Origin: Psammoneis japonica | Lineage: Eukaryota | Direction of reading: 5' to 3' | NCBI GenBank assembly: GCA_008632985.1 | Contig: QPGO01000062.1 | Location: forward strand, 124,001-188,000 | Length of the DNA stretch: 64,000 nucleotides | Position numbers and translations under genes: made by a program | The notes under the pieces: model-generated | The model's database searches: none | The model's input: only the letters and a program-made list of their open reading frames with translations | Told to the model about the DNA's origin: nothing | Shown here: in pieces, positions 1 to 64,000 of the stretch | Layout of the letters: the number at the start of each line of letters is the position of its first letter | How positions within the stretch are numbered: position 1 is the stretch's first letter

Positions 1-3000
1 GGACATCGCTTGGAGCTGTCGATGGCATCGTTGAAGGCGAGTCACTGGGAACCGCACTCGGAACTGCAGACGGAATAGCAGAGGGAACCGTCGAAGGTGT
101 AAAAGACGGGACATCACTTGGCTCTGTAGATGGTATTGTTGAAGGCGCGTCACTGGGAGCCGTACTCGGCATTACAGAGGGAGTAGCAGAAGGAACCGTC
201 GAAGGGGTGAGAGACGGGACATCACTTGGTTCTGTAGATGGCATTGTTGAGGGAACGTTGCTGGGAGCCACACTCGGGACTGTAGACGGAGCAGCAGAGG
301 GCACCGACGAAGGGGAGAGAGACGGTACATCACTTGGCTCTGTAGATGGCATTGTTGAGGGAACGTTGCTGGGAGCCACACTCGGGACTGTAGACGGAGC
401 AGCAGAGGGCACCGACGAAGGGGCGAGAGACGGGACATCACTTGGCTCGGCTGATGGTGTTGTTGAGGGAACGTTGCTGGGAGCCACACTCGGGACTGTA
501 GACGGAGCAGCAGAGGGCACCGACGAAGGGGTGAGAGACGGGACGTTACTTGGCTCTGCTGATGGCATTGTTGAAGGCGCGTCACTGGGACCCGCACTCG
601 GTGTTACACTTGGCTCTGCTGATGGTGTTGCTGAAGGAATGTCGCTGGGAGCGGAACTCGGGATTGTAGATGGAGCAGTAGAGGGAACCGTCGAAGGAGC
701 AGCACTCGGGACTGCAGATGGAGCAGTGGATGGCACCGTCGAAGGGGTGAGAGACGGGACATCACTTGGTTCGGAAGATGGCATTGTTGATGGAACGTCA
801 CTGGGAGCCGAACTCGGGAGTGTAGATGGAGTAGCAGAGGGCACCGTCGAAGGGGCGAGAGACGGGACATCACTTGGCTCTGCTGATGGTCTTGTTGACG
901 GCACGTCACTAGGAGCCGCACTCGGGACTGTAGACGGAGTAGTGGAGGGAACCGTCGAAGGGGCGTGAGACGGGACATCACTTGGCTCTGTCGATGGCAT
1001 CGTTGAAGGCACGTCACTAGGAGCCGCACTCGGGACTGTAGACGGAGTAGCAGAGGGAACCGTCGAAGGGACGAGAGATGGGACATCGCTTGGCTCTGTA
1101 GATGGCATTGTTGAAGGCGCGTCACTGGGAGCCGCACTGGGGACTGTGGATGGAGCAGCAGAGGGCACCGCCGAAGGGGTGAGAGACGGGACGTTACTTG
1201 GCTCTGCTGATGGCATTGTTGAAGGCGCGTCACTGGGACCCGCACTCGGTGTTACAGAGGGAGTAGCAGAAGGAACCGTCGAAGGGGTGAGAGACGGGAC
1301 ATCACTTGGTTCTGTAGATGGAACTGTTGATGGAACATCACTGGGAGCCGCACTGGGGATTGTGGATGGAGCAGCAGAGGGCACCGTCGAAGGGGTGAGA
1401 GACGGGGCATCACTTGGCTCTGCCGATGGCAGTGTTGATGGAACGTCACTGGGAGCCGCACTCGGGACTGTAGACGGAGTAGCAGAGGGCACCGTCGAAG
1501 GGGTGAGAGACGGAACATCACTTGGTTCGGAAGATGGCATTGTTGATGGAACGTCACTGGGAGCCGCACTCGGGACTGTAGACGGAGTAGCAGAGGGCAC
1601 CGTCGAAGGGGTGAGAGATGGGACATCGCTTGGCTCTGTAGATGGCATTGTTGAAGGCGCGTCACTGGGATCCGAACTCGGGAGTGTAGATGGAGTAGCA
1701 GAGGGCACCGTCGAAGGGGAAAGAGACGGGAAATCACTTGGCTCTGTAGATGGCATTGTTGAAGGCACGTCACTAGGAGCCGCACTCGGGACTGTTGACG
1801 GAGCAGTGGAGGGAACCGTCGAAGGGGCGTGAGACGGGACATCACTTGGCTCTGTCGATGGCATCGTTGAAGGCACGTCACTAGGAGCCGCACTCGGGAC
1901 TGTAGACGGAGCAGTAGAGGGAACCGTCGAAGGGACGAGAGATGGGACATCGCTTGGCTCTGTAGATGGCATCGTTGAAGGCGCGTCACTGGGAGCCGCA
2001 CTGGGGACTGTGGATGGAGCAGCAGAGGGCACCGCCGAAGGGGTGAGAGACGGGACGTTACTTGGCTCTGCTGATGGCATTGTTGAAGGCGCGTCACTGG
2101 GACCCGCACTCGGTGTTACAGAGGGAGTAGCAGAAGGAACCGTCGAAGGGGTGAGAGACGGGACATCACTTGGTTCTGTAGATGGAACTGTTGATGGAAC
2201 ATCACTGGGAGCCGCACTGGGGATTGTGGATGGAGCAGCAGAGGGCACCGTCGAAGGGGTGAGAGACGGGGCATCACTTGGCTCTGCTGATGGCAGTGTT
2301 GATGGAACGTCACTGGGAGCCGCACTCGGGACTGTAGACGGAGTAGCAGAGGGCACCGTCGAAGGGGTGAGAGACGGAACATCACTTGGTTCGGAAGATG
2401 GCATTGTTGATGGAACGTCACTGGGAGCCGCACTCGGGACTGTAGACGGAGTAGCAGAGGGCACCGTCGAAGGGGTGAGAGATGGGACATCGCTTGGCTC
2501 TGTAGATGGCATTGTTGAAGGCGCGTCACTGGGATCCGAACTCGGGAGTGTAGATGGAGTAGCAGAGGGCACCGTCGAAGGGGAAAGAGACGGGAAATCA
2601 CTTGGCTCTGTAGATGGCATTGTTGAAGGCACGTCACTAGGAGCCGCACTCGGGACTGTTGACGGAGCAGTGGAGGGAACCGTCGAAGGGGCGTGAGACG
2701 GGACATCGCTTGGCTCTGTCGATGGTATCGTTGAAGGCACGTCACTAGGAGCCGCACTCGGGACTGTAGACGGAGCAGTAGAGGGAACCGTCGAAGGGAC
2801 GAGGGATGGGACATCGCTTGGCTCTGTAGATGGCATCGTTGAAGGCGCGTCACTGGGAGCCGCACTGGGGACTGTGGATGGAGCAGTAGAGGGCACCGTC
2901 GAAGGGGTGAGAGATGGGACATCGCTTGGCTCTGTAGATGGCATTGTTGAAGGCGCGTCACTGGGATCCGAACTCGGGAGTGTAGAGGGAGTAGCAGAGG

Positions 3001-6000
3001 GCACCGTCGAAGGGGAGAGGGACGGGAAATCACTTGGCTCTGTCGATGGCATTGTTGACGGCACGTCACTAGGAGCCGCACTCGGGACTGTAGACGGAGC
3101 AGCAGAGGGAATCGTCGAAGGGACGAGAGATGGGACATCGCTTGGCTCTGTCGAGGGCATCGTTGAAGGCACGTCACTGGGAGCCGCACTGGGGACTGTG
3201 GATGGAGCAGTAGAGGGCACCGTCGAAGGGGTGAGAGACGGGATGTCACTTGGCTCTGCTGATGGTGTTGCTGAAGGAATGTCGCTGGGAGCGGAACTCG
3301 GGATTGTAGATGGAGCAGTAGAGGGAACCGTCGAAGGGGTGACAGACGGGAAATCACTTGGCTCTGCCGATGGCATTGTTGAAGGCGCGTCACTGGGATC
3401 CGAACTCGGGCGTGTAGAGGGAGTAGCAGAGGGCACCTTCGAAGGGGCGAGAGACGGGACATCGCTTGGAGCTGTCGATGGCATCGTTGAAGGCAAGTCA
3501 CTGGGAGCCGCACTCGGTACTGCAGACGGAATAGCAGAGGGAACCGTCGAAGGTGTGAGAGACGGGACATCACTTGGCTCTGTAGATGGCATTGTTGAAG
3601 GCGCGTCACTGGGAGCCGTACTCGGTTTTACAGAGGGAGTAGCAGAAGGAACCGTCGAAGGGGTGAGAGACGGGACATCACTTGGTTCTGTAGATGGAAC
3701 TGTTGATGGAACATCAGTGGGAGCCGCACTGGGGATTGTGGATGGAGCAGCAGAGGGCACCGTCGAAGGGGTGAGAGACGGGGCATCACTTGGCTCTGCT
3801 GATGGCAGTGTTGATGGAAAGTCACTGGGAGCCGCACTCGGGATTGTAGACGGAGTAGCAGAGGGCACCGTCGAAGGGGTGAGAGAAGGAACATCACTTG
3901 GTTCTGAAGATGGCATTGTTGATGGAACGTCACTGGGAGCCGCACTCGGGACTGAAGACGGAGTAGCAGAGGGCACCGTCGAAGGGGTGAGAGACGGAAC
4001 ATCACTTGGTTCGGAAGATGGCATTGTTGACGGAACGTCACTGGGAGCCGCACTCGGGACTGTAGACGGAGTAGCAGAGGGCACCGTCGAAGGGGTGAGA
4101 GTTGGGACATCGCTTGGCTCTGTAGATGGCATTGTTGAAGGCGCGTCACTGGGATTCGAACTCGGGAGTGTAGATGGAGTAGCAGAGGGCACCGTCGAAG
4201 GGGAAAGAGACGGGAAATCACTTGGCTCTGTAGATGGCATTGTTGAAGGCACGTCACTAGGAGCCGCACTCGGGACTGTTGACGGAGTAGCAGAGGGCAC
4301 CGTCGAAGGGGTGAGAGAAGGAACATCACTTGGTTCTGAAGATGGCTTTGTTGATGGAACGTCACTGGGAGCCGCACTCGGGACTGTAGACGGAGTAGCA
4401 GAGGGCACCGTCGAAGGGGTGAGAGATGGGACATCGCTTGGCTCTCTAGATGGCATCGTTGAAGGCGCGTCACTGGGAGCTGCACTGGGGACTGTGGATG
4501 GAGCAGCAGAGGGCACCGCCGAAGGGGTGAGAGACGGGACGTTACTTGGCTCTGCTGATGGCATTGTTGAAGGCGCGTCACTGGGACCCGCACTCGGTGA
4601 TACAGAGGGAGTAGCAGAAGGAACCGTCGAAGGGGAGATAGACGGGATATCACTTGGTTCTGTAGATGGCATTGTTGAAGGCACGTCACTGGGAGCCGCA
4701 CTTGGGACTGTAGACGGAGCAGCAGAGGGCACCGCCGAAGGGGTGAGAGATGGGACATCACTTGGCTCTGTAGATGGCAATGTTGAAGGCACGTCACTGG
4801 GAGCCGTACTCGGGACTGTAGACGGAGCAGCAGAGGGCACCGTCGAAGGGTTGAGAGATGGGGCATCACTTGGCTCTGTCGATGGGATTGTTGAGGGAAC
4901 GTCACTGGGAGACGCACTCGGAACTTTGGATGGCATAGCAGAGGGCACCGCCGAAGGGGTGAGAGACGGCACGCTACTTGGCTCTGCTGATGGCATTGTT
5001 GAAGGCGCGTCACTGGGACCCGCACTCGGTGTTACAGAGGGAGCAGCAGAAGGAACCGTCGAAGGGGAGAGAGACGGTATATCACTTGGCTCTGTAGATG
5101 GCATTGTTGAGGGAATGTCACTGGGAGCCACACTCGGGACTGTAGACGGAGCAGCAGAGGGCACCGACGAAGGGGAGAGAGACGGTATATCACTTGGCTC
5201 TGTAGATGGCATTGTTGAGGGAACGTTGCTGGGAGCCACACTCGGGACTGTAGACGGAGCAGCAGAGGGCACCGACGAAGGGGCGAGAGACGGGACATCA
5301 CTTGGCTCTGCTGATGGTGTTGTTGAGGGAACGTTGCTGGGAGCCACACTCGGGACTGTAGACGGAGCAGCAGAGGGCACCGACGAAGGGGTGAGAGACG
5401 GGACATCACTTGGCTCTGCTGATGGTGTTGTTGAGGGAACGTTGCTGGGAGCCACACTCGGGACTGTAGACGGAGCAGCAGAGGGCACCGTCGAAGGGGT
5501 GAGCGACGGGACATCACTTGGCTCTGCTGATGGTGTTGTTGAGGGAACGTCACTGGGAGCCGCACTCGGGACTGTAGATGGAGTAGTAGACGGCACTGTC
5601 GTAGGGGTGAGAGATGGGACATCACTTGGCTCTGTAGATGGCATTGTTGAAGGCACGTCACTAGGAGCCCCACTCGGGACTGTAGTTGGAACAGTAGAGG
5701 GAACCGTCGAAGGGGTGAGAGACGGGACATCACTTGGTTCTGTAGATGGCATTGTAGAAGGCATGTCACTGGGAGCCGCACTCGGGACTGTGGATGGAGC
5801 AGTAGAGGGCGCCGTCGAAGGGGTGTGAGACGGGACATCACTTGGCTCTGCAGATGGCATTGTTGATGGAAAGTCACTGAGAGCCGCACTTGGTAATACA
5901 GAGGGAGTAGCAGATGGCACCGACGAAGGGGTGAGAGACGGGACATCACTTGGCTCTGCTGATGGCACTGTTGATGGAACGTCACTGGGAGCCACACTCG

Positions 6001-6500
6001 GGACTGCAGACGGAGCAGCGGAGGGCACGGCAGAAGAGGTGAGAAATGGGACATCACTTGGCTCTGTAGATAGCATTGCTGAAGGTACGTCACTGGGAGC
6101 GGCACTCGGAGCTGTAGATGGAGTAGTAGAGGGCACCGCAAAAGGGGTGAGAGATGGGACATCACTTGGCTCTGCTGATGGTGTTGTTGAGGGAACGTCA
6201 CTGGGAGACGCACTCAGAACTGTGGATGGCATAGCAGAGGGCGCTTTTGAAGGGGTGAGAGACTGGATGTCACTGGGCTCATTAGATGGCATTGCTGAAG
6301 GAACGTCACTAAGAGTCACACTCGGGACTGTAGACGGAGTAGTAGAGGGAACCGTCGAAGGGTTGAGAGACGGGACATCGCTTGTCTCTGTAGATGGCAT
6401 TGCTGATGGTACGTCATTGGGAGCCTCACTTGGGGCTGTAGATGGAGTAGCAGAGGGCACCCTCGAAGGGGTGAGAGACGGTGTTGTTGAAGGCACGTCA
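1..6500. repeat. Coding tandem repeat: 12-bp PSxx subunits forming 96-bp (32-aa) units, with a higher-order 864-bp period
   Basis: Recurrent 'gagacgggacatcacttggctctg' about every 96 bp. Antisense ORFs 1146-1832 and 2010-2696 translate identically, offset by 864 = 9 x 96. Confidence 0.95.
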
Positions 6501-9500
6501 CTGGGATTCGTACTTGGGAGTCCAGACGAAGCAATCGAGGGCACTTTTGATGGTGTCAACGAACTGCTATCACTTGGTCTCGCTGAAGGAGCCACCGATG
6601 GTACATCACTAGGAGCCACTGCCGGATGGACCGTAGGTGAAGGTGAAGGCACCGAAGATGGCACATCACTTGGCTCTGATGAGGGAGCAGTCGATGGCGC
6701 ATCACTGGGGTCCGCACTTGGTGCTACAGAAGGGGTTGCCATGGGTGTTTCCGAAGGCGCTCGGCTAGGGGCACCGCTAGGCGTGACGGAAGGTAGATCA
6801 CTAGGAGCTATGCTTGATGTGTCAGAAGGCAAATCGCTTGGAGCCATCGAAGGTGCTCCACTGGGGCCTTCAGATGGCGGTGACGACTGTTCGGAACTCG
6901 GGACATTGCTTGGATAGCTGGAAGGTAAATTACTGAGAGCACCTGGCGGCAACTCACTCGGTGCACCAGAAGGCGTGGCTGACGGTTCCGACGAGGGTAT
7001 TTCAATTGGCGCAATCGACTGTGATGATGATGATGGGCTGAAACTTGGGACCTCGCTTGGAGCATCAAACGGCGAAGTATTCGGAGCAACGGATGGCACT
7101 GCGCTTGGCATATTCGAAGGAAAGGGTGAAGGAGAAGAAGAGAGTTGCGATGATGGCACATCGCTTGGTGCATGGGAGAGTATTTCCGAAGGCAAACCAC
7201 TGGGAACTCCACTGGGCGCAAAGGAAGAAAAATTAATAGGAGCTCCAGATGGGGTCTTGCTTGGCACAGCAGAAGGCGAGTAGCTTGGAGGAGTCGAAGG
7301 AGATCCGGAAGGTGCATCACTGAGTACTGCAGATGGCGATGATGACGACACGGCACTCGGGAAGGCATCTGAAGGGGTCTCACTTGGTGCACCAGAAGGA
7401 GGGGCGGAGGGTTCAGACGAGGGAACATCACTTGGTGAGGTTGAAGGTTCTCCGGACGGAACATCGCTGGGTGGAGTCGACAGTGACAACGAAGGCAGTG
7501 CACTCGGGACCTCGCTTTGTGAATCGGACGGCAAAACACTTGGAGCAATGGATGGCATACGACTTGGAACATTCGAAGGTGCCCCATTCAGACCTGTTGA
7601 CGGGGAGACTGAAGGCTCATCACTCGGTGCAAATAATGAGGGAGCTTCCGAAGAGGTGCGGCTTGGAACCCCGCTTGTTTCATCCGATGGCAAAACACTA
7701 GGAGCTCCAGACAAGACCTTGGTGGGTGCACCAGAAGGCAATGCAGAAGGCGAGTCACTGGGAGAAATTGATGGGGACGACGAGGTTGCGGTAGAGGGTT
7801 GCGAGGATAGCACTGATGTTGGAAAACCACTTGGTACCGTGGATGGATGCAAAGACGGTGCGACACTAGCTCCGCTTGTTGGAGATTGACTTGGCACAGC
7901 AGACGGGGCACCAGAAGTTTCGTCACTGGGCGTCCCGCTCGGAGCTTCACTTCGCGCACTGCCTGAAATAGATGATGGGGTCATCGAGGGAGCTGACGAA
8001 GGCACAAGTGGAGAGCCTGAGGGTGTAGTAGATGATGATGGTGTCGGCACGTCACTCGGAACCGCGGATGGCGACGAAGACGGCGGGACACTAGATTCGC
8101 TTGTTGGAGACTGACTTTGCACTGCGGACGGAGCATCAGAAGGTTTGTCATTGGGCGTCTCGCTAGGAGTTTCACTCGGGATACCGCTCGAAACAGATGA
8201 TGGTGCGGTCGAGGGAAATGACGAAGGCGTAAGCCCAGTAGGCGATTGACTAGGGCTTGCAGACTTAGTGGCGGAGGGCGTGATAGATGGCGATGATATT
8301 GGCACGTCATTGGGAACCGTTGATGGAGACAAAGACGGAGTGACACTAGATCGGCTTGTTGGCAATTGACTTGGCCCAGCAGACGGGGCACCAGAAGGTT
8401 CATCACTGGGCGTTCCACTAGGAACTTCACTTGGCGCACCGCCACCTACGGAAGACGGGGCTGATGACGGTGCCGCACTTGGCTTCAATCCTGTGGGTGC
8501 GTCACTGGGCAGACTTGTAATTGGCAAGGAAGGAGCTGAGGTCGGCAGCGCTGACGGGGATTCACTAGGAATGCCAGTGGCAATTAATAACGAAGGAGCC
8601 AATGAGGGTTCTTGGCTTTGAACCGCCGGCGTGCTGCTGCTGCTGGGAGATGGAGATTCTGGCGACAGTGTAGGTAGAGCGGTTCCAGTCGAAGGTGTTG
8701 CCGTAGTCGGAGATTCCGTAGGTGTCGGTGTTGTCGGGGAGGAAGTTGGATCAGATGTCGGATCAGTAGATGGAGTCCCCGTTGCAGGGAGGACCGTGGT
8801 GGTTTGTGTTGACGGTGTCGGAGTAGACGCAACAGAGGGCACAGCCGTGGAGGGAGCTGGCGATACCGGAAGATTTGCAGTCGGCAGAGGTGTTCCAGTC
8901 GTTGGTGATTCTGTAGGTGTCGTTGTAGCCTGGGAGGAAGTTGGATCAGACGTCGGGCTTGTAGTAGGCGTCCCAGTTGCTGCAAGGGGTTGTGGTGGCG
9001 GTGTCGGAGCAACTGTTGGTGCGGCGTATCCTGTGGCGAAGAAGGCAGCTCCGATATCTCTGTTGGAGAAGGAGACGGTGGTGGTGTCGGCAGAGGAGTT
9101 GGATTCGGTGTTGGTGGCGGCGTCGGCGGAGGAGTTGGATTCGGTGTTGGTGACGGCGTCGGCGGAGGAGTTGGATTCGGTGTTGGTGGTAGCGTCGGCG
9201 GAGGAGTTGGATTCGGTGTTGGTGGCGGCGTCGGCGGAGGGGTTGGATTCGGTGTTGGTGACGGCGTCGGCGAAGGAGTTGGATTCGGTGTTGGTGGCGG
9301 CGTCGGCGGAGGGGTTGGATTTGGAGTTGGTGGTTGTGTCGGTGAAAGAGTTGGATTTCGCGTAGGTGATGATGTTGGGGGTGGTGATGGATTTGGTGTT
9401 GGTGGCTGTGTCGGAGACGTTGATGGATTCAGCGGAGGTGGCTCTATTACAAGTTCTGTTGGTGCTTGCGTTAGAGGGCTCGTCTGTGACGCAGTCGGAG

Positions 9501-11126
9501 GCGCAGTTGTCGTTTCAGCTGCCGAGGGTGCTGGTGTCTGTAATGTGGTCGGAGATGGTGAGACTGGGGCCCCTGTGGTAGACGTTTGAGTCGGCAGCGG
9601 CGTCACTGGTGCCGTTGTTGTTGTAGCCGTAGTAGGCGCGGGAGTTTGTACGGAGGTCGGTGGCGACGTGGTGGCCGCAGTCGGAACTGGGGTGTCTGGC
9701 GCGGGTGAAAGTGAACTCGGTGGAGGTGTGTCAACAGGTGGAGGAACAGGCTCTGCCGGTTCCCCCGGGTCACGTGTCGGGGCACCGGTATCTGGTGGAT
9801 CGGTGGAGGATGGCGATGGCGGCGAATTCGATACGGAGGAAGGGAATTCTAGGGCTTGCGCAACTTGATTCGTCTCGACGTTGTAGACAAATGCAGTAGG
9901 GATAGCTCGGAAGCCTTGCGATCCTAGAAGGACAAGAAACGCTTCATCTACAGCCAGCACGAGATCCGGCATCTCAAAGTTGGTCACTCGTATTTGTCTT
10001 TCTTGATCCCTTCGGTGTTGCTGTTGTTCTGGTGGGGACGGCTCGTGACGGCGCGAGAACAAATTCTTGGAGCTACCAGACGCTGTGGAGTTCTCTTTCT
10101 CGACCCCAGCATTGAACAGCGGCTCAATTGGAGAACACCCGTTGCAAAGACTGTCCATGGTCCAATCAGTGTCCATATACGGTGTACCGTCATCAGCAAT
10201 CACCAGTTCGTAGTTTTCAAGTTTAACGTTCTTGATAGTACGCTCATAAATGTCTCTGCAGCCTCCCGAAAGAGTATTGTATGTTTCCTCAAATGTATCT
10301 TCGACGCTCTCTTGCTCTTCGGGAGTGAACGGTCTTGTCAATCCTTCTAGATAGAGAGTCATGCGACCTCGGTGCTGTTCCAAGTCCACGCTACATTGCA
10401 AGGTCGTTGCGTTGGCAATAGATCTCTGGCTGTTTCTATTTTCCGACACTGCAACCCCTGAAGCAACAGAAGCAGCGACAACTGCCGTGACTGCAACCGC
10501 CACTGCCACGGCAACGCCTACAGTAATACCAGCCGTGACTGTTGCCCCAGCCGCCGCAGTTGCCGCTGCAGCTGCTGCATTGGCCGCATTAGCTGCCGCC
10601 TGTACAGCCATTTGCTGTGCAACCATTTGCATGCTGCAAATACAAACGTATCACAAGTTAGTTTTGATCCAAAAATAAAGAGTCAAACAACACGACAAAC
10701 AGAATATGATTTCATCACAACTTACGCTGCATTCGGCGGTACGGTCGTTGTGGGACCTTGTCCCTGCGGTGCAGCCGAGCTGGATGGATCCGTCTGACCC
10801 ATACTCTCAATCTGGCCTGCTCCAGCATCATCATCGTCATCGGTATGATCTATTGATTTCTTGAACTTGCTCGCAGCCAAGCCCACAGCGCCCAACCCCA
10901 CCAAACCGACGCCGGCCGCCATTGCGACTTTCTTTGCTTTACCACCGCTCTCATCGTCACTATCATGTTCGTCCGTATCTTCACTATCGGAACTCAAGAA
11001 GGGCGCTTCCTCGAAAACTTCTTCTGATGATTCACCACTCATATCGGATAGGTTGTTCCAAGTTTCATCATCGCTGTCTGCCATATCGCGAGGCATCTCA
11101 CTCTGCTGATTAGATGATTCGTTCAT
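1..11126 (-). CDS. Giant membrane-anchored mucin-like Pro/Ser/Thr-rich surface protein (family copy 1), 3' end outside the window
   Basis: Exon 1 11126-10726 (acidic, hydrophobic [16 protein letters not shown]). GT-AG intron 10725-10634. Exon 2 has an Ala/Val hydrophobic segment, a Cys-containing domain (..[11 protein letters not shown]..) and PTPNPT repeats. A 1-nt frameshift near 9024 leads into a PSxxPS frame that appears open to position 1; the ORF track lists no stop-terminated ORF in that frame. About 3,600 aa lie in the window. Confidence 0.8.
9080..9420. repeat. 24-bp tandem repeat encoding PTPNPTPP (minus strand)
   Basis: Repeated 'ggagttggattcggtgttggtggcggcgtcggcgga'-type units. 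Confidence 0.9.
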
Positions 11127-11912
11127 GTTACTTTAGCTGGTATCCTTTGCTGCTTTCTGTTAAGTTGGCTTGCTTGTTCGTCAAGCTGTTTTATTGACAT
11201 CAGGTTCACCTGGCACCATTGCTTTGGGCATCACGCATCACGCTTCGTGCGAAAGACGTGGCACGCACACCGTACACGCCGGAACGTACCATACTGTAAC
11301 ACGCGCACTCCACGGAGGCAAATCTGGGGATTGAATTGTTTCAAAAATGTAGCTACGTAGGGTACAGAAATAACTTGGTCCATAAATCTCTCTCAACGAA
11401 AATCATTGAAAGAATGACTGTAGGGCAATACAAAGAATGTTTTCAATCGTGCTGGTCACTAAGAGCTTAAATGTAGAAATGACTTTTTGACAGAGTCAAT
11501 AAAACATCAATATTTAGTCGGAGGAGTCGACGGGTCGCATGTTTCAACTTTCAACCCAATCTTTTTTCTTCTTGCTTGGGTGGCTTCGACCGAGCAAACG
11601 GAGAACCGACTGCGAAGATCCGTTACTCTCTAGAGGGCCTGAGTGTGACTTGGGGAATGTGTCAAGAGATGATGCCTTTAGAGAGGTTGCAACAATGCTT
11701 GTGAAGCTGGGAAAGACATCCTGCGTGCAAGATGTGGCGATTTTTGATTATGATCTGGTCGCACTTTTTCTCCTTGCAAGAGCACTCGCACCGTCTCGCG
11801 TCGACAAGCAAAAAGCAATCAAAGATAGAGCCACCGTTGGAATGAAACATTTTGTAAAATGTCATGCTTGTACTTTGAAATACAAACTTCAGAACTTCCC
11901 GGGCGACATCAC

Positions 11913-14900
11913 TCAATTTTGTACGGGACAGTTTGCACTGGTGCAAGCTCCCTTTCCCAGACACTGTGGTTCAGCATTGCCACCACCAGGACCACCACAG
12001 CAAACTTGATTGTCACAACCAGAGCCATTGTTGCAACATTCTTCCGGGTACTCTCCATTCAGAGGGTTGCATGCCGTTGGGCCGCAATCCACAGCAGGAG
12101 CTTGGCTCGGTGTCTTGGAGGGAGCCAAGGATGGCGAATCGGTGGGAGATGCTGACGCAGAATCAGTCGGGGCGACAGACGACATTTTGGTTGGTGCGTC
12201 GGAAGGTGCCTGGGACGGCTGTCCAACAGGAGCATCTGTCGGAATACCACTCGGAATGGAAGATGGCATCGCAGTAGGCGATACACTCGGCACATTGCTT
12301 TCGGCTTTCGTTGGAACAGCACTCGGGGTACTAGATGGTTCATCACTAAGAGCTCCGGATGGAGGCGCGCTCGGTAAATTAGAAGACGCTTCTGTAGGCG
12401 CTTCTGACGGAGTTTTCGATGGCGTTGAGGAGGGTTGAGTTGAAGACATTTTGCTCGGAGCTTCAGAAGGGGTAGTAGAAGGAGCAACGCTCAGCTTGCT
12501 TGCCGAGGGAGCAAAAGATGGCGCTGCACTGGGTACATTGCTGGGGTTTTTGGTTGGAACACCACTCGGGGCACTAGATGGCTCATCACTGAGAGCACCT
12601 GTTGGAGACGCACTCGGTACATCAGACGACGCTTCTGTAGGAGCTTCTGATGGAGATTTCGAAGGGGTTGAGGAGGGTTTAGTGGACGACATTTTGCTCG
12701 GAGTTGAAGAAGGGGCACTAGAAGGAGCAACGCTCAGCTTGCTTGCTGATGGGGTCGCACTTGGAACATAGCTGGGGGCTTTGGTTGGAACGTACGTAGG
12801 AGACGCGCTCGGTACATCAGAAGACGCTTCTGTTGGAGCATCACTTGGTAGGTCGAACGGCACTTCTGACGGAGATTCCGATGGAGTTGACGAGGGGATA
12901 GTCGAAGGTATTTTGCTTGGAGCTGCAGAAGGGGTAGTAGAAGGAGCAATGCTCAGCTTGCTGGCTGATGGAGTAAAAGATGGCGCTGTACTCGGTACAC
13001 TGCTAGGGGCTTTGGTTGTAACTCCACTCGGGGCACTAGATGGTTCATCAATAACATCCCCCGTTGGAGAAGCGCTTGGCACACCAAAAGGAGATTCCGA
13101 TGGAGTTGACGTGGGTATCGTTGAAGATATTTTGCTCGGAGCTGCAGAAGGGGTCGTAGAAGGAGCAATGCTCAGCTTGCTGGCTGATGGAGTAAAAGAT
13201 GGCACTCTACTCAGTACACTGCTAGGGGGTTTGGTTGTAACTCCACTCGGGGCACTAGATGGTTCATCAATAACATTCCCCGTTGGAGAAGCGCTTGGCA
13301 CACCAAAAGACGCTCCTGACGGAGATTCCGATGGAGTTGACGAGAGTATCGTTGAAGGCATTTTGCTCGGAGCTGCAGAAGGGGTATTAGAAGGAGCATC
13401 GCTCCGCTTGCTGACTGATGGAGCAAAAGATGTCGCTTTAGTCGGTGTGATGCTAGGGACTTCGGTTGTAACTCCACTCGGGGCACTAGATGGTTCATCA
13501 ATTACATCACCGGTTGGAGACGCGCTTGGCACACCAAAAGGCGTTTCCGACATAGATTCCGATGGAATTGACGTGGGCATCGTTGAATGTATTTTGCTCG
13601 GAGCTGCAGAAGGGGTCGTAGAAGGAGCATCGCTCGGCTTGCTTGCTGTTGGAGCCAAAGATGCTTCAGACGGAGATTCCGATGGATTAAATGATGGTAT
13701 CGTCAAAGGTATTTTGCTCTGAGCTGCAGAAGGGGCAGTAGAAGGAGCGTCGCTTGGCTTGCTGGATGATGGAGCCAAAGATGGCGCTGCACTCGGTATG
13801 CTGCTAGGGACCTCGGTTGTAACTCCACTCGGGGCACTAGATGAATCGTCAATGACATCCTCGGTAGGAGACGCGCTTGGCACATCAAGAGGTGATTCTG
13901 ACGGAGACTCGGAGGGAGGTGACGAAGATGTATTCGAAGGCATTTTGCTCAGAGCAGAGAAAGGTACGGTGGAAGGGGCAACACTCGGCTTGCTTGTTGT
14001 GGGCGCAAAAGATGGTGCTGCACTTGGTACATTGCTTGCGGCCTCTGTTGGCACAGCACTCGGTAGGTCGCTTGGAGCATGAGACGGGGGGGTACCGGTA
14101 GAAGGAACGTTGCTTGGCACGTTTGTTGAGGGTGCAAGAGATGGCGCTTCACTCGGTTCATTGCTAGGAGCTTCTGAAGATACGTTACTAGGTGCAGTAT
14201 TTGGGGCCTCTGTTGGGGCTTCGCTTGGATCACCAGACAAGCCTTCCGATGGAACTGACGAGGTTACTGACGGAGGTGTAGAGGAAGGTGAATTGCTCGG
14301 AGCTGAAGAAGAATCTGCAGGAGGTACACTGCTCGGTTCCGACGATGGTTCGTATGACGAGGGTGCACTCGGTTCACTGCTTGGAGCCTTCGACGAAACA
14401 TGGCTTGGTACATCAGATGGTACGTCACTAAGTGCCTCTGTTGGAGTTATGATTGGCAAATCAGAATGTGCAGCAGATGGATTCATCGATTTTTTGGTTG
14501 ATGGTTCACTAGTCGGCGCAAAAGATGGTGGCTCAGAGGGTTCGGTGTGTTGAAGAGTAGAAGGCGCTGAGGATGGCGTCATTTGCGATGCTATACTCGG
14601 AGCGTTCGAAGGAACAATGCTCTGTGAGCTGGAAGGCTCATCGCTTCCAGCCCCTGTCGGACTTTCAGTTGGACTAGAGGATGGCAACTCCGAAGGAACA
14701 GACGAAGGCGTTGTTGACGGCACAGCGGAAGGCAAATTAATGGGAGACGGGAAAGCACTCGGATTGTGGCTTGGAACTTCTGAGAGTGTGTCGCTTTCTG
14801 CGGAGGATGGCAAAGAACTTGGAACTTCATGGAGGAGCGCACTTGGAATTGACGAGAGTGCCGTTGAAGGCATGCTGCTTGGAGAAGTAGTGGCATGAGA

Positions 14901-17604
14901 GAGAGCGTAGCTCGGCACTATCGACGGCGTAGAGGATGGTAACGCACTCGGGAAAATGGTAAGAGCCAAAGAGGGCGCTTCACTAGGCGTATTGGTTGGA
15001 GCCTCACTTGCACTTATGGCTGTAGTAGGAACATTACTTGGTTTTGTCGAGGTTTGTAACGTTGACGAAAGGTCACTGGGAAATGGAGTTTCTGGCGAAA
15101 GCGACGGATTTTCTGTTGGCAAAGATGTTGTAGTTGGAGAAGTCCCAGATGATGGATTTTCTGTTGGTGGCGGCGTCGCCGGTGATGAAAGTGAAGGTTC
15201 CATCGTTGGGTTGGATGTTGGATTTGGCGTTGGTAACTCCGTGGAAGGAAAGTTCGTTGGGTTCTTTGTTGACGGTGTTAGTGTAGACGTGGGGACTGTC
15301 TGGGCAACTGTTGGCTTCATTGTGGGTGTTTGAGATGGAGAAAAAGGCAGCGGCGGAGGTTTTACTGGAGTCGGATTTATCGTTGGTGGCAGTACAGGTT
15401 CAGCAACTGGTGATGGAACCGGTGTAGGTGATAAGGTCAGCGGTGGCGTAGCAACTGGAAGTGTCGGCTGCGGCGTCTCCGGAAGCGATGGGGGGAGCAA
15501 AGAAAAGAACGTTGGAGTCGTAGTAGGGGTCAAAGTCGTTGGGGTAAGCGATGGCGGTGTCTGTGGTACCGTTGTTGTGGACCCCAAAGTCGGTGAAGGA
15601 GTTGGATTTGGCGTTGGTGTCGATGTCGGTGGCAGGGATGGATCTGGTGTTGGAGATAGCGTGGGATTCGGCGTCGGCAACAGTGTTGGACTCGGCGATG
15701 GTGCTTGTGTTGGGGGAAGGGTTGGCTCCTGTGTTGTCTGCAGCTGGGTTGGATTTGGCGTTGGTGTCGGTGTCGGTAGCTGGGTTGGATTTGGCGTTGG
15801 TGTCGGTGTCGGTAGCTGGGTTGGATTTGGCGTTGGTGATGTCGTCGGTGGATTAACCGGTGCTGCTGTTGGTGTTTGTGTTAGAAGGCTCGTTTGCGAT
15901 GCAGTCGGAAGTGCAGTTGCGGGTACAACTGTCGTATCAGCTGCCGAGGGTTCCGATGTCTGTGATGTGACCGGAGTTGCTGAGACTGGTGCTACTGTGG
16001 TCGCCAGCACACTTGGTGGCAAAGTCACTGGCGCTAATGTCGTTGTAGCTATAGTTGGGGCAGAAGTTTGTGCGGTGGTCGGCGGCGACGTGTTTAGTGT
16101 CGCACTTGTGTGGCCGTAGTCGGAACCGGGGTGTCGAGCATGGTTGAAACTGAGCTCGGTGAGGACGTGGCGATAGGTGGAGGAAGAGGCTCTGTCGGTT
16201 CCTCGGGTCCAGGTGTCGGAGCGCTGGTACCTGGTGGATCGGTGGAGGATGGCGATGGCGGCGAGTTCGGTACAGAGGATGAGAATTCGACGGCTTGTGC
16301 AACTTCTTGCGTATTCATGTCATACACAAATAAAGCAGAAATAGCTTGAAAACCTTGAGGCCCAAGAAGCTCAAGATAAGCGACATCTAAAGCATGTCCG
16401 AGATCCGTCATGTTGAATGTTGTCACCCGTATTTGTCTTTCTTGATCCCTACGGTGTTGCTGTTTTTCGGATGGGGACGGCTCATGGTGGCGCGAGAACA
16501 AATTCATTTTGGCGCCACCTTGTATCGGGTCCTTTTCCACCTCAGCGTTGAACAGTGGCTCGCTTGGAGAACACCCATTGCAAAGACTGTCCATAGTCCA
16601 ATCAGTGTCCATGAATGGTGTACCGTCATCAGCAACCACCAGTTCGTAGTTTTCAAGCTTAACGTTACTGATAGTACGCTCATAAATGTCTCTGCAACCT
16701 CCTGAAAGGGTATTATATGTTTCTTCGAATGCGTCCTCCGCCCTCTTCACCTCTTCTTGGGTGAATGGCCTCGTCAAGCCCTCGAGATAGAGCGACATGC
16801 GACCCCGGTGCTGTTCCAAGTTCAAGCCACATTGTAAACCTATCAAATTGGAAACAGGCCTTTGATTGTTTCTATTTTCTGACACAACCACCCCTGAAGC
16901 AACTGAAGCAGCAACGGCTGCCGTGACTGCCACTGCAGCTGCCACAGCAAGACCTACGGTAATACCAGCCGTGACTGTTGCCCCCGCGGCAGCAGTCGCG
17001 GCTGCAGCTGCTGCATTTGCCGCATTTGCCGCAGCTTGTACGGCCATTTGTTGAGCAACAATTTGCATGCTATAATGACAAATAGGAAAAGAAGTCATCA
17101 AGCAAGTAAGTTTGGTTCTACGAGAAAGAAGTACGCCACCGAAAAAACACAGCAACAGGTTACTTTCAACACTTACTCTGCGCTCGGCGGTGCGGTCGTT
17201 GTGGTGCCTTGACCCTGTGGTGCAGCCGAGTTAGATGGATCCGTCTCACCCATCCCCTCTATTTGACCTGCTCCTGCATCGTCATCGTCGCCGGTATTAT
17301 CAAGCGTTTGCTTGAACTTGCTCGAGGCCAAACCCACAGCACCCAGTCCAACGAAACCGACACCGGCCACCGTCATTGCCACTTTTTTTGCTTTACCACT
17401 GCTTTCATTGTCACTCTCATCAGAATCTCCCTCGCTTCCTTCATCTTCGTTCGTATCTTCACTATCAGAATTTAAGAAAGGTGCTTCCTCGAAAACATCT
17501 TCTGGCGAATCCTCACTGATGTCAGACAGATTTCTGTTCCAATCTTCATCACCATTCGCAATATCTATAGGAACATTTTGCTGAGAAACTGCAAATTCCT
17601 TCAT
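11913..17604 (-). CDS. Mucin-like Pro/Ser/Thr-rich surface protein (family copy 2) with a short Cys-rich C-terminus
   Basis: Exon 1 17604-17177, intron 17176-17070. Exon 2 N-terminus is highly similar to copy 1. A 1-nt frameshift at ~16110 joins it to ORF 16028-11913 (PS repeats ending ..EECCNNGSGCDNQVCCGG..NCPVQN*). Confidence 0.8.
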
Positions 17605-18782
17605 GTTGATACTGGTCTATGGTGCTTGCGTTAGGCGCTTTGGCTGCTCTGATCGAACTGTCTACAAGTCGTAAGGGTGAAAGCATGTTGATCTGCTCGT
17701 CTATTCGTACGTTGACAAAAACAAAGAAGCGTGAACGTGGGCAATTTTTTGCACTCGTGAGCGAAGATGCAACACGAGACAATCATCATGTCTTTTTCCG
17801 CGAGGGCAATATATTTTTGACATCAAAAGTCATGAATACGATTGAAATGACCTTTGGGCTTAAATCAGAGAATTATTCGCCGTTGGCTCGCAAGATTGAT
17901 GACTCACGCCGGGTACAGTGCTTCGAGCACTTCTACTAGCTAATAGAGGGCCCTTAGCTAGACTCGATTTTGGGGGGGTTAGTGACTCCAAGAGAGGGGG
18001 GAGGGGAGAGGAGAAAGAAGGAGGAGGAGGAGAGAAAGGAAGGAGAGAGGAAGGGGTTGCGAGGGCAGCGAGCTTGATCTAAAAGGCAGAAGTGGTTTGA
18101 AGAGCCATCGTCAATTCTTTCTCCCGTTTCACCACCCGATGTGTCAGATCTCCGGGTGCTCCCATGTTGAAGTAATTTGGTGTGGTGACACAGATCGAGA
18201 CATTGTAGTGTTGAAGTATCTCTAGTATGAATTTTACGTAGAAATCTACGCAATTCAGGAGTTTCCCTCCGACACCACACAAAAAATCGACCATGAGAGC
18301 TGCAAGAGCCGGTAGTCGAAATTGTCGCCGTCACTTGTGATACTGTTGTGACAACAAAGCACGCATTAAAACTCTCTCTGATGAATGAATATACGAAAAG
18401 AGATGTATGAAAAACGTGAAAAATGGATAAGAAATGCTTGGTACTTTTTCCATTTTTTGAACTCGTCTCTCACCGCTCTTGCGTTGCAATTTCTGTTCGT
18501 TCTTGACAGATTGAAGAGCCCTCCTTTAAGCATTGATCATTCATGGCGTCTCTCATGCTGATGCTTTGTATTGTTGCCTTTTTGGCTTCAGCCGAGTGTT
18601 CACCCTTCGTTGACGAGGCTTTAGAAGTTGTTGGAGTGGTGGCTTTTCAGGGTTCATTGGAATTGCTGAGTGCGGCGGTACCACAAGCGCTGTTGACCGG
18701 GATATGATGGAATGGATGTCACATGTTGGTTGTGGGTGTGGTTTGTTTTGGCTGGTAATCTACAATCTACCACTTTTGGAAA

Positions 18783-19053
18783 AGTCCGTGTATAAGCGGC
18801 AGACGAGGTTGCCCTCGTCTTTAAATAACACGGGCTACTGCCGAGGTTGCTGACTGCAGCAGCGCCTCGGTAATTTTTTTTCTGCAATAATGTTCATGTG
18901 GCCCCACCTCTGAACATTGAGACGGCCAACGAGAGCCAAGGGGTTGCCCCCCGGTGAGGCGTTGACTGGTGCTTCCAAGGACGGGAGTGCCTTCAACCGC
19001 CGCAGACCCGAATCTCCGTTGCGATAGGGTTCACCTGCCCTTGAAAGGTGGCA
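18783..19053. ncRNA. Candidate structured RNA (dense run of stem-loops) inside the transposon
   Basis: At least seven adjacent helices found by eye; details in findings. No family recognised. Confidence 0.35.
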
Positions 19054-19282
19054 TTTGAGTGTGGTATTGTGATGAAGTATGTGGAGGACACAACAACCAA
19101 TAGTTATAGAAGTGTGGTAGATAAGAAATAAAATAGTGAATTCGTAACTCATGGAAACTCAGCTCTGTTTCGAAAACACTACTGTGCGTCTCTAGGCTAG
19201 ATCGCTTCTACGAGTAGTAGCTATCTCACGAGAATGTCAACAAAAGTAGTAATACATAAAGTATGCCTAGTAATGATAACAT

Positions 19283-22200
19283 CTACCTCCTTGACTGCTG
19301 TCTCTTTGGGCAATCCTTAGAATGCGCTGGTCGACCTCTTGGTCGGCACCCCGTCACACTGTAGCTTTGCTGCAGCTTGTATTGTAGGAAGACAGGACAA
19401 CAGTATGGATCAATGTCTTGCTTCCTCTGATCCCGTATCAGATCATTAAGATTTGAAAGAGCCGGTTGCACTTGATATGGAACAGATGGGAGGGATGCGC
19501 TCATGCTCGATGCAATGGCAACTTGTTGTGACAGGGCGCTTCTCACGGCTTGCAACATGTTGAACTGCTCCTCGACTCGAACGTGAGCCGCGTTAAGTAA
19601 TGGTGTGTCATTCACACACATAGATTCAACCCCCACCTGAGGAGCCGCCACAATTTCCACAAAACCACTAGCCGGTCGAACGCTTGCCACTGCTGTAGTT
19701 TCTCCATCGTTGCCGTTTCCAACAACTGATCTTGTTGTTCGCTTGTATGGATTTGTCACTGGCTTTGTCCCACAGATATTGCACATACATCGATCCGTCT
19801 CCGGGTGTGGAGTAATTGTTTCATTTCTAGCATTCTGCTCCCGCAGGTACTTGGACAGAAAACGCTCGCCGGTGTCCGCCTCGAGTTCCCTTACATCTGG
19901 ATAGGGCGCTTTCTTCCCCTTCTTTGTTGCTAGCTTGTTGATTTCGATTAGATTGAGCACGTTCCGATGAGCAACCACACCCCGAAAATCGTATGGAATC
20001 TTTGCTCGAGTCTCTGGATTCATTCGTTCAACGCGTTCCTTTTCTTCAATTGTAGCGTTGTAGAGAACCAAACCTTCCAGAGTGATCAAATCCATCAATG
20101 AATCTCGCATCCCACAGTTCCCATAATGAGCCAGCGAATCATGAGCCTTTTCCAACTTTGACTCCGGCCCGAGTAATGTCCGCCACTTCACCAGCTTCGC
20201 TCTTGAACGGAGCGATGGAGCCACTGGCCAGTACTGCTCTGACTTTGGCACTGGAACGTCCAATCCCTTGGATGTTTCTCTTCCATTTGCCACGGCATCC
20301 TTTGTATCACTTGTAAAGAGTGTCAAACCACTGTTTGGATCAAGACGTCCCCCAGCGGGTCGCGATCCATCAGAAGCCGTACACTTATATCGGGCGTGCC
20401 AATCGTCAAGCAAGCTGATTCTCTTTTCCAGCGGATGCCTCCAAATGCGCATGTATTCTGAGTAGTGCTTCCACCTGGAAGAATGGATGATCTCATCTAT
20501 TTCTGCATCCGTGTGCTTTTTGCCATTGAGAGTTCCATCCTTGAGGGCTTGTATTACTGCTTGGCGGTCCGACCACTCGGTGTATGAAACTGTAGCTCGA
20601 AGGTCCCGAACTGCTTGATGATAGTCGACGTGGTCTTTTCGAAGTGTCTGTACAATACGGTGCATCCAGTGAAAGAGACCCAAACGGCATACTATGTAAC
20701 CTCCAAATAACACCTTCCATAACGATGACTTATTCGGCCAAGTGTCGCTGTAATGGATTTTTGGACGCACGTTCTTTCGCCTCGCGAACTGCTCGGCTGC
20801 GTGAGCAAAATCTTTTGCTTCCAACGTCGGTGTCAGACAAGCAACTCCAACCTGTCCCTTTTCGTTGCACATAGTAAATAGTCCTGCCGCCGCTCCACCA
20901 CCTTTCTTTGTATAATTCTTGAGAATTTGAAAAGTGTGGTCAGAAGCCACGCTCATTGATGCTCCCACCATCTGGATCAATCTTGTACATCTGGAGTATG
21001 ATGACGTATCAAGAGCTGTCAATTCCGATGCGCCAGATTCATCATAAAGATCAAGAATCGCAGAACCTGATGGACTGTAGCTGCCAATCCACTCGTAGAA
21101 AGATATCCAGTCACCTGATTCATCGTTGGCTCGTTGATAATACTCTTTCTGGAGATCCTCGAAATAGGCAGCTCGCATCTGGTGTAGCGTGTGAGAAAAC
21201 TTATCGCCGTTTGCGTACGTGACAAGAAAGGATTCAAATAGCCTTGTGGTTTCCCTTGTAAGGTGCCATTTGTTGGTTGCGCTGGCATACTTTGGCTCAG
21301 TTGGATACGATGATTGAAGGCTTTTTGGTAACTTGTGTAGCAGTCGACCGTCGTTGCCCTTGCATCGCGTCTTGCATTTGTTGCACTCATACCACATTGA
21401 CACTGCCACATGAGTCTTACCGCTGATGCAATATATTGGCGTCGCCCCACCGTATCGAGTAAAGTCCATACGGTCATGAATCATCTCCCCGTCACACTCT
21501 CCGTCAATACAGGAAATGTAGATGTTAGGACAATTCAGCTCCCAACAAACGATGTATATTATCATACCCTGCAGCTGGTGGTAGTAATAATCAGGCGGTG
21601 AAGTGCAGTCATCCTTGGGAACTTGAAACGATATTGTACCAGGCGGAAAGGTACCATCCTTGACCTCCAGAATCTCTTTGAGCTTAGTGCTTTTTGCTGT
21701 AGCAACAGGATACGTGTTGCTGCCCTGATCAAATCTGGGCTTGACAGAATCCAACAGATAACTGATAAGAGCACTCACTGCAGCCGGGCACTTTGTCTTC
21801 TCCTCCGAGTTCTCATACTTTTTCACTCGTGCTCGAATCTCTTTTTTCAACGTCTCAACCGAGAATTTTGTATTCCTTGCGGCATCAAAAAGATTCGGGT
21901 TGCTTGCGACGGTAGAACTGGACGCTCCCAGATTCACGGGCTTGCAAAAGTTTGAATCACCGGGAGGAGGCAATGGAGCTCGACTGTTTGATTCTTTAAT
22001 TTCAAAATGGTCTTCCATGGTAGAAACTCCTTTCTGTGGGGCGGCTGGGATCGTATTGTTCTTTTCATGGAGCTCTTTTTCCCGTCGCTCTGCATCTTTC
22101 GTAGCCGCGGTGACATTGATTTGCATGTATCGTTTCGAAAACTTGCACGTGGGATCGTGACCATGATGGTATGTAGGCCCATTCTCACACCTCTTGCATT

Positions 22201-22477
22201 TCTTTGTTCCGTCGTCTACTCTTGGCACCTTGCGCCCACTTAAATCGCTCTGTTGCGTGCGCTTCTTACGTGTCTGCGCTTGACTTTTGCTCGTTTTAAT
22301 GGAGCCTTTGCGCTTCTGGGATTGAATGCCCATGTTGATAAAGAAAGGATGCAGCTGCTGCTGTGTAGCCACTTTTAGTGGAGCTGATTCTTCTTCAACG
22401 TCGGTCATCATCGAAGCACCAGTAGAGATTGTACTTTTCTCTCTCGTGGGTTTTTTTTGTGAGAGAATTTTTCTCAT
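19283..22477 (-). CDS. Transposase-like protein (1064 aa), probable DDE/RNase H fold with Zn-binding motifs
   Basis: Intronless long ORF. Motifs CKRC..HHGHDPTC; YECNKC..GNDGRLLHKLP..YP (DUF6729-like from memory); SDHTFQ; HYSDTWP; RLGLFHWMHRI (position of the C/DxxH signature); SKLEKAH; C-terminal CCP..GRPAHSKDCP. Superfamily not assigned. Confidence 0.65.
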   Translation of the reverse strand: MRKILSQKKPTREKSTISTGASMMTDVEEESAPLKVATQQQLHPFFINMGIQSQKRKGSIKTSKSQAQTRKKRTQQSDLSGRKVPRVDDGTKKCKRCENGPTYHHGHDPTCKFSKRYMQINVTAATKDAERREKELHEKNNTIPAAPQKGVSTMEDHFEIKESNSRAPLPPPGDSNFCKPVNLGASSSTVASNPNLFDAARNTKFSVETLKKEIRARVKKYENSEEKTKCPAAVSALISYLLDSVKPRFDQGSNTYPVATAKSTKLKEILEVKDGTFPPGTISFQVPKDDCTSPPDYYYHQLQGMIIYIVCWELNCPNIYISCIDGECDGEMIHDRMDFTRYGGATPIYCISGKTHVAVSMWYECNKCKTRCKGNDGRLLHKLPKSLQSSYPTEPKYASATNKWHLTRETTRLFESFLVTYANGDKFSHTLHQMRAAYFEDLQKEYYQRANDESGDWISFYEWIGSYSPSGSAILDLYDESGASELTALDTSSYSRCTRLIQMVGASMSVASDHTFQILKNYTKKGGGAAAGLFTMCNEKGQVGVACLTPTLEAKDFAHAAEQFARRKNVRPKIHYSDTWPNKSSLWKVLFGGYIVCRLGLFHWMHRIVQTLRKDHVDYHQAVRDLRATVSYTEWSDRQAVIQALKDGTLNGKKHTDAEIDEIIHSSRWKHYSEYMRIWRHPLEKRISLLDDWHARYKCTASDGSRPAGGRLDPNSGLTLFTSDTKDAVANGRETSKGLDVPVPKSEQYWPVAPSLRSRAKLVKWRTLLGPESKLEKAHDSLAHYGNCGMRDSLMDLITLEGLVLYNATIEEKERVERMNPETRAKIPYDFRGVVAHRNVLNLIEINKLATKKGKKAPYPDVRELEADTGERFLSKYLREQNARNETITPHPETDRCMCNICGTKPVTNPYKRTTRSVVGNGNDGETTAVASVRPASGFVEIVAAPQVGVESMCVNDTPLLNAAHVRVEEQFNMLQAVRSALSQQVAIASSMSASLPSVPYQVQPALSNLNDLIRDQRKQDIDPYCCPVFLQYKLQQSYSVTGCRPRGRPAHSKDCPKRQQSRR

Positions 22478-22740
22478 CGCGACAGAAGTCTGTGTTGTTG
22501 TGTTTTTCCGTGGCGCGAAAAGAAGATGATTTCGGTCTCCGCATCATTTTGATTCTTGTGTCTGATTTTGGAGAGTTGTCTCAGCCTCCTCGTCTATAAA
22601 TGATTGCGTCAGATTTTCCGAAAAAATGTTAATTAATTAGTCGGAAAGTCCTCGACTTTCCGAGGGCCCCCTATAAGTAGAAATCCCAAATGCTGAATTC
22701 TGATTGGCTCTCGTAGCGCCATTCCTAATCCTCCCTCGAG

Positions 22741-22827
22741 ACTCAGCTACTAGTCTAGAGTAGAGAGTAGCTCTACTAGTAGTAGCTACTCTAGCTAGAG
22801 CTAGCTCTAGAGTTAGAGCAGGGCCCT
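22741..22827. repeat. Low-complexity TAG/CTAG/AGCT palindrome-rich tract
   Basis: agctactagtctagagtagagagtagctctactagtagtagctactctagctagagctagctctagag, followed by agggccct. Confidence 0.8.
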
Positions 22828-23203
22828 GGAGAGATGCTATGAGTCTGCCAGAGTGTACGAGTTCATATTATTCAAATAACAGGTAATAAACGTATTTTAC
22901 CATACTAGGTCCATGTTGTGAGTGGTCACTGGGCGTGCAGCACTTGATGCCTGCTAAAATGGAAAAGTACAACGGCGTCTCGACCACTCGAGGATGCAAC
23001 AACGTGAAGAGTAGATACTATGCAATTCAGGCTAATGATAGAAACATCCTCAATTGTGCCTTACAGTGCCAAAGCTTACTTTTCACTGGGGAGCTTAGCT
23101 CGGATCAAGGACGGTGAATCAGCGGCAGGGAAATCCAAATCAGACGACGCGCCAGATTCAAATGAATTTCAGTTGGTGTGTCGAACAGCGCCAGGGACGG
23201 TTG

Positions 23204-25927
23204 TCAAACAGTTGCATCTGTCGGAGTTCCACTTGGAATGAAAGATGGTATACCCGTCGGACCTGAATTGGGTGTGTTGCTGGGGGCATTTGTTGGAACA
23301 TTACTCGGTGCATCAGATGGAGGTATTGAAGTAACGAAAATCATTTGGACAGAGGGGTTCAGTGATGGCACTGAGCTCGGTGTTTCTGAGGGAGACTTTG
23401 AGGTATTAACCTCGCTAGGTGCTAGGGATGGTGTATTGCTAGGATCAATCGTTGGAGATTCACTCGGTACACCAGAAGGCTCATCTGATGGAACCGACGA
23501 GGGCTTGGAAAAAGTTACATCGCTTGGCACAGTAGACGGAAATGCAGAAGGCAATTTTTTTGGCGCAAACGATGGTGAAGAAGCTGGAGTCACACTCGGT
23601 GCCGGTATAATAGTTGTTGCTTTCAAGGGAACGTCGCTTGGTGAAACGGATGGAGCGTCGCTTGCAGTCTCTGTTGGACCCTCGGTTTGGATGCCAGAAG
23701 GTGTATCTGTGGATACTGACGCATTTTTTGACACCGTTACATCACTCGGAACATAACACCGCGTTCTGGTAATCGTTAAGGGACCACTCTGCTGGATAGG
23801 ATTCCCAGCATCCAAAATGATGGCAGCTTGGTTGGGTCTATGGAACTCCCAACAAGTTATGGTTGAATAACTGAAATTGGCATTGATGCTGATGCTTTCT
23901 TCAACAGGCAGAGCTAGTTCTTGCCCAAAGCCATCGGTACAGCATTTGGCCCAACCAAACTCTAAAGAGCTTGTATTCGTAACATTGTCGTGACTTCGTG
24001 GATTACCAGAGTCGTCCTTAACCGTTGGATTTGAAAAGTCAAAGTTCGTCGTCGACTGTAGCGTCAAGGTGGCACTGCCAGAAGTGCCATTTACGGCATC
24101 AATTATAACCACAAGACCCATTGTGCAATCGTCTGTGTTTACGTGAAAGAAGATCCGACTGGTATTTGCTTCTGCTGGGACTATCTGACCTTGATATGAA
24201 GCAGAAGAGAAGCCGTACACATCGGAAAGAGACTGTCCATTCTTAAATGGTTCCACTCCAGTCGCAGTTGTGCCGGATGAATGAGAGACATCAAAGCAGA
24301 CATCATCGCAGCTGGTTGGTGCGAATGATGACGATGGCGACTCTGATGGACCCATGCTGGGTACTTGGGTGGGTGATGAGTTCGACAGAATGGGGGCACT
24401 GCTTGGAGTCTGGCTTGGCGCATTTGATGGGAGAACTGGCCTGGATGTAATTGGCATCGAGCGTGTCGGAACTGAAGACGGAGTGCCAGTACCTAGTTGC
24501 TCGGTAGGGGATGGAGACGGCGTCGAATTCGATACGGAATTCGGCAGTTGGACAGTCAAGGGATCGGAGCTTGTTGAAAAGTCGATGGCTTGTGCAATTT
24601 CTTTTGTGCTCATGTCGTACACAAATATGGAAGATATAGCTTTGAAGTCTCGTGACCGAAGAATCTCAAGATACGTGTCATTTAAAGCAATTCCGAAATC
24701 TTCCATGTTGAATGTGGTCACTCGCATTTGAATCTCTTCGTCCCTACGGTGTTGATGCTGCTCTGATTGGAACCGGTCATGACGATACGAAAAAATATTT
24801 TTTGCATTTCCGGATGATTCGGTACGCTGACGCTCTGGTGGGAATGGGTCGCGACGATACGAAAAGACGTTCTTTGCGTTTCTGGATTCTGTGGGTTCCT
24901 CCTTCTTGACCCCAGCATTGAACAATGGCTCACGAGGAGAGCAACCATTGCAGAGGCTATACACATCCCATTCAGTTTCCATGTATTGGGTGCCGTCATC
25001 GCTAATCACCAGGTCATAATCTGCGAGCTGAGCATTGGTGACATTGCGCTCATAGATGTCTCTGCATGCGCCAGAAAGAGAATGGTATATTTCAACAAAT
25101 GTATCCTCCACCATCTTCACCTCCTCGGGAGCGAATGGTCTCGCTATACCCTCAAGATGTAGGGACATGCGACCCTGGTACTGTTCCAATTTCAAGCCGC
25201 ATTGTAAATCAGTGAAATTGGGAAACGATCTTTGGCTGTTTCTGTTGTCTGATACCGCCACCCGTGTTGCGACAGAAGCAGCGACGACTGCTGTGATTGC
25301 AACTGCAACCGCCAAAGAAAGACCTACGGTAATACCAGCCGTGACTGTTGCCCCCGCCGCGACCGTTGCCGCTGCAGCAGCTGAATTGGCTGCATTTGCT
25401 GCCGCCTGTACAGCCATTTGTTGTGCAACAACCTGTAACCTAAATGATAAAGGAAGGAGTCAGTAAGTTAATCTTTTCTTCCACAACAACGAGCCATCAC
25501 CTTAGTTACAGGACACTTTATTCATAACGTACGCCGCATTCGTCGCCGCGTTAGACTTGGTGTCCTGTGCTTGGGGAGCATCCGAGCTAGGAGGTTCTGT
25601 CTGACCCATACTCTCCATCTGACCTACTCCAGCATCGTCGTCATCATCGGTCTTTTCCAGCGATGTCTCACGCTTGCTCGCTGCAAGACCAACGCCGCCC
25701 AACAACGCCAAACAGATACGGATCAGAAATGAAACCACTTTCTTTGCTTTACCACTGCCTTCAGCGTCTTTCTCGTCATTGTCTTCCTCCTCTCTTTCGC
25801 GTTTATTTGTATCTTCGCTGTCAGAAGTCACGAAAGAAGCTCCTTCCAAGTTGTCCTCTGATGGATCGCATCGCTCGTCATCTGTCACATCTTCAGAGCT
25901 AATACCTCTTTGCTTGCAATACTTCAT
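23204..25927 (-). CDS. Mucin-like surface protein (family copy 3) with an inserted globular Cys-containing domain; C-terminus probably truncated
   Basis: Exon 1 25927-25533, intron 25532-25440, same N-terminal module as copies 1 and 2. The stop at 23204 falls in DATV*QPSLA, where copy 2 reads DAPVGQPSQA. Confidence 0.75.
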
Positions 25928-26369
25928 TTTCTTCGTACTCTTTCAGCGTTTAGGTGGCTCTGACGGGTGGTCGATGCCATTTTTCGAAGGGGTTTGAGGT
26001 TGTTCTGGCGACGCAACGTGTGAGCGATACCCGGCCGAAGCCAGAGAAGGAAGGAAGGAAGGAAGGCATAATTTGTCCGACTACGAAAATAATTATCATC
26101 ATGACTATGTCTGTGAGGGCAATAATTAGGGCTTAGAGAACAAAAAGACATTTTAAAAAAAGTACGAATAAAATGACTGGGCATAAATCTGAGAGGTTTC
26201 TACTCCAGCATGCGAAGGAGACATACACGGAAAGAAGTGGAAATTTGTAGCACGAACATTTTGTGGTCAGAAGCAAGTGGTGCATCATCAACAAAAAGCT
26301 CCTCTGCGCATCCGGTGGCAGCAGACTGTGTGGATGCTTTTCTCTAGTTTAGGTTAAATGGAGTTATGC

Positions 26370-29300
26370 GTGCCACAAAAGTGCCATTTTCACCCAATCC
26401 AGAAAAGACAGTGGAAAATTAAAGTCACACAGGAGCATGGCGAGGGACCAGCGTGCTGCTTGCGACGTGATGCTCAATTTTGCGAGCCAACAGAGCCCAT
26501 CCTTCACCATCATGCCACCAGGATCTGAGCCAAGTGATGATGGATCAATGGACAACACTTGTCTGCAAAGGATCAAAACATTTCAAGCTGTTGAAGCAGG
26601 CAGCTTGGCTGGAGGAGCCATCCAGGCATTCTGGGAGCGGCGCAGCACACTCATCAGGCTGGTGAGATTGCACAATGCCACACAACATGCAGGCGACATC
26701 TCAGCAACACTGCTTCATTGCACTCAGGCACTCTTTTTTGTCTGCATTAAAGCCACACATTCTTTGAATGTTTTTGTCACGAACCAGTTGAAATTTGAGC
26801 TCTGCTGTCTCTTTCCGTGTTGACCCCTTCTTTCCGAGCCTCCCTCAAGCAACACACTGCACCAGGTGATGTCAGAACACCTGTGTGAATGCAATGCATG
26901 TGTGACATGCACCACCTCCACTGCAATCTCTCCCACCAAGAGCCTGCCTCCTCCACCTCTTTCTGGCCCCACTTCTGAAATGTGCAAACACACATTGTGC
27001 AGTTCCTCCCAAGGCCAAGATTGCTTCAAACACATGTGTGCTTGGGCAGGTGATGACATGAGGGAGCCCCTCACCTCTGCCCCCCCACTTTGACCTTGCC
27101 TTCAAGCTTCAAGCCATGCACCTTTCAATTTGGGTCAGCCAGGTTGCCCCCAATCCAGCAGTCTGATTTGGCTGCAGGCATCCATGCTGCACTGCTGTGG
27201 GCTTCTGTGGCTGGCGCCAATCCTTCACCCCTCATGCTCCTGCACAGATGACACCATCATAGACTGCATTGAGTGGTGCTCCACAAGGTTGCGCTGGCTG
27301 CACTTCTCAATCTTTTGGCAGCTGCAGATGCTCCCCTGGGTCAACCTTGCTTCACCTGAGTCCCCCACGCTGCCAGTGACCCAGCACCAGATCTCACCAT
27401 GGAAGTCATTGAACAGTCAACTGACCGGCTGGATCTGCACTCAACCACACTTCCATCTTATCCAGCAGCCCACCCAAGCAATGCGTGCATGCCAAGTCTG
27501 CCCATCCCTCAACTTGGTTGCAGGATTTGGGCCACAAAGCATCCAGGAACAAGGTGTTTGTGCCTTGGGATGCATGTCCGCTGGTGGGGGAAACTCTTCT
27601 TGTTGATTGGCTGGCTTTTCCATGTGCCAAGTCTTGCTGTCATTGAGAATGTTGCACTTGGTTCCTGGGTTGTGCATTCCAACAAAAACTTGAGCCCAGG
27701 CACAAATCTGCAAGAGACCCAGTCATCCTCTTTGCCAGAAAAGGCTTTCATTGTGGTGGGTGGGTGTTGGATCTCATGTGACATCATCTGTCATGACCCT
27801 CGCAAACAGAGCCATCTTGCACCTCCCCAATGCCGGCTGTTTTTCCACCACTGCAGCCTCTCCTGCCAAGAGCCTGCCTCCTCCTGTTTCTGACCCCGCT
27901 CATGAAGTGTGCAAACTTGCATCATTGTTTTGTGCTGCTGCTCCTTTCGAGTCTCTGGAGGCCCCAGGTTGCTTTGCCCACCCAGGTTGGTGATGAGAAA
28001 AGCAAGCTTCTCACCTCCAGGCCTTCCACTTTAACTTTGCTGTCAAGCCCTGTGCCTCAATCCACTTGATTTGGTTGGGGGGGGGGGGGGGGGGGGCAGC
28101 ACTGGTGCCACAATGGTTGTTTGGAGGGCCAACAAACTGATGGTTGATGGATTGATTCAGAGAGGGAGCTGCTGCAGGAGCAGCCCAAAGGGGCAGCAGA
28201 TGAGGGAGGTGGCTGCAGCTGCATTCCAAGTTGTGNCTTCCTCAGATCAACCCTGCTTCATCTGATTGTCATCAAGCAGCTGGCTGCTGCAGATCTTTCT
28301 GCGTGCTTGTGCTCAAACACCACACTTCTTCCATCCAATCCAGCCCACCCAAGATGAGTGTGTCATTGAACAATGCTTCTGAGTCTGCCCATGCAATCAA
28401 TGAACAAGGTGTTTGCCTTGGGGCATGTGCCCACTGGAAAGGTCCTCTTGGCTGACTTTTCCATGCCAAGTTTTTTGCACCCCAGAGTCCTTGGGATGTC
28501 ACGCCACTTGGTTCCCAGGTTGTGCATTGCAACAAAAACCTTCATGCTCTTGAACCCGGGCGTGAATCTGCAAGAGACCTTGTCACACTCTTTGCCAGCA
28601 CTGGCCTTCATTGCCATGAGCAGGTGTCTGATTTTTTTGATGTGTGCTGCAATGACCCCCACAGACAGAGCCAGCTTGCACCCTGCATTGGGCCTGGCCC
28701 CATGGCTGCAGCCACGGCTCCTTTAGAATCAAAGGGTGGATCTGTCACAAGGTGCGCCAGAAGGACATTGAAGTCCATCACAAATCTGTGTGCTTCCAGC
28801 TTGTGTGTGGCATTGCCACAAAAGCTGTGATGTTCTCCTCTGAGCCGAGTGCTTCTCCTCATGTTTTGATGTCCTCTTTGTCACTCTGAGCTTTGATCTT
28901 TCAACACAATTCAGACATGTGCTCCACTCCACTGGCAGGCCTGATGATGCCCCTTCCAGCTGTGTGGTCTTGGCTGCATGCACTGCAGAGGGTGTCTTGC
29001 AGCCACTTGAGCTTGGTCTCTCCCTGGCAGACCCACAGTGCATGAGCTCAAGTGCCTTCATGCAAAGGGCAGACAAGTCCTCCCTGGCTGCGTCAAACTT
29101 GTGGTGGGCAGTGTCTCTTGCTGCATCAAGTGTCAAGGACCTGAACTCCAGTTTGAACAGATCCACAATGCTCCCCCCCCTCCCAACCCTGTGCAGACAC
29201 TTTGGCCCAGGCCACCAACCTGGAGGTTGACCACTGCCTGCAAGAAGAGAGTTGAAGGAGCATCTCCAAGTGCTCACCCAGCAGTTCAATCAGTTCCTTC

Positions 29301-30230
29301 TCAGTGGCTGCATTCTCCTCCCAGAGATCCATGATTGCATGCTCCAGTTCCCTGAGCAGCCTTTCCATGGTGACAAAAAGCTGAGGATCAGGGTGGGTGT
29401 CTTTGACTGCAGTGCACTCCACCTGTGGCTCCTCTCCTGCTGGGTCTCATTGTTGCCTTCATTGCTCACCAAGAGCATCTCTGTGCTCCTCCTTGCCTTG
29501 TGGTGGTGGCTTGTCTCCCACCCAAAGATGAGGTCTTTTGGATGATGTTGGCTGGAGGGAGGTGCTGAAATGCTGCTCTCCACTGCTTGGGTGGTGCACC
29601 AAGCTGGGGCAAGTAATCAGCCACTCCATGTTGGCCCCAGTTGTCCAGTGCTGGTAAAGAGAACACCGCTGGCTTGGTTCCTGTGCTTGTCTCTCACTGG
29701 GCAGCTCCTCCTGATGGCTCAAACTGGCTTGCCAAGTGTTGGACACACAGCAGTTTGGTGCTTGGCTCCAGTGCATGACCATGACTGCGCATCCATTTTT
29801 CACTCCAATCAACAAGCAGCATGAACAGATTTTGCAGCAGCATCATGGTGATGATGCACTGTTGACTGTGTTTGATGGGATCCCACCACAATTTCTTGAC
29901 AAATCAAACATGGCCACACTCACTTCTTCCAAGTGCGGTTGACAATCTTGGTTGAACGGGGAACCAGGTTGGTCCACCCAACTTGCCTTCTTCTCTGCCA
30001 GTGAGCACCAAGATGTCATCAAAAAGTGAAGGCTCTTCTGTGCATGGGAGGCAACATCAATGTGTCAACTGCTGTGCTTCTGTGAGCTGATTCAGAGTGG
30101 TGGCACACCACAGCACAACAGCTTGAGAAGCAACATCTGCTGCCACATTGCTCTTGGTGGAATTGGTGGGCATTTCATGCACGTTTGATCATGCACATTT
30201 GAACACATTTTGGCTGTGTGTTTGACCCCA
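26370..30230. pseudogene. Hypermutated TpA/CpG-depleted tract A; relic of a gene or element with an internally repeated domain
   Basis: About 8 TA dinucleotides in ~3.8 kb by eye, and few CG. Diverged internal repeats 27547-27822 vs 28402-28682 and 26928-26990 vs 27856-27915. G20 run at 28077-28096. Confidence 0.75.
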
Positions 30231-30551
30231 CGACGAAAGCAATGTTTTCAGTATAAAGAAGAGTCCGGCAAGACTGCCTGTGTCGACTTACTTCTGTTTG
30301 ACAGAGGCGATTGGTGTGCATGTATTCCACCACATGACACTCGAGAGAAAGTCCCGTACAATGATTATCCAAGCCATGCTGTCGAAGGGGGTGGCTCTAG
30401 AGAGTCTCTGTACAGTGGCCTCGCGACGCCATTAGATTTGCCTTTTGTTGCGTGAGATCACAGGGTGAACAACTTGAAGAGTAGACACGACGTTACTTAG
30501 GCTTATAGCTACATCCTTCATATTAAAACATGAGCCAACCAGTGCAATAGC

Positions 30552-31808
30552 TTATTTGTCCTCCAGGTTCATGATTCCGGGCAAGAGCTCTCCCTGCAAG
30601 AGTTCAAGAGAGGCACCACCGCCAGTTGAGACAAAGGTAACCTTGTCTTCCATACCAGCCTTAGCAGCAGCAGTGGCGGAATCACCGCCTCCAATCATTC
30701 CACAGCCGCCCGCCGCATGAAGTTCCGCGACAGCGTCAAGAATAGCGAAAGTACCCTTGCTAAAGTTGTCAAACTCAAAAACACCAGCCGGTCCGTTCCA
30801 AACAACCGTCTTGGAGGCCTTGACCTTGGATGCAAAGAGTTCCATACTAGCGGGACCACAATCCATGCCCTCCCATCCGTCGGGGATGCCTTCTTCTTGA
30901 GTGACAAGCTTGGTTCCATTAGGCTGTTCGTTTCCAAACTCTTGACCGCACAACCAATCAATGGGAAGGGTGACTTCGCAGTTGTTCGCCTTGGCCTTGT
31001 CGAGAATACCCTGGACGAGATCGGCGCCCTTTTTGTCAAAGAGGGAAGAACCAATGTCCATGCCGTAGCACACCTTTAAAAAGGTGTATGCCATGCCTCC
31101 GCAAATAATGATGCCGTCGGCTTGTTCGACAAGCTTGTCAATCAAGAGAGTCTTATCGCGAACCTTGGCTCCTCCGACAATTGCCAACATTGGCTTTTCG
31201 GGATTATCAAGGACCCGAGAAAAGGCTTGAAGTTCCTTGAGGACCAACAGACCAGCAACTTTTGTGGGCAAATCGACTCCCACCAGAGACGAATGTCCAC
31301 GGTGAACCGTACCAAACGCATCGCAGACGTAGACATCTCCGAGCTTCGTCAGAGACGCACGAAAGGCAGCAATCTCTTCTTCAGAAGGCTTGAAGGTTTC
31401 GCCGTCAGCGTTCTTACCCTTGCCTTCTTCCTCGGCGTGGAAACGAACGTTTTCGAGCAGAATAATGGATCCCTCTTCCGGGTCTGCGCAGGCAGCCTCC
31501 ACCTCGGGTCCGACACAGTCCGAAAGAAAGGTGACCTTACGCCCCATCAATTCTTCCAGACGGGTAGCGACGGGTTTCAAAGAGTACTTTGGTACAACGT
31601 TTCCGTTGGGTCGGCCCATGTGAGACATGAGTACGACCGACTTGCAGCCGTTATCAAGGGCATACTGAATGGTGGGGATGGCACCAACAATGCGCTGGTT
31701 GTTGGTGATGTTGCCTTCTTTGTCCATCGGGACATTAAAGTCCACTCTCATTATGACTCTCTTGCCCTTGACGTCAACATCTTCGATTGATTTCTTGTTG
31801 AGATTCAT
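30552..31808 (-). CDS. PGK: Phosphoglycerate kinase (no targeting presequence, likely cytosolic)
   Basis: Motifs RVIMRVDFNVP, SHMGRPNG, LLENVRFH, GGAKV.DK, WNGPAGVFE, GGGDS, STGGGASLELL. Confidence 0.97.
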   Translation of the reverse strand: MNLNKKSIEDVDVKGKRVIMRVDFNVPMDKEGNITNNQRIVGAIPTIQYALDNGCKSVVLMSHMGRPNGNVVPKYSLKPVATRLEELMGRKVTFLSDCVGPEVEAACADPEEGSIILLENVRFHAEEEGKGKNADGETFKPSEEEIAAFRASLTKLGDVYVCDAFGTVHRGHSSLVGVDLPTKVAGLLVLKELQAFSRVLDNPEKPMLAIVGGAKVRDKTLLIDKLVEQADGIIICGGMAYTFLKVCYGMDIGSSLFDKKGADLVQGILDKAKANNCEVTLPIDWLCGQEFGNEQPNGTKLVTQEEGIPDGWEGMDCGPASMELFASKVKASKTVVWNGPAGVFEFDNFSKGTFAILDAVAELHAAGGCGMIGGGDSATAAAKAGMEDKVTFVSTGGGASLELLQGELLPGIMNLEDK

Positions 31809-32523
31809 GGTTGCTTTGCCTCGCCCAATGAAGGGAAATGAGAGGTTGGAGTGAGAATCGAGAAAGATCCGGAATCTCGAAATTTGACAGAATCTCGTGC
31901 GTGGTCATCGTGTGCGTAGAGTGCCGTGTCGCGCGAAAATCGCGCTATTCTGTCTGTACTGCATCCGATCACGCATCCCGCGACGGACATTGATCGGGGG
32001 CCGTTGAAATGTCAGTGGATTCCTACCACTTATTATCCAAGTAGGATTGTTTATAGCTCGATTGCAATCTTATAACCGCTTTCATTGCATGGAAAAATAC
32101 TTAACGCCAAGCGGTCATTGCTTGCCTCACACACGTCGTATAAAAATATCTGTTGCACGTGCTTCTGGAACGGCCGGAGGAAATAGTAATTTTTGAATAA
32201 ATATTGCCCATGAACAATTTTCTATCAACCTAAGTGAATAATTGCCCTTACTTAGAAGAACTTCGGACATAGATGTAACGGACGAGCCAATTCATATTTC
32301 AACACGCTTCATCACGAGAACGTTTTACTCTACAGGCAGGAGCTACATACGGTAGCGCAGTTTTACGTTCTACGACCATGCTCCCCTTGCAGAACATGAG
32401 AGGTTACTTTTTGTGGACATGACATCCCCTCACCGGCATCGGTTTTAGACTAACGAATCTCTAGTAGATACATCGATAGCAGCAACTCCTATCGACAGCT
32501 ACAGGCAGTGTCTGTAAGACACC

Positions 32524-35200
32524 ATGTCAGTGAGCAGCGATGATGCTACTAGTCATGCCGCTGCTGATCCGCAAAACAGTAGCAGGCGGGAAGCCGATGA
32601 GAATTTGCTCTGGGATGGCATGTTTCAGCGACTTTTGAAGTATAAGCAAAGGCACGGTCATTGCTTAGTTCCGACGAACTACGAGAAGGACCGAGACTTG
32701 AGTCGGTGGGTTCAGATTCAACGTGCTTGCTCTGTGACTGAAGAACGCGTTGAGAAACTGGATTCAATCGGCTTTGCTTGGTCTGACCATGATCGGGATC
32801 ATCATTCGTGGAAGAGAATGGTCAAGGCTCTGAAAAATACAAGCGTGAGAATGGCAACTGCCTTGTACCAAAGGGCCATCCACAGCTAGGTCCATGGGTG
32901 GAACTTATGCGTGCTGACCAAGCCGAGAATCGTCTGGACCCGGACCGTAAGATGCGGCTTGACGAGCTAGGCTTTGTCTGGCGACCTACTGCTGCTGCTC
33001 CTGCTTCGCCGACAGAGTCCTGGGATGCCATGTTTACACGACTTAAGCAGTACAGGCAAGTCCATGGTAACTTTGCAGTGCCCCAGCGATACGATGAGGA
33101 TCGTAAACTTGGACACTGGTGAGTTCGAAAACTTTGCTCTTGCGCGTGCGTATCCCTACATTTGCGCTAGTCTCCTCGTTAGCGTTGTGCTCATTTCTGA
33201 GAGTGAATATGCCTGAAGCATAAGCCTATACTCATCTGTTGCAAAAGCACCCCGCAATTGTCACCTGCGGCTTGGCAGCACGGCGCTCGAATGTGACAAC
33301 CACCATAGTTCAGAGTTCAGACGCGTCCTATGCTGCCTATGGTATACCGTATGTAGGTGGATCGTTTGCTTCTTCTTGCGCTCTTGTTGGTGCCAGTCTT
33401 GATTTATACCTTCTTCTTGCTCGCCTTGCGTCATTGTTGTTGCCACATATTTCCTTTTTTGAGCAGAGTGTGTGCATTGAAATGATCATGAGGTTTGGCT
33501 TCTGCGTTGCGATCTCCTGCGGGTCGTTGTCGTTATTGTTATACCTCGGGGGTGGGTTTATTTGCTACGGTACTGTGTTGCTTGCGGCAGTCTTGGTACT
33601 ATTCCGTTGTCGCATTGTGTCCACTACTGTCCTCTGGGCTCGAGAATCTCGCCGTGGCACATAATGCTCCTCTGCGCTGAGTTTAAGCTATTATGTCGCG
33701 GTTGTTGAACGACCAAGCAGAAAGAGAAGAAGCTCTTGCATCATGGGTCCTCGCTTGGTGTATACGTAGTCCTCCACAGTAAATCGTGAGCCCGTTAGCG
33801 TCTGAGCCCTCCACCGCCGAGCTCATCAGCTTTTTCGCGTTCTGAGCGACCACTGTATTCAGTGTATTATGCACTATTCTGACTTTTTACCTTTGCGCTT
33901 TGTATTATTAGGGTTGACAGACAACGATACCTAAAGAGCCATGAACGCTTAAACGAAGAAAGAGAGCAGAAACTGGATGAAATAGGTTTCCCCTGGAGTG
34001 TTACTCAAGAAACATGGGAGTCCATGTTTTCGCTCTTGGAAGAGTACAAGAAGAATAACGGCGATTGCCTTGTTCCTCTGTCCTTTTCGAAACTTGGAAG
34101 ATGGGTAAAAGAGCAGCGGAAAAAGAAGGATTACATGTTGGAATCTCGGAGAGAGCGACTGGATTCGCTTGGGTTTGTGTGGTCAGTTCCAAAAGCCAAG
34201 TGGGAGAAGATGTTCAGCGAATTGGTAAGAAGTCCTATTGTGTTCTTCTGACAAAAAGACCGCACCGCCTATTGGATTTGACTCTGCCTCTCAACCATTT
34301 CTCTTGTTGCATCTCGCCACTATCATTGTTTAAACTTTGCCCTCATAGATGGAATACAGAAGAGTTCACGGCGATTGCAACGTACCCAAACGATATCCTC
34401 CAAATCGACAGTTAGGGCGATGGGTCCATAATCAGCGCCTTCGGAGGCACGTTACGCCTTTGGACCGCATAAAAAGACTTGAAGATATCGGGTTTTTCGA
34501 CGCGACCCGCTGGGCAAATCGACGGGAGAGAGCATTATCAGAAGCGGAGGCCTCTCATTCCTCACCTCTCCAGCATAACCAGGATGATGAAGAAGACCAA
34601 CGTTTATCTCAAGGACCTGCTCATGAAAGGGAGGAGGCGCACGCTAGGGCTACTGCGACGCAAGTGGTTATCAGTGATAAGCCATCGCCGCGTTTTCGCA
34701 GTGCCCAAGCACCGGAGGCTGCAGTCTCATCCTGTTCTGCTCTTGATAATGTTCCACCAAGTATATTACCGAGGCCTAGTCCACGTGACAGCCTTATTCC
34801 TGTTGCCCGGCAGCCACCATCAAGAACGTCAATGCTGCCGCCGCTTGCCCATTACCATGCTCTTGGACAGGGCCCAGAGCTGTACCGGCGAGGGTCGCGA
34901 GGGCACGCAATTCCACGTGAAGAGTACTTGGACCCGCGTTGGGCGCTGCCACCAATTTCTTACAACATGCCGCCGCCCCCACTTGTAGCAAGTTCTCTTG
35001 CCTTAAGCAATCCCAGCAACATGGCGGTTAGTTTGCCGACATCTACGACGCTGTCGCCCACTCAGATAATGGCAATGAATGGGTATCAACGGCGTCAGCT
35101 TGAAAATCTGCTCCACATGCAAAACCTGAGACGGATGCAGTACGACATGAGCCCAACCCCGCTTTTCCCTCCTCCACACGACAACGAAAGCAACTGGTGA
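32524..35200 (+). CDS. Helicase-associated (HA) repeat protein with a Pro-rich C-terminus
   Basis: About five W..MF..L..YK..HG.C.VP...LG.WV..QR....L..IGF.W repeats. 1-nt frameshift at ~32835. Introns 33119-33911 and 34225-34348 restore the frame (GHW|VDRQR; SEL|MEY). Confidence 0.85.
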
Positions 35201-35537
35201 GGGGTGGCCACCTACCGTAGGCAGCGTAGGACCGACATCTGAAACGCGTTTGCGCTACACAGTATGGTGGTGTTCCTATTCAAAGCCTCTCTCGGCGAAC
35301 GTGTAGATATCTAGTATGTCTAACTTTTGTAAATGCAAGTCTAATTGTTACACCTTTTGGCTTAACATGGCAATCCAAATATTTCAGTTCCCACTCCAGA
35401 TACGTACCTACGGGCAGCGCAGATAGTATCCTTTTCAAAACAGAGTGCTGGAGATACAGTATATGCACGTACAGTTCAATCTAAGTGATTTCTCTGTGCC
35501 GGTACTCGATCTATAATGTCACACAGTTGCTATTTGT

Positions 35538-37298
35538 CTAATTGATTACTGGATCCCAGACCCAAAAGTTGGCAAGCCACTTTTCACCTTGAATGACGGG
35601 TTTGGACCCGTGTTGGCTTAGATCGGCAACGTTCCCATCTGGCAAGACATTGTAAAACAAAGCCGCCTTTCCTAACCGTGGCGAAACAGAAACACCATCA
35701 TGATGCGTAGTTGACAGCGCACGGGGAAAGACAGTCTCACCACCCTCGTTGCATGTATTGAGATAGAGTAGGAGCGTTGCAAATCGTGTAGGCTGGTGGG
35801 GATGCGTCACGGACGGATAAACAAAGTCATGGTGCGGCGAGTACTCTTCTGACGGACCATAGTGCACCAACTGGATGGATTCCGCAATGGAATGGTGCGT
35901 CGCATCCTCCATGTGCTTGTCAGACGTGTGTTGGAGAAGTCGTTCATCAATCTTGAGGACGTCTGCAGCCCGACGGTAAATCAAGTCGACTATTGGTGAT
36001 GCAGCTCTTTCGATCCACGCATTTGTCGAAGACCTTGTAGTCGGGTCTACGCTGTTCTTGTCAGCTCCAGCATGCAGTGTCGATGGCTTGAGACCTTGCT
36101 GCTTTCCCAACTCAATCAAGTGCTGTGCCTCGTTGGGAGAAAGAAAGTTGTCAATAGTAAAGACTCGTGGCAAGACCGATTCAACCTTGAGTTCTAGCTG
36201 CACCTCCTCGTGATTTATGCCATTTTCGGTCCATACAAAATGAGATTGACCAATGTAGTCGGCAGCGTGCATGCAATGCATAGGCTTTGGTCGAGGAAAG
36301 GTAGAAAGCCACGGCCTTTGAGTCTTGATCATGTAATCCTTGGAGTACGCCAAATTCAAAAGCTGAGCTTGATACTTGTAGTAGTCTTGCTTCGATAGTT
36401 CTTCCGGTATAAAGGAATCAGCAGGTTCATAAACTGTCAGGGCAGAATCCGCAGTCAAGGTCCAGCGTTTCAACGCATGACTTTCATCAGAGACGGGTGA
36501 AACGTAAAATGATTGACCGGGCGTTGTTGCCGTTCCAACGGATTCAAAGGGAGCAATCTCTGCAATCAATCTGGCCGAGTGATCATGACCACCAATACCG
36601 TCCCAATGCAACAAGATGGGTTTGTGGCTTAGATTGATAAACTTGGCAGCAAAGCCTGTAAAACTAGGCGTAACGAGCTCCAGTTTATCGTCGTGTTGGT
36701 TTTGATGTAGCTGAGATGCAGTCGGTGTCTTGTAAGCAAAGGCATTGCCGCTGATTAACGATCTGCTTGTAAGGGATGCAAGTTCCTTCATGCAGACATA
36801 CTCCTTAGATTTTACCGTAAGCTCAACATCATTGTTCTTATCATACTCACCCCGAATATAATCAACGTGATAGTGGTAGTGCAAGGCCGGGATAAGGTCT
36901 AGGGGCACCCTGAAATCCATAACCTCCACATTTTTCTCTGCAGACTCTAGAGTTACGTTCGGACAAAAGAAAATCCCCGCGGTTCGCTTGTACGAATCAA
37001 CGTGTGAATGCCTTCGCTGCTGATTTAACGTGGGTGCAAAGGTAGGAGACGAAGGAAATGCAACATGGCTACTCTCGACAAGCCTCGAATGACTATAAGC
37101 CGCAGCAACAAACGCAACAAGAACGGCAAACATGTGTTGTTTCCAAGCGTTCACAATAACCTCTTGAAACCATGATTCCTCTTCGTCCTCAAAATCATTT
37201 TCATCATCTTCTTCTTCTTCTTTCTCTTTTTGAGACGAAGGCATGTGGTCGACGTTTTCCTTTACCGTCGAATCGCCTTGTCGTTCTTTGGACGTCAT
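35538..37298 (-). CDS. Prolyl 4-hydroxylase-like 2OG-Fe(II) dioxygenase with an N-terminal membrane anchor
   Basis: Motifs PRVFTIDNFLS, RSSTNAW, ESIQLVHY..EEYSPHHDF, RFATLLLYLN..EGGETVFP, HGSKPVIQGEKWLANFWVW. Start placed at MTSKE (37298) because the longer ORF overlaps the bestrophin. Confidence 0.9.
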   Translation of the reverse strand: MTSKERQGDSTVKENVDHMPSSQKEKEEEEDDENDFEDEEESWFQEVIVNAWKQHMFAVLVAFVAAAYSHSRLVESSHVAFPSSPTFAPTLNQQRRHSHVDSYKRTAGIFFCPNVTLESAEKNVEVMDFRVPLDLIPALHYHYHVDYIRGEYDKNNDVELTVKSKEYVCMKELASLTSRSLISGNAFAYKTPTASQLHQNQHDDKLELVTPSFTGFAAKFINLSHKPILLHWDGIGGHDHSARLIAEIAPFESVGTATTPGQSFYVSPVSDESHALKRWTLTADSALTVYEPADSFIPEELSKQDYYKYQAQLLNLAYSKDYMIKTQRPWLSTFPRPKPMHCMHAADYIGQSHFVWTENGINHEEVQLELKVESVLPRVFTIDNFLSPNEAQHLIELGKQQGLKPSTLHAGADKNSVDPTTRSSTNAWIERAASPIVDLIYRRAADVLKIDERLLQHTSDKHMEDATHHSIAESIQLVHYGPSEEYSPHHDFVYPSVTHPHQPTRFATLLLYLNTCNEGGETVFPRALSTTHHDGVSVSPRLGKAALFYNVLPDGNVADLSQHGSKPVIQGEKWLANFWVWDPVIN

Positions 37299-37496
37299 TG
37301 TCGATTGTCGGCTCAATGAATGAGGCAGACAACATACAGTAATACGTATCCACGAATTTGAATATTTATTTTTTGAAAAAAATGTCAACGTTTTCTGAAA
37401 AGTCTGTCCGTCAATCAGGTCACCGCGTCTCACAATTTCAAAATTCACGAAAGACACAACGAACGAAACAGAGTAGGGCCTAGGCCTACATTCACA

Positions 37497-38996
37497 ATGG
37501 AGGACCAGTTGAACAAAAAAGGCAATGCACACAACCCTACCATGCGTCTCACAAAGGTGGCAAAGAAGCTTATGGGGTCGGACGATGAACTGTCGTTTGA
37601 AGAACTCAAAAGGATAGAGCAGAGACGACGGGCCATTCTCCATCGCAAAGATTTCAAGTTTTTTCGAATTCTTTCGTTTTGGGACGGCACGTGTCTACAG
37701 GTCTTGGCGTTTGATCCACTCATGTGGTTTACAATGCTGATCTACATTTGTGTCCGCATCCAATCTCGCGTTGGATTGTCGGACTTTGTTTCTGATTTGG
37801 CGGGAGCAGGAGGCGACATTTCCGTGATTGCAGCCTTTTTGAGCTTCTTTTTGGTTTTCTTTGTCGTCAATGCAAACAATCGTTTCTCTACTTTGTACTT
37901 GTTCTCTATGAAGTGTAAAGGAAGTGTCTTCAATGCGGCGTCTGTCGCTAAAGTGGCTTTGCCCAAGACGCATGCTCAGAGACTAGTCCGGCACATGAGT
38001 GGCGCTGTAAGTTTCTCGTGAGATCGACACTAGTCGCTGAATTTTACCTTTCTTTGCTAACCTAACGTGAATGTCGATTCTCTACAGCACATTGCTGGAC
38101 ATGTTGGGTTGTCGGATGCTCACACATCCACCAACTTTTTCGAAAAGCTCAACCAAACAAATGTGTTCTTGACCCATGAAGAATGCACACGAATCTGTGA
38201 AATCGACATGGATGCAGGAGGATCATCCCATCGCGAATTGATCACTTGGTGCATGCAAGAAGTCAAGATGCATTAGACGAGGACATCATTGGCCTTCGCA
38301 CTGCGGCACAACTTCGTGACGAAATTCTAAACCTCCGTTCCGCCATGGGCGCACTCTTCAACTGCAACGATCAACCCATTTCCTTTTTCTATCTTCATTT
38401 CATCTGCCTTCTGTCGGCTCTTTATTTGCCTCTCTTTGCCGTGTCATTGGGCTTTGAGGCGGTCACAGGAAATGATGTCCATTGGACGGCGGATCTCGTC
38501 AATGGTCTCATTGTGTTTCTGCAAGCAGTCTTTGTCATTGGTTTGCGAATTCTTGGTCGTGAGTGAACTGCTCTAGAGGGTGATAAAAAAGTTGCTGCAG
38601 CACACAAGGTTTCTCACTCGAAATGTTTTTCTTGCTGTCACAGAGAAGCCAATGGATCCATGTGGTGACGATGTTGAGGACTTGAGTGTCATGCATTACG
38701 TCGGTTTTACTTGGCTCATGAGCAATCGCATCCTTCTCAGCAAGAAACCGCCACGACGCGATGAACAGGTAGAAGAATGCATTTGTCGGCAACGAAGAAC
38801 TCTTGGAGACGCATGGGAAGACGAGCCCAAGCTCTCTGTTGTTGGGAATGATGCGGAAGTCGAAGAACCAATGGTGGAAGAAACTGCGGGGGGTTGTGCT
38901 GTGCAATGGACAACATGTTTGCGGTGCATCTGTTCTTCAAATCCTTTCATGACGGTAATTCCATCAAGCAAGCATTGTGTTCCCACCGTTGACTAA
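37497..38996 (+). pseudogene. Bestrophin-family channel gene, partly hypermutated (probable pseudogene)
   Basis: Motifs FLSFFLVFFV..NNRF, QPISFFYLHF, DPCGDDVEDL. Introns 38007-38087 and 38559-38643. Frameshift at ~38268. His/Cys occur where Tyr is expected. Confidence 0.75.
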
Positions 38997-39192
38997 CCTC
39001 ATACAGTGCTGTTGAAGAGATGCACTGTAACACTTCTCAAGACACTTCTACTCATCTCATATTTCAAATACGGTAATAAGATGTACGGATGCAAACTGTC
39101 TCCATTTGCCAGTGCGCGTTTATTTATGGTAGGCCTAGGCGTAAGAACGATGTGTGCACTATTTTTTGAGGGTTTTATGATCTCGCTCCTTA

Positions 39193-39630
39193 AGGGTGGG
39201 AAATCCCTTGTGTTTTCGACATATATTTGCAAAAAGCATGAAAAATAACTAATATTTTAATCATTTATGACGCAAATATGGAAAAAATATACCGACGCGT
39301 TCTGCGCTCACCGTGCAAACAACACGACAATGGCCGAAATGCCGTTCGTTCTCGAAAACTGACAGGGGTAGCCTCCAAATTTTTTCACAGTATATCGCAT
39401 TTGATATGGTCAACAAACTTATGAAGAAAGTTGGAGGCCGCCACACCTACATTGCGTTCAACGAACGGCATTTCGGCCATTGTCGTGTTGTTTGCACGGT
39501 GAGCTCAGCATTCGCTCTCCAGCCTTTTGAACGTTTTTCCATGAATTGCACGTATTTGCGAAAAACACTGTCTTATTTTAGCCGTTTTTCGTTTGAAATT
39601 TCTAAAATTCACCAAGGGGGTTCCCAGACC
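39193..39630. mobile_element. Palindromic foldback/MITE-like element
   Basis: Perfect 45-bp inverted repeat 39306-39350 / 39460-39504. Imperfect inner arms 39371-39387 / 39422-39438. Degenerate outer arms. Non-coding, between convergent genes. Confidence 0.65.
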
Positions 39631-39648
39631 ACAGATACAATAACATGT

Positions 39649-40740
39649 TCATTGAGGATTATCTTGAAAGGCAAGTATGGTTTCATTCTTGGGCTTGACG
39701 GGATTCACAGTGATTCTTTCTAGAGGCTCATCCATTCCTCCCGCGACTCCCAGACGTAGCAAATTCTCGTGATTTAGGAAGTTAGGCTCGTAGCTCCAAG
39801 TCAGTGTATCACCATTTATGTAAGCTATTGGCACCTCTCTCGTCATGTCATTGTCGATAAAGGTTGAGAGATTATCAAAGAACAATGCTTGTTTGTCCAT
39901 TCCGGACGCATGGCCAAACATGACAACACAGTCAGCATCCGCGTCGTCGTGTTGGGTATGGTCGTTTATGAGATTCAGTGTCCAAATAATTTGATCCGTG
40001 AGAACCTTGGACCAGTTTCTTGGTACCACTGTGCCTCCAGGCAAGTTCAATCCAATCCACAATGTTCGTTTGTGTACAAACGTAAATGTTTCTTCCCTTC
40101 CTGCCAACGACGAAACTTCAAAAGGATTATTCCACCGTTTGTGCAACAAACTAAAGACTGACTTCCATCTGGACAGAGCCCTCCTAGGATTATTACAGGC
40201 ACTGTATTCATTGGGTCCCACTATAATAAACACTGGCACTGGCGACCTGAGAAGAGTTTGTTGAATGGCAGTGTAGTAATCCAAGGTGCATGGCGAATTG
40301 CTAGACTTGAAGTTACCAAGGTGTATCAAAAACTCCGCTTCCTTGGGAATGCTTTGCACTTTCAGAGCAAGAGCAGTATCGGCCTTGTCCTTGATGTATG
40401 GTACGTTAGCCATGGCATAAAATACCGTTGTGAGCGCATCGCTCCCCGTTTCAGGAATGATGTGTGTAGGTTCGGTCGATGGAGTTCTTGTTGGCGAAGC
40501 AGACGGAATAATATTCACTGTAGGAGACAATATAATAGGAGATATTGTAGGAGAACTGGAGGGAAACCTTGTGGTAGGGTATCTTGTGGAGTCAGAATGG
40601 TTGCTGTTGACGTCATCTTCCTGTCCCTCATTGTTCAGGAAAAGTGGCAAAACGATGACGGCCGACACACCAACAAGCATGAAGCAAACGGCCGCAGTGA
40701 CCAGCTTGCGTCGCGAGGATAATGTTAACAACTTTCCCAT
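39649..40740 (-). CDS. Membrane-anchored calcineurin-like metallophosphoesterase-fold protein (metal ligands substituted)
   Basis: N-terminal TM, P/S/T linker, then FYAMANVPY, FLIHLGNFK, PVFIIVGPNEY, VVMFGHA, YINGDT. Confidence 0.7.
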   Translation of the reverse strand: MGKLLTLSSRRKLVTAAVCFMLVGVSAVIVLPLFLNNEGQEDDVNSNHSDSTRYPTTRFPSSSPTISPIILSPTVNIIPSASPTRTPSTEPTHIIPETGSDALTTVFYAMANVPYIKDKADTALALKVQSIPKEAEFLIHLGNFKSSNSPCTLDYYTAIQQTLLRSPVPVFIIVGPNEYSACNNPRRALSRWKSVFSLLHKRWNNPFEVSSLAGREETFTFVHKRTLWIGLNLPGGTVVPRNWSKVLTDQIIWTLNLINDHTQHDDADADCVVMFGHASGMDKQALFFDNLSTFIDNDMTREVPIAYINGDTLTWSYEPNFLNHENLLRLGVAGGMDEPLERITVNPVKPKNETILAFQDNPQ

Positions 40741-41019
40741 GGTGTGTCCAAAGCAATGATAACAATAAAAATAATAATGGTGCCAAAGGAAAAAGCATGT
40801 TGTGGCGGTTTTGTGCTTTTTGAATTTTTCCAGAAGAGTGAGCAACCGTCAGGGTAATTTTATTGCATATTCGCATTTGCATTTTTTCATATATTTTTGT
40901 GTTCTACGAAGCCGTAGACTTTCGTTTGATTCCGTTATGTCAAACTGTACGACCGGCGCGACCGGATGCATTCTTTGTCGACCTCTCCGACTGCTGTGCA
41001 AACAACTCAACTGGGAACT

Positions 41020-44000
41020 GGGAATGAATGACAGCTGACTGCCTTTTGACTCATGTGGCACTCTGCTTTCCAACACTGCCTGAGCACAGAAGAACTGCAT
41101 TCATTCAACATTTGTTTCAACTGTCAAACTTCTTTTTGTCCTTCCAACACACCTGAACCTTTCACATGGAAGAAATGTGAGCCTTCTTTTTTGTCCCTTT
41201 TCGCACCACTGTTGTTGCGCTGGGTGTGGGTGTGGTGTGGGGTGGGGAGATGAGTCAAAAAATGAAAGACACACAATTTTTTTTAACTGGTGCAAGCTCA
41301 GTTGGCAGTTCTCCCACAGAGAGACTGAACGGACAGAGAAGAACTGGTGCTGCAAAAAGGCTCTAAAAGGCAGAAACAGGGTTCTTTTCCCCAAGTTGTT
41401 GTGAAAACCCTGGGGCAGTTGCTGTCCTCCAGTCACCAAACTTTTGGTCATGTGGACTTTTTGGGACACCCACACCTGGAGTGGAGAGAGCAATCTTTTG
41501 TGATCAACAAGATGTCAACTGCTTTGGTTGGTGGCAGTTGGCTGGCTTTGCTGTTCTTTGAATGGGGCAGGAGCCACTGGCCAAAGCACCAGCCACAAGA
41601 AGTGCTCCTGCAGTGGCAGCAGCTGTGGCTCTCACTTGCCAAGGCTTCATCAGCTTTGACTGAGTTCCTCTCAGCTGTCTTGTGGCACTGTTTTTTCATG
41701 TGCTCTGCATTTTGATCTAACCCAGTCTGCCTGCAAGTCTGAGTTTGTCACCCGCTTGCAGCACATTTTTTTCATGTGCTCAGCATTTTGATCTGATCCA
41801 GTTGGCCTGGCTGAAAGGCCAAGTTTGGCACCTCCATGTCTGTGTGTCTGTCATTTTTGTGTCAATGCATGGATGTTGTTGCTTGTCGCTGGTGCTCCAC
41901 TCTCTCAAAAGATTGCAAAAAGGGCTCTGCACAACACAGCAGAATTTGCTTCACAGTGTGATTGCATTTTTTGTCATGACTGTGAGAATCATCATCCATC
42001 CACTGCCTCTTGATTTCTTGTCCTTGGTCCCAAACAAGACCAAAAACCAACAAAACACCACCCTCCAATCCATGCCATTCTTGTTGTTTCATTCAGACCA
42101 CCTGTCACACTCATGGTGATTGGGGTGCAAATTTGGGATGCAACTTGGGGGTGCAAAAATGCACATTGCATGAACTCACACCCAAAAATTGCAGATTGTT
42201 TTGTGCAGGTGTGGGAATTTAAAACCACCCTTCTGAAACAAAAAGATGTTTTCTTCTGACTTTGAAAAGCAGCTGGCAGGACAATGGTGCATCATCAAAA
42301 ACTCATTGTCTGCAACCCACAAGCAACCTCACGCAATGTGCCAAAGAGTTGTCTGTCATGAGTTTGCAGTTTGACCAAAGGTGCTGGAAACTTCTTTGCC
42401 GTTGCTGTGGGGCAACAAAAGCACAGGCACAATGGCCATGCTGCCAACAACAAAAAGCTTTGCTGAATTTTGCAGCCACTGATGACAATTCCTTCTGACC
42501 AGTGGTTGGAGAGAAGCAGAGCAAGGATGAGATGTGTTTTCCCAACCACTGTGGAGTGCAGATGCACAACAGTTGATTGATTTTGTGGTTGCAGGATGCC
42601 TCTGCTTCAACAAATCACAGTTGGGGCTTTTCAATGAAGTGCTGCTGCTGATGTGCACTGCAAGTGTTGCAGCATTCAACTGGAAAAGTCACCAGCCACA
42701 GGATCATTTCCTGATGGCGCCAGTGGCAGAAAGTGAGCAGCTGTCAACACTGCCATGTCCCAGCGTGCCTGCTCAGGAGCTTGTGGCTGCATTTGTTTCA
42801 CATGCACTGGTGCAACAAGAGGTGCTTGCACCATCACACATTTTGACAACATTTGCAGCTCAAAGCTGAAGGTGAAATTGTCCTGTGAGCTTGCATCCTT
42901 GACTCAGTGGTGAGAAATTGACAACACACTCACACCTCAGAATCTCAAATTAAAAAGGAGCACCTCCTGGCACCACTGATGAGCCTCCACACTGCAATCA
43001 GCCACCTGGTGGAATCTGAGTGTTGCAGTCCAGCAGTCATGGTGTCTCACACAGACACCAACAAGCAGCAGCAGTGCCAAAGTGGGGCATCATGTGGGCT
43101 GAGAACCTGCCTCACAATGAGAAAGAGAGCCCAAACCTGCCTGCTGTTGAGCATGTGATTTTTTCTTGGCACTCTTCCTTGATCAACTCATTTGGTGCTT
43201 GCTTTGTCCTCAATGCTGACATGCACTGGCTCCAAGTGGGAGACCTTGACATGCCAGAGTGGGGCAATTTTGGATGAAAACAGACCACCCAATGCAAAAA
43301 TTGCAAAAGGCTCTGCACAACAAAAATTGCTTCAAAAGCACCTTTGCAGAAAACAGTCAATGCAAAAAAGCAGCTGCTGATTGCAAGACAAGATTTGCAC
43401 TGCAATGTTCCTTGGTTGCTGCAGAATGCTTCTGTTTGTTTTTTCCACAATCTTGTGTGCACTGCAAAGCTGCTGTCATTTTTTGGCATCAGGCAAGCAC
43501 CTCAAATGCAGCCATTGTCTTCACTGGTGGGCAACTGTTGCCTGAACTCATTGAAAAAGAGCGCGCAACTTTTAAAAGCAAGTGATGCTCATCCAGAAAC
43601 TGGACCTCCAGACAGGTTTGACCAAGTGAAACAGAGAGAAAGGAAAGATGCAGACAAAACCAAAAATGTGGGTGCAACCCCATGACACAAAGACAAAGCA
43701 TGCAAGAAGGCATCCAACCAAGGCAACACCTTGTTTTCTGCAAGAACAATGGCACAGACTGCATTCTTGTTGCATGTGGTGGGTGCAATGGCACAACTGT
43801 TGTTGGGTGTTTTTGGTCAGAAGACATCAAAATTTGACCAAAAAATTAGACCAAAAAATGCTGGGGATGAATGAAAAATGTGCACAACCATGACACAAAG
43901 CTGAGGCACAAGGCATTTGAGGCAGAAACTCATGGCACAAGAGCAACAACACACTTTCTGTGTTTGTTGCAATGAATCTGGTGGTGCTGTTGTTGCCAGG

Positions 44001-45480
44001 AATTGTTGGCCACATGCTCAGATGTTAAAATTGACATGAACAACACACAACTCAAGTCAATCTCTCTTGTTGTTTTGTGACAGAAAATCAAGTCATGAGG
44101 AGGCTCCCAAGCCAAATCTGTGAAACACAAAAATGCAGTCTCACAGACCAGCTGTGGCACAGCCACCTCAATGATGCAACCAACTTCTCTTCAAGTTTTG
44201 TGCCTCAATGATGCAGCCTTGCTGTCAAAAAAGAGCTGTGGCTGTTGCCTTGCTTTTTCTTGTCAAATGTTGGTGTTTGAAACTTTTCTCTCAAGCTCAT
44301 CTCAAAATGCTGCCTGCCAACCCACTTCCACCAGCAACATTCAATTTCCACCCAATCTTCAACAAACCAACCAGCAACAAAGATTTGTTGGAAGTCACCC
44401 ATGTGTGTGGGCAACTTCAAGAGGAGATGAAAACAACAAAACAGCTGTGCTGGATGCAGCCAGAATTTCCATGCTGGACCAGTCTGCACCCTCTCCACAA
44501 TGACTTGGTGATTTGGGGGTCCTGCCCTCCTGCAAATGTCTTTGGTCTCTTTGCATGACTGTTGCAGGCCAGTGAGAAGAACATCTGGCATGTCAGCTGA
44601 TGCCACTCTGAAGAAGAGAAGCTCCATTTCTTCTCAGCAATGTTGCAAAGGAGCTCTGTGCAGCATCTTTTTTCAGCGCCAGTTTGCATTGTCAATGGAG
44701 TGTTTGGCAGCTTCATCATCCTGAGCTGCTGTGTGCGGTGTCTTCATTTGCATCAACAACAACACCAGCAATCTCTTGTGCTGCTGTGAGCCCTGGCTTG
44801 ACTGTGACATCTTTCACACAGTGGTGATTGGTTGGTTAGAGTGTGTGTCTGACGGCAGCAAGTTCATTTGAAGTGCAGACAATGCATGGACGCAAAGAAG
44901 AAAAGCCGCTCCAAACCATTCGAACATGGATTTGGAATGAGTTCAATGATCTGATCTCAGATCCAGTCACCAGTGCTGGCTCCAATCTCCTGACCATTGC
45001 ATTTTTTGGTTTCCTGCTTTGTCCCATGACAAAGCACACTGCATGTGCCACATCATGTGGCCCAGCTGCTGCGACACCATGGGGTGCAAGAAAATCAAGT
45101 GTCGCGGTTGCTGCAATTGTTGCTTTGTTGAGGATGCCAAAAGAAATCATTTTGAGTCAATTCACTGTGTTGGTTGAAAAAGTACAAGGCTTCCAGAGCA
45201 ATGAGTTTGTGATGCAAGAGTGACAACATTGGCCAGCTCAATGTGGCCGATCTGATGGTGGCGCAGCTTTTTGAGCTGTTTGTTGACTGCTTGGACACAC
45301 CATTGCTCCTTGCTGACAATCATTGCATTGTTGATGAAGCAATCACCTTGCTTGGAAATCAAAATTCCTGGATCAAAAGTGACAACGTGCGGCTCAAGTC
45401 TCCGCTCGCCAGTGTGTGCTGTGTCAATTGCGAGCTGTGAGGATGACCACATGCAGAGTCTGCCGAATCAATTGGCACTG
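41020..45480. pseudogene. Hypermutated TpA/CpG-depleted tract B (likely decayed mobile element)
   Basis: About 9 TA in 41040-45180, all within TTA/TAA. Tyr-free His/Cys/Gln-rich broken ORFs. Grades into normal composition after ~45500. Confidence 0.7.
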
Positions 45481-47429
45481 CCCTTGTTGGTCTGAGCCAA
45501 CCGGTGGCATCCAAAGAACAAGTGGGTGGATGTGTTGGAACTGCCAGCGCTGAACCATTGCTTGGAGACGCTGGAGATGGGAGAGATGCACTCCCAACTG
45601 GGAGGAAGACGGATTGGCGTCGCAGAAATGACAATCTTGAAATTCTTGGGAAACCCGGAGTTACTTTGCTGTCGAGCCGTTCGGATTTATACTGGAACTT
45701 GTGTAGAATTTGATAAGGACGCAATTCCATTTTGATAAGGACAAGTAGAAATGCACGGTCCATTTGGGTACATATTTGATAAGGACGCCTGAGCAGGAAT
45801 CCTCTTCATTTCCTTCATTCCACTCAAACGCTCCCGATTTGGCATACCGCACCGTAAGAAACGGCCATGCACATAACACTTTGATGCATCTCGCCATGGC
45901 ATACATCGTGGGGTAGACGTATTTTTCATGGGTGATCTCTTTCTATCGTTGTTATAAAGAGGTTGATGCATTGGTTTGGTTTCATGGGGCGCTTTGGTTG
46001 CGACACACGGTGCAAACGGTTGCATGCTTCGACTCGTAGCTCGATTACGGCACGGTACGGGTAACACCTGAATGGTCGACAACATTGCGGCGGTAAGTTC
46101 TTTCTATATTTTCTCGTTTTATGTCGTTTTCTTAGTCACCAAAGATCATTGTTGTGTTTTGTTAGAGCTTGAAAAGTGGATGGATCGTCTCTTACGGTCG
46201 ATTATGGTATCTGTTATGTTGGCATGTTTTTCAAGCCGTTGGCGCCGCCAGAGCATATCCGTTTATGAGCTTTATGCTTCATCCCACTCTACATCCTTTG
46301 GTTCATCTATTATATATATTATGATGCATTCGTGACTCGCTTGATATCCTTCTTGGGGGCTTGGTCGGTGCATAATAGCGGCATGTCATTTTTCGGGCGT
46401 GTCAATTTCTCAAAAGTGCATGCCGTGGGAACAAAACGACGCGATGGAGCCTGGAGGACACTTACGATGTTGGTATTTGTCAGACAGTCTTATCATAGTC
46501 AAAAAAAGGTAAGCCTGTGAGTATGTTGTAATTGTTTGAGTATTTGACTCGTTTTGACGAAACTTGCATACCTCACGAGCCTTTTTCTGTGCGTCTCGTT
46601 CATGCGTGCAGGTGTCTGGTCTAAAATGACCCTTTCCACCTACCCTTCAACCGTATTATCATCAATGTCTAAGACATGATATTGTCCATGTTAGTTTGGG
46701 AGATCTTGGTGGTGTAACTACGACTCTAGGCTTTGCAATGGGTAAAATGGGGAGGTTGAGGCTTGTGTTGGCGGGCTCATTGCCTCCTCTTGAATGCGCG
46801 GATGCCACGAACCGCTGATGGTACTTGGGGGCATAAAAATTGGTAAGGCGACTCAGCTCCACCTTTAAAAGTTGCCCTAGTGAGTGTACTGTGATATGTA
46901 CAGTAACCCCAATGGATTGTTATTGTGTACGTTGTTCCACTCATATTTTCATTTTGCCTGTCATTTTTTCAGCATGGATATCTGGGACTGCGAGCGCTTA
47001 AAGTGGCATTTTTTTTTCCATGCCAATACTCTACAAGACTCAAGTCCTTTGATAATAGTTGTTCCTTTAGGGAATCAGATTGTGGAGCTTTCCGCATCTG
47101 GTCGGGTCTAAAGAGGAAATGAGGTGGAGCCGGCTTTCAAAAGTGAATGAGTTTTGGCTTGTCGTGCGGTTGCATCTCAACGGTAGCGTTCGCAGTGGGC
47201 GTGTAAATTTTCCGTGATCAATGAAGCAGTAGATAATGTATTAAGATAGATCATGGCATGCTGCTGTTCTTTAGAGTGTTTGCTGCTAGCCAGCTAGAGA
47301 GCTGCGACTACTACGTTGGAAGTGCTAATCGTCTGGGCGTCGGGCGGGCGCACACACTGTCGATGCATCTCTCCCTCTCTCCTCCTCCTCTTTTGCCTCT
47401 TCTTTTTTTCATAAACTCGGAGCTGCCAT

Positions 47430-48860
47430 CTTGTTGCTTGTTGCTTGGTCACTCACAGGTTGTTGGTGCTTGTTTCTGGAAAGAGATCAGGTGTCGCACT
47501 CCACCCGTGCAAGAACTGCAAAGTGTGAGCTGAAAGGAATGCATGAGACTGGCATTTTGTTTGAAGCCTCAAGATGGATCATCGCTCAATCAAATGCCCA
47601 AGGTCAGAGGCAGCCACAACAGTTGGCAAGCAGGTGTTTTCCAACTTCCAACATTGTTGAATGTGCCAACATGTTGCCTCAGTTTCTCTTGCATCCTTTG
47701 CATCTGTCGCTTCAATCTCTGGAACCAGCCGGAGGAAATTGGAGCTGAGCCTGCCAAGCCTGCAAAACCAAAAACAAAGCAGAAAAAGTCAAACTCTGCA
47801 AAGATGAACAAGAACAGCAACAAAGAGAAAACGTCCTCATCTTCAAGAGCATCACAAGAAGCATCGAGAGGGAATGTCATGCCTTGTCTAAAACTTCACT
47901 TTTTGTCTGTTCTGATGCTTCATCTCCTCTCTGCACCTTGCATCCATGTTCAGCATGGCAACAGAGCTGAAGGGCAAGCAATGGCTCAGGGCTGATGTGC
48001 TGAGCACACTTGATTGCATGGAATGGGTTTGTTTTGAAGCTTTCAAATGGTCCACCTTTCGCGGCAATGCAGTGTCATCTCATGTTGAGCACTGCCTTGC
48101 TGCTTCGCATGGAAGAGCTTGTGCTCATGGAGAAAAGACTCGACAGCTCCTGGCGGCTCCTTGACCTTGGAAATTGGCGGTGAAGCCCAAAATTCCAATG
48201 GCACTTTGCCACAGCAATCTTCACACATCCACAATGGGGCTGGCAGCAATGTTCACAACAGCGGCACTGCTTCAGTGTCCAACAGTGAGAATGGATGAGG
48301 AAACGGTGGTCGACCAAAGCACTCCCACAAAGATGTGGTGGCATCTGGCAAATCTGAAGAGATCGCTGTTGTTGTGTCAACACTGGCAAAAGCACATGCA
48401 CAGCAATTGGTGATGGTGGCGTGTTGAGTTGCATCCTCTTATGGATGAGAAAATGGAGTGCTGTTGTCCAAAGACATTTTGATTGCACACCAAGCTCGTT
48501 CGGCGGCTGGCTTGGATCCAGGTTTCTTCTTGCAATCGAGGCCGGCATCGACTGCTGACATTGTGGCTGATGATTCTCAAGCCTTGGCAGCAGCTCTGAA
48601 TGCAGTCAACTGTTACAAACTGGTGAGGAATGCTGCCCTTGCAGCACAAGAGGAGTGCAACCAACACCTGGAAAGGAGCTTTTGTTGCCCATTTTTGGGT
48701 GTTTTCTCTCACATCTCTTGCCATTGACACGCTTGTCACAGCAAAATACGGATGTCATGCATTGACATTTTTGGCAGGAAAAGGTTTGGTGGCAAGGTCA
48801 AACATTGGTTGTTGCCGCATCATGGTTGGTTTGTTGTTTCCGTCTTTTCTCGCAGCAGCA
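47430..48860 (+). pseudogene. Hypermutated tract containing a plus-strand gene relic
   Basis: ORFs 47946-48164 and 48174-48413 are in the same frame, separated by a TGA (possibly from CGA). TA nearly absent. Flanked by related ~90-bp direct repeats. Confidence 0.55.
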
Positions 48861-49118
48861 TGAATGTCGTAAAACGTCTGGCCGTCGTACGTACGAATTG
48901 AACGTATGGCGTTTTCTCCTCTCCTTTTCCTCTTTTTTTTTTTCATAAAATCGGAGCTACCTACCGGTACCAAAACTGCCTGAGCAAATCCATTCCAACA
49001 CATCATTGACATCTCAACTCTCAATTGTAAAACCTCCTTCGTGTTCTGCCCACACACCTGAACCTTTTACATGGAAGAAAGATGGTGCTTGCGTTTCACT
49101 GCAGACAGATGAGTCAAC

Positions 49119-51746
49119 ATGAAAGACGGTCAACAAGACGTGTCAATGATCATGCGGACCACGTCTGATTCTTTCGAGGAGAACATGGAAAGAGCAAACG
49201 CTGATGTGCATGCCAGTGAACCAGACAATGGCAACGAATGTTCAACTTCTTCTGATTTGAACAAAATTATTGAGGATGAAAGTGACAACGAAAGCGATGC
49301 CGAGCGGGCGTCGACAACAACAAAACTGCCTGCTTCTGGTGCATCTAAAAAGCAGAAGGCTTCCAACACCGAAAGTGTGGTTGCACCGCGAGGCTTGTTA
49401 CAGGAGCCTGGAGGCGTAGCAGTAACCCCAGGGACCACATCAAGTCCAACAACAAGCACAACCAAGAAATCAGATTCTTACAAGAAAGCATCCCAAAAAC
49501 AGACACCAAGAGGGTGGGCGTTTCGTCCGTCCTCACAAGTCTCAGTTCCTGGTGCGGTTGCGGTAGTTCCTGGGACGACGCACGACAGTGGCAACAACCT
49601 TCGAGCAAACTCGGACTCAATCTTGATGCAAAAGCACCTTCACAATCGTCGTGCGAATCTCAGACAAGAACATAAACAAGCCACCTCATTTCCCTTCAGT
49701 CTCCGGATAGTTTTTCAACGGGCTCTGTTCACGAAACATCTCTTGTAGTTTCTACGACAGATGGGGGCCCAGATGGGTTGGAACCTCCGAGACTTCTGGC
49801 CGAAAAGCATTCTCTTGGATATTATCGGAAGAATAGTCGTGAGCCAACTAGTCAAGAACGAAGCGTTTCCAGGTTTGAGCCAGCTGCACAAGGCAGTTTT
49901 GTGTCTACGGATGGGGCAACTCAGCTCGTCAGTAGCCCATCAATGGATGCTAGGTCTTTGTCAGGAGGCGTGCAATCCACTCAAGAAAGCGAACCGGGGA
50001 CGTTAGAGTATCAAAGGCCGACGTCCTTGAGATCATCCCTCCGATCTAGTTTAACTCGCCGTACGTCTTTGGAACAGGATGAACGTAAAGATGCTACTCT
50101 TGTGAATGCCACACTTGTTGAAGAAAGGGATGACTCACCAGTGTATGCTGCTGAAGCGGTCCCAGAAGAACGCATCCGACGAAGGCGTAGAAGAGTGCGC
50201 GCTGCCGGTGTAATCTTGATCGGGGCCCTCATCACTACGATTGTTCTCGTGACGACAAAACCTAGAAGAGGCGACGACGATGGAAGCAATGGTTCAAAAT
50301 GCCAAATCCCCCTGGAGGAACAAAAGATCACTACGCAGTGTGCATGCCAAGGCGAAATATCTATGATTTCGCGTGATGCTCTAGAATTTGGTGATGTCAT
50401 GCTGAACCTGCTTGTCGATAGCGAGGTTCTGCCTTTTAATTTCAGAGAGAACTTCAATGAAACCTCATGCCTCCCGGAGAATCAGGCTCTATGGTGGATT
50501 GCTGATCCAAATAATGTTGACATTCCCAGAGACTCATTTGAACAAGTTGTATTGAATCGAAAGTTTGAACATCAGATTATTCAACGCTACGTTCTTGGTT
50601 TGCTATATCTATCCATGGGGGGCAAACAATGGACTAGGCAAGCGAATTGGCTCAGCACTGCACCTGCTTGTACGTGGTTTGGACTTGTTTGCACGGAAGC
50701 GTCACGTTTGGCGCTGTTGGAACTACCTGCCAATGAATTAAGTGGTAGCATTCCAATCCAAATTGGGAATCTTTTACATCTGCAGAGCATTAATTTTTCG
50801 GGGAACCAACAATTGACAGGTAGTCTCCCATCGGAAGTTTCGAAGATTAGAGGCTTGCGTAAGTGCAAGCGAAGTGCTGTTATTCTGTCTCAATTTACCG
50901 TTTTTCTACCGCTTACGACCAATTTAATCGGTGTCTTGCCTACCCGCTCACATCGTAGGGAGCCTCAAGATTAAAAACACCGGACTCAGCGGAGAAATTC
51001 CAGTGTCGTTGAAGGAGAACGAGGTTCTCAGTACGTACTTGGGCCATTGTGTTCTCTTCGTTTTGATTGCCCATGTATGTCAAACTTTTGTGACTGTTAC
51101 TGATTGAATGCTCTGCTCTCTCTAGCAACGATTACGTTGTTCAATAACTCACTCTCTGGAGTGTTTCCTTCCGAGGTGGCTCAGCTGCCACTACTTCGTA
51201 AGTATCGATTGAGCAAATTGCCTTAATATGCTGTCGATTGTGCCTCACACTTACTAGTGCTGCATTCCTGTTTGTGTTTCACAATACGCAGAAATCTTTG
51301 ACGTTGCAAACAACCAGTTCACCGGGTCGCTGCCTACTGAAATTGGAAAGATGACGAATCTCGGTATTTTGGGCATTGACAATAACGATTTCACGGGAGA
51401 AATACCAAGTGAGATTGGCAACGCCCAGAGCCTTCAAATTATCAAAGCGACGAACAATCGATTCGGTGGTACGATACCCAATGAAGTGGGTAATTTAAAG
51501 TTTCTAGGAGATTTGGAGCTAATGGGCAATAATTTTACGGGTCAAATTCCAAGCAGCTTTGCGAACCTCACAAGACTTTCCCTCATAAGCATATCAACAA
51601 ATCTAGCTCAAGGATTTGTTGCCAAGACACTTTGCGATACTCTTGACATGCTTGAAGCAATTTTTCTGGACTGCAACGATACACAATCGTTCTGCTCTTG
51701 CTGCTTTTGCAAAGAGTCAGAATTAGGCAGTTTCACTTCATTCTAA
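49119..51746 (+). CDS. Type II membrane LRR receptor-like protein (copy 1)
   Basis: Disordered N-terminus with PGGVAV/PGAVAV, RRRRR then TM, QRYVLGLLY..W..NWLS..C.WFG..C cap, plant-type LxxNxLSGxIP LRRs. Frameshift at ~49695. Introns 50859-50958, 51031-51125, 51198-51291. Confidence 0.85.
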
Positions 51747-51812
51747 GTTTGTACCGTAAGTTAAAATTGCCATACGAATTTTTTGTCTCTATTTTTTAAA
51801 TAGCGATAGCAA

Positions 51813-52230
51813 CACACCGTGGCATGCGTGTTTTGAGCAAGAGCTGCTGCTGGCATCAGAGTGCCGTTGTTGCCCAGCAAACACCAGCTGCCCATGTAAA
51901 TTTTGGCGAGGGTAGGGCGATTGTTGCCCAATTGCTGACAGACTCTTTCTCAAGCACCATGATGCATGAGCTTGCCCAAAAGACAGAATGACATCATTGG
52001 ATCACATGAATTTCACAACAGCAAACATGGTGAGAGAAACACTTGTTTTGATTGATGGAGCAGGAGTGGTTCATTGCAAACAGAGAAAGGAGAGATGCTG
52101 GATGTGAACCCAAGCAGCACAAATTGCTGTGTGTTGACAACAGAGAGGTGGTCGGGAACAGTGAGACACTTGAAAGACATGCAGGCATCATGTGCACAAA
52201 GAGAGCAATCAAAGTTCCTCACCAAGAACT
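51813..52230 (-). pseudogene. Truncated, hypermutated paralog of the 5' part and upstream region of the RNI-like LRR gene at 60217-61221
   Basis: Colinear with ~61010-61420, e.g. caagcaccatgatgcatgagcttgcccaaaag (51951) vs caagcgccgtgatgaacgaacttgcctaaaag (61144). Confidence 0.85.
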
Positions 52231-52239
52231 GTCTTGTTG

Positions 52240-55200
52240 TTGAGCTTTGAAAAGCAGAGGGCACACCAGATGTGAATCTGACAAAAAACTGCATTTGTTT
52301 CTTCATGCTTCATTGCAAGAAACATGTGTGGTCTGCTCCATGGATGCCTCACTTGCCACACAATCACAGCAAGCTCTCAGACTGCATTTGTCATGGAAAG
52401 CCATCTTGGCACCCCACACCTGCTGTGCTTCTTTTGCTGCAACTCTGGCGAAGCTCCATGAAGCTCCATGTGTCACGCCAGCAATTTATGACTGCCTTGT
52501 TGAGCCCAGAGAAGAGAGCAAAGATGCAAATCTCAACAACATGCAGGTTCATTTTTCACTCAATCACAAAGAGGTCTTTCTCTTCTACAGACATTTCAGG
52601 TTTCACAAGCAGTGTGTCAAGTCATGAGACTGCATTTGTCATGAACTTCATGATTTGCACCCCCAGCAGATGTCTCAGCCACATGAATGGTGCACAGACC
52701 CCAAACAAGACAGAGGCAGAATGACAACAAGCAGCTTTGCAGTCTCAGCAAGTTTTCAGTCTTTGTCCATTCTAACCTGCACACTGCAAACAAACTGTCT
52801 GTCTGCTGGCAACATTTTGCTTTTGAGCTGTGAAGTGTCAGCTTGGACAATGTGCATTTGTCAGGTGGAGCTTTGTCTCCTGAGCAGCTGTTGTTGTTCA
52901 GACTTTCACTGTGTGTCACTGGTCTTTGGCACTGTTCTTTTCTTTTGATTTAGCAGTGGCAACCTTTGCTGCTCTGCCATGCCACTGGCAATGCTGTCTT
53001 TGTTTGCAACTCTTGGAAAGCTGTCCATGTTTGTCCCCTGAATTTGTTGTGCTGGACATTTGAGAATTTACATGGTCCATGGATTGGACACAAAATCTCC
53101 CACTGTTCTCTTGTTGCCATGTTGCTGGAAACATTGTCAAGTTGCTTTTTCTAAAGATGCTTGTCTGCCTTTGAGAGTGTCTTGTTTTAAATCAAGCCAC
53201 TCTGTTGAACTCAGGTTGTTGGTGCAAACAAACCAAAATTGTTCTGGGCCAGGCAGTTGTGCATGGTGACTTCACAGCATTCACACACCACCATGCCCTG
53301 CTTCAATCCACCACACACAAGAGACAGATTCAAGTGGTCCCCCAACTTGTGTGCAGGGCAATGCCATGCACCTGCTTTGGCTTTGCAAGCTGCACAATGC
53401 ATTGGCAAACCTCCAACCATTGCAAAGCAGCACATCCATCTGCTTCCATGGTTGTTGGTCCATTCTGCACAACCAGCAAATTCAACAGTGCTTGATTGTG
53501 GGCTTCAATCAATGCCCTCCTCTTGCACCACTTTTTGAGGTTCACTTGCACACATCTGGTGTCCTTTGTCCAGGCCAAACATTTTTTTGCATTGGCAACC
53601 AACCAGCACCAGAGAAACTGGACAACCAACAATTCCTTGTTCAAACTGATCCATGGCACCAAACAATGGAGACATCGTGCATCAAACAAAGATGTGTGCA
53701 ATTTGTGTCTTCATTGTCATTCTCCCAAATCCAAAGAGTGCAGCAATGTTGTGAGACTCTGTTGTGAGAGGGTGCCAGCCACTTTTTGCCTGCTTGGTGT
53801 GTTGCCCCTCTTGGTTGCTTGCCATGGCATCATGCACCACTGCCATTGATGCAAAATGTCTCTCACAGCAGAGTGGTTGGCTGTGGGCACTGCCAGCAGC
53901 TGTTGTGACTCAGGTGTCTCCACGAACCTGTGTTTTGGCAATGACAAGTGGTGCAGTTTGCTTGCAACACCTTTGACTGCCATTTGCAGGCCTTGCAGCT
54001 CTTGTCATCAAAGCCACAGTTCTGGTTTTGCCTGGGCAAACATCAAGATTGATCACATGATGTTCAGCAGCACCAAAAAAAAAACAAGAGACTTGGAATT
54101 TGTTGGGTTTGTCTTTGTTGTGCTGCCTCATGAGGCAGAACCAAGAAACCAACAGCTCTGATGCAGGGCAATGCTGTGAAGCATTGCACTCATTCAGTGC
54201 TTTTTTGGAGTTGCTGTGCAGTGCTTCCCAAATTTGTGTCAGCACCATCTGAGACACACGTGTTTTTGGATGCCCAGTCACTTGCATCAAGCGTGGCCTC
54301 AATGTCACTCTGTTTCCACCAACACAGACAGACAGCCAAAGATTGTCTGTGCAAAAGCACACTTTGTGGCAACCTCTGTTTTGGCATGAGCCATGGCCAA
54401 AATGTTCTCAGCAATCCTCAAGAAGAAGCAGTGCATTTCTCCACAGAGAGATGTGCCCCATCACTTGACTCCACAGCACACCTGACAGGTCAAAGTGAAG
54501 TGTGGGTTTTGCCATTTCTTGCAATGGTTGTTGGAGCCACAAGCAAGAGTGACAAGAAGTGACACATGAGTTTGACCACCAGCTGCAGAGGAGTTGAGAA
54601 CAGTCCAACAGATCATTGAATTGCTTTGTGATGCTGGGGTGCAGCATCAGCCCTGACAGGCCATCACGCACACTTTGTGAGGCAGCAACCAGAGAAGACA
54701 CATCTGTGCTCACCGCAAAACCTGCTCAAGTTGTCTCCTGCAAGATTGTTGATGCAAATGTTGTTGCCACAGTTGACATCTGCTTTGTCTTCATGTCATC
54801 ACCAGCCTTTGCTTTGGGTTCAGAAAAAGTTTGGCTGACATTGCATGTCCTCAAGTCAATGGATTCTTGCCAACCCCATGTGCCATCAGCTTCATCCAAA
54901 TCTTCTCCATTGCCAATCTTTGTTCTCAGTGGAGCAGGCTGCACAACTGCTTGAAGCTTTGTTGTTGGGAACAATTGAGCACACACTTGATGTTGCTGTT
55001 GCTCATGTGGCGCACCATTCATTGGACTGAGTGAGTGGTTTCTTGCTTGCACTGGAACAAAAAGCCATGCCTTTGCAACCCTGTTGCTGGCAGCAGTTTG
55101 TCAACATGCAGAAACACATTGACAACAAACAACTGAGCCAGAAGAGGAGTGTGTGCTGGGTTTGCAGATGTTGTGCTGGTTTGTGACAAACGGTGATCTC

Positions 55201-57295
55201 TGTTGTGTTGTCATCACCTCCTGCGTTGCCACTTCCAGGTGAGACATTTTTGCACCATTGCTTGGCACAAGCTCAGAGCCAATGTTTTGGGTCTTGCCTG
55301 TTGGCAAATGGCACCCAAACATGAGAAGGGTCAATTCTTGCATCTTGTAACTCAAGCCACATGATTTTCAAAATGTTGCCATTTGATTTCTCAGACACTT
55401 CACAATCTCCCCCAACGTGCACAAACTGAGAAGTTGTTGATTGTTGGCATGAAGCAGCCAATGTTCAGGAAGGGCACACATCAAATCTGTGATCACCACC
55501 AAATTTGCTTGGCAAAGCTCTGGGGCAAACTCTGGCTCTTTTGGTGGCGAGACTCTGACTGCTGGGAGGCACAAAAGCAACCAATGTCCAGCATTTCCAA
55601 CCAAGTTTGCTGCATCTGACATTTCCCCTTTGCAATGTCATCTCTGGCACATGGCACCCTGAGGGTTGCTTGGAGCAAATGTTCTGCTCCATTTTGCAGG
55701 GCTGCCCATCAGATCTGCTGTGTTGAGGAATTTTGGCCTTTGGTGAAAGAATTGAGCAAAATTGCTGCACTTTAGAAAAGGAGTCATCAGCCATGAGATC
55801 AATTTTTGCAGCTCAAGTGTCGACGTCTTTGCTGTGTTTGGAGATTTGGGTGCACAGTCTGTCTGTTTTCATTGACTTGCTCTGTCTTTGAGGATTTTGA
55901 AAGTTTGCAGACCACATGAAGCCGGCTCCACAAATTGGTGCATCAGATGCAACTGGCATCAGCTTTTGGGAAAAAAGTCAAAAGTGAGCACATTGCAAGT
56001 GTGCCTCAAGTGAGCCCAATGAAGAGTGTGCTGGCTGGGCCAATCCTTGCATGGAGTTCTGCAGAGGCCAGTGCAGCCAACAGCGTGCTGAGCACATTTT
56101 GCCAGTGCATTGTCCTCTCATTCCATGCAGCAATGTGCAGATTGATGATTTGTGCATGAACAAAGATGCAGGGAAAAAATGCCACAATCACTTCTAAGAA
56201 CTGCTTTTTGCAAAATTTGTGTGGAAAAAACCACAAAAAACAACTTTTCAGCCAGAGCTGCTTTTCGCAGTGTGGGGTGTGGCACACAGTGAAAACAACT
56301 GAGCAACATTGGCAAGAGCTGGCTGACAAACTGGACAAGCAACAAAAGAATGTGCAAATCTGACAAGTGTGCAAAATTTTAAATGAGGCATGCAGAGTTG
56401 CAGGGAAAAATTGTCAGGCACCTTGCGCTCAACACATTGCATGATTTCCCCTGAGTTGCGAGCAGTTGCGTGCAATGATGTGAAGGAATTTGCGCTGACT
56501 TTTTTGTGGGGCTCAACATTGGACAACAAAGGCAACCTCTCCTGCAGAAAGAGGGTGTGGAACATGCAGTGCAAAGAACCTCAAACTTCACTTTTTGAAT
56601 GCTCTGGTTGCGACCAAGACAGAGTGCCGCCAAAAGACTGCAGGAATTGACAAAGAAAACTTTTGCGTCACATTGTAAAACACATGATGGAACTTTTTGG
56701 GAGACAAAACAATGATGCTGAGTTGATTTTTTGACAGGACTCATGTTCGTTGTCAAGTGCGACCAAACCATGACTTGCACAGAAATGTGCAGAACATGTG
56801 CCAAGCCCTGTGCTCTGGTTGCGATCATAGCTCCAAAAAGATCAAAGCAAATGAGCACAAAACTTTTGCTGAAAATGGCAAATTGCATGACAGAACTTTG
56901 GGAGATAAAACCGGGTTGAAATTGATGGCCAGATTGAACTTGCCGAATGGAATGTGAAAGGGCAATGTCCCTGCTTGTGCACACGAACCACCTGGTGGTC
57001 CGTGTGCATTTTTGGGTGCACACGAACCACCTGGTGGTTCGTGTGCACCCCACGCAAAATGCTGCGTAGATTTGTACCGAATTAAATCTGAGTGCCTACA
57101 TCTGCAGTAGGATCTACGTGAAAACGCACTCGAAACAGTGTCCACCGAGCCGGCAGTCATGTGCCGGGCGTCGTGAAAAGTATTTTATGTCTGAGAAAGA
57201 GTTCGTCAGGGCCGGCGAACAACACCCCTCTACGATGCGACTGGTATAAAATGTACGTAAATGCACAGGAACCAGCATGTGGTTCGTGTGCAAAT
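52240..57295 (-). mobile_element. Hypermutated piggyBac-like transposon relic (tract C)
   Basis: Minus-strand SWFCLMRQHNKDKPNKFQV..HVINLDVCPGK (54146-54028) resembles piggyBac transposase RQY.K.KP.K...Y..N..VY.GK once H/C->Y is restored. Palindromic repeats lie at the right end. Boundaries approximate. Confidence 0.6.
56978..57292. repeat. Three copies of a ~31-37-bp palindrome (tgcacacgaaccacc-t-ggtggttcgtgtgca)
   Basis: 56978-57008 (one mismatch), 57014-57050 (perfect 18-bp arms), 57262-57292 (degenerate). Confidence 0.9.
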
Positions 57296-57477
57296 TAGAG
57301 CTCGTGAAAAATAAGCAGGGATATAATGCGAGTATTCCTGCTGGTACGAAGTGCCTTCTCTGCGCTGTCGCTGCGTGACACACGACTGAAAACCGCACGT
57401 GGCCGGTAATAAAACTATCGGTTCATTTTTTGGAAGAAAGATGATTTTTGCGTTGCACTGCAGATACAAGAGCCAAA

Positions 57478-60149
57478 ATGAAAGGAAGTCAACAAGAAGT
57501 GCCGATGATCTTGCAGACCATGCCTGATTCTTCCGAGGAGAAAATGGAAGGAGAAAACGCTGATGCGCATTCAAGTGAACTAGGCATCAGTGACAAATGT
57601 TCAACTTGTTCTGCTATGAACGAAGTTCGTGAGGACGAGGATGAAAGTGACAACGAAAGCGATGCCGAGCGGGGTTTGACAACAATAAAACTACCTACTG
57701 ACAACGAAAGTGATGCCGAGCGGGGTTCGAAAACAACAAAACTACCTGCTTCTGGTGCACCTAAAAACAAAAAGCAGAAGGCTTCCAACACCAAAAGTGT
57801 GGTTGCACCGCAAGGCTTGTTACAGGAGCCAGGAGGCGTAGCAGTAACCCCAGGAACCACCTCAAGTCCAATATTAAGCACAGCCAAGAAATCAAATTCT
57901 TGCAAACACACATCGCCAAAACAGACACAAAGAGGACGGTCGTCTCGTCCGTCCTCACAAGTCGGTGCGTTTGCGGTAGTGCCTGGGACGACACGCGACG
58001 GTGGTAACATCCTTCGAGCAAACTCGGACTCAATCTTGATGCAGAAGCACCTTCACAATCGTCGTTCGAATCTCAGACTAGGTCAAAAACAAGCCTCGTC
58101 ATTTCTCGCGCAGTCTCCTGATAGCTTTTCAATGGGCTCTGTTCACGAAATATCTCTCGTAGTTTCTACGACGGGTGGGGGTCTAGATGGGTTGGAACCT
58201 CCAAGACTTCTGGCCGAAAAGCAATCTCTTGGACACTGGAAGAATAGTCGTGAGCCAACTATTCAAGAACGAAGCTTTTCCAGTTTTGAACCAGCTTCAC
58301 CAGGCAGTTTTGTGTCGACGGATGGGGCAGTTCTGCATGCCAGTAGCCTGTCAATGGATGCGAGGTCGTTATCAGGAGGCGTGCAGTCCATTCAAGAAAG
58401 CGAACCGGGGACGTTAGAGGATCAAAGGCCGACGTCCTCGAGATCATCCCTCCGAACGAATTTAATTAGCACTACGTCTTTTGGAGAGGATGGACATGAA
58501 GATTCTGCTCTTGTGAATGCCACACTTGTTGAGGAAAGAGATGATTCACCAGTGTATGCTGCTGAAGCGATCCCAGAAGAAAAAATCCGACGAAGGCGTA
58601 GAAGAGCGCGCAATGCCGGTGTAATATTGATCGGTGCCCTCATCACCACGATTGTTCTCGTAACGACAAGAGCTAAAGGGAGCAACGGTGATGAAAACAA
58701 CGATTCAAAATGCCTAATCCCTCTGGAGGAACAAAACATCACTACGCAGTGTGCATGCCAAGGCGAGATATCTATGATTTCGCGTGATAGTCTAGAATTT
58801 GGTGATGTCATGCTGAGCCTGCTTGTCGATAGCGAGGTTCTGCCCTTTAATTTCAGAGAGAATGTCAATGAAACCTCATGCCTCCCAGAGAATCAGGCTC
58901 TGTGGTGGATTGCTGATCCAAGTAACGTTGACATTCCCAGAGACTCGTTTGAACAAGTTGTATCGAATCGTAAGTTTGAATCTCAGATTATTCAACGCTA
59001 CGTTCTTGGTTTGTTATATCTATCCATGGGGGGCAAACAATGGACTCGACAAACGAATTGGCTCAGCAGTGCACCTGCTTGTACGTGGTTTGGACTTGTT
59101 TGCACGGAAGCGTCACGTTTGGCACTGTTGGAACTACCTGCCAATGAATTAAGTGGGAGCATCCCGATCCAAATTGGGGCTCTTTCGCATCTGCAGAGCA
59201 TTAATTTTGCGGGGAATGAACAATTGACAGGTAGTCTCCCTTCGGAAGTTTCGAAGATTAGAGGCTTGCGTAAGTGGAAGCGAAGCGCTGCTATTGTCCC
59301 AATTAACCGATTCTACCGCTTACGACCAATGTAATTGGTGTCCTGCCTAATACCCGCTCTCATCGTAGGGAGCCTCAAGATTAAAAATACTGGGCTCAGC
59401 GGAGAAATTCCAGTGTCGTTGAAGGAGAACGAGGTTCTCAGTACGTACTTTGGTCATTGTGCTCTCGTTTCGATTGCCCATTTATGTCAAACTTTTGTGA
59501 CTGTTACTGATTGAATGCTCTGCTCTCTCTAGCGACGATTATGTTGTTCAATAACTCACTCTCAGGAGTGTTTCCTTCCGAGGTGGCTCAACTGCCACTG
59601 CTTCGTAAGTGTCGATCGAGCAAACTGCCTTAATATGCTGTTGATTGTTTCTCACACTAGTGCTGCATTCCTGTTTGTGTTTCACAATACGCAGAAGTCT
59701 TTAATGTTGCAAACAACCAGTTCACCGGGTCGTTGCCTACTGAAATTGGAAAGATGACGAATCTCGGTATTTTGGGTATTGACAATAACGATTTCACGGG
59801 AGAAATACCTAGTGAGATTGGGAACGTTCAGAGCCTTCAAATTATCAAGGCGACGAACAATCGATTCAGCGGTTCGATACCCAATGAAGTGGGCAACTTG
59901 AAGTTTCTAGGACATTTGGAGCTGATGGGCAATGATTTTACAGGTCAAATTCCAAGCAGCTTTACAAACCTTACAAGACTTTCCATCATGAGCATATCCG
60001 CAAATCCAGCTCAAGGGTTTGTTGCCGAGACACTTTGTGATACTCTTGACATGCTTGAAGCAATTTTTCTGGACTGCAACGAAACACGATCTTTCTGCTC
60101 TTGCTGCTTTTGCAAAGAGTCAGAATTGGGGAGTTTCACTTCATTCTAA
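57478..60149 (+). CDS. Type II membrane LRR receptor-like protein (copy 2, intact)
   Basis: Close paralog of 49119-51746 with no frameshift. Introns 59270-59368, 59441-59532, 59605-59694. Two 72-bp exons each encode one LRR. Confidence 0.9.
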
Positions 60150-60216
60150 GTTTGTAAATTGCGTAATTTTGTCTATAATAAATAACGATAGCATAATGTA
60201 CGGCGGATTCTCTATT

Positions 60217-61221
60217 CTAAGCCTTGGTGATATGAGGGGCTCCTTGAAGAAAGTAAAAGATCAACTCGGGTTGATCCTGAACGCCGGCCAAGACTTGAGC
60301 CCAGAGAGAACTCGGCGCGCCTTCGGCACTCAAGAGTCGTCGTCCGGCTCTGTTTAGCTTGAGGTAAATGTCCAGTTCGTAGCGCAACTGTGGTTCATCG
60401 AGCTGGCCAAGAAACATCTTCTCGACGTAGTAATTCTCTTTCATGCCATTCCTGATAATGGCAGACGCTCCGTTCGCTCCAAAGCAGTTGTTCTGCAACC
60501 ACAAGCGCTTGAGGCTCCGGTTCATGACAAGCATCACCCCAAATGCCTCGGCACCCTCGTTGCCAATTTCGTTGAGACGCATATCAAGGACTTGCAAGAC
60601 GGAATTCGTAGCAACGCAATTGGCGAGCTCTTTAGCTCCATCATCACCAATGTTATTGCCTCCTAGATTGATTTCGCAAAGAGTCTGGTGCGGAGCAGCC
60701 AGAGCGAAACCAAACGCTTTGGCTCCTTCATTGCCAATGCGATTTCCGTAGAGATCAAGCACTTCAAGTGACCTGCTGTACTCTACTCCTCGAGCAAGCG
60801 TCATTGCTCCACACGGACCGATACTGTTCTTGGAGAGATTGACTCTCTTGAGAGTCCGATTCATACGAAGAGTGGCTCCCAACCACGTGCCCCCCTCATC
60901 ACCAACAGCGTTTCCTTCCAACCGAAGAATCTCTATAGACGTGTTATCTTGAAGCATATCAGCCAAAGCCATGGCGCCGGCATTGCCAATGCTGTTGTAG
61001 CACAAGTACAACACCTTAACATGTGTGTTTTGAGCAAGAGCTGCGGCCAGAGCCATGACGCCATTGTCTCCTAAACGCCAACCGCCCATGTAAAGTTCGG
61101 TAAGGGTGGGGTCATTGTTACCCAGGCGCTGACAGACTTCTTTCAAGCGCCGTGATGAACGAACTTGCCTAAAAGTAGGTACGGCGTCATTGGAGCGTAA
61201 GAGTTTCGAAACAGCAGCCAT
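60217..61221 (-). CDS. RNI-like (NLRC3/RanGAP-type) leucine-rich repeat protein
   Basis: 28-aa repeats LxxLxLxxNxIGxxGAxxLAxxLxxN; C-terminal LNRAGRRLL..LWAQVL..IFYFL. Start placed at MAAVSK. Confidence 0.88.
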   Translation of the reverse strand: MAAVSKLLRSNDAVPTFRQVRSSRRLKEVCQRLGNNDPTLTELYMGGWRLGDNGVMALAAALAQNTHVKVLYLCYNSIGNAGAMALADMLQDNTSIEILRLEGNAVGDEGGTWLGATLRMNRTLKRVNLSKNSIGPCGAMTLARGVEYSRSLEVLDLYGNRIGNEGAKAFGFALAAPHQTLCEINLGGNNIGDDGAKELANCVATNSVLQVLDMRLNEIGNEGAEAFGVMLVMNRSLKRLWLQNNCFGANGASAIIRNGMKENYYVEKMFLGQLDEPQLRYELDIYLKLNRAGRRLLSAEGAPSSLWAQVLAGVQDQPELIFYFLQGAPHITKA

Positions 61222-61744
61222 GGCGAGAGAGATACTTGGTTTTCTTGATGGAGAAGGGGGGATTCGTTGCAAAGAGAAAGGAGAGAAACCGGGTAAACCC
61301 CGGTAGCACAAGTCACTGCTGACACCAGAGAGGTGGTTAGAAGAATGAGACACTTGAAAAAGGCACAGGGCACAGGCATCAGAGCAGACCCAGAAAAGAA
61401 TCGAAATCGCTCGCCAAGAGAGAATGACGAAAGTTGACACCCAATCGTGTGGTGGGGCTTCCAGAAAAGGAAAGGTGTCATGATACAAGACTCGATCCCT
61501 TAAACTCAGACTACTTTGTTCGCGTTTAAATGTCGTAGCACGACTAATCAGAAATACGTACTCGCTTCTGGTACTCTTCTTGCGTACCTTCTACAGAGCA
61601 CTCGCATTGGGGTGGTGGTTTGGACACTCGGTTGCGACCAATTTTTCGACACCGCAACAGGCAAACAAAAAGACACGAGAAGAAGCGCCCAACGACGCCT
61701 TGTGCCACTGTTTCTTTCACTGGAAAACGAATTGTTAGAGTTCA

Positions 61745-63045
61745 CACCAATTCGATCACTCAAAGTGTTGGCAAGGATGCTGACATGGAGTGATCAACTG
61801 AAGAAGAAATGCAAAAAGAAGCAGGACTGAGATTTCCAAGTGCTTCAGACGGCGCTGGATGCGCCATGCTCTTGCTGGCGACAAAGCATGTCATCGGTGA
61901 TTTGGCTTGCTGGCAACATTGGGTGATTCATCTGGGTTCCTGCTGCTCTTCTCTCTGTCCAAGACCTGTTGCTGACAACCACATCTGTGTGCTGTTTCTT
62001 GCCTGATTGGCGTTGGCGAAGGAGGGGAGCACACAGAGCAGAGAGTGAGAAAAAGCGCTGCCTTGGCAAAGGATGTGTCAAGTGCACTGTCTTCCACAAA
62101 CAGGATGGGCTGAAGACTGCTCTGTCACAACCACCTCTGACTCCCCTCTTCTGGAGGCATGCCGCCTTTGCTTCTTTGTCCCTTGTGTCGACGTCGTCCA
62201 GCGCCAAGCACAGCTGGCATGGTGCTGTCTCAGGAGCCTGACTTGAGCATCAGCATTCTCCATGGAAGGCTGCATTGGCTGTGTCAAAGACATTCTCAGA
62301 GGGCTGGCTTGCTCAGTTGTTAGAGCTTTTGCAGGTTTTTCTGAAATGGCGACATTGCAGGCAGCGGGAACAGCAGCACCAGGGATGCTGGGCTTGGACC
62401 TTCACTTGAGGCCAGCACTGGCAACCCACCTCATGGCTGCACCCAGTGCCATTTTCAGTTTGAGCAAGAACACTCTGCAGATGTTTGTTTGAACAATTTG
62501 GGAAGCAGCAGGCACACCCAGATTGTTGTCCATGATGAGCGATCGCTTGTTGTGACTGTGGAGACAACACCCAGCACCCCCTCCTCCAGACAAGCAATCT
62601 CAGCTTGATCATCACATTGGGAGAATCAGGCAATTTTCATTTTCCAACCAATGCCTGCTGTGCACATGGCTTCAGGATGCAGAACAGGATAGTTGGGTGC
62701 AGAGCCCCCATTGTTGCCAGCTGCAGCTGTCAAGAGGAGGGTGCCATTGTCACAGACTTTCTTGTGCTGTTTCAGAATGATTTGTTGTGATCCTCTCCAC
62801 CAAGACTCACACTTTTGACATTGGCTCTCGCGCCCACCATTCACAGCACAGCTTTCAAGAGCATCAAGCATGCAAGACTCAGCTCCTTCCCCCCTTTTCC
62901 AATGTGGAATTTGAGTGGTTTCACATTGCCCATGACACCAGCAATGCCTTGTGATTCTTGCCACCAATGGCGTCTGTTGAGACAGACAGGAAAAAGAACA
63001 GCCTTCTTGCTCTTTGAAAAGGTGCAGAGTCCAACAGAGGCATTC
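61745..63045. pseudogene. Hypermutated TpA/CpG-depleted tract D
   Basis: Only about 2 TA in ~1.3 kb, reduced CG, and broken Tyr-free ORFs. Confidence 0.7.
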
Positions 63046-63190
63046 CGTACAAAGCCAAATTATTTTTATTAAACATTCAAAAGCTGCAATCCAGCAGTGC
63101 ACACAAGCAGAGAAACAGTCCATACAAAAATCAAAGTTTACTTTATACACTGTACAACATAGCTCATTTATTCATTCCCGTTACTCAATC

Positions 63191-64000
63191 TCACACATGC
63201 CACGCAAACCCAATCTCATCCAATCGCTCCTTGCGTTTCTTGGAAAGCTTGTCTTGTCGTGACCGTTGCGTACTCGCCCAGTACCCCAGCTTTTCATCCT
63301 CCTTACATTGCGACGGGACGCGGCAGTGTCCGTGCACCTTCTTGAATTTTTCAAGTCGTTCAAACATGCTATCCCACGTTTCTCGCAAACACCATGCAAA
63401 TCCAATACTCTCCAACAAGTCTCGTCGTTCTTGTGATAGCGAATCTCGTGATTGACGTTGGGTTTGGACCCAATTTCCAAGACGAGGATCAGGTTTGTAT
63501 TTGGTCGGGACACAACAATCACCATGGATCGCCTTGTAGTGTTGCAACCGAGCAAACATGACGTTCCAAATCGACTTGTCTCGGACACACCACTCGAAAC
63601 CAGCAGCCACGAGGCGTTCAATACGCGTGGGTGAGAGGGTATGCTTTTTAAAGTTGCGTCTCTGGCGTTCGACCCAACGACCTACGTACGAGGTGTTCAA
63701 TACACGCGTGAATGGGTGAGGAGAGGGTATGATTTTCAGAATTGCGTCCTTGTCTTTCGTCTCCACTCAACGACCTACCTAGCTTGGGGTCTGGCTTGTA
63801 TCGGTGTGGAACAAGACAATCGCCGTGCTTGAGCTTGTATTGGAGCAAGCGTTGATACATGGCGTTCCATGTCTCGTATGGTTGAGGACGTGGCTTTTGA
63901 TCTTGTTGTTCTTGTGGATCTTGTTGTTGCTTCGGACGGGTTGACGCTGTCGCAGAGAGCTGCGTGAGATGTAAAAGTCGTTCCGTATCCAGAGGCAACG
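63191..64000 (-). CDS. Helicase-associated (HA) repeat protein, 5' end probably outside the window
   Basis: Three HA repeats; intron 63778-63682 joins KLG|RWVERQR. Confidence 0.85.

Follow-up and report, generated by a model that had tools for sequence, protein, structure and literature searches.

In fungal RIP, C>T changes arise mainly at CpA and thereby create TpA, and the process requires both a duplication and a sexual phase, acting at a premeiotic stage through a methyltransferase of the RID/DNMT4 type. A process acting on TpA itself has been described in a recent preprint on the chlorarachniophyte Bigelowiella natans, where silent viral inserts undergo a TpA-only, A:T>G:C regional hypermutation (bioRxiv 10.64898/2026.01.13.699255). 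In the mutation-accumulation lines reported there, two silent viral regions collected 231 mutations, of which 230 were A>G or T>C and lay without exception at TpA (210/211 and 20/20 in the individual regions, with no excess of C>T), and the hypermutation is given as episodic, with a rate of ~6e-7 per site per generation, ~1000 times background (10.64898/2026.01.13.699255). The process runs in asexual lines and on single-copy DNA, and 324 coding sequences of the genome are reported at a TpA frequency of 0.0018. The preprint proposes an adenine deaminase and cites Trypanosoma ADAT2 as acting on A and C, and its discussion notes that ADAR-type enzymes favour a 5' U; neither CpG nor diatoms occur in its available text (10.64898/2026.01.13.699255). 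Amphioxus BjADAT2 is described as a DNA deaminase of A as well as C that prefers 5'-TCG-3' for cytosine and GAA for adenine (PMC10354150), basidiomycete TCG hypermutation provides a comparison case for CpG decay in methylated repeats (PMC3318451), and DNMT4, present in many diatoms and described as without known function, groups with fungal RID (PMC9998398).

The window analysed here, a 64,000-nucleotide stretch of the Psammoneis japonica assembly, holds five tracts from which TpA and CpG have been almost completely erased. The initial annotation had described them as TA-poor, CG-poor and TG/CA-rich beside ordinary DNA, and this was confirmed by window counts and sliding-window observed/expected (o/e) ratios: calling tracts at no more than 4 TA+CG per 200 bp recovered all five at the same places, with a combined length of 15.9 kb. 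Tract A (26464..30253), flanked by a 751-aa ORF on one side and the phosphoglycerate kinase gene on the other, retains 8 TA where the frequency in neighbouring DNA, used for all expected counts, predicts 150 (survival 0.053), and 33 CG where 198 are expected (0.167), alongside 440 TG and 416 CA. The corresponding counts are 10 of 176 TA (0.057) and 28 of 232 CG (0.121) in the single-copy tract B (40958..45402), 5 of 58 (0.086) and 28 of 77 (0.363) in tract C (47362..48840), an erased member of a moderately repeated family, 15 of 199 (0.075) and 31 of 263 (0.118) in tract D (51866..56905), single copy and beginning with ~300 bases of an LRR gene fragment, and 4 of 47 (0.085) and 17 of 62 (0.275) in tract E (61880..63066), directly upstream of an intact LRR gene. 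Summed, 42 TA remain of ~630 expected and 137 CG of ~830, and the Poisson p values for the deficits lie between 1e-10 and 1e-73. Inside the tracts, 500-bp windows have o/e ratios of 0-0.08 for TA, 0-0.4 for CG and 1.6-2.0 for TG+CA, compared with ~0.55, ~0.9 and ~1.2 outside. Genes 150-300 bases away have normal TA and CG, among them the untouched phosphoglycerate kinase gene (30552..31904, minus strand; Pfam PGK, 2.4e-145), 300 bases clear of tract A. The loss of Tyr codons and of TAG/TAA in all six frames, also claimed from the letters, proved near-complete (44 to 1.5 and 36 to 3.7 per kb, respectively), while TGA rose from 39 to 48 per kb. The assumption of a diatom host was likewise upheld, all three organism-named matches of a neighbouring gene being to raphid pennate diatoms.

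The composition of the tracts balances as a conversion would. The share of pyrimidine-purine steps among dinucleotides is 0.2407 in the tracts and 0.2409 in the flanks, the loss of TA+CG (0.0815) is matched by the gain of TG+CA (0.0813), and overall base composition is unchanged; TA is down 17-fold, to a TpA frequency of 0.0023, with no drop in AA/TT. In trinucleotides, flank DNA correlates with the tracts at 0.77, and at 0.96 once its TA and CG have been converted in simulation; what remains is an excess of GC steps (0.076 vs 0.060) and a deficit of AT steps (0.052 vs 0.065) in the tracts, which may reflect ancestral composition or an additional process. The dinucleotide shift needs nothing beyond TA to TG/CA and CG to TG/CA; whether a site ended as TG or as CA varies at random along the tracts, and both strands are hit equally, site by site.

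The direction of change is given by less affected relatives. The stretch 51800-52230 aligns with 60995-61420 of the intact LRR gene (60217..61590, minus strand; Pfam LRR_6, 1.9e-38), and tract D starts near 51920-51945, within this homology, which indicates mutation in place. Between 51945 and 52230, all 17 polarised sites (12 CG and 5 TA in the paralogue) run toward TG/CA in the tract and none the other way (p 1.5e-5). Twelve of the paralogue's 16 aligned CG are changed, eight to CA and four to TG, with none in the reverse direction, and TG and CA are conserved at 17 of 19 and 16 of 24 places, respectively. Tract C, with a word depth of 325-665 in the deep public run X1 (single copy ~70), has relatives that carry TA or CG in place of the window's TG/CA at 6 of the 11 listed variant places in 47612-48299, including TA at 47636 and 47667. 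Tract B, too, shares homology with normal DNA, between 41070-41275 in the tract and 48970-49130 outside it. The base for TA polarity is small, at five sites in the paralogue alignment and two listed sites in the relatives. Mass balance, the 17:0 polarity and the tract C relatives together support the earlier reading of the tracts as transition products at TA and CG rather than native composition, and homologues equally poor in TA and CG, which would have spoken against it, were not what was found: the LRR paralogue is normal and the tract C relatives carry TA and CG.

A tract of the same kind, 1.65 kb long with 6 TA, is present on L038, a 12.4-kb mat-metagenome contig from an independent assembly that represents a second diatom-like organism and carries genes for PGK (66% identity, interrupted), an HA-domain protein and DUF6824; no comparable tract was found in 79 other loci (515 kb). 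Across the five tracts and L038, the two depletions behave differently. TA survival is near constant (0.053-0.086 in the window, 0.088 in L038), whereas CG survival varies fourfold (0.12, 0.12, 0.17, 0.28 and 0.36 in the tracts; 0.48 in L038). A TA-only zone (45403..45661) borders tract B on the right, with 0 TA against 10.2 expected (p 3.6e-5) and 11 CG against 13.5; beside tract E, DNA is TA-free from 61737, and 61737-61879 has 0 TA against 5.6 expected with 4 CG; L038:5101-5700 is a CG-only zone (TA 0.97, CG 0.10). The constant TA survival, the variable CG survival and the single-arm zones indicate that the arms are separable. The initial proposal that the TA arm requires a chemistry other than cytosine deamination is also supported. 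CG survival also depends on context, being highest in GCGC (0.49) and lowest in A/T-flanked contexts, with TCGT and TCGG at 0.04-0.06, TCGA at 0.15 and TCGC at 0.23. Spontaneous deamination is slower where the surroundings are GC-rich, and the survival of GCGC and poverty of A/T-flanked sites fit such a process for the CG arm.

The explanation we consider probable is that two context-specific transition processes, a B. natans-type change at TpA and 5-methylcytosine deamination, have acted in the same discrete domains. For the TA arm we envisage an enzyme that alters TpA, in the simplest case by deaminating adenine to inosine on one strand or the other, and that was unleashed on a silenced chromatin domain until saturation; by analogy this arm appears to be the same kind of process as in B. 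natans. The CG arm, to judge from its sequence signature, would be ordinary 5-methylcytosine deamination in the same domain, presumably silenced and CG-methylated, and would be slower, so that CG completeness varies with tract age. The outcome would be permanent inactivation, with Tyr codons and TA-containing signals gone and TGA stops increased. Relics of viral or TE proteins did not come to light: none of 204 ORFs of at least 60 aa (39 of them in tract A) gave a credible Pfam match, viral-collection scans and protein searches came back empty, and coding periodicity in the tracts was looked for and not found. Tract C alone is part of a repeat family, tract D contains the fragment of a host LRR gene, and the TE origin or 'TE chromatin' originally suggested is unproven. 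The tracts are probably chromosomal DNA that is resident in a pennate-type diatom, for the most part non-coding, and that was rewritten in place.

A single agent for both arms is the strongest competitor, and an unlikely one, even taking together its two variants: a dual-specificity DNA deaminase of the ADAT2/3-TadA type, whose substrates would be A in TpA and C in CpG, and a 5-methylpyrimidine oxidase that would attack T in TpA and 5-methylcytosine in CpG and leave products that mispair. Tract edges are sharp, resolved to ~50-100 bases (at the left edge of tract A, TA is absent from 26420 and CG sparse from 26483), and at 8 of the 10 edges the limits of TA and of CG depletion are no more than ~60 bases apart; one common agent would explain the shared edges too. 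The reported action of BjADAT2 on A and C, with a preference for TCG (PMC10354150), and likewise that of Trypanosoma ADAT2, would suit such an agent, as would the minimal survival of TCGT and TCGG; yet TCG is hit unevenly, TCGC and TCGA surviving better, and the adenine context described for the amphioxus enzyme is GAA rather than TA. The uncoupling of the arms also argues against it, as does the absence of a C>T excess from the hypermutable regions of B. natans (10.64898/2026.01.13.699255).

Still less probable is passive decay, in which old junk DNA would have succumbed to context-biased background mutation, untargeted and without a dedicated system. Such decay would leave, as here, tracts without coding periodicity or protein relics and random TG/CA outcomes, as from independent events over time, and the aligned part of tract D is indeed old, its 258 sites holding 21 transversions along with 27 other transitions. 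However, five other intergenic stretches of the window keep normal ratios (TA o/e 0.44-0.79, CG o/e 0.86-0.97), the edges are sharp, and one lies within homologous sequence. For 94% of TA to be lost while other transitions stand at ~10%, TA must mutate at least 10-25 times faster than background, and must do so in these domains alone (arithmetic from the mass balance and the tract D alignment counts), and a regional 1000-fold TpA rate was measured directly in B. natans (10.64898/2026.01.13.699255).

The initial annotation had presented the tracts as the work of a RIP-like system, and this part did not survive. A true system of that kind, sensing duplicates and mutating both copies, perhaps via the RID-related DNMT4, is very improbable, although tract C does belong to a repeat family, tract D does start in a duplicated gene fragment, and diatom DNMT4 does group with fungal RID (PMC9998398). 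Segmental duplication copy 1 (49061..51753, plus strand) and copy 2 (57420-60156) serve as a control: they are 95% identical in purine/pyrimidine coding over 2481 bases, and their 2.4-kb core (49300-51750 and 57716-60153), ~90% identical and 8 kb apart, is unerased, with symmetric changes at TA and CG between the copies (21:19 and 15:14). The highest-copy repeats are equally normal in composition. R1 (45700..47340), between tracts B and C, has a word depth of 1600-2800 against 70 for single copy (TA o/e 0.79, CG o/e 0.95; no Pfam match, and no relatives in a protein search), and R2 (56977..57292), a MITE-like element of three 32-nt palindromic units adjoining the right edge of tract D, reaches ~1980 in bin 56675-57341. 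Tracts B and D, by comparison, exist in one copy each, and of the two LRR partners just one carries the mutations. Duplication as a trigger was therefore rejected, as was the fungal RIP signature (C>T at CpA/CpG, enriching TpA), since TpA is here almost eliminated. The A:T>G:C changes lie beyond cytosine methyltransferase chemistry, and the B. natans process acts in asexual lines on single-copy DNA (10.64898/2026.01.13.699255).

Hyperediting at the RNA level, by an ADAR-like activity on dsRNA together with C-to-U editing, the product then being reverse-transcribed and either reinserted or passed on by gene conversion, deserves little credence. The 5' U preference of ADAR-type enzymes, noted in the discussion of the preprint (10.64898/2026.01.13.699255), would suit TpA, but strand-coordinated runs are absent from tracts A-D (runs-test z -2.1 to +0.6; dispersion 0.7-1.6, no higher than in controls), and the tract D edge falls within contiguous homologous DNA. 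A conversion of ~94% is also well above the typical extent of hyperediting. One-strand-at-a-time editing of the ADAR/APOBEC type was rejected as well, clusters in tracts A-D being no stronger than in controls.

Raw reads support the tracts where contigs built from the exact 31-letter words of X1 were checked (tracts B and D). A 6129-base contig was placed on 40000-45712 and a 5304-base contig on 51695-56997, each with one difference and each at a word depth of ~70, equal to that of the single-copy flanks, and both cross tract edges; at the single tract B difference (42288) the X1 contig has C, giving CG back. X1 is perhaps the assembly's own sample, so that it excludes an assembly or polishing artefact but adds no independent individual. 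A sequencing or assembly artefact, or foreign DNA natively avoiding TA and CG, is the least credible explanation of all: the possible identity of samples would leave room for the former, which the edge-crossing contigs and the same pattern in the independent L038 assembly oppose, and polarity and mass balance point to conversion from ordinary host sequence rather than the latter.

Returning to the two-process explanation, we suggest, more tentatively, that TpA-directed DNA editing of silenced chromatin could be an old SAR-wide defence module, shared by Rhizaria and stramenopiles and coupled in diatoms to the CG-methylation and silencing machinery. If so, any marked domain, be it a virus, a transposon or a stray gene fragment, would lose both self-complementary pyrimidine-purine steps completely, and the erased sequence would be beyond revival.

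Set against the described systems, the tracts resemble the products of fungal RIP in that transition mutagenesis is regional and irreversible, peppering a sequence with changes and sparing adjacent genes, but here TpA is lost, A:T>G:C accounts for half of the changes, and duplicated DNA escapes. They share with the 5-methylcytosine CpG decay of vertebrates the change of CG to TG/CA on both strands, the variable completeness and the best survival of GC-flanked sites; that process accounts for the CG arm only, seen here as a sequence signature. The ADAT2/3-TadA enzymes offer one fold for deamination of A and C and a TCG preference, with the reported GAA context as the difference from TA. For the TA arm, the initial view that nothing of the kind had been described is outdated by the B. 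natans preprint (10.64898/2026.01.13.699255), and what this diatom displays appears to be a very recently described kind of process plus CpG decay. Unlike the rhizarian B. natans, the host here is a diatom, a stramenopile; the active targets there are integrated giant-virus and virophage DNA whose TpA still stands at 3.3-9.2%, whereas the tracts here are 1.2-5 kb long, saturated, inclusive of a host gene fragment and devoid of viral or TE relics in 204 ORFs. CG is co-erased here, CpG goes unmentioned in the preprint's available text, and the process there is known from measured mutations, here from its imprint. In both organisms, nevertheless, the changes are transitions of TpA to TpG/CpA (at 5/5 polarised TA sites here) on both strands; they occur in discrete regions only, with the rest of the genome normal, they affect single-copy DNA, and they lead to long-term TpA depletion with a gain of CpA and TpG, down to a similar TpA floor of 0.0018 in B. 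natans and 0.0023 in the tracts.

Windowed dinucleotide counts bear out the five tracts (A-E) that the initial annotation had located in the window and described as almost devoid of TA, poor in CG and rich in TG/CA. In 500-bp windows, observed/expected ratios inside the tracts were 0-0.08 for TA, 0-0.4 for CG and 1.6-2.0 for TG+CA, against ~0.55, ~0.9 and ~1.2, respectively, in the adjoining DNA. With a threshold of ≤4 TA+CG per 200 bases, the tracts were called at 26464-30253 (A), 40958-45402 (B), 47362-48840 (C), 51866-56905 (D) and 61880-63066 (E), giving a summed length of 15,941 bases. Together they hold 42 TA and 137 CG, corresponding to 0.067 and 0.165 of the numbers expected from flank frequencies (per-tract Poisson p 1e-10 to 1e-73). 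Five ordinary intergenic stretches of the window, used as controls, gave ratios of 0.44-0.79 for TA and 0.86-0.97 for CG. Among the six-frame codons of the tracts, Tyr and TAA/TAG are almost gone, and TGA is increased. A single N is present within tract A (28236).

An artefact of assembly or polishing is ruled out by contigs of the public sequencing run X1, which is possibly the source sample of the assembly and not an independent individual. This run contains 88% of the words sampled from 40800-50700, and its contigs on 40000-45712 and 51695-56997, covering tracts B and D, each differ from the window at one place. Word depth over these tracts is ~70, equal to that of the single-copy flanks, and three tract edges are spanned by X1 contigs. 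The sole difference inside tract B lies at 42288, where the contig has a C that gives back a CG; this could be an assembly error that persisted or a change of very recent date. A second run, X2, has zero cover over tracts B and D, which has no bearing on expression. One of its contigs (2414 bases) lies on 48964-50858 and 51292-51665, skipping 433 bases; because the cover of this run (label 'DNA?') is uneven and centred on genes, X2 may represent RNA, with the skipped bases as an intron. A joint at 45749>48768 was left out, since one side comprised only 28 letters.

Mass balance, the polarity against a paralogue and the relatives of tract C all point to mutation, rather than native composition, as the source of the pattern. 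Base composition is the same in tracts and flanks, and so is the share of pyrimidine-purine steps (0.2407 and 0.2409 of dinucleotides); the loss of TA+CG (0.0815) is balanced exactly by the gain of TG+CA (0.0813). In a simulation that converted TA and CG alone in flank DNA, the correlation of its trinucleotides with those of the tracts went up from 0.77 to 0.96. A homology search in purine/pyrimidine coding, which is insensitive to transitions, revealed a segmental duplication (49061-52228 and 57420-61420) whose right end enters tract D. Here, a fragment of a leucine-rich-repeat (LRR) gene at 51800-52230 aligns with the 5' part of the intact, unmutated LRR gene (60217-61590, minus strand). The CG sites of the normal copy have become CA (8) or TG (4) in 12 of 16 cases within tract D, and its TA sites CA (5) or TG (1) in 6 of 9, while TG was conserved at 17 of 19 places and CA at 16 of 24. 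Counting only single changes beside a conserved neighbour, the polarity was 17:0 (p 1.5e-5). Tract D starts at ~51920-51945, inside the homologous stretch, and the change was thus made in place and not brought by an insert. Tract C has a word depth of 325-665, above single-copy, and at 6 of the 11 variant places listed for 47612-48299, in a sample of 40 of the 678 variant rows, other copies carry TA/CG where the window has TG/CA. The direction from TA/CG to TG/CA, as proposed in the initial annotation, is seen against relatives of both tracts. Transition-tolerant local alignment of each tract to the window returned only the two homologies already known. At their left ends, tracts B and C align over short lengths with normal DNA at 48861-49130; these alignments contain too few TA/CG sites to count and were set aside.

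The products are balanced over the tracts (1861 TG, 1792 CA) and randomly ordered along them, with runs-test z values of -2.1 to +0.6 and dispersion as in controls; no strand coordination was detected in this test. The events occurred site by site on either strand, with no long single-strand sweeps. Tract edges are sharp, and the TA and CG edges lie at most ~60 bases apart at 8 of 10 edges. Despite these shared edges, the loss of TA (the TA arm) and the loss of CG (the CG arm) uncouple. Survival, the share left of the number expected from flank frequencies, is 0.053-0.086 for TA across all five tracts, and for CG it is 0.12, 0.12, 0.17, 0.28 and 0.36 by tract. To the right of tract B (45403-45661), TA is absent (0 vs 10.2 expected) and CG is kept (11 vs 13.5 expected), and the same behaviour is found beside tract E (61737-61879). 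Surviving TA is chiefly in TTAA and CTAA and surviving CG chiefly in GCGC, all in small numbers. By our own arithmetic, TA must have mutated at least 10-25 times faster than background, in these domains only, because ~94% of TA has been removed while other transitions amount to ~10%. A WA-motif model in the style of polymerase eta was rejected, as AA and TT are not depleted. The intergenic stretch 37695-39648 has lowish TA (observed/expected 0.44; 0.20-0.29 over 38001-39000) and normal CG, and is possibly either a TA-only zone, at an early stage or weakly developed, or just local composition.

The RIP-like part of the earlier claim was not sustained, since neither duplication nor copy number is what is targeted. 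A duplicated 2.4-kb core (~90% identity, copies 8 kb apart) is spared, its TA/CG differences being symmetric (21:19 and 15:14), as are two high-copy repeats of normal composition that adjoin tracts, whereas the single-copy tracts B and D are erased. These repeats are R1 (45700-47340), with a word depth of 1600-2800, and the MITE-like R2 (56977-57292), which is built of three 32-nt palindromic units (GTGCACACGAACCACCTGGTGG...) and reaches a depth of ~1980, or ~28 times single-copy. For the tracts, descent from a transposon or virus is unproven. The 204 stop-free ORFs of ≥60 aa from the tracts gave no credible Pfam match, two matches at E 0.007 falling under family cut-offs, and the longest ORF of tract C had 0 matches among 1.84 billion representative proteins. 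No homology was found between tracts, no relatives in viral contigs when scanned with neighbouring ORFs, and none for the R1 ORF in a protein search. Coding periodicity was not detected in the tracts (purine/pyrimidine period-3 power ≤7.7 vs 22-44 over the phosphoglycerate kinase gene, PGK, 30552-31904, minus strand), by a measure of low sensitivity that is weak in some real ORFs too. All five tracts are intergenic, and tract ends stop 150-300 bases short of intact genes (PGK and the LRR gene).

Elsewhere, a unit of 108 bases (36 codons) is repeated 60 times in tandem over positions 1-6481, which have a GC content of 0.58 and a GC skew of +0.3. Both strands contain long open frames, one of which matches Yae1_N and Romo1 glycine-zipper profiles, and the region is probably a single giant repetitive coding gene. 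Two minus-strand ORFs without Pfam match, of 1468 aa (11913-16319, with internal repeats of 231-351 bases) and 751 aa (23204-25459, adjoining tract A), are alike in purine/pyrimidine coding. The segmental duplication carries an uncharacterised gene (ORFs of 432 and 629 aa); in copy 2, 800 extra bases complete the LRR gene, a gene lost from copy 1.

A prolyl-hydroxylase-like ORF near the tracts has raphid pennate diatoms (Seminavis, Nitzschia and Mayamaea; 44-45% identity) as all three of its organism-named relatives; the named relatives of PGK are dinoflagellates and diatoms, and an HA-domain gene is also present. A metagenome scan queried with PGK yielded 80 loci, one of which, a 12.4-kb contig from a microbial-mat assembly with HA-domain and DUF6824 genes, represents a second diatom-like organism. 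It contains a tract of 1.65 kb in which 6 TA (survival 0.088) and 39 CG (0.48) are left and pyrimidine-purine totals are conserved. Positions 5101-5700 of this contig form a CG-only zone, with 3 CG (0.10 of the average over the contig) and TA at 0.97, suggestive of methylation decay that was not accompanied by the TA process. The pattern thus extends beyond a single assembly, and each arm can be found without the other; the remaining 79 loci (515 kb) carry no such tract.

Transformation, CRISPR knockouts, methylomes and chromatin maps are available for diatoms, making the acting enzyme, the choice of domains and the maintenance of edges within a few hundred bases of essential genes directly testable. 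Erased tracts conceal transposon and virus relics in homology searches and skew dinucleotide-based gene finders, and erasure could shut off transgenes for good. Regional TpA hypermutation has one report to date, in one chlorarachniophyte. Its saturated end-state, found here in a diatom and again in a diatom-like metagenome organism, suggests that the process may be common across major marine algae, and may extend past viral inserts.

That report concerns mutation-accumulation lines of Bigelowiella natans, where two integrated viral regions received 231 of 302 nuclear mutations, of which all but one (230) were A>G or T>C, every one of these at TpA (bioRxiv 10.64898/2026.01.13.699255). The rate was ~6e-7 per site per generation, with mutations seen in just 11 of the 15 lines. 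Windows poor in TpA and rich in CpA+TpG form 124 clusters in that genome, which also contains 324 coding sequences whose TpA frequency is 0.0018; an ADAT2-like adenine deaminase was put forward, the main text leaving CpG, diatoms and stramenopiles unmentioned (10.64898/2026.01.13.699255). Amphioxus ADAT2 deaminates A in GAA and C in TCG contexts on DNA (PMC10354150), and diatom DNMT4 is RID-related with no function assigned (PMC9998398). The initial annotation had put the pattern forward as a candidate undescribed system; this no longer holds for the TA arm, published months ago for B. natans, and stands for the dual TA+CG pattern and the diatom case, of which no description was found in the literature, including the available text of PMC2806351 and 10.1101/2025.10.24.684338. 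One agent of dual specificity, serving both arms, is improbable, because the arms uncouple and C>T changes were missing from the B. natans lines. The TA arm appears to match the B. natans process, with which it shares its signature, its confinement to regions and its floor frequency, and the CG arm behaves like a slower decay, putatively of 5mC, within the same domains. This pairing places the finding not with RIP but with the B. natans kind of process, of which the tracts would be an instance in a diatom, at saturation and alongside CpG decay.

Follow-up and report, generated by a model that had tools for sequence, protein, structure and literature searches.

How part of a native, single-copy gene can be stripped of the dinucleotide TA, while the genes on either side keep theirs and the gene itself keeps most of its CG, is the question raised by a bestrophin locus of the diatom Psammoneis japonica. 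The locus lies in a stretch of 64,000 nucleotides (contig QPGO01000062.1 of assembly GCA_008632985.1), referred to here as the window. A preliminary description had presented it as a host gene in mid-erosion, with apparent Tyr to His or Cys and Leu to Pro changes through TA loss. We consider it likely that hypermutation in this genome, which is aimed at a certain class of DNA, has recently come to include the 3' part, about 0.9 kb, of a dispensable bestrophin paralog present in a single copy. In this part of the gene a local, two-stranded and flank-sensitive process that turns TpA into TpG or CpA has nearly saturated its favoured sites. The features of the locus are as follows.

35541..37259, minus strand: left neighbour, a 2OG-Fe(II) oxygenase gene (PF13640, E 9e-15), divergent and unconverted (TA o/e 0.56)
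37497..38996, plus strand: bestrophin gene with two introns, from the ATG at 37497 to the stop ending at 38996
37497..38006, plus strand: exon 1, TA near normal with conversion at the 3' end only; weak Pfam match to PF01062 (E 0.02)
38007..38087, plus strand: intron 1 (GT...AG), six TA kept, none in RTAY, the most susceptible context
38088..38558, plus strand: exon 2, strongly converted, with a 1-base gap at 38263 in the assembly
38559..38643, plus strand: intron 2 (GT...AG), two TA remaining
38644..38906, plus strand: exon 3 to the family C-terminus CAVQ, with Pro at 38649 and Cys at 38661 in a Ca2+-clasp-like loop
38907..38909, plus strand: TGG directly after C-A-V-Q, the probable former TAG stop
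38907..38996, plus strand: read-through of 29 codons into what was probably 3' UTR, ending at TAA
38997..39190: spacer between the gene and the MITE-like element, 194 nt, TA-rich (15 TA, o/e 0.93)
39191..39627: MITE-like element with short terminal inverted repeats, a left-end TTAA and an internal 49-nt inverted repeat; multi-copy
39652..40740, minus strand: right neighbour ORF, convergent, no Pfam match, unconverted (TA o/e 0.65, 15 RTAY)
41001..45500: closest island in which TA and CG are both fully erased, 2 kb off with unconverted DNA between

The view of this locus as an ordinary host bestrophin gene is upheld by introns shared with its paralogs, by a sister ortholog described below, and by proteins bearing PF01062, which match the gene at E 7e-44; its own pieces stay under the Pfam cut-off for that family (E 0.02 and 0.013). 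The position of intron 1 is common to the paralogs L002 and L004, and splicing out intron 2 yields GQKPMDPC, matching GQKMMDPY of the ortholog P0008. The gene starts at 37497, upstream of the 37950 first proposed, and its 3' end at the stop of 38996 stands. The named homologs are mostly diatom proteins. Between the homolog P0001 and human BEST1 the match has an E of 9e-5 and puts DPYG on the human NPFG, on which DPxG of the window gene also aligns. Membership of the bestrophin family (PF01062; human BEST1) is given by this homology and the clasp motif, and anion-channel function is predicted. The encoded protein is like the family in its overall alignment and its [ND]P[FY]GxD clasp loop, and it belongs to an algal subfamily in which one clade ends in C-x-x-Q; it differs from the family by Cys for the aromatic residue, Pro for Leu/Met and the 29-residue extension.

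TA is lost from one part of the gene only. In the 742 nt of exons 2 and 3 up to the old stop there are 7 TA, and the matching exons of three paralogs have 99 in 2310 nt (p 2.4e-6); exon 1 holds 12 in 510 nt, against 34 in 1065 nt of two paralogs (p 0.43). CG is largely kept, as had been claimed, with 37 in the 742 nt of exons 2 and 3 against 81 in 1500 nt of two paralogs (p 0.76). TA o/e is 0.16 across 38088-38912, versus 0.56, 0.65 and 0.93 in the left neighbour, the right neighbour and the spacer; in exon 2 it is 0.12, with a CG o/e of 0.85. The changes are two-stranded, since Tyr is replaced by His (through CA) as well as by Cys (through TG). On the sense strand the inferred hits include more T>C than A>G, in numbers too small for a claim of strand bias.

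The flanks of the surviving sites follow a rule. The gene has no RTAY against 11, 8 and 13 in three paralogs, 5 TA in mixed contexts against 18, 20 and 20, and 2 YTAR against 1, 2 and 6. The same order of survival, RTAY < mixed < YTAR, holds genome-wide in the TA-poor bins of a sample of 718 bins of 500 nt, taken from 36 stretches chosen by fixed coordinates; there, surviving TA are enriched for TTAA, CTAA and CTAG, and ATAC and ATAT are almost absent. A split of surviving sites by TTA/TAA also fits the gene (2 vs 39 susceptible, p 3e-5), and the RTAY/mixed/YTAR split fits the genome sample better. Five inferred hits (38121, 38229, 38480, 38649 and 38907) lie in the disfavoured strand context, which saturation can explain and which weakens any fine motif claim. 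On both strands the change is A>G within TpA, its flank preference is that of the erased transposon islands, and the genes to the left and right of the patch are untouched.

In three blocks of the window (about 27001-30000, 41001-45500 and 52001-57000) TA and CG are nearly absent and CA and TG are doubled; the gene lies in none of them, and leakage from the island at 41001-45500 was ruled out by the 2 kb of normal DNA in between. Across the 36 sampled 10-kb stretches and the window, the bestrophin gene is the one isolated patch that is poor in TA and normal in CG, a weak figure given that the search thresholds were set to include it. The 77 ORF pieces used for comparison were pre-filtered to normal ORFs and form no independent null.

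Several other features of the window were recorded. Further TA-poor stretches lie at 47001-50000, where CG is partly lost, and at 62001-63000. On the minus strand of 1-8000 a 7983-nt frame is open; it abounds in Ser/Pro/Thr repeats, is normal in TA and CG, and has long open frames opposite it. A perfect inverted pair of 12-mers around a TAGGCCTA core brackets the gene (37478-37489, 7 nt before the ATG, and 39129-39140, about 130 nt after the stop). Two of the three genome-wide occurrences of this 12-mer are those at the gene, where no target duplication was seen, and the core also occurs just after the stop of paralog L004; in 4.7 kb, chance alone should produce an inverted pair of this length.

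The nearest candidate trigger named in the preliminary description was the palindromic element behind the gene. It is about 440 nt long and non-coding; its 84 matches in the genome include some two dozen places where it is nearly full-length, and TTAA flanks intact copies on both sides (L007, for example), the right end of the local copy being damaged. Its short length, lack of coding capacity, terminal inverted repeats, target duplication and many copies are those of a MITE. The family (39191-39627 and L006-L024) records TA loss copy by copy, even in the TTAA flanks (TCAA, TTGA), and some copies form head-to-head clusters on C32.

Such an element could trigger conversion if silencing spread from it into the gene, or if antisense RNA arising via the convergent right neighbour ran across its hairpin and marked the overlap with the 3' part of the bestrophin transcript. 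The converted part is the MITE-proximal end of the gene, with conversion fading towards the promoter, and the stop of the right neighbour lies 25 nt from the element. Of 60 bins flanking MITE copies (counted without L009, L011, L014 and L018), 42 are low in TA, compared with 316 of 718 TA-poor bins (about 44%) in the genome sample; this enrichment, however, is explained by many flanks being repeats themselves. The local copy retains 17 of its 20 TA sites, which places it among the least converted copies, and the spacer between it and the gene is TA-rich. Among ORFs within about 150 nt of a MITE copy, the right neighbour (TA o/e 0.65), a Fic ORF (0.63) and an alpha/beta-hydrolase ORF (0.59) are normal, whereas the fourth, an ankyrin ORF (L007 2102-2899, C73) about 150 nt from another little-converted copy, has a TA o/e of 0.29, one RTAY and normal CG, and is possibly a second host gene under conversion. 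The element is insufficient as a trigger, and the pattern does not match a simple spread of silencing. A route by way of RNA across its hairpin might operate, and overall we judge it unlikely that the element set off the conversion.

Loss of TA with CG kept is a common early state in this genome. In the genome sample, 69 of the 718 bins are low in TA and normal in CG, and 4 show the reverse. The MITE family was compared through the 19 copies that match the local one best, a choice biased to less converted copies, with L014 and L018 left out as near-duplicates of L013 and L017 and with ancestral TA and CG sites called from the same alignment as the counts. The 13 more converted copies retain 25% of their TA sites and 68% of their CG sites, the five least converted 86% and 91%, some copies are down to 1 of 20 TA while 20 of 27 CG remain, and the log-loss ratio of TA to CG is about 4.4 (18 copies). 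The multi-kb loci L036, L037, L047 and L059-L061, with long frames, low TA and normal CG, some of them sharing sequence, are probably young retrotransposons in this early state. For the bestrophin gene, CpG-type changes comprise two gene-specific amino-acid changes and one difference from a second version of the locus, so that CpG decay seems to have begun and may only lag. It had been proposed that TA conversion acts ahead of CG decay or independently of it; the bins and the roughly fourfold ratio in the MITE copies bear out the first, and the CpG-type changes in this gene suggest a lag rather than the second.

The same targeting could be combined with a different chemistry, namely error-prone resynthesis in the repair of deaminated methyl-C, which would make TA loss dependent on CpG methylation. 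Polymerase eta-like error-prone synthesis produces A>G at WA. TA and CG are lost in the same islands, and in the window the gene carries one A>G within AA, at 37999, and a GGT at the conserved Asn codon at 38703, all of which suit resynthesis. Near-total TA loss with CpG intact, as in the bins and MITE copies above, does not suit it, nor does the undepleted AA of the window (o/e 1.13). In addition, the A/T to G/C hits described in the available part of a preprint on Bigelowiella natans all fall on TpA (10.64898/2026.01.13.699255). We give resynthesis little credence as the source of the TA changes.

At the protein level, residues were compared in an alignment with 124 homologs, many of them partial and hence with fewer chances of Tyr changes, and the direction of change was read off protein alignments rather than a DNA ancestor. 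All four codons quoted in the preliminary description (CAC 37992, CAT 38100, CCA 38649 and TGT 38661) are in place. The His at 37992 faces Tyr in 74 and His in 12 of 99 homologs, that at 38100 faces Tyr in 95 of 101 and His in none, and that at 38121 faces Tyr in 101 of 103; the Cys at 38363 faces Tyr in 65 of 121 and Cys in none. At 38661, where an aromatic residue was rightly expected, the window gene has Cys and the 123 homologs have Tyr (92), Phe (28) or, in one case, Cys. When columns with at least 50% Tyr are scored by leave-one-out, the window gene has five changes to His or Cys, and the homologs have none (99 proteins), one (23) or two (2). Two further His codons, at 38229 (Tyr 33, His 4% of 110) and at 38480 (Tyr 42, His 35/123, with His also in paralog L004), are weak sites in the family as a whole. 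P0008, however, has Tyr at both, as it has at 38363 and 38661, and thus at all four of the proposed Tyr sites within its span.

At 38649 no homolog has Pro (0%), and Met stands in 80% of them, P0008 included, with Leu in some; a change from CTA to CCA is a plausible reading in which the CTA ancestor is inferred. Exon 2 also has Ala in place of Val at 38306, and the gene carries some radical non-TA changes. The available part of a study of human BEST1 describes F298 and L294 as Ca2+-clasp residues, with lower current in F298A and L294A (PMC6591409). Orthologs carrying His, Cys and Pro at the same positions would have contradicted the idea of conversion, and the alignment contained no such pattern.

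The C-terminus points the same way. A terminal C-x-x-Q is found in 13 of the 124 homologs, including P0008 (CIVQ), and in paralog L002, and the window gene reads C-A-V-Q, then TGG at 38907, then 29 more codons. TGG is most likely a converted TAG stop codon, which is the simplest reading of this arrangement. The C-x-x-Q end is presumably a CaaX-type prenylation signal, and read-through would destroy this CaaX-like end of the channel. Conversion has created no new stop codons in the gene. With conserved Tyr residues, the clasp aromatic, Leu/Met and the terminal C-x-x-Q lost, the channel is probably dead or dying; four other paralog types remain. The claim that TA conversion can damage an ordinary, intron-bearing host gene therefore holds for the conserved Tyr residues, and probably for the stop codon. 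Gene death by this route escapes annotation, since frames remain open and stop codons are removed.

A further explanation is that the gene is a long-dead paralog drifting under a genome-wide bias from A/T to G/C. A protein search of the assembly found six bestrophin-family loci. The closest protein, P0008, is about 70% identical, covers the last 210 residues of the gene and is its sister at 100/99 in the tree, while paralog L002 groups with other proteins at 100/97; the window gene is therefore an old paralog with its own ortholog. Its branch is long (0.44 vs 0.14 for the ortholog), the frame is shifted in the assembly, and the radical non-TA changes would also befit a pseudogene. The 17 gene-specific changes relative to the ortholog, however, comprise five single TA changes, the Pro, two of CpG type and nine others, and the nine others equal the nine specific to the ortholog, which argues that the gene is not long dead; the relative rate of 17 vs 9 gives p 0.17. 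At conserved columns other than Tyr it has 10 rare residues in 129, too few for a place among the top 25 of the 117 rows, and TA is kept in exon 1, the spacer and the neighbours. We regard long-standing death as very improbable, and from the comparison with its ortholog the gene was apparently ordinary until lately.

A second copy does not account for the patch either. The 3' end of the gene is unique in the assembly, where the best other DNA matches are 67-78% identical and no near-identical second copy was found, the assembly being possibly incomplete. An unedited allele or haplotig was found neither in the assembly nor among contigs of the public DNA run X1 with at least 84% likeness, contigs being prone to drop variants. 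The further runs X2 and X3 did not cover the locus. Near-identical locus pairs, probably both haplotypes assembled, exist elsewhere in the assembly (C182/C381 and C512/C166), with no such pair for the bestrophin gene.

X1 supplies a second version of the locus, contained in one contig at depth 59. It differs from the window by five bases and one indel, all at 37939-39043, inside or just behind the gene, and by nothing in 35300-37938; this clustering of six differences in 1.1 kb against none in 2.6 kb upstream has a p of about 0.001 to 0.007, with bounds chosen afterwards. Three of the base differences are of the TA/CA type: X1 has CA for TA at 37984, in a protected YTAR context (CTA 37983 to CCA, Leu to Pro), and at 38956 in the read-through part, and the window has CA for TA at 39043 in the spacer. 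A fourth is of CpG type (37939, TG in X1 and CG in the window), and the fifth is the A>G at 37999, outside TpA, which gives the window Ser for a conserved Asn at codon 37998. The 1-base gap at 38263 shifts the frame of the window and is absent from X1, where 444 codons are open; the frameshift was accordingly set aside as proof of a pseudogene.

The derived changes number three in each version, and read plainly, both versions gained hits after splitting. Differences at TA/CA within the gene between the two versions imply that the hypermutation process is recent. X1 may be the source of the window itself, and a collapsed contig mixes alleles, sub-clones and assembly errors, so the window-only changes (37999, 38263 and 39043) could be errors, the X1-only ones less easily. 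That the substitutions at large are lineage-specific functional changes or assembly errors is scarcely tenable, in spite of the naturally occurring His at 37992 and 38480: the X1 contig carries all His, Cys, Pro and Trp codons of the window gene, which are therefore not assembly errors, and TA loss also hits silent and non-coding positions under a flank rule unrelated to protein function.

For the favoured explanation, recent entry of the 3' part into the hypermutated class, the following mechanism may be proposed. The patch would carry a silencing mark, either chromatin or CpG methylation, that recruits a mutator, and the divergent promoter shared with the 2OG-oxygenase gene would keep exon 1 open. 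The mutator could be a TadA/ADAT-type deaminase acting on DNA adenine, with the resulting inosine read as G, a suggestion whose chances we take to be about evenly balanced. Ordinary CpG decay would follow several times more slowly. The genome has five PF14437 matches, by our own reading TadA-like, ADAT2-like, two dCMP deaminases and a deaminase-2OG fusion. This family was also detected in 12 of 14 control genomes, and the homologs found are of housekeeping types; TadA- and ADAT2-like genes occur in nearly all genomes, so their presence here proves nothing. In L067 319-1791 (C79), a domain resembling TadA/cytidine deaminases is joined to a DIOX_N/2OG-Fe(II) oxygenase.

A single-copy native gene that is hit, a boundary within that gene and fresh differences between two versions together argue against homology pairing as the targeting rule. 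More tentatively, and with rather more doubt than confidence, we suggest that the TpA mutator does not detect foreign DNA or repeats but is a natural editor of adenine guided by a chromatin mark, which would take it to silenced DNA of any kind, including single-copy genes of the host; it could be confined to part of a gene and would be fast enough to leave differing hits in two versions of one clonal-looking locus. If so, it would provide a routine path to stop-free pseudogenes, and gene-body patches would be ready reporters for both mark and enzyme. A 0.9-kb patch between two untouched genes makes the targeting rule testable.

Among known systems, DNMT5-dependent CG methylation of diatom transposons (PMC9998398, in its available part), together with passive decay of methyl-C, accounts for the CG to TG/CA part of the erasure in the islands and is probably also behind the few CpG changes in the bestrophin gene. 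It cannot change TA, and its effect lags TA loss about fourfold in the MITE copies.

RIP leaks into adjacent single-copy genes, according to the accessible part of PMC3105345, and the likeness lies in a mutator that is directed at repeats and spills over into a host gene present once. The chemistry of RIP is the opposite: its C>T changes give rise to TA and to stop codons, whereas the change here is T:A to C:G and removes TA and a stop codon. It also needs a duplicate or contiguity with a mutated repeat; here there is no duplicate, the adjacent MITE and spacer are nearly unconverted, and the island is 2 kb off.

For adenine-directed DNA hypermutation we found one published precedent, on integrated viral DNA of an unrelated alga, and nothing on TpA hypermutation in diatoms beyond that preprint, in a search that mostly left subscription journals outside its coverage. 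In its available part, Mettrop et al. (bioRxiv 10.64898/2026.01.13.699255) describe TpA-restricted hypermutation of integrated viral DNA in Bigelowiella natans, measured directly on silent single-copy viral DNA, at about 1000 times the background rate in mutation-accumulation lines; ADAT2 is proposed there for an enzyme given as unidentified. The likeness extends to TpA changing to TpG/CpA on both strands, to local action on single-copy DNA with no second copy needed, and to sharp contrast with neighbouring DNA, here the drop in TA o/e at the patch.

The differences, as far as that part of the preprint goes, are several. The target in B. natans is viral DNA, whereas here, in a diatom, a native gene is hit that contains introns and has an ortholog, with repeats also targeted genome-wide. 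Here the patch spans less than 1 kb and has a boundary within the gene, TA-poor bins make up about 44% of the sample with CpG decay following, and one A>G (37999) lies outside TpA, with three of the five X1 base differences at TA/CA. TpA-poor coding sequences of B. natans include host-type Pfam domains, and the supplements may list host genes that were hit; the available text reports these domains without damage to a named gene. What is new at the present locus is the intragenic boundary, the ortholog evidence of a recently ordinary gene, the differences between two versions and the mostly negative test of the nearest repeat.

Follow-up and report, generated by a model that had tools for sequence, protein, structure and literature searches.

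Kilobase-scale tracts nearly emptied of TpA and depleted of CpG, with flank-biased surviving TA, in a probable diatom nuclear genome

The closest described counterpart of the DNA analysed here is the hypermutation that targets TpA in the integrated giant-virus and virophage DNA of Bigelowiella natans (Mettrop et al. 2026, bioRxiv 10.64898/2026.01.13.699255). According to the main text of that preprint, 230 of the 231 mutations found in two regions of the mutation-accumulation lines were A>G/T>C changes, all at TpA, and the mutation rate of the region was raised approximately 1000-fold. In the literature searched, TpA-directed DNA hypermutation was represented by this single 2026 preprint on one alga. 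Fungal RIP is likewise a regional, dinucleotide-targeted transition hypermutation that wrecks the content of a region. RIP requires duplicated sequence and makes TpA from CpA. In silenced DNA, methylated CpG decays to TpG/CpA, and diatom transposons are described as CpG-methylated through DNMT5a (PMC9998398, as far as consulted).

In ADAR hyper-editing, and for ADAT2/3 and TadA, a deaminated A is read as G. ADAR, ADAT2/3 (acting on tRNA A34) and TadA prefer, or invariably have, U/T immediately 5' of the target, and the natural anticodon-loop context of A34 resembles Y-T-A-R. The 5' U/T preference of ADAR is also stated in the Discussion of the Bigelowiella natans preprint (bioRxiv 10.64898/2026.01.13.699255).

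Tracts depleted of TA and CG

In the window, i.e. the whole stretch of 64 kb of DNA that was analysed, five tracts (16.3 kb summed) were nearly emptied of TA, depleted of CG and rich in TG/CA.

26366..30251, tract A, 3886 bp: 8 TA; rho_TA 0.04, rho_TG+CA 1.82, rho_CG 0.14
40949..45661, tract B, 4713 bp: 10 TA; rho_TA 0.03, rho_TG+CA 1.84, rho_CG 0.16
47327..48613, tract B2, 1287 bp: 3 TA; rho_TA 0.04, rho_CG 0.40; CG approximately half depleted
51914..56827, tract C, 4914 bp: 12 TA; rho_TA 0.03, rho_TG+CA 1.92, rho_CG 0.11
61593..63047, tract D, 1455 bp: 3 TA; rho_TA 0.03, rho_CG 0.34; approximately one-third of CG kept

The TA density was 2.2/kb in the five tracts and 40.9/kb outside, and the CG density was 10.6/kb compared with 50.4/kb; the TG+CA density, in contrast, was 227.8/kb in the tracts and 149.1/kb outside. 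The TG+CA gain of 78.7/kb thus equalled the summed loss of TA and CG, 78.5/kb, and the tracts were therefore regarded as transition-hypermutated. Tract C contained a run of 2160 bp without any TA (53188-55348). The tracts were also compared with each other, and no mutual similarity was found, whether the normal or the purine/pyrimidine coding was used.

The loss of CG was less complete. In the deep cores CG survival was 0.10. The shallow zones, namely B2, D and the right-hand end of B, had lost TA completely but kept 47% of CG. In tract B, CG was nearly absent from 40990 to 44850 and partially depleted from 44851 to 45661, and over approximately the first 100-150 bp inside the TA-free edges of tracts CG was still present. 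TA loss was faster than CG loss and reached past the CG-depleted core, a feature that methylated-CpG decay leaves unexplained. The CG loss itself resembled such decay, both in its products and in that retention in the deep cores peaked in G+C-rich flanks (GCGC 0.42 vs ACGA/TCGT 0.025). It also resembled the CpG-biased RIP-like patterns described for basidiomycetes (PMC3318451, as far as consulted). Unlike in RIP, however, TpA was lost from the tracts while CpA and TpG rose, and the only duplicated material found in them was short internal repeats and one paralog fragment.

These repeats and this fragment bear the marks of mutation. Among the adjacent double mismatches between internal repeat copies, 7 of 23 were TG<->CA exchanges, and such exchanges were seen in the internal repeats of tract A. 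The paralog fragment could be compared with an intact gene; the window yielded no other unmutated relative of a tract sequence.

60217..61488, minus strand: intact LRR_6 gene (Pfam LRR_6, E=8.8e-39)
51791..52178, minus strand: LRR-gene paralog fragment straddling the left edge of tract C (tblastn, LRR protein query)

In the tblastn comparison, the fragment matched residues 116-169 at 56% and residues 43-127 at 35%. Its DNA was 72% identical to 60998-61369 outside the tract and 77% identical inside, and the tract part carried CA/TG where the intact copy has TA and CG. After purine/pyrimidine recoding, the identity rose from 75% to 89% for the paralog and from 69% to 83% for the repeats. The clean changes relative to the intact LRR copy, together with the dinucleotide balance and the repeat mismatches, point to TpA>TpG and TpA>CpA, a direction that, like the timing, we infer from composition and from old paralogs approximately 25% diverged both in and out of the tract. 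TG and CA were mixed with a binomial dispersion of 0.98-1.25 at scales of 100-800 bp, which means that both strands were hit independently, site by site; strand-coordinated patches of TG vs CA were looked for in the tracts and none was found.

None of 138 stop-free tract frames of at least 70 aa reached a Pfam gathering score, the scan giving only two weak sub-threshold matches, and no viral or transposon domain was found in them. Long terminal repeats and inverted terminal repeats were looked for and not found, and neither a tRNA nor an Rfam family was detected in the 64-kb window. Heavy mutation could mask a foreign origin of the tracts.

Compared with the Bigelowiella natans case as given in the main text of the preprint, the organism is a different one: the best match for PGK was at 86%, and no identical protein turned up in a database presumed to include the Bigelowiella natans proteome. 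The nearest atlas clusters are those of diatoms, and the related contigs among the PGK matches measure 1.3-2.8 kb. The same signs are seen as in Bigelowiella natans: TpA is lost and CpA and TpG are gained in kilobase clusters and on both strands, and the effect is regional, with the neighbouring DNA spared. Under the preprint's cluster rule, as worded there and applied to consecutive 1-kb windows, tracts A, B and C form clusters at 26001-30000 (4 windows), 41001-46000 (5 windows) and 52001-57000 (5 windows); B2 and D, with one passing window each, are too short for it. However, TA loss is near saturation here (rho 0.03-0.04), compared with 0.45 in the viral region reported for Bigelowiella natans. 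Furthermore, a host gene paralog fragment is engulfed here, with no viral or transposon domain found, whereas the targets described in the preprint are foreign. The loss of CpG beside TA and the flank preference go beyond the preprint's main text, in which CpG does not figure and no flank preference is discussed; TpA hypermutation itself is already known. Since CpG is absent from that main text, its loss from the tracts may mean that the system is not the same one.

Sequence context of the surviving TA

The original prediction held that the few TA left in tract B between 41020 and 45180 lie in TTA/TAA contexts. Exactly nine TA were present in this span, all at the claimed positions, where approximately 170 would be expected at 40.9/kb. 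Five were TTAA (41284, 42220, 42951, 43573 and 44026), two were CTAA (41364 and 41718) and two were TTAG (43847 and 44837). The tenth TA of tract B, GTAC at 45183, lies three bases beyond the end of the span, so that the count is slightly flattered by an end that stops just short of it. The TTA/TAA counts claimed for tract A (7/8) and tract C (11/12) were exact as well.

When the five tracts were pooled, 32 of 36 surviving TA were in TTA/TAA, compared with 519 of 1249 (42%) in the non-tract DNA of 17.2-64 kb, which served as the outside comparison set (Fisher p=8.8e-9). The background frequency of TTA/TAA remained at 36-43% whether only long ORFs, only the DNA outside long ORFs or the whole window was taken. 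TTAA alone made up 10 of the 36 survivors (28%) vs 5% of the background (p=1.5e-5). When tract B was left out, 23 of 26 survivors were still in TTA/TAA (p=1.8e-6). All these figures refer to a sample of 36 survivors in one 64-kb window.

The context extended beyond the tetramer. The pentamer TYTAA/TTARA accounted for 22 of the 36 survivors and for 75 of 1249 TA (6%) outside (p=3e-17). TYTAA was spotted post hoc, the only guard being a split of tracts A+B vs B2+C+D, and in the held-out tracts B2, C and D the pentamer was found at 9 of 18 survivors vs 6% (p=2.9e-7). The enrichment of T reached three bases upstream of the surviving TA, with T frequencies of 0.61 and 0.43 two and three bases upstream, respectively, vs 0.27-0.28. 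The heptamer GTTAGAG was common to three survivors (44837, 61736 and 62321).

Some simpler accounts of this bias were considered and rejected. A general A+T richness around the survivors was discarded because A was depleted immediately upstream (0.08 and 0.11). Preservation of stop codons was discarded because GTAG, ATAG and CTAG were lost, and a 'TAB-only' rule with immune TAA was discarded because approximately 70% of TTAA was gone.

It had further been predicted that survival should be highest at TTAA, intermediate at VTAA/TTAB and lowest at VTAB. Estimated against ancestral tetramer counts that are a proxy taken from flanking DNA rather than true ancestors, survival was 0.276, 0.086 and 0.010, respectively, in the predicted order. 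Uniform TA loss, which the prediction had named as its refuter, gave an AIC of 199.6 compared with 160.4 for the three predicted classes; of the models compared, those with TYTAA fitted best (AIC 119.5-124.0). The overall TA survival was approximately 5% (5.4% under uniform loss).

The proposed per-strand rule, by which a T before or an A after TA is disfavoured, thus gave the right order of classes, but it was incomplete. CTAA/TTAG survived on par with TTAA (0.26 vs 0.30), survival was low for GTAA/TTAC (0.056) and ATAA/TTAT (0.039), and a further base, outside the rule, mattered as well. Moreover, no CTAG survived from approximately 37 expected ancestral sites, where 10 survivors would be expected if CTAG behaved like TTAA/CTAA/TTAG (P=4e-5), and a simple multiplicative per-strand rule fails to account for this. 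The exact solution of a two-parameter per-strand model multiplied the rate by approximately 0.63 for a 5' T and by approximately 0.42 for a 3' A. The rate differences required are modest, approximately 2-fold per flank and approximately 6-fold for TYTAA, and the 'enzymatic signature' claimed for the survivors is therefore a reasonable inference that falls short of a demonstration. The strongest argument for an enzyme is the absolute TA specificity of the process, directly measured in another alga (bioRxiv 10.64898/2026.01.13.699255). The protection was leaky: in a sister repeat, TCTGA stands opposite the TCTAA that survives at 41718, and the tract has CCAAAA where the intact LRR copy reads CTAAAA.

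Explanations for the tracts and their survivors

For the tract composition, the balance of lost and gained dinucleotides, the mutational origin and the flank-dependent survival observed here, the best explanation is, with good probability, a transition hypermutation that is regional and directed at dinucleotides, in the nuclear genome of what is probably a diatom, with the surviving TA being slow contexts. Both strands would be equally likely to undergo the change of TpA to TpG or CpA (A:T to G:C), and in the same domains CpG would be changed more slowly to TpG/CpA. A T before TA or an A after it would slow the process approximately 2-fold per strand, and the pentamer TYTAA/TTARA approximately 6-fold; after many rounds, with TA loss near saturation, almost only slow substrates would be left. 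The agent is presumably an enzyme acting on DNA. Its chemistry may be the one proposed for Bigelowiella natans, deamination of adenine at 5'-TA, but modification of the T would fit equally well. Sequence alone cannot separate the two. Like the targets of ADAR, ADAT2/3 and TadA, the target A would be preceded by T, which is inherent in TA. Those enzymes, however, act on RNA, whereas the change here is fixed in DNA and on both strands, and the refractory Y-T-A-R contexts of the tracts are the opposite of a simple ADAT-like preference. The CpG loss may be a second process, e.g. one in which methylated CpG is deaminated in silenced chromatin. What is targeted is likely not a particular element but a chromatin domain, since one tract edge cuts a host gene paralog fragment.

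The surviving TA could instead be new, having arisen once erasure was complete from C>T changes at TCA/YCA, which read as TGA>TAA on the opposite strand. The agent would be a cytosine deaminase that prefers TC, or UV damage to dipyrimidines of silent DNA that goes unrepaired. A pyrimidine precedes TA on one strand or both in 35 of 36 survivors vs 896 of 1254 background TA (p=2e-4), the flanking 5' T is what TCA>TTA predicts, and TC and GA were slightly lower in the tracts (61.1 and 57.1/kb) than outside (69.4 and 67.6/kb). However, the candidate source sites, i.e. the TG/CA of the tracts, have TTA/TAA-type flanks in just 46.4% of cases, from which the survivors differ (p=2e-7). Twelve of the 13 CTAA/TTAG survivors are TCTAA/TTAGA, compared with 24.7% of 445 source tetramers (p=5e-7), so that the fifth base is unaccounted for, and so is the T enrichment two and three bases upstream. 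Products of CCA>CTA are almost missing (CTAG 0, CTAC 1 and CTAT 2), and, should the process still be running, new TA would be lost in turn. We consider this origin unlikely. It is just as hard to favour functional motifs under selection (TTTAAA, TCTAAC-like or ATTAAA-like signals), or sites shielded by a bound factor, over poor substrates. A specific pentamer common to the survivors, the three copies of GTTAGAG and the clustering of 7 of the 12 tract C survivors within 52487-53188 agree with such sites. Yet no gene, RNA family or tRNA could be recognised in the tracts, and the motif, which is short and degenerate, occurs in all five unrelated tracts. It is mutated in the sister repeat and in the paralog fragment, and survival is graded across contexts as rates predict; small odds were given to selection or shielding.

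If heavy modification of the DNA had misled the base calling or the assembly, so that modified A came out as G and modified C as T, exactly the A>G and C>T types of change would result, and diatom repeats are described as CpG-methylated (PMC9998398, as far as consulted). Against this, strand-specific miscalls would be expected to leave TA and CG in a two-strand consensus rather than bring them near absence, Illumina data from the Bigelowiella natans mutation-accumulation lines gave the same signature, and the TG<->CA differences of old repeats and the sharp edges inside the paralog fragment look evolutionary. Such an artefact is very improbable. Scarcely any weight falls on an ancestral DNA unusually rich in TTAA/TYTAA that lost TA uniformly. 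This idea draws on intact copies being limited to 270 bp of the LRR paralog, but tracts and background agree in their total Y-R steps for each flank class, and the dinucleotide balance fits a background-like ancestor. Moreover, TY-YR-A frames number 287 in the tracts vs 342 expected from the background, whereas a uniform survival of 5.4% would need 480 ancestral TYTAA.

Hypermutation with slow-context survivors, if it is the right reading, can be extended to a broader proposal, which we regard as speculative and rather doubtful as a whole. A diatom, as a second supergroup besides Rhizaria, would have an editing directed to chromatin domains that erases TpA and CpG, both of the self-complementary pyrimidine-purine steps, to saturation, and the refractory TYTAA/TTARA would be the footprint of the enzyme and a means of identifying it. 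Such editing would not be restricted to foreign DNA, because the tract runs into a host gene fragment. In one variant, a single activity would act on 5-methylpyrimidines (T in TpA and 5-methylcytosine in CpG), e.g. a TET/JBP-like oxidase with mispairing products; in another, the agent would be a dual A/C deaminase.

Implications of the flank hierarchy

From the window it would seem that a process of the kind known from the one alga also occurs in a probable diatom, a member of an ecologically major group. The tracts show its end state, kilobases with essentially no TA and little CG, and the flank-biased leftover TA look like the footprint of an editing machinery. The hierarchy of flanks, with TYTAA/TTARA and TTAA slow and RTAY and CTAG fast, is a quantitative fingerprint; a deaminase or base-modifying enzyme put forward as a candidate would have to reproduce it in vitro. 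Since it can be checked against published de novo mutations, the question of the enzyme becomes more directly testable. The CpG loss and the edge through the host gene paralog fragment are relevant to the way in which the target region is selected.

A possible weaker TA depletion was also seen to the left of tract B.

38001..39000: tentative mild TA-only zone, 17 TA, approximately 40% of the background density; 12 of the 17 in TTA/TAA

In this zone CG was normal and rho_TG+CA was 1.41.

Hypermutated tracts and their setting

The window resembles nuclear DNA from an intron-poor eukaryote, and long unbroken ORFs were found in it. Their products include phosphoglycerate kinase (PGK), an HA-domain protein, an LRR_6 protein and a 2OG-Fe(II) oxygenase, and a 108-bp tandem repeat builds a giant ORF. 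Among 5.8 billion proteins none was identical to the PGK, and its nearest match stood at 86%; on the assumption that the Bigelowiella natans proteome is included there, the window is taken to differ from the reference genome of that alga. Two further proteins had mostly Bacillariophyta in their closest atlas clusters, which serve as leads only, and the organism is accordingly regarded as probably a diatom. When dinucleotides were counted in 500-bp bins, zones were detected in which TA was nearly gone, CG was reduced, and TG and CA were raised. The limits of five such tracts were set from the TA positions.

26366-30251, tract A
30552-31808, minus strand, PGK, complete
40949-45661, tract B
47327-48613, tract B2
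51914-56827, tract C
60217-61488, LRR gene, intact
61593-63047, tract D

The five tracts sum to 16,255 bp, and no further TA-free stretch of this kind was present elsewhere in the window. With the rest of 17.2-64 kb as the outside reference, the density of TA was 2.2/kb in the tracts vs 40.9/kb outside, that of CG was 10.6/kb vs 50.4/kb, and that of TG plus CA was 227.8/kb vs 149.1/kb. The TG plus CA gain (78.7/kb) thus equalled the combined loss of TA and CG (78.5/kb), as predicted if TA and CG of a background-like ancestor were converted to TG or CA.

At 38001-39000, TA stood at about 40% of the background density (17 TA, 12 of them in TTA/TAA context, four being CTAA), CG was normal, and TG plus CA was mildly raised; this segment may represent the tract process at an early point, with TA alone affected, or plain chance. 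Close to the right-hand limit of tract B, about 96 bp (45295-45390) matched their own reverse complement at 81% in purine/pyrimidine coding and may be a degraded palindrome.

The giant ORF (1-8842, minus strand, at least 2947 aa, open at the window start) consists of about 60 copies of the 108-bp (36-aa) repeat, with a strong G/C skew. The ORFs at 11913-16028 and 23204-25417 carry the same repeat together with a conserved N-terminal part (52-72% aa identity). On both sides of the tract region (32600-34500 and 63200-63870) lie repeated units of the helicase-associated (HA) domain, as are typical of diatom-like genomes with their expanded HA family.

Flank preference of the surviving TA

The original prediction was that nearly all TA remaining in the tracts lie in TTA or TAA context, and its counts proved exact: nine TA at 41020-45180 (five TTAA, two CTAA, two TTAG), and 7/8 and 11/12 in TTA/TAA context in tracts A and C. 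Tract B exceeds those limits, and a tenth TA, a GTAC at 45183, lies just past their end. Over the five tracts, 32 of the 36 survivors were in TTA/TAA context vs 519/1249 TA outside (p=8.8e-9), and TTAA accounted for 10/36 vs 63/1249 (p=1.5e-5). The bias was kept with tract B left out (23/26, p=1.8e-6) and with each background tried, the background share being 36-43% by choice. Such flanks were found at 46.4% of the TG/CA within the tracts, against which the survivor bias still gave p=2e-7. Moreover, T was enriched one, two and three bases upstream of surviving TA (0.58, 0.61 and 0.43, symmetrised) but A was depleted there; plain A+T richness was therefore rejected as an explanation. The heptamer GTTAGAG was common to three of the 36 survivors, in two tracts (44837, 61736, 62321).

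Survival estimates (36 sites of one window; ancestral counts borrowed from flanking DNA)
TTAA: 0.30
CTAA/TTAG: 0.26
GTAA/TTAC: 0.056
ATAA/TTAT: 0.039
ATAG/CTAT: 0.034
GTAC: 0.021
CTAC/GTAG: 0.010
ATAC/GTAT, ATAT, CTAG: no survivor in the five tracts

The survival order TTAA > VTAA/TTAB > VTAB had been predicted and was recovered (0.276, 0.086, 0.010); per-strand factors as modest as about 0.63 and 0.42 can produce it. CTAG breaks any simple flank rule: none survived of about 37 ancestral sites expected (P=4e-5 if it behaved like TTAA, CTAA and TTAG). TYTAA, a pentamer that reads TTARA on the opposite strand, comprised 22/36 survivors vs 75/1249 background TA (p=3e-17), and TCTAA/TTAGA made up 12 of the 13 CTAA/TTAG survivors. 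Since this motif was found by inspecting the data, the data were split in two; TYTAA comprised 13/18 survivors in A and B and 9/18 in B2, C and D, vs 6% expected (p=2.9e-7). The summed rate at TYTAA was about 6.4-fold below that at the remaining TA.

AIC of Poisson survival models at hexamer resolution
Uniform loss: 199.6
Three predicted classes: 160.4
Ten tetramers: 153.6
TYTAA vs rest: 124.0
TYTAA / other TTA,TAA / neither: 119.5

Origin of the tracts and loss of CpG

No similarity of the tracts to one another was found. Internal repeats in tracts A and B differed mostly by transitions, and purine/pyrimidine recoding lifted their identity from 69% to 83%. TG stood opposite CA in 7 of the 23 adjacent double mismatches, as when one ancestral TA or CG has gone to TG in one copy and to CA in the other. 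On its left, tract C ends within a fragmentary paralog of the intact LRR gene. TA and CG were kept in this fragment outside the tract, and CA/TG stood opposite TA/CG of the intact gene inside it; the identity of the pair was 72% outside and 77% inside, the pair being old and showing the pattern, not the rate. Since the tract has a sharp edge that fails to coincide with element borders, a target at the level of the chromatin domain, not of the element, is argued for. None of the 138 stop-free tract frames that reach 70 aa or more yielded a Pfam domain at the gathering score, two hits being weak; no tRNA or Rfam family was detected in the window, and no terminal repeats were found. TG and CA were mixed in a binomial-like manner at 100-800 bp (dispersion 0.98-1.25 vs 1.35-3.09 outside), so that there are no long single-strand patches.

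The LRR fragment belongs to a segmental duplication (49089-50974 and 57448-59381), in which the gene at 49119-50974 resembles that at 57448-59334 (63-83% aa identity); the single ORF 57448-59334 has two ORFs, 49119-49748 and 49778-50974, as its counterpart. In both copies, LRR sequence comes next and then a hypermutated tract, so that the tracts lie at equivalent places in both units.

Loss of TA had run to completion in B2, in D and at the right end of B, with 47% of CG still there. CG survival was 0.10 in the deep cores, and CG was kept for about 100-150 bp inward from the TA-free edges. GCGC was kept most in the deep cores (0.42) and ACGA/TCGT least (0.025), with GCG/CGC at 39/60 surviving CG vs 600/1540 (p=8e-5). 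We read the CpG loss as a separate decay, slower than the TA loss, which would plausibly fit methylated DNA. In diatom transposons, CpG is methylated by DNMT5a, and a RID-related DNMT4 with unknown function occurs in many diatoms (PMC9998398). The CG survivor bias mirrors that of TA with G/C flanks (for example 43562-43565, 42718, 44677).

Candidate mechanism and precedent

The best-supported reading of these sequence patterns is TA-specific editing with a flank-dependent rate. A DNA-editing activity specific for TA would have its rate set by about three bases on each side, and its slowest substrates would be what remains as surviving TA. In sequence, deamination of A on one strand would look the same as a modification of the T that pairs with it on the opposite strand.

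That the survivor bias reflects an odd ancestral composition is less likely. A uniform survival of 5.4% would need 480 ancestral TYTAA, whereas the tracts contain 287 TY-YR-A frames, a number near the 342 expected from background; the flank preference stood when uniform TA loss was considered after correction for ancestral frequencies. It is also less likely that TA in the tracts was regenerated by TCA>TTA, that the surviving TA are held by selection or shielding, or that the tracts are an artefact.

As for the family of such an editing activity, the context Y-T-A-R, refractory here, is like the one that tRNA A34 deaminases meet in the anticodon loop. ADAR prefers a 3' G, but the tracts do not follow this preference, GTAG, ATAG and CTAG being lost. 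Thus, neither family obviously fits the survivor fingerprint.

The phenomenon is already known in kind from Bigelowiella natans. In its mutation-accumulation lines, an integrated giant-virus region and a virophage region together took 231/302 mutations; A>G/T>C changes made up 230 of these 231, all at TpA, and an ADAT2-like deaminase was proposed as the agent (Mettrop et al., bioRxiv 10.64898/2026.01.13.699255). Tracts A, B and C qualify as clusters under the rule of that preprint, the sole directly relevant paper found in a full-text literature search. The terms CpG, TTAA, flanking, trinucleotide and context do not occur in its main text (bioRxiv 10.64898/2026.01.13.699255). New relative to B. 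natans are the saturated loss with co-loss of CpG, the flank hierarchy of the original prediction and the likely diatom host.

Follow-up and report, generated by a model that had tools for sequence, protein, structure and literature searches.

The closest described counterpart of the process presented here is a hypermutation specific to TpA that affects integrated NCLDV and virophage DNA in the alga Bigelowiella natans (Mettrop et al., bioRxiv 10.64898/2026.01.13.699255). According to the available text of that preprint, the process was measured de novo, with two viral regions, a Rho of 0.45 (partial TpA depletion) and 124 clusters; its rate lies about 1000-fold above background, it is active in a subset of lines, and a deaminase (ADAT2) is proposed there, not shown. 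RIP of Neurospora, as described in the available part of the source, makes C>T changes that increase TpA, acts on duplicated sequence and leaves its mutations clustered on one strand (PMC7296669). From papers likewise available in part, diatom transposons form CG-methylated islands whose methylation is DNMT5-dependent (PMC9998398), and both TadA-derived editors and E. coli TadA are stated to prefer TAC (PMC8065034). A literature search by titles and beginnings of abstracts, with subscription journals largely outside its scope, returned no TpA erasure in a diatom, and only the Bigelowiella preprint fitted.

Here, we analysed a 64,000-nucleotide stretch of the diatom Psammoneis japonica (contig QPGO01000062.1, positions 124,001 to 188,000; hereafter the window, whose coordinates are used throughout), in which two convergent genes, an LRR receptor-like gene and a ribonuclease-inhibitor-type LRR gene, have been duplicated in tandem. 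The receptor-like gene is kept in both copies on the forward strand (copy 1, 49072–51810; copy 2, 57431–60195), which are 90% identical in aligned columns with symmetric differences; copy 1 has normal TA and CG and serves as a negative control. The second gene is intact on the reverse strand in copy 2, as a single frame of 334 amino acids with a Pfam LRR_6 match (60217–61221), whereas in copy 1 its 3' three quarters have been lost and the remnant (51811–52230, reverse strand) now forms the edge of a multi-kb erased domain. The remnant holds about 70 codons, read from a start codon at 52028–52026, together with about 200 bp of upstream DNA, and carries a stop at codon 9 and a frameshift near codon 28. 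About 809 bp of the duplicate (intact-copy 60194 to ~61002) are missing at a deletion junction mapped to 51807–51811 on the forward strand, which is uncertain by about 10 bp, with the same 5-mer standing at 60189 and 60998 of the intact copy. Along copy 1, TA density is normal as far as this junction and collapses past it. A DNA search of the organism's own genome returned the remnant and the intact gene as the only two copies (2/2 matches). The sequence-only reading had described a mutated paralog of the intact LRR gene; a mutated duplicate it is, although a remnant rather than a whole paralog.

Beyond the remnant lies a 4.7-kb TA/CG-erased block (52231–56967; TA O/E 0.04, CG 0.12, CA+TG 1.91, GC 46%), which is mostly single-copy, with a right end that matches a dispersed repeat at 67–86%. 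A Pfam search of the block in six frames gave no family, and homology to the intact copy past 52230, scored with a transition-tolerant matrix, stayed inside the range of 20 shuffles. The block is followed by a young MITE-like inverted-repeat element of 355 bp (56968–57322), which has at least 41 long matches in the genome and TA at both ends of its intact copies. Further blocks are found at 26500–30000 and 41000–45500 (TA and CG erased) and at 47500–48500 (TA erased, CG loss partial), with edges placed to about 500 bp, and upstream of the intact LRR gene at 61801–63030 (TA O/E 0.03, CG 0.25), the last having no homology to the 52–57 kb block. The assembly is supported across the remnant and block by a 5304-base contig of a public run, probably of the assembly's own sample, which at a depth of 74 matches 51695–56997 except for a single letter and a single gap. 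X2, another run of that sample, yielded a contig over the intact LRR gene (60176–61331) as well as spliced contigs; although listed as 'DNA?', it appears RNA-derived, because its contigs skip three GT..AG introns of the copy 1 receptor-like gene (48964–51665). No X2 contig falls on the remnant or block, which says nothing on their expression.

We then compared the remnant with its unmutated partner (61003–61430, reverse strand; TA O/E 0.53, CG O/E 0.78). A local alignment of 51800–52245 with 60995–61430 comprised 413 columns at 75% identity, half of it non-coding DNA upstream of the ATG. The substitutions singled out by the sequence-only reading are all present: CG>CA, CG>CA, CG>TG and TA>CA between 61144–61175 and 51951–51982, CG>TG and TA>CA between 61219–61238 and 52026–52045, and TA>TG where ttgttaccca (61115) has become ttgttgccca (51921), while the GTAA of cccatgtaaa is retained (61085 and 51891). 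Over the whole alignment, none of the 20 aligned CG dinucleotides of the intact copy is kept (9 are now CA, 8 TG and 3 other), and 2 of 15 TA are kept (6 CA, 3 TG, 1 CG, 3 other), or 1 of 13 when the two at the deletion junction (60998 and 61007) are left out. Altogether 33 of 34 target dinucleotides have changed, a number reached in none of 20,000 permutations (maximum 26), which bears out the predicted enrichment of change at TA and CG. Counted per base, transitions affect 19/40 CG positions against 17/167 other C or G (Fisher p=4e-7) and 12/30 TA positions against 17/176 other A or T (p=1e-4), about four to five times the rate at other bases. Target-base transitions are alike in upstream (11/22) and coding DNA (20/46), so the change is not a codon effect. 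As had been argued, the pair serves as a before-and-after control in which TA>CA and TA>TG occur inside one copy, so that both strands were hit.

The neighbouring receptor-like pair, which the sequence-only reading had left unused, provides a cleaner control from the same duplication. It keeps 94 of 128 CG and 68 of 92 TA, symmetrically, against 0/20 CG (p=1e-10) and 1/13 TA (p=6e-6) in the remnant. Non-target sites differ as well, at 63/340 in the remnant pair and 49/471 near-neutral sites of the neighbour pair (~1.8 times), indicating that the remnant is old or lies in generally faster-mutating DNA; the earlier claim that the copy is not young matches the first of these readings. In the 420-bp remnant, whose TA O/E is 0.07, 2 TA and 6 CG are left, with 2 TA and 5 CG in the 115 bp farthest from the block and no TA and 1 CG in the other 305 bp. 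None of the 6 CG stands opposite a CG in the intact gene, and the TA process does not explain them; CA as a second-choice target was considered as their source but gained no support, A>G after C (25/1368) being no more frequent than after A. The 6 unshared CG and the extra non-target divergence could reflect faster general mutation in the domain or gene conversion between the two copies of the neighbour gene. The direction from intact to mutated rests on composition, on the open frame of the intact copy and on the transposon families below, a protein search for an outgroup having returned no usable sequence (best full-length homologue 34% identical).

Because TA and CG loss are both saturated in this old pair, it cannot order them, and we turned to young transposon copies: 40 aligned copies, out of 41 long matches, of the 355-bp MITE element and 30 of 150 listed Copia loci (two near-identical unmutated pairs, L005/L008 and L030/L031, may be alleles and were not counted as duplicates). 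In the 12 MITE copies with at least 4 TA changes, 116/408 TA bases had changed, compared with 28/542 CG, 37/1630 other A/T and 29/1463 other C/G bases, yielding 60 TG, 50 CA and 3 CG, with transversions at 1/408 TA bases. In the best single case (L025 derived from L098), 18 of 20 TA had changed, alongside 2 CG changes, 1 other transition and 1 transversion. We also selected 11 intact-to-mutated pairs (8 from the MITE, none with more than 2 transversions, and 3 longer ones), in which A>G occurred at 265/918 sites after T, 21/1354 after A, 25/1368 after C and 10/1147 after G, a 16- to 33-fold excess at TpA; C>T occurred at 44/1016 sites before G, 33/3283 other C and, before A, 10/1369. TA loss is thereby shown to be separate from CG loss, earlier and 5- to 7-fold faster.

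The base 3' of the mutated A also matters (12 pairs: C 129/405, T 94/348, G 32/218, A 23/239; p=1e-11), with TAY favoured over TAR, which explains why TTAA, CTAA, CTAG and GTAA persist where DNA has been erased. The retained GTAA of the remnant fits this preference, the site also lying at an edge; at the counts of the remnant itself (C 5/12, G 3/5, A 3/10, T 1/1) a TAY preference is not resolvable. No clear preference was seen at positions -3, -2, +2 and +3. Consecutive hits fell on the same strand in 142/283 cases, the chance expectation, which rules out strand-coordinated bursts.

The changes are distributed by position. In one Copia copy (L121, G000:C388:8598-12281), 98% identical to L115, 32 of 45 TA have changed in the first 1.2 kb and none of 93 in the next 2 kb, a mutation front in progress with TA changes limited to one end. 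Similarly, the MITE of the window has lost only two TA sites, those nearest the block. Among the MITE copies, whose age and position are confounded, all five with both flanks erased carry 7–18 TA changes, whereas none of 20 unchanged copies has both flanks erased (rho=-0.59 across 40 copies, which are not independent because several share subfamily variants or flanks: L139/L140, L088/L091/L100 and L018/L086). A single erased flank is present in 7 of these 20, so adjacency alone is insufficient. Comparing the near half with the far half of MITE copies gave 25 vs 9 (p=0.005), a test on 8 hand-picked copies with at least 1 change that we weigh lightly. The intact partners of mutated copies are spared. 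At two loci (L054 and L029), two diverged copies of the 355-bp element lie adjacent to each other.

To gauge the genome-wide scale, we sampled large contigs blindly, taking 28 10-kb stretches that began at round coordinates, which gave 559 usable 500-bp bins (1 of 560 was dropped for N, and 4 stretches beside the window were left out of the count). The TA distribution is bimodal, with 262/559 bins below a TA O/E of 0.15. Among these 262, CG stays at 0.6 or above in 32, while no bin combines CG below 0.3 with TA of 0.3 or more. Erased bins show a strong fall only in TA and CG and a strong rise only in CA and TG; TpA-poor bins hold 3.0 TA per kb vs 40.1, and 109 CA and TG vs 72. Survival in erased bins is highest for TTAA (ratio 0.47), vs less than 0.01 for ATAT, ATAC and GTAC.

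Taken jointly, these data leave us highly confident that the two-gene unit was duplicated in tandem and that one copy of its second gene lost three quarters of its length, the remnant now standing at the domain edge; that TpA has been converted to TpG or CpA within the multi-kb domain (a single strand-symmetric change, A>G in 5'-TA, best in TAC and TAT) and CpG to TpG or CpA; and that the TA change occurs in DNA, on either strand and at single sites, precedes and outpaces CG loss, is confined by position and not by a homologue, and enters from the erased side. Set against the Bigelowiella process as the preprint's available text describes it, the likeness extends to TpA>TpG and TpA>CpA on both strands of nuclear DNA, to regional action that includes single-copy DNA and to TpA-poor, CpA+TpG-rich clusters, enriched there in mobile-element domains. 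The corresponding features found here are A>G/T>C confined to TpA (10–25 of 1147–1368 in other contexts), TpG and CpA products side by side (3 TG and 5–6 CA in the remnant, and both in the MITE), regionally clustered TpA-poor bins, and mobile DNA (Copia, MITE) hit without need of a second copy, the host remnant being hit too. In these features the diatom process works like TpA hypermutation in B. natans, with which it may share an origin. The differences are that here a diatom and not a rhizarian is concerned, that about half of the sampled DNA is affected, with near-complete erasure (O/E 0.04) and coupled CG decay, and that DNA transposons, LTR transposons and a host-gene remnant are hit, with a TAY preference and a spreading front; the main text of the preprint, as available, uses none of the words CpG, diatom or context.

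RIP, according to the available part of its description (PMC7296669), is likewise a hypermutation that acts regionally, makes transitions at specific dinucleotides, disables repeats and spills over into flanking DNA. However, its three defining features, C>T change that raises TpA, a duplication trigger and one-strand clustering, all fail here: the change is A>G and erases TpA, C>T before A is rare, duplication is no trigger, as the partner at 61003–61430 and the 2.7-kb, 90% identical tandem pair are unmutated, and strand runs are absent. The CG>TG/CA excess and island layout would be explained by CpG decay in methylated diatom islands, so far as the accessible portion of that work goes (PMC9998398), but the removal of TA is not explicable in this way, and CG loss here is the slower, trailing component. 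TadA-derived adenine base editors also make A>G changes in DNA with a TA and TAC preference (PMC8065034, seen in part); these are engineered and prefer TA over GA about 3-fold, compared with the 16- to 33-fold excess here, so this is a likeness of motif and not a test.

Our preferred explanation, a domain process combined with a deaminase, to which we assign as a whole a probability of roughly 0.6, is that the erased domains would be silent, CG-methylated chromatin in which CG loss would be ordinary 5mC deamination and TA loss would be the work of a TadA/ADAT-type deaminase, recruited there, that converts A to I in DNA. Acting over many generations, such a deaminase would disable transposons, and host pseudogenes such as the remnant would be collateral. 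Counted against a defence role are the hundreds of transposon copies in the genome, several young ones of which are unmutated. The deaminase chemistry itself we regard as an even bet, with a TadA/ADAT-type enzyme as the leading guess. ADAT2-like and TadA-like genes, labelled by reading their translations, are present; such genes are near-universal. Our searches for deaminases (ADAR/ADAT1 and APOBEC-like families left out) showed no unusual enzyme among 9 and 5 matches; by their translations the 9 look like ordinary TadA, ADAT2, dCMP, RibD and guanine-type deaminases. Several C5 methyltransferase domains are encoded in the genome; extra ones on G000:C297, C10, C28 and C301, some of them clustered and carrying stops, are possibly element-borne.

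Among the alternatives, passive decay of a modified or damaged TpA base, for example N6-methyladenine or a methyltransferase by-product deposited in silent chromatin, parallel to 5mC decay at CG and with no dedicated mutator, is unlikely in our judgement but the most probable of them. The two dinucleotides, TA and CG, are palindromes that turn into TG/CA in the same domains, one hit per site on a random strand is what slow decay of a symmetric mark would leave, and methyltransferase domains are many; yet TA loss runs well ahead of 5mC-type CG loss, 6mA is not known to be strongly A>G mutagenic, and we found no literature joining diatom, 6mA and TpA. Less probable still is an error-prone, polymerase-eta-like polymerase or repair pathway miscopying TA in silent chromatin. 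The raised non-target divergence of the remnant would suit it, as would the A>G errors that polymerase eta makes at WA, but AA is not a target, strand-coordinated tracts are lacking, and transversions at TA are almost absent (1/408). GC-biased gene conversion or biased mismatch repair among repeats, for which the AT>GC direction of TA>TG/CA speaks, is largely refuted by the context specificity: change is restricted to A after T, GC content is similar in block, remnant and genes (46–50%), and the block is mostly single-copy.

A reversal of the comparison, in which the intact copy had gained TA and CG through fungal-type RIP (CA/TG to TA), is very hard to credit even with the pair lacking an outgroup, as the intact copy resembles all genes here in TA and CG, keeps its frame open and is covered by a contig of a spliced run, while the remnant is broken and TA-poor and RIP cannot create CG. 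ADAR-like editing of a transcript followed by retro-insertion draws on the ADAR preference for A>G with a 5' T stated in the available text of the Bigelowiella preprint (bioRxiv 10.64898/2026.01.13.699255), but for this locus it is refuted. In agreement with the earlier argument against one-strand editing of a retrocopy, both strands are changed in one copy, and the remnant is not a processed, relocated copy, since it lies in synteny as a tandem duplicate and still has about 200 bp of the DNA preceding its ATG; moreover, an inverted-repeat DNA element shows the same changes, those of the Copia copy are post-insertion and patchy along it, and TAG is disfavoured. Systematic miscalls at modified bases do exist in long reads, but a sequencing or assembly artefact has next to no probability given the contig agreement over 51695–56997 and the graded, age-like series among transposon copies. 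The process, acting on DNA, on both strands and limited by position with intact partners spared, is therefore neither fungal RIP nor RNA editing.

Several other observations were made along the way. The genome holds multiple full-length silicon transporters, which mark the organism as a diatom, and decayed copies at G000:C53:435240-435722 and C53:275025-275564, mostly with TGA stops, are candidate further host-gene victims. The region 1–9000 of the window keeps a TA O/E of 0.50 and CG of 0.76, so repeats that look expressed are spared; on the reverse strand within 1–26000 lie three mucin-like paralogues, rich in Pro/Ser/Thr, whose long tandem repeats are nearly identical. A reverse-strand open frame of 1086 amino acids (19283–22543) has normal TA and no Pfam match and is putatively transposase-like by eye. 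At 28084–28235, 152 bp beside a long G run and ending at N are identical to G000:C32:250809-250960, perhaps a scaffolding overlap. The phosphoglycerate kinase at 30555–31805 (reverse strand) has its best named matches in dinoflagellates (76% and 72%), followed by diatoms (68–70%), and may possibly be of lateral origin or a paralogue; as a taxon marker it is ambiguous.

These results add a diatom, in which the scale is far larger, to the single rhizarian alga from which TpA hypermutation was recently described. New from this locus is the before-and-after pair of a host gene with a negative control from the same duplication, and new from the transposon series are the order, the motif and the spreading; together they supply testable rules, namely a TAY motif, TA loss preceding CG loss, spread that starts at an edge, independence from a second copy, and host DNA as collateral. 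A broader reading, which we offer tentatively and would not bet on, is that an old DNA adenosine-deaminase system, guided by chromatin and with a TAY motif, is common to diatoms and chlorarachniophytes; this system would spread along silenced domains, rewrite about half of the genome and disable transposons and stray gene copies without a homology search, as a mirror image of fungal RIP. The process would stand beside RIP as another means for a eukaryote to mutate silent parts of its genome. Transposon dating, measures of pseudogene divergence and gene prediction would all be distorted in genomes of this kind, where the loss of TAA and TAG stops leaves dead DNA with long spurious frames. Should a natural DNA adenosine deaminase be at work, it would be of the class that had to be produced by laboratory evolution for base editing.
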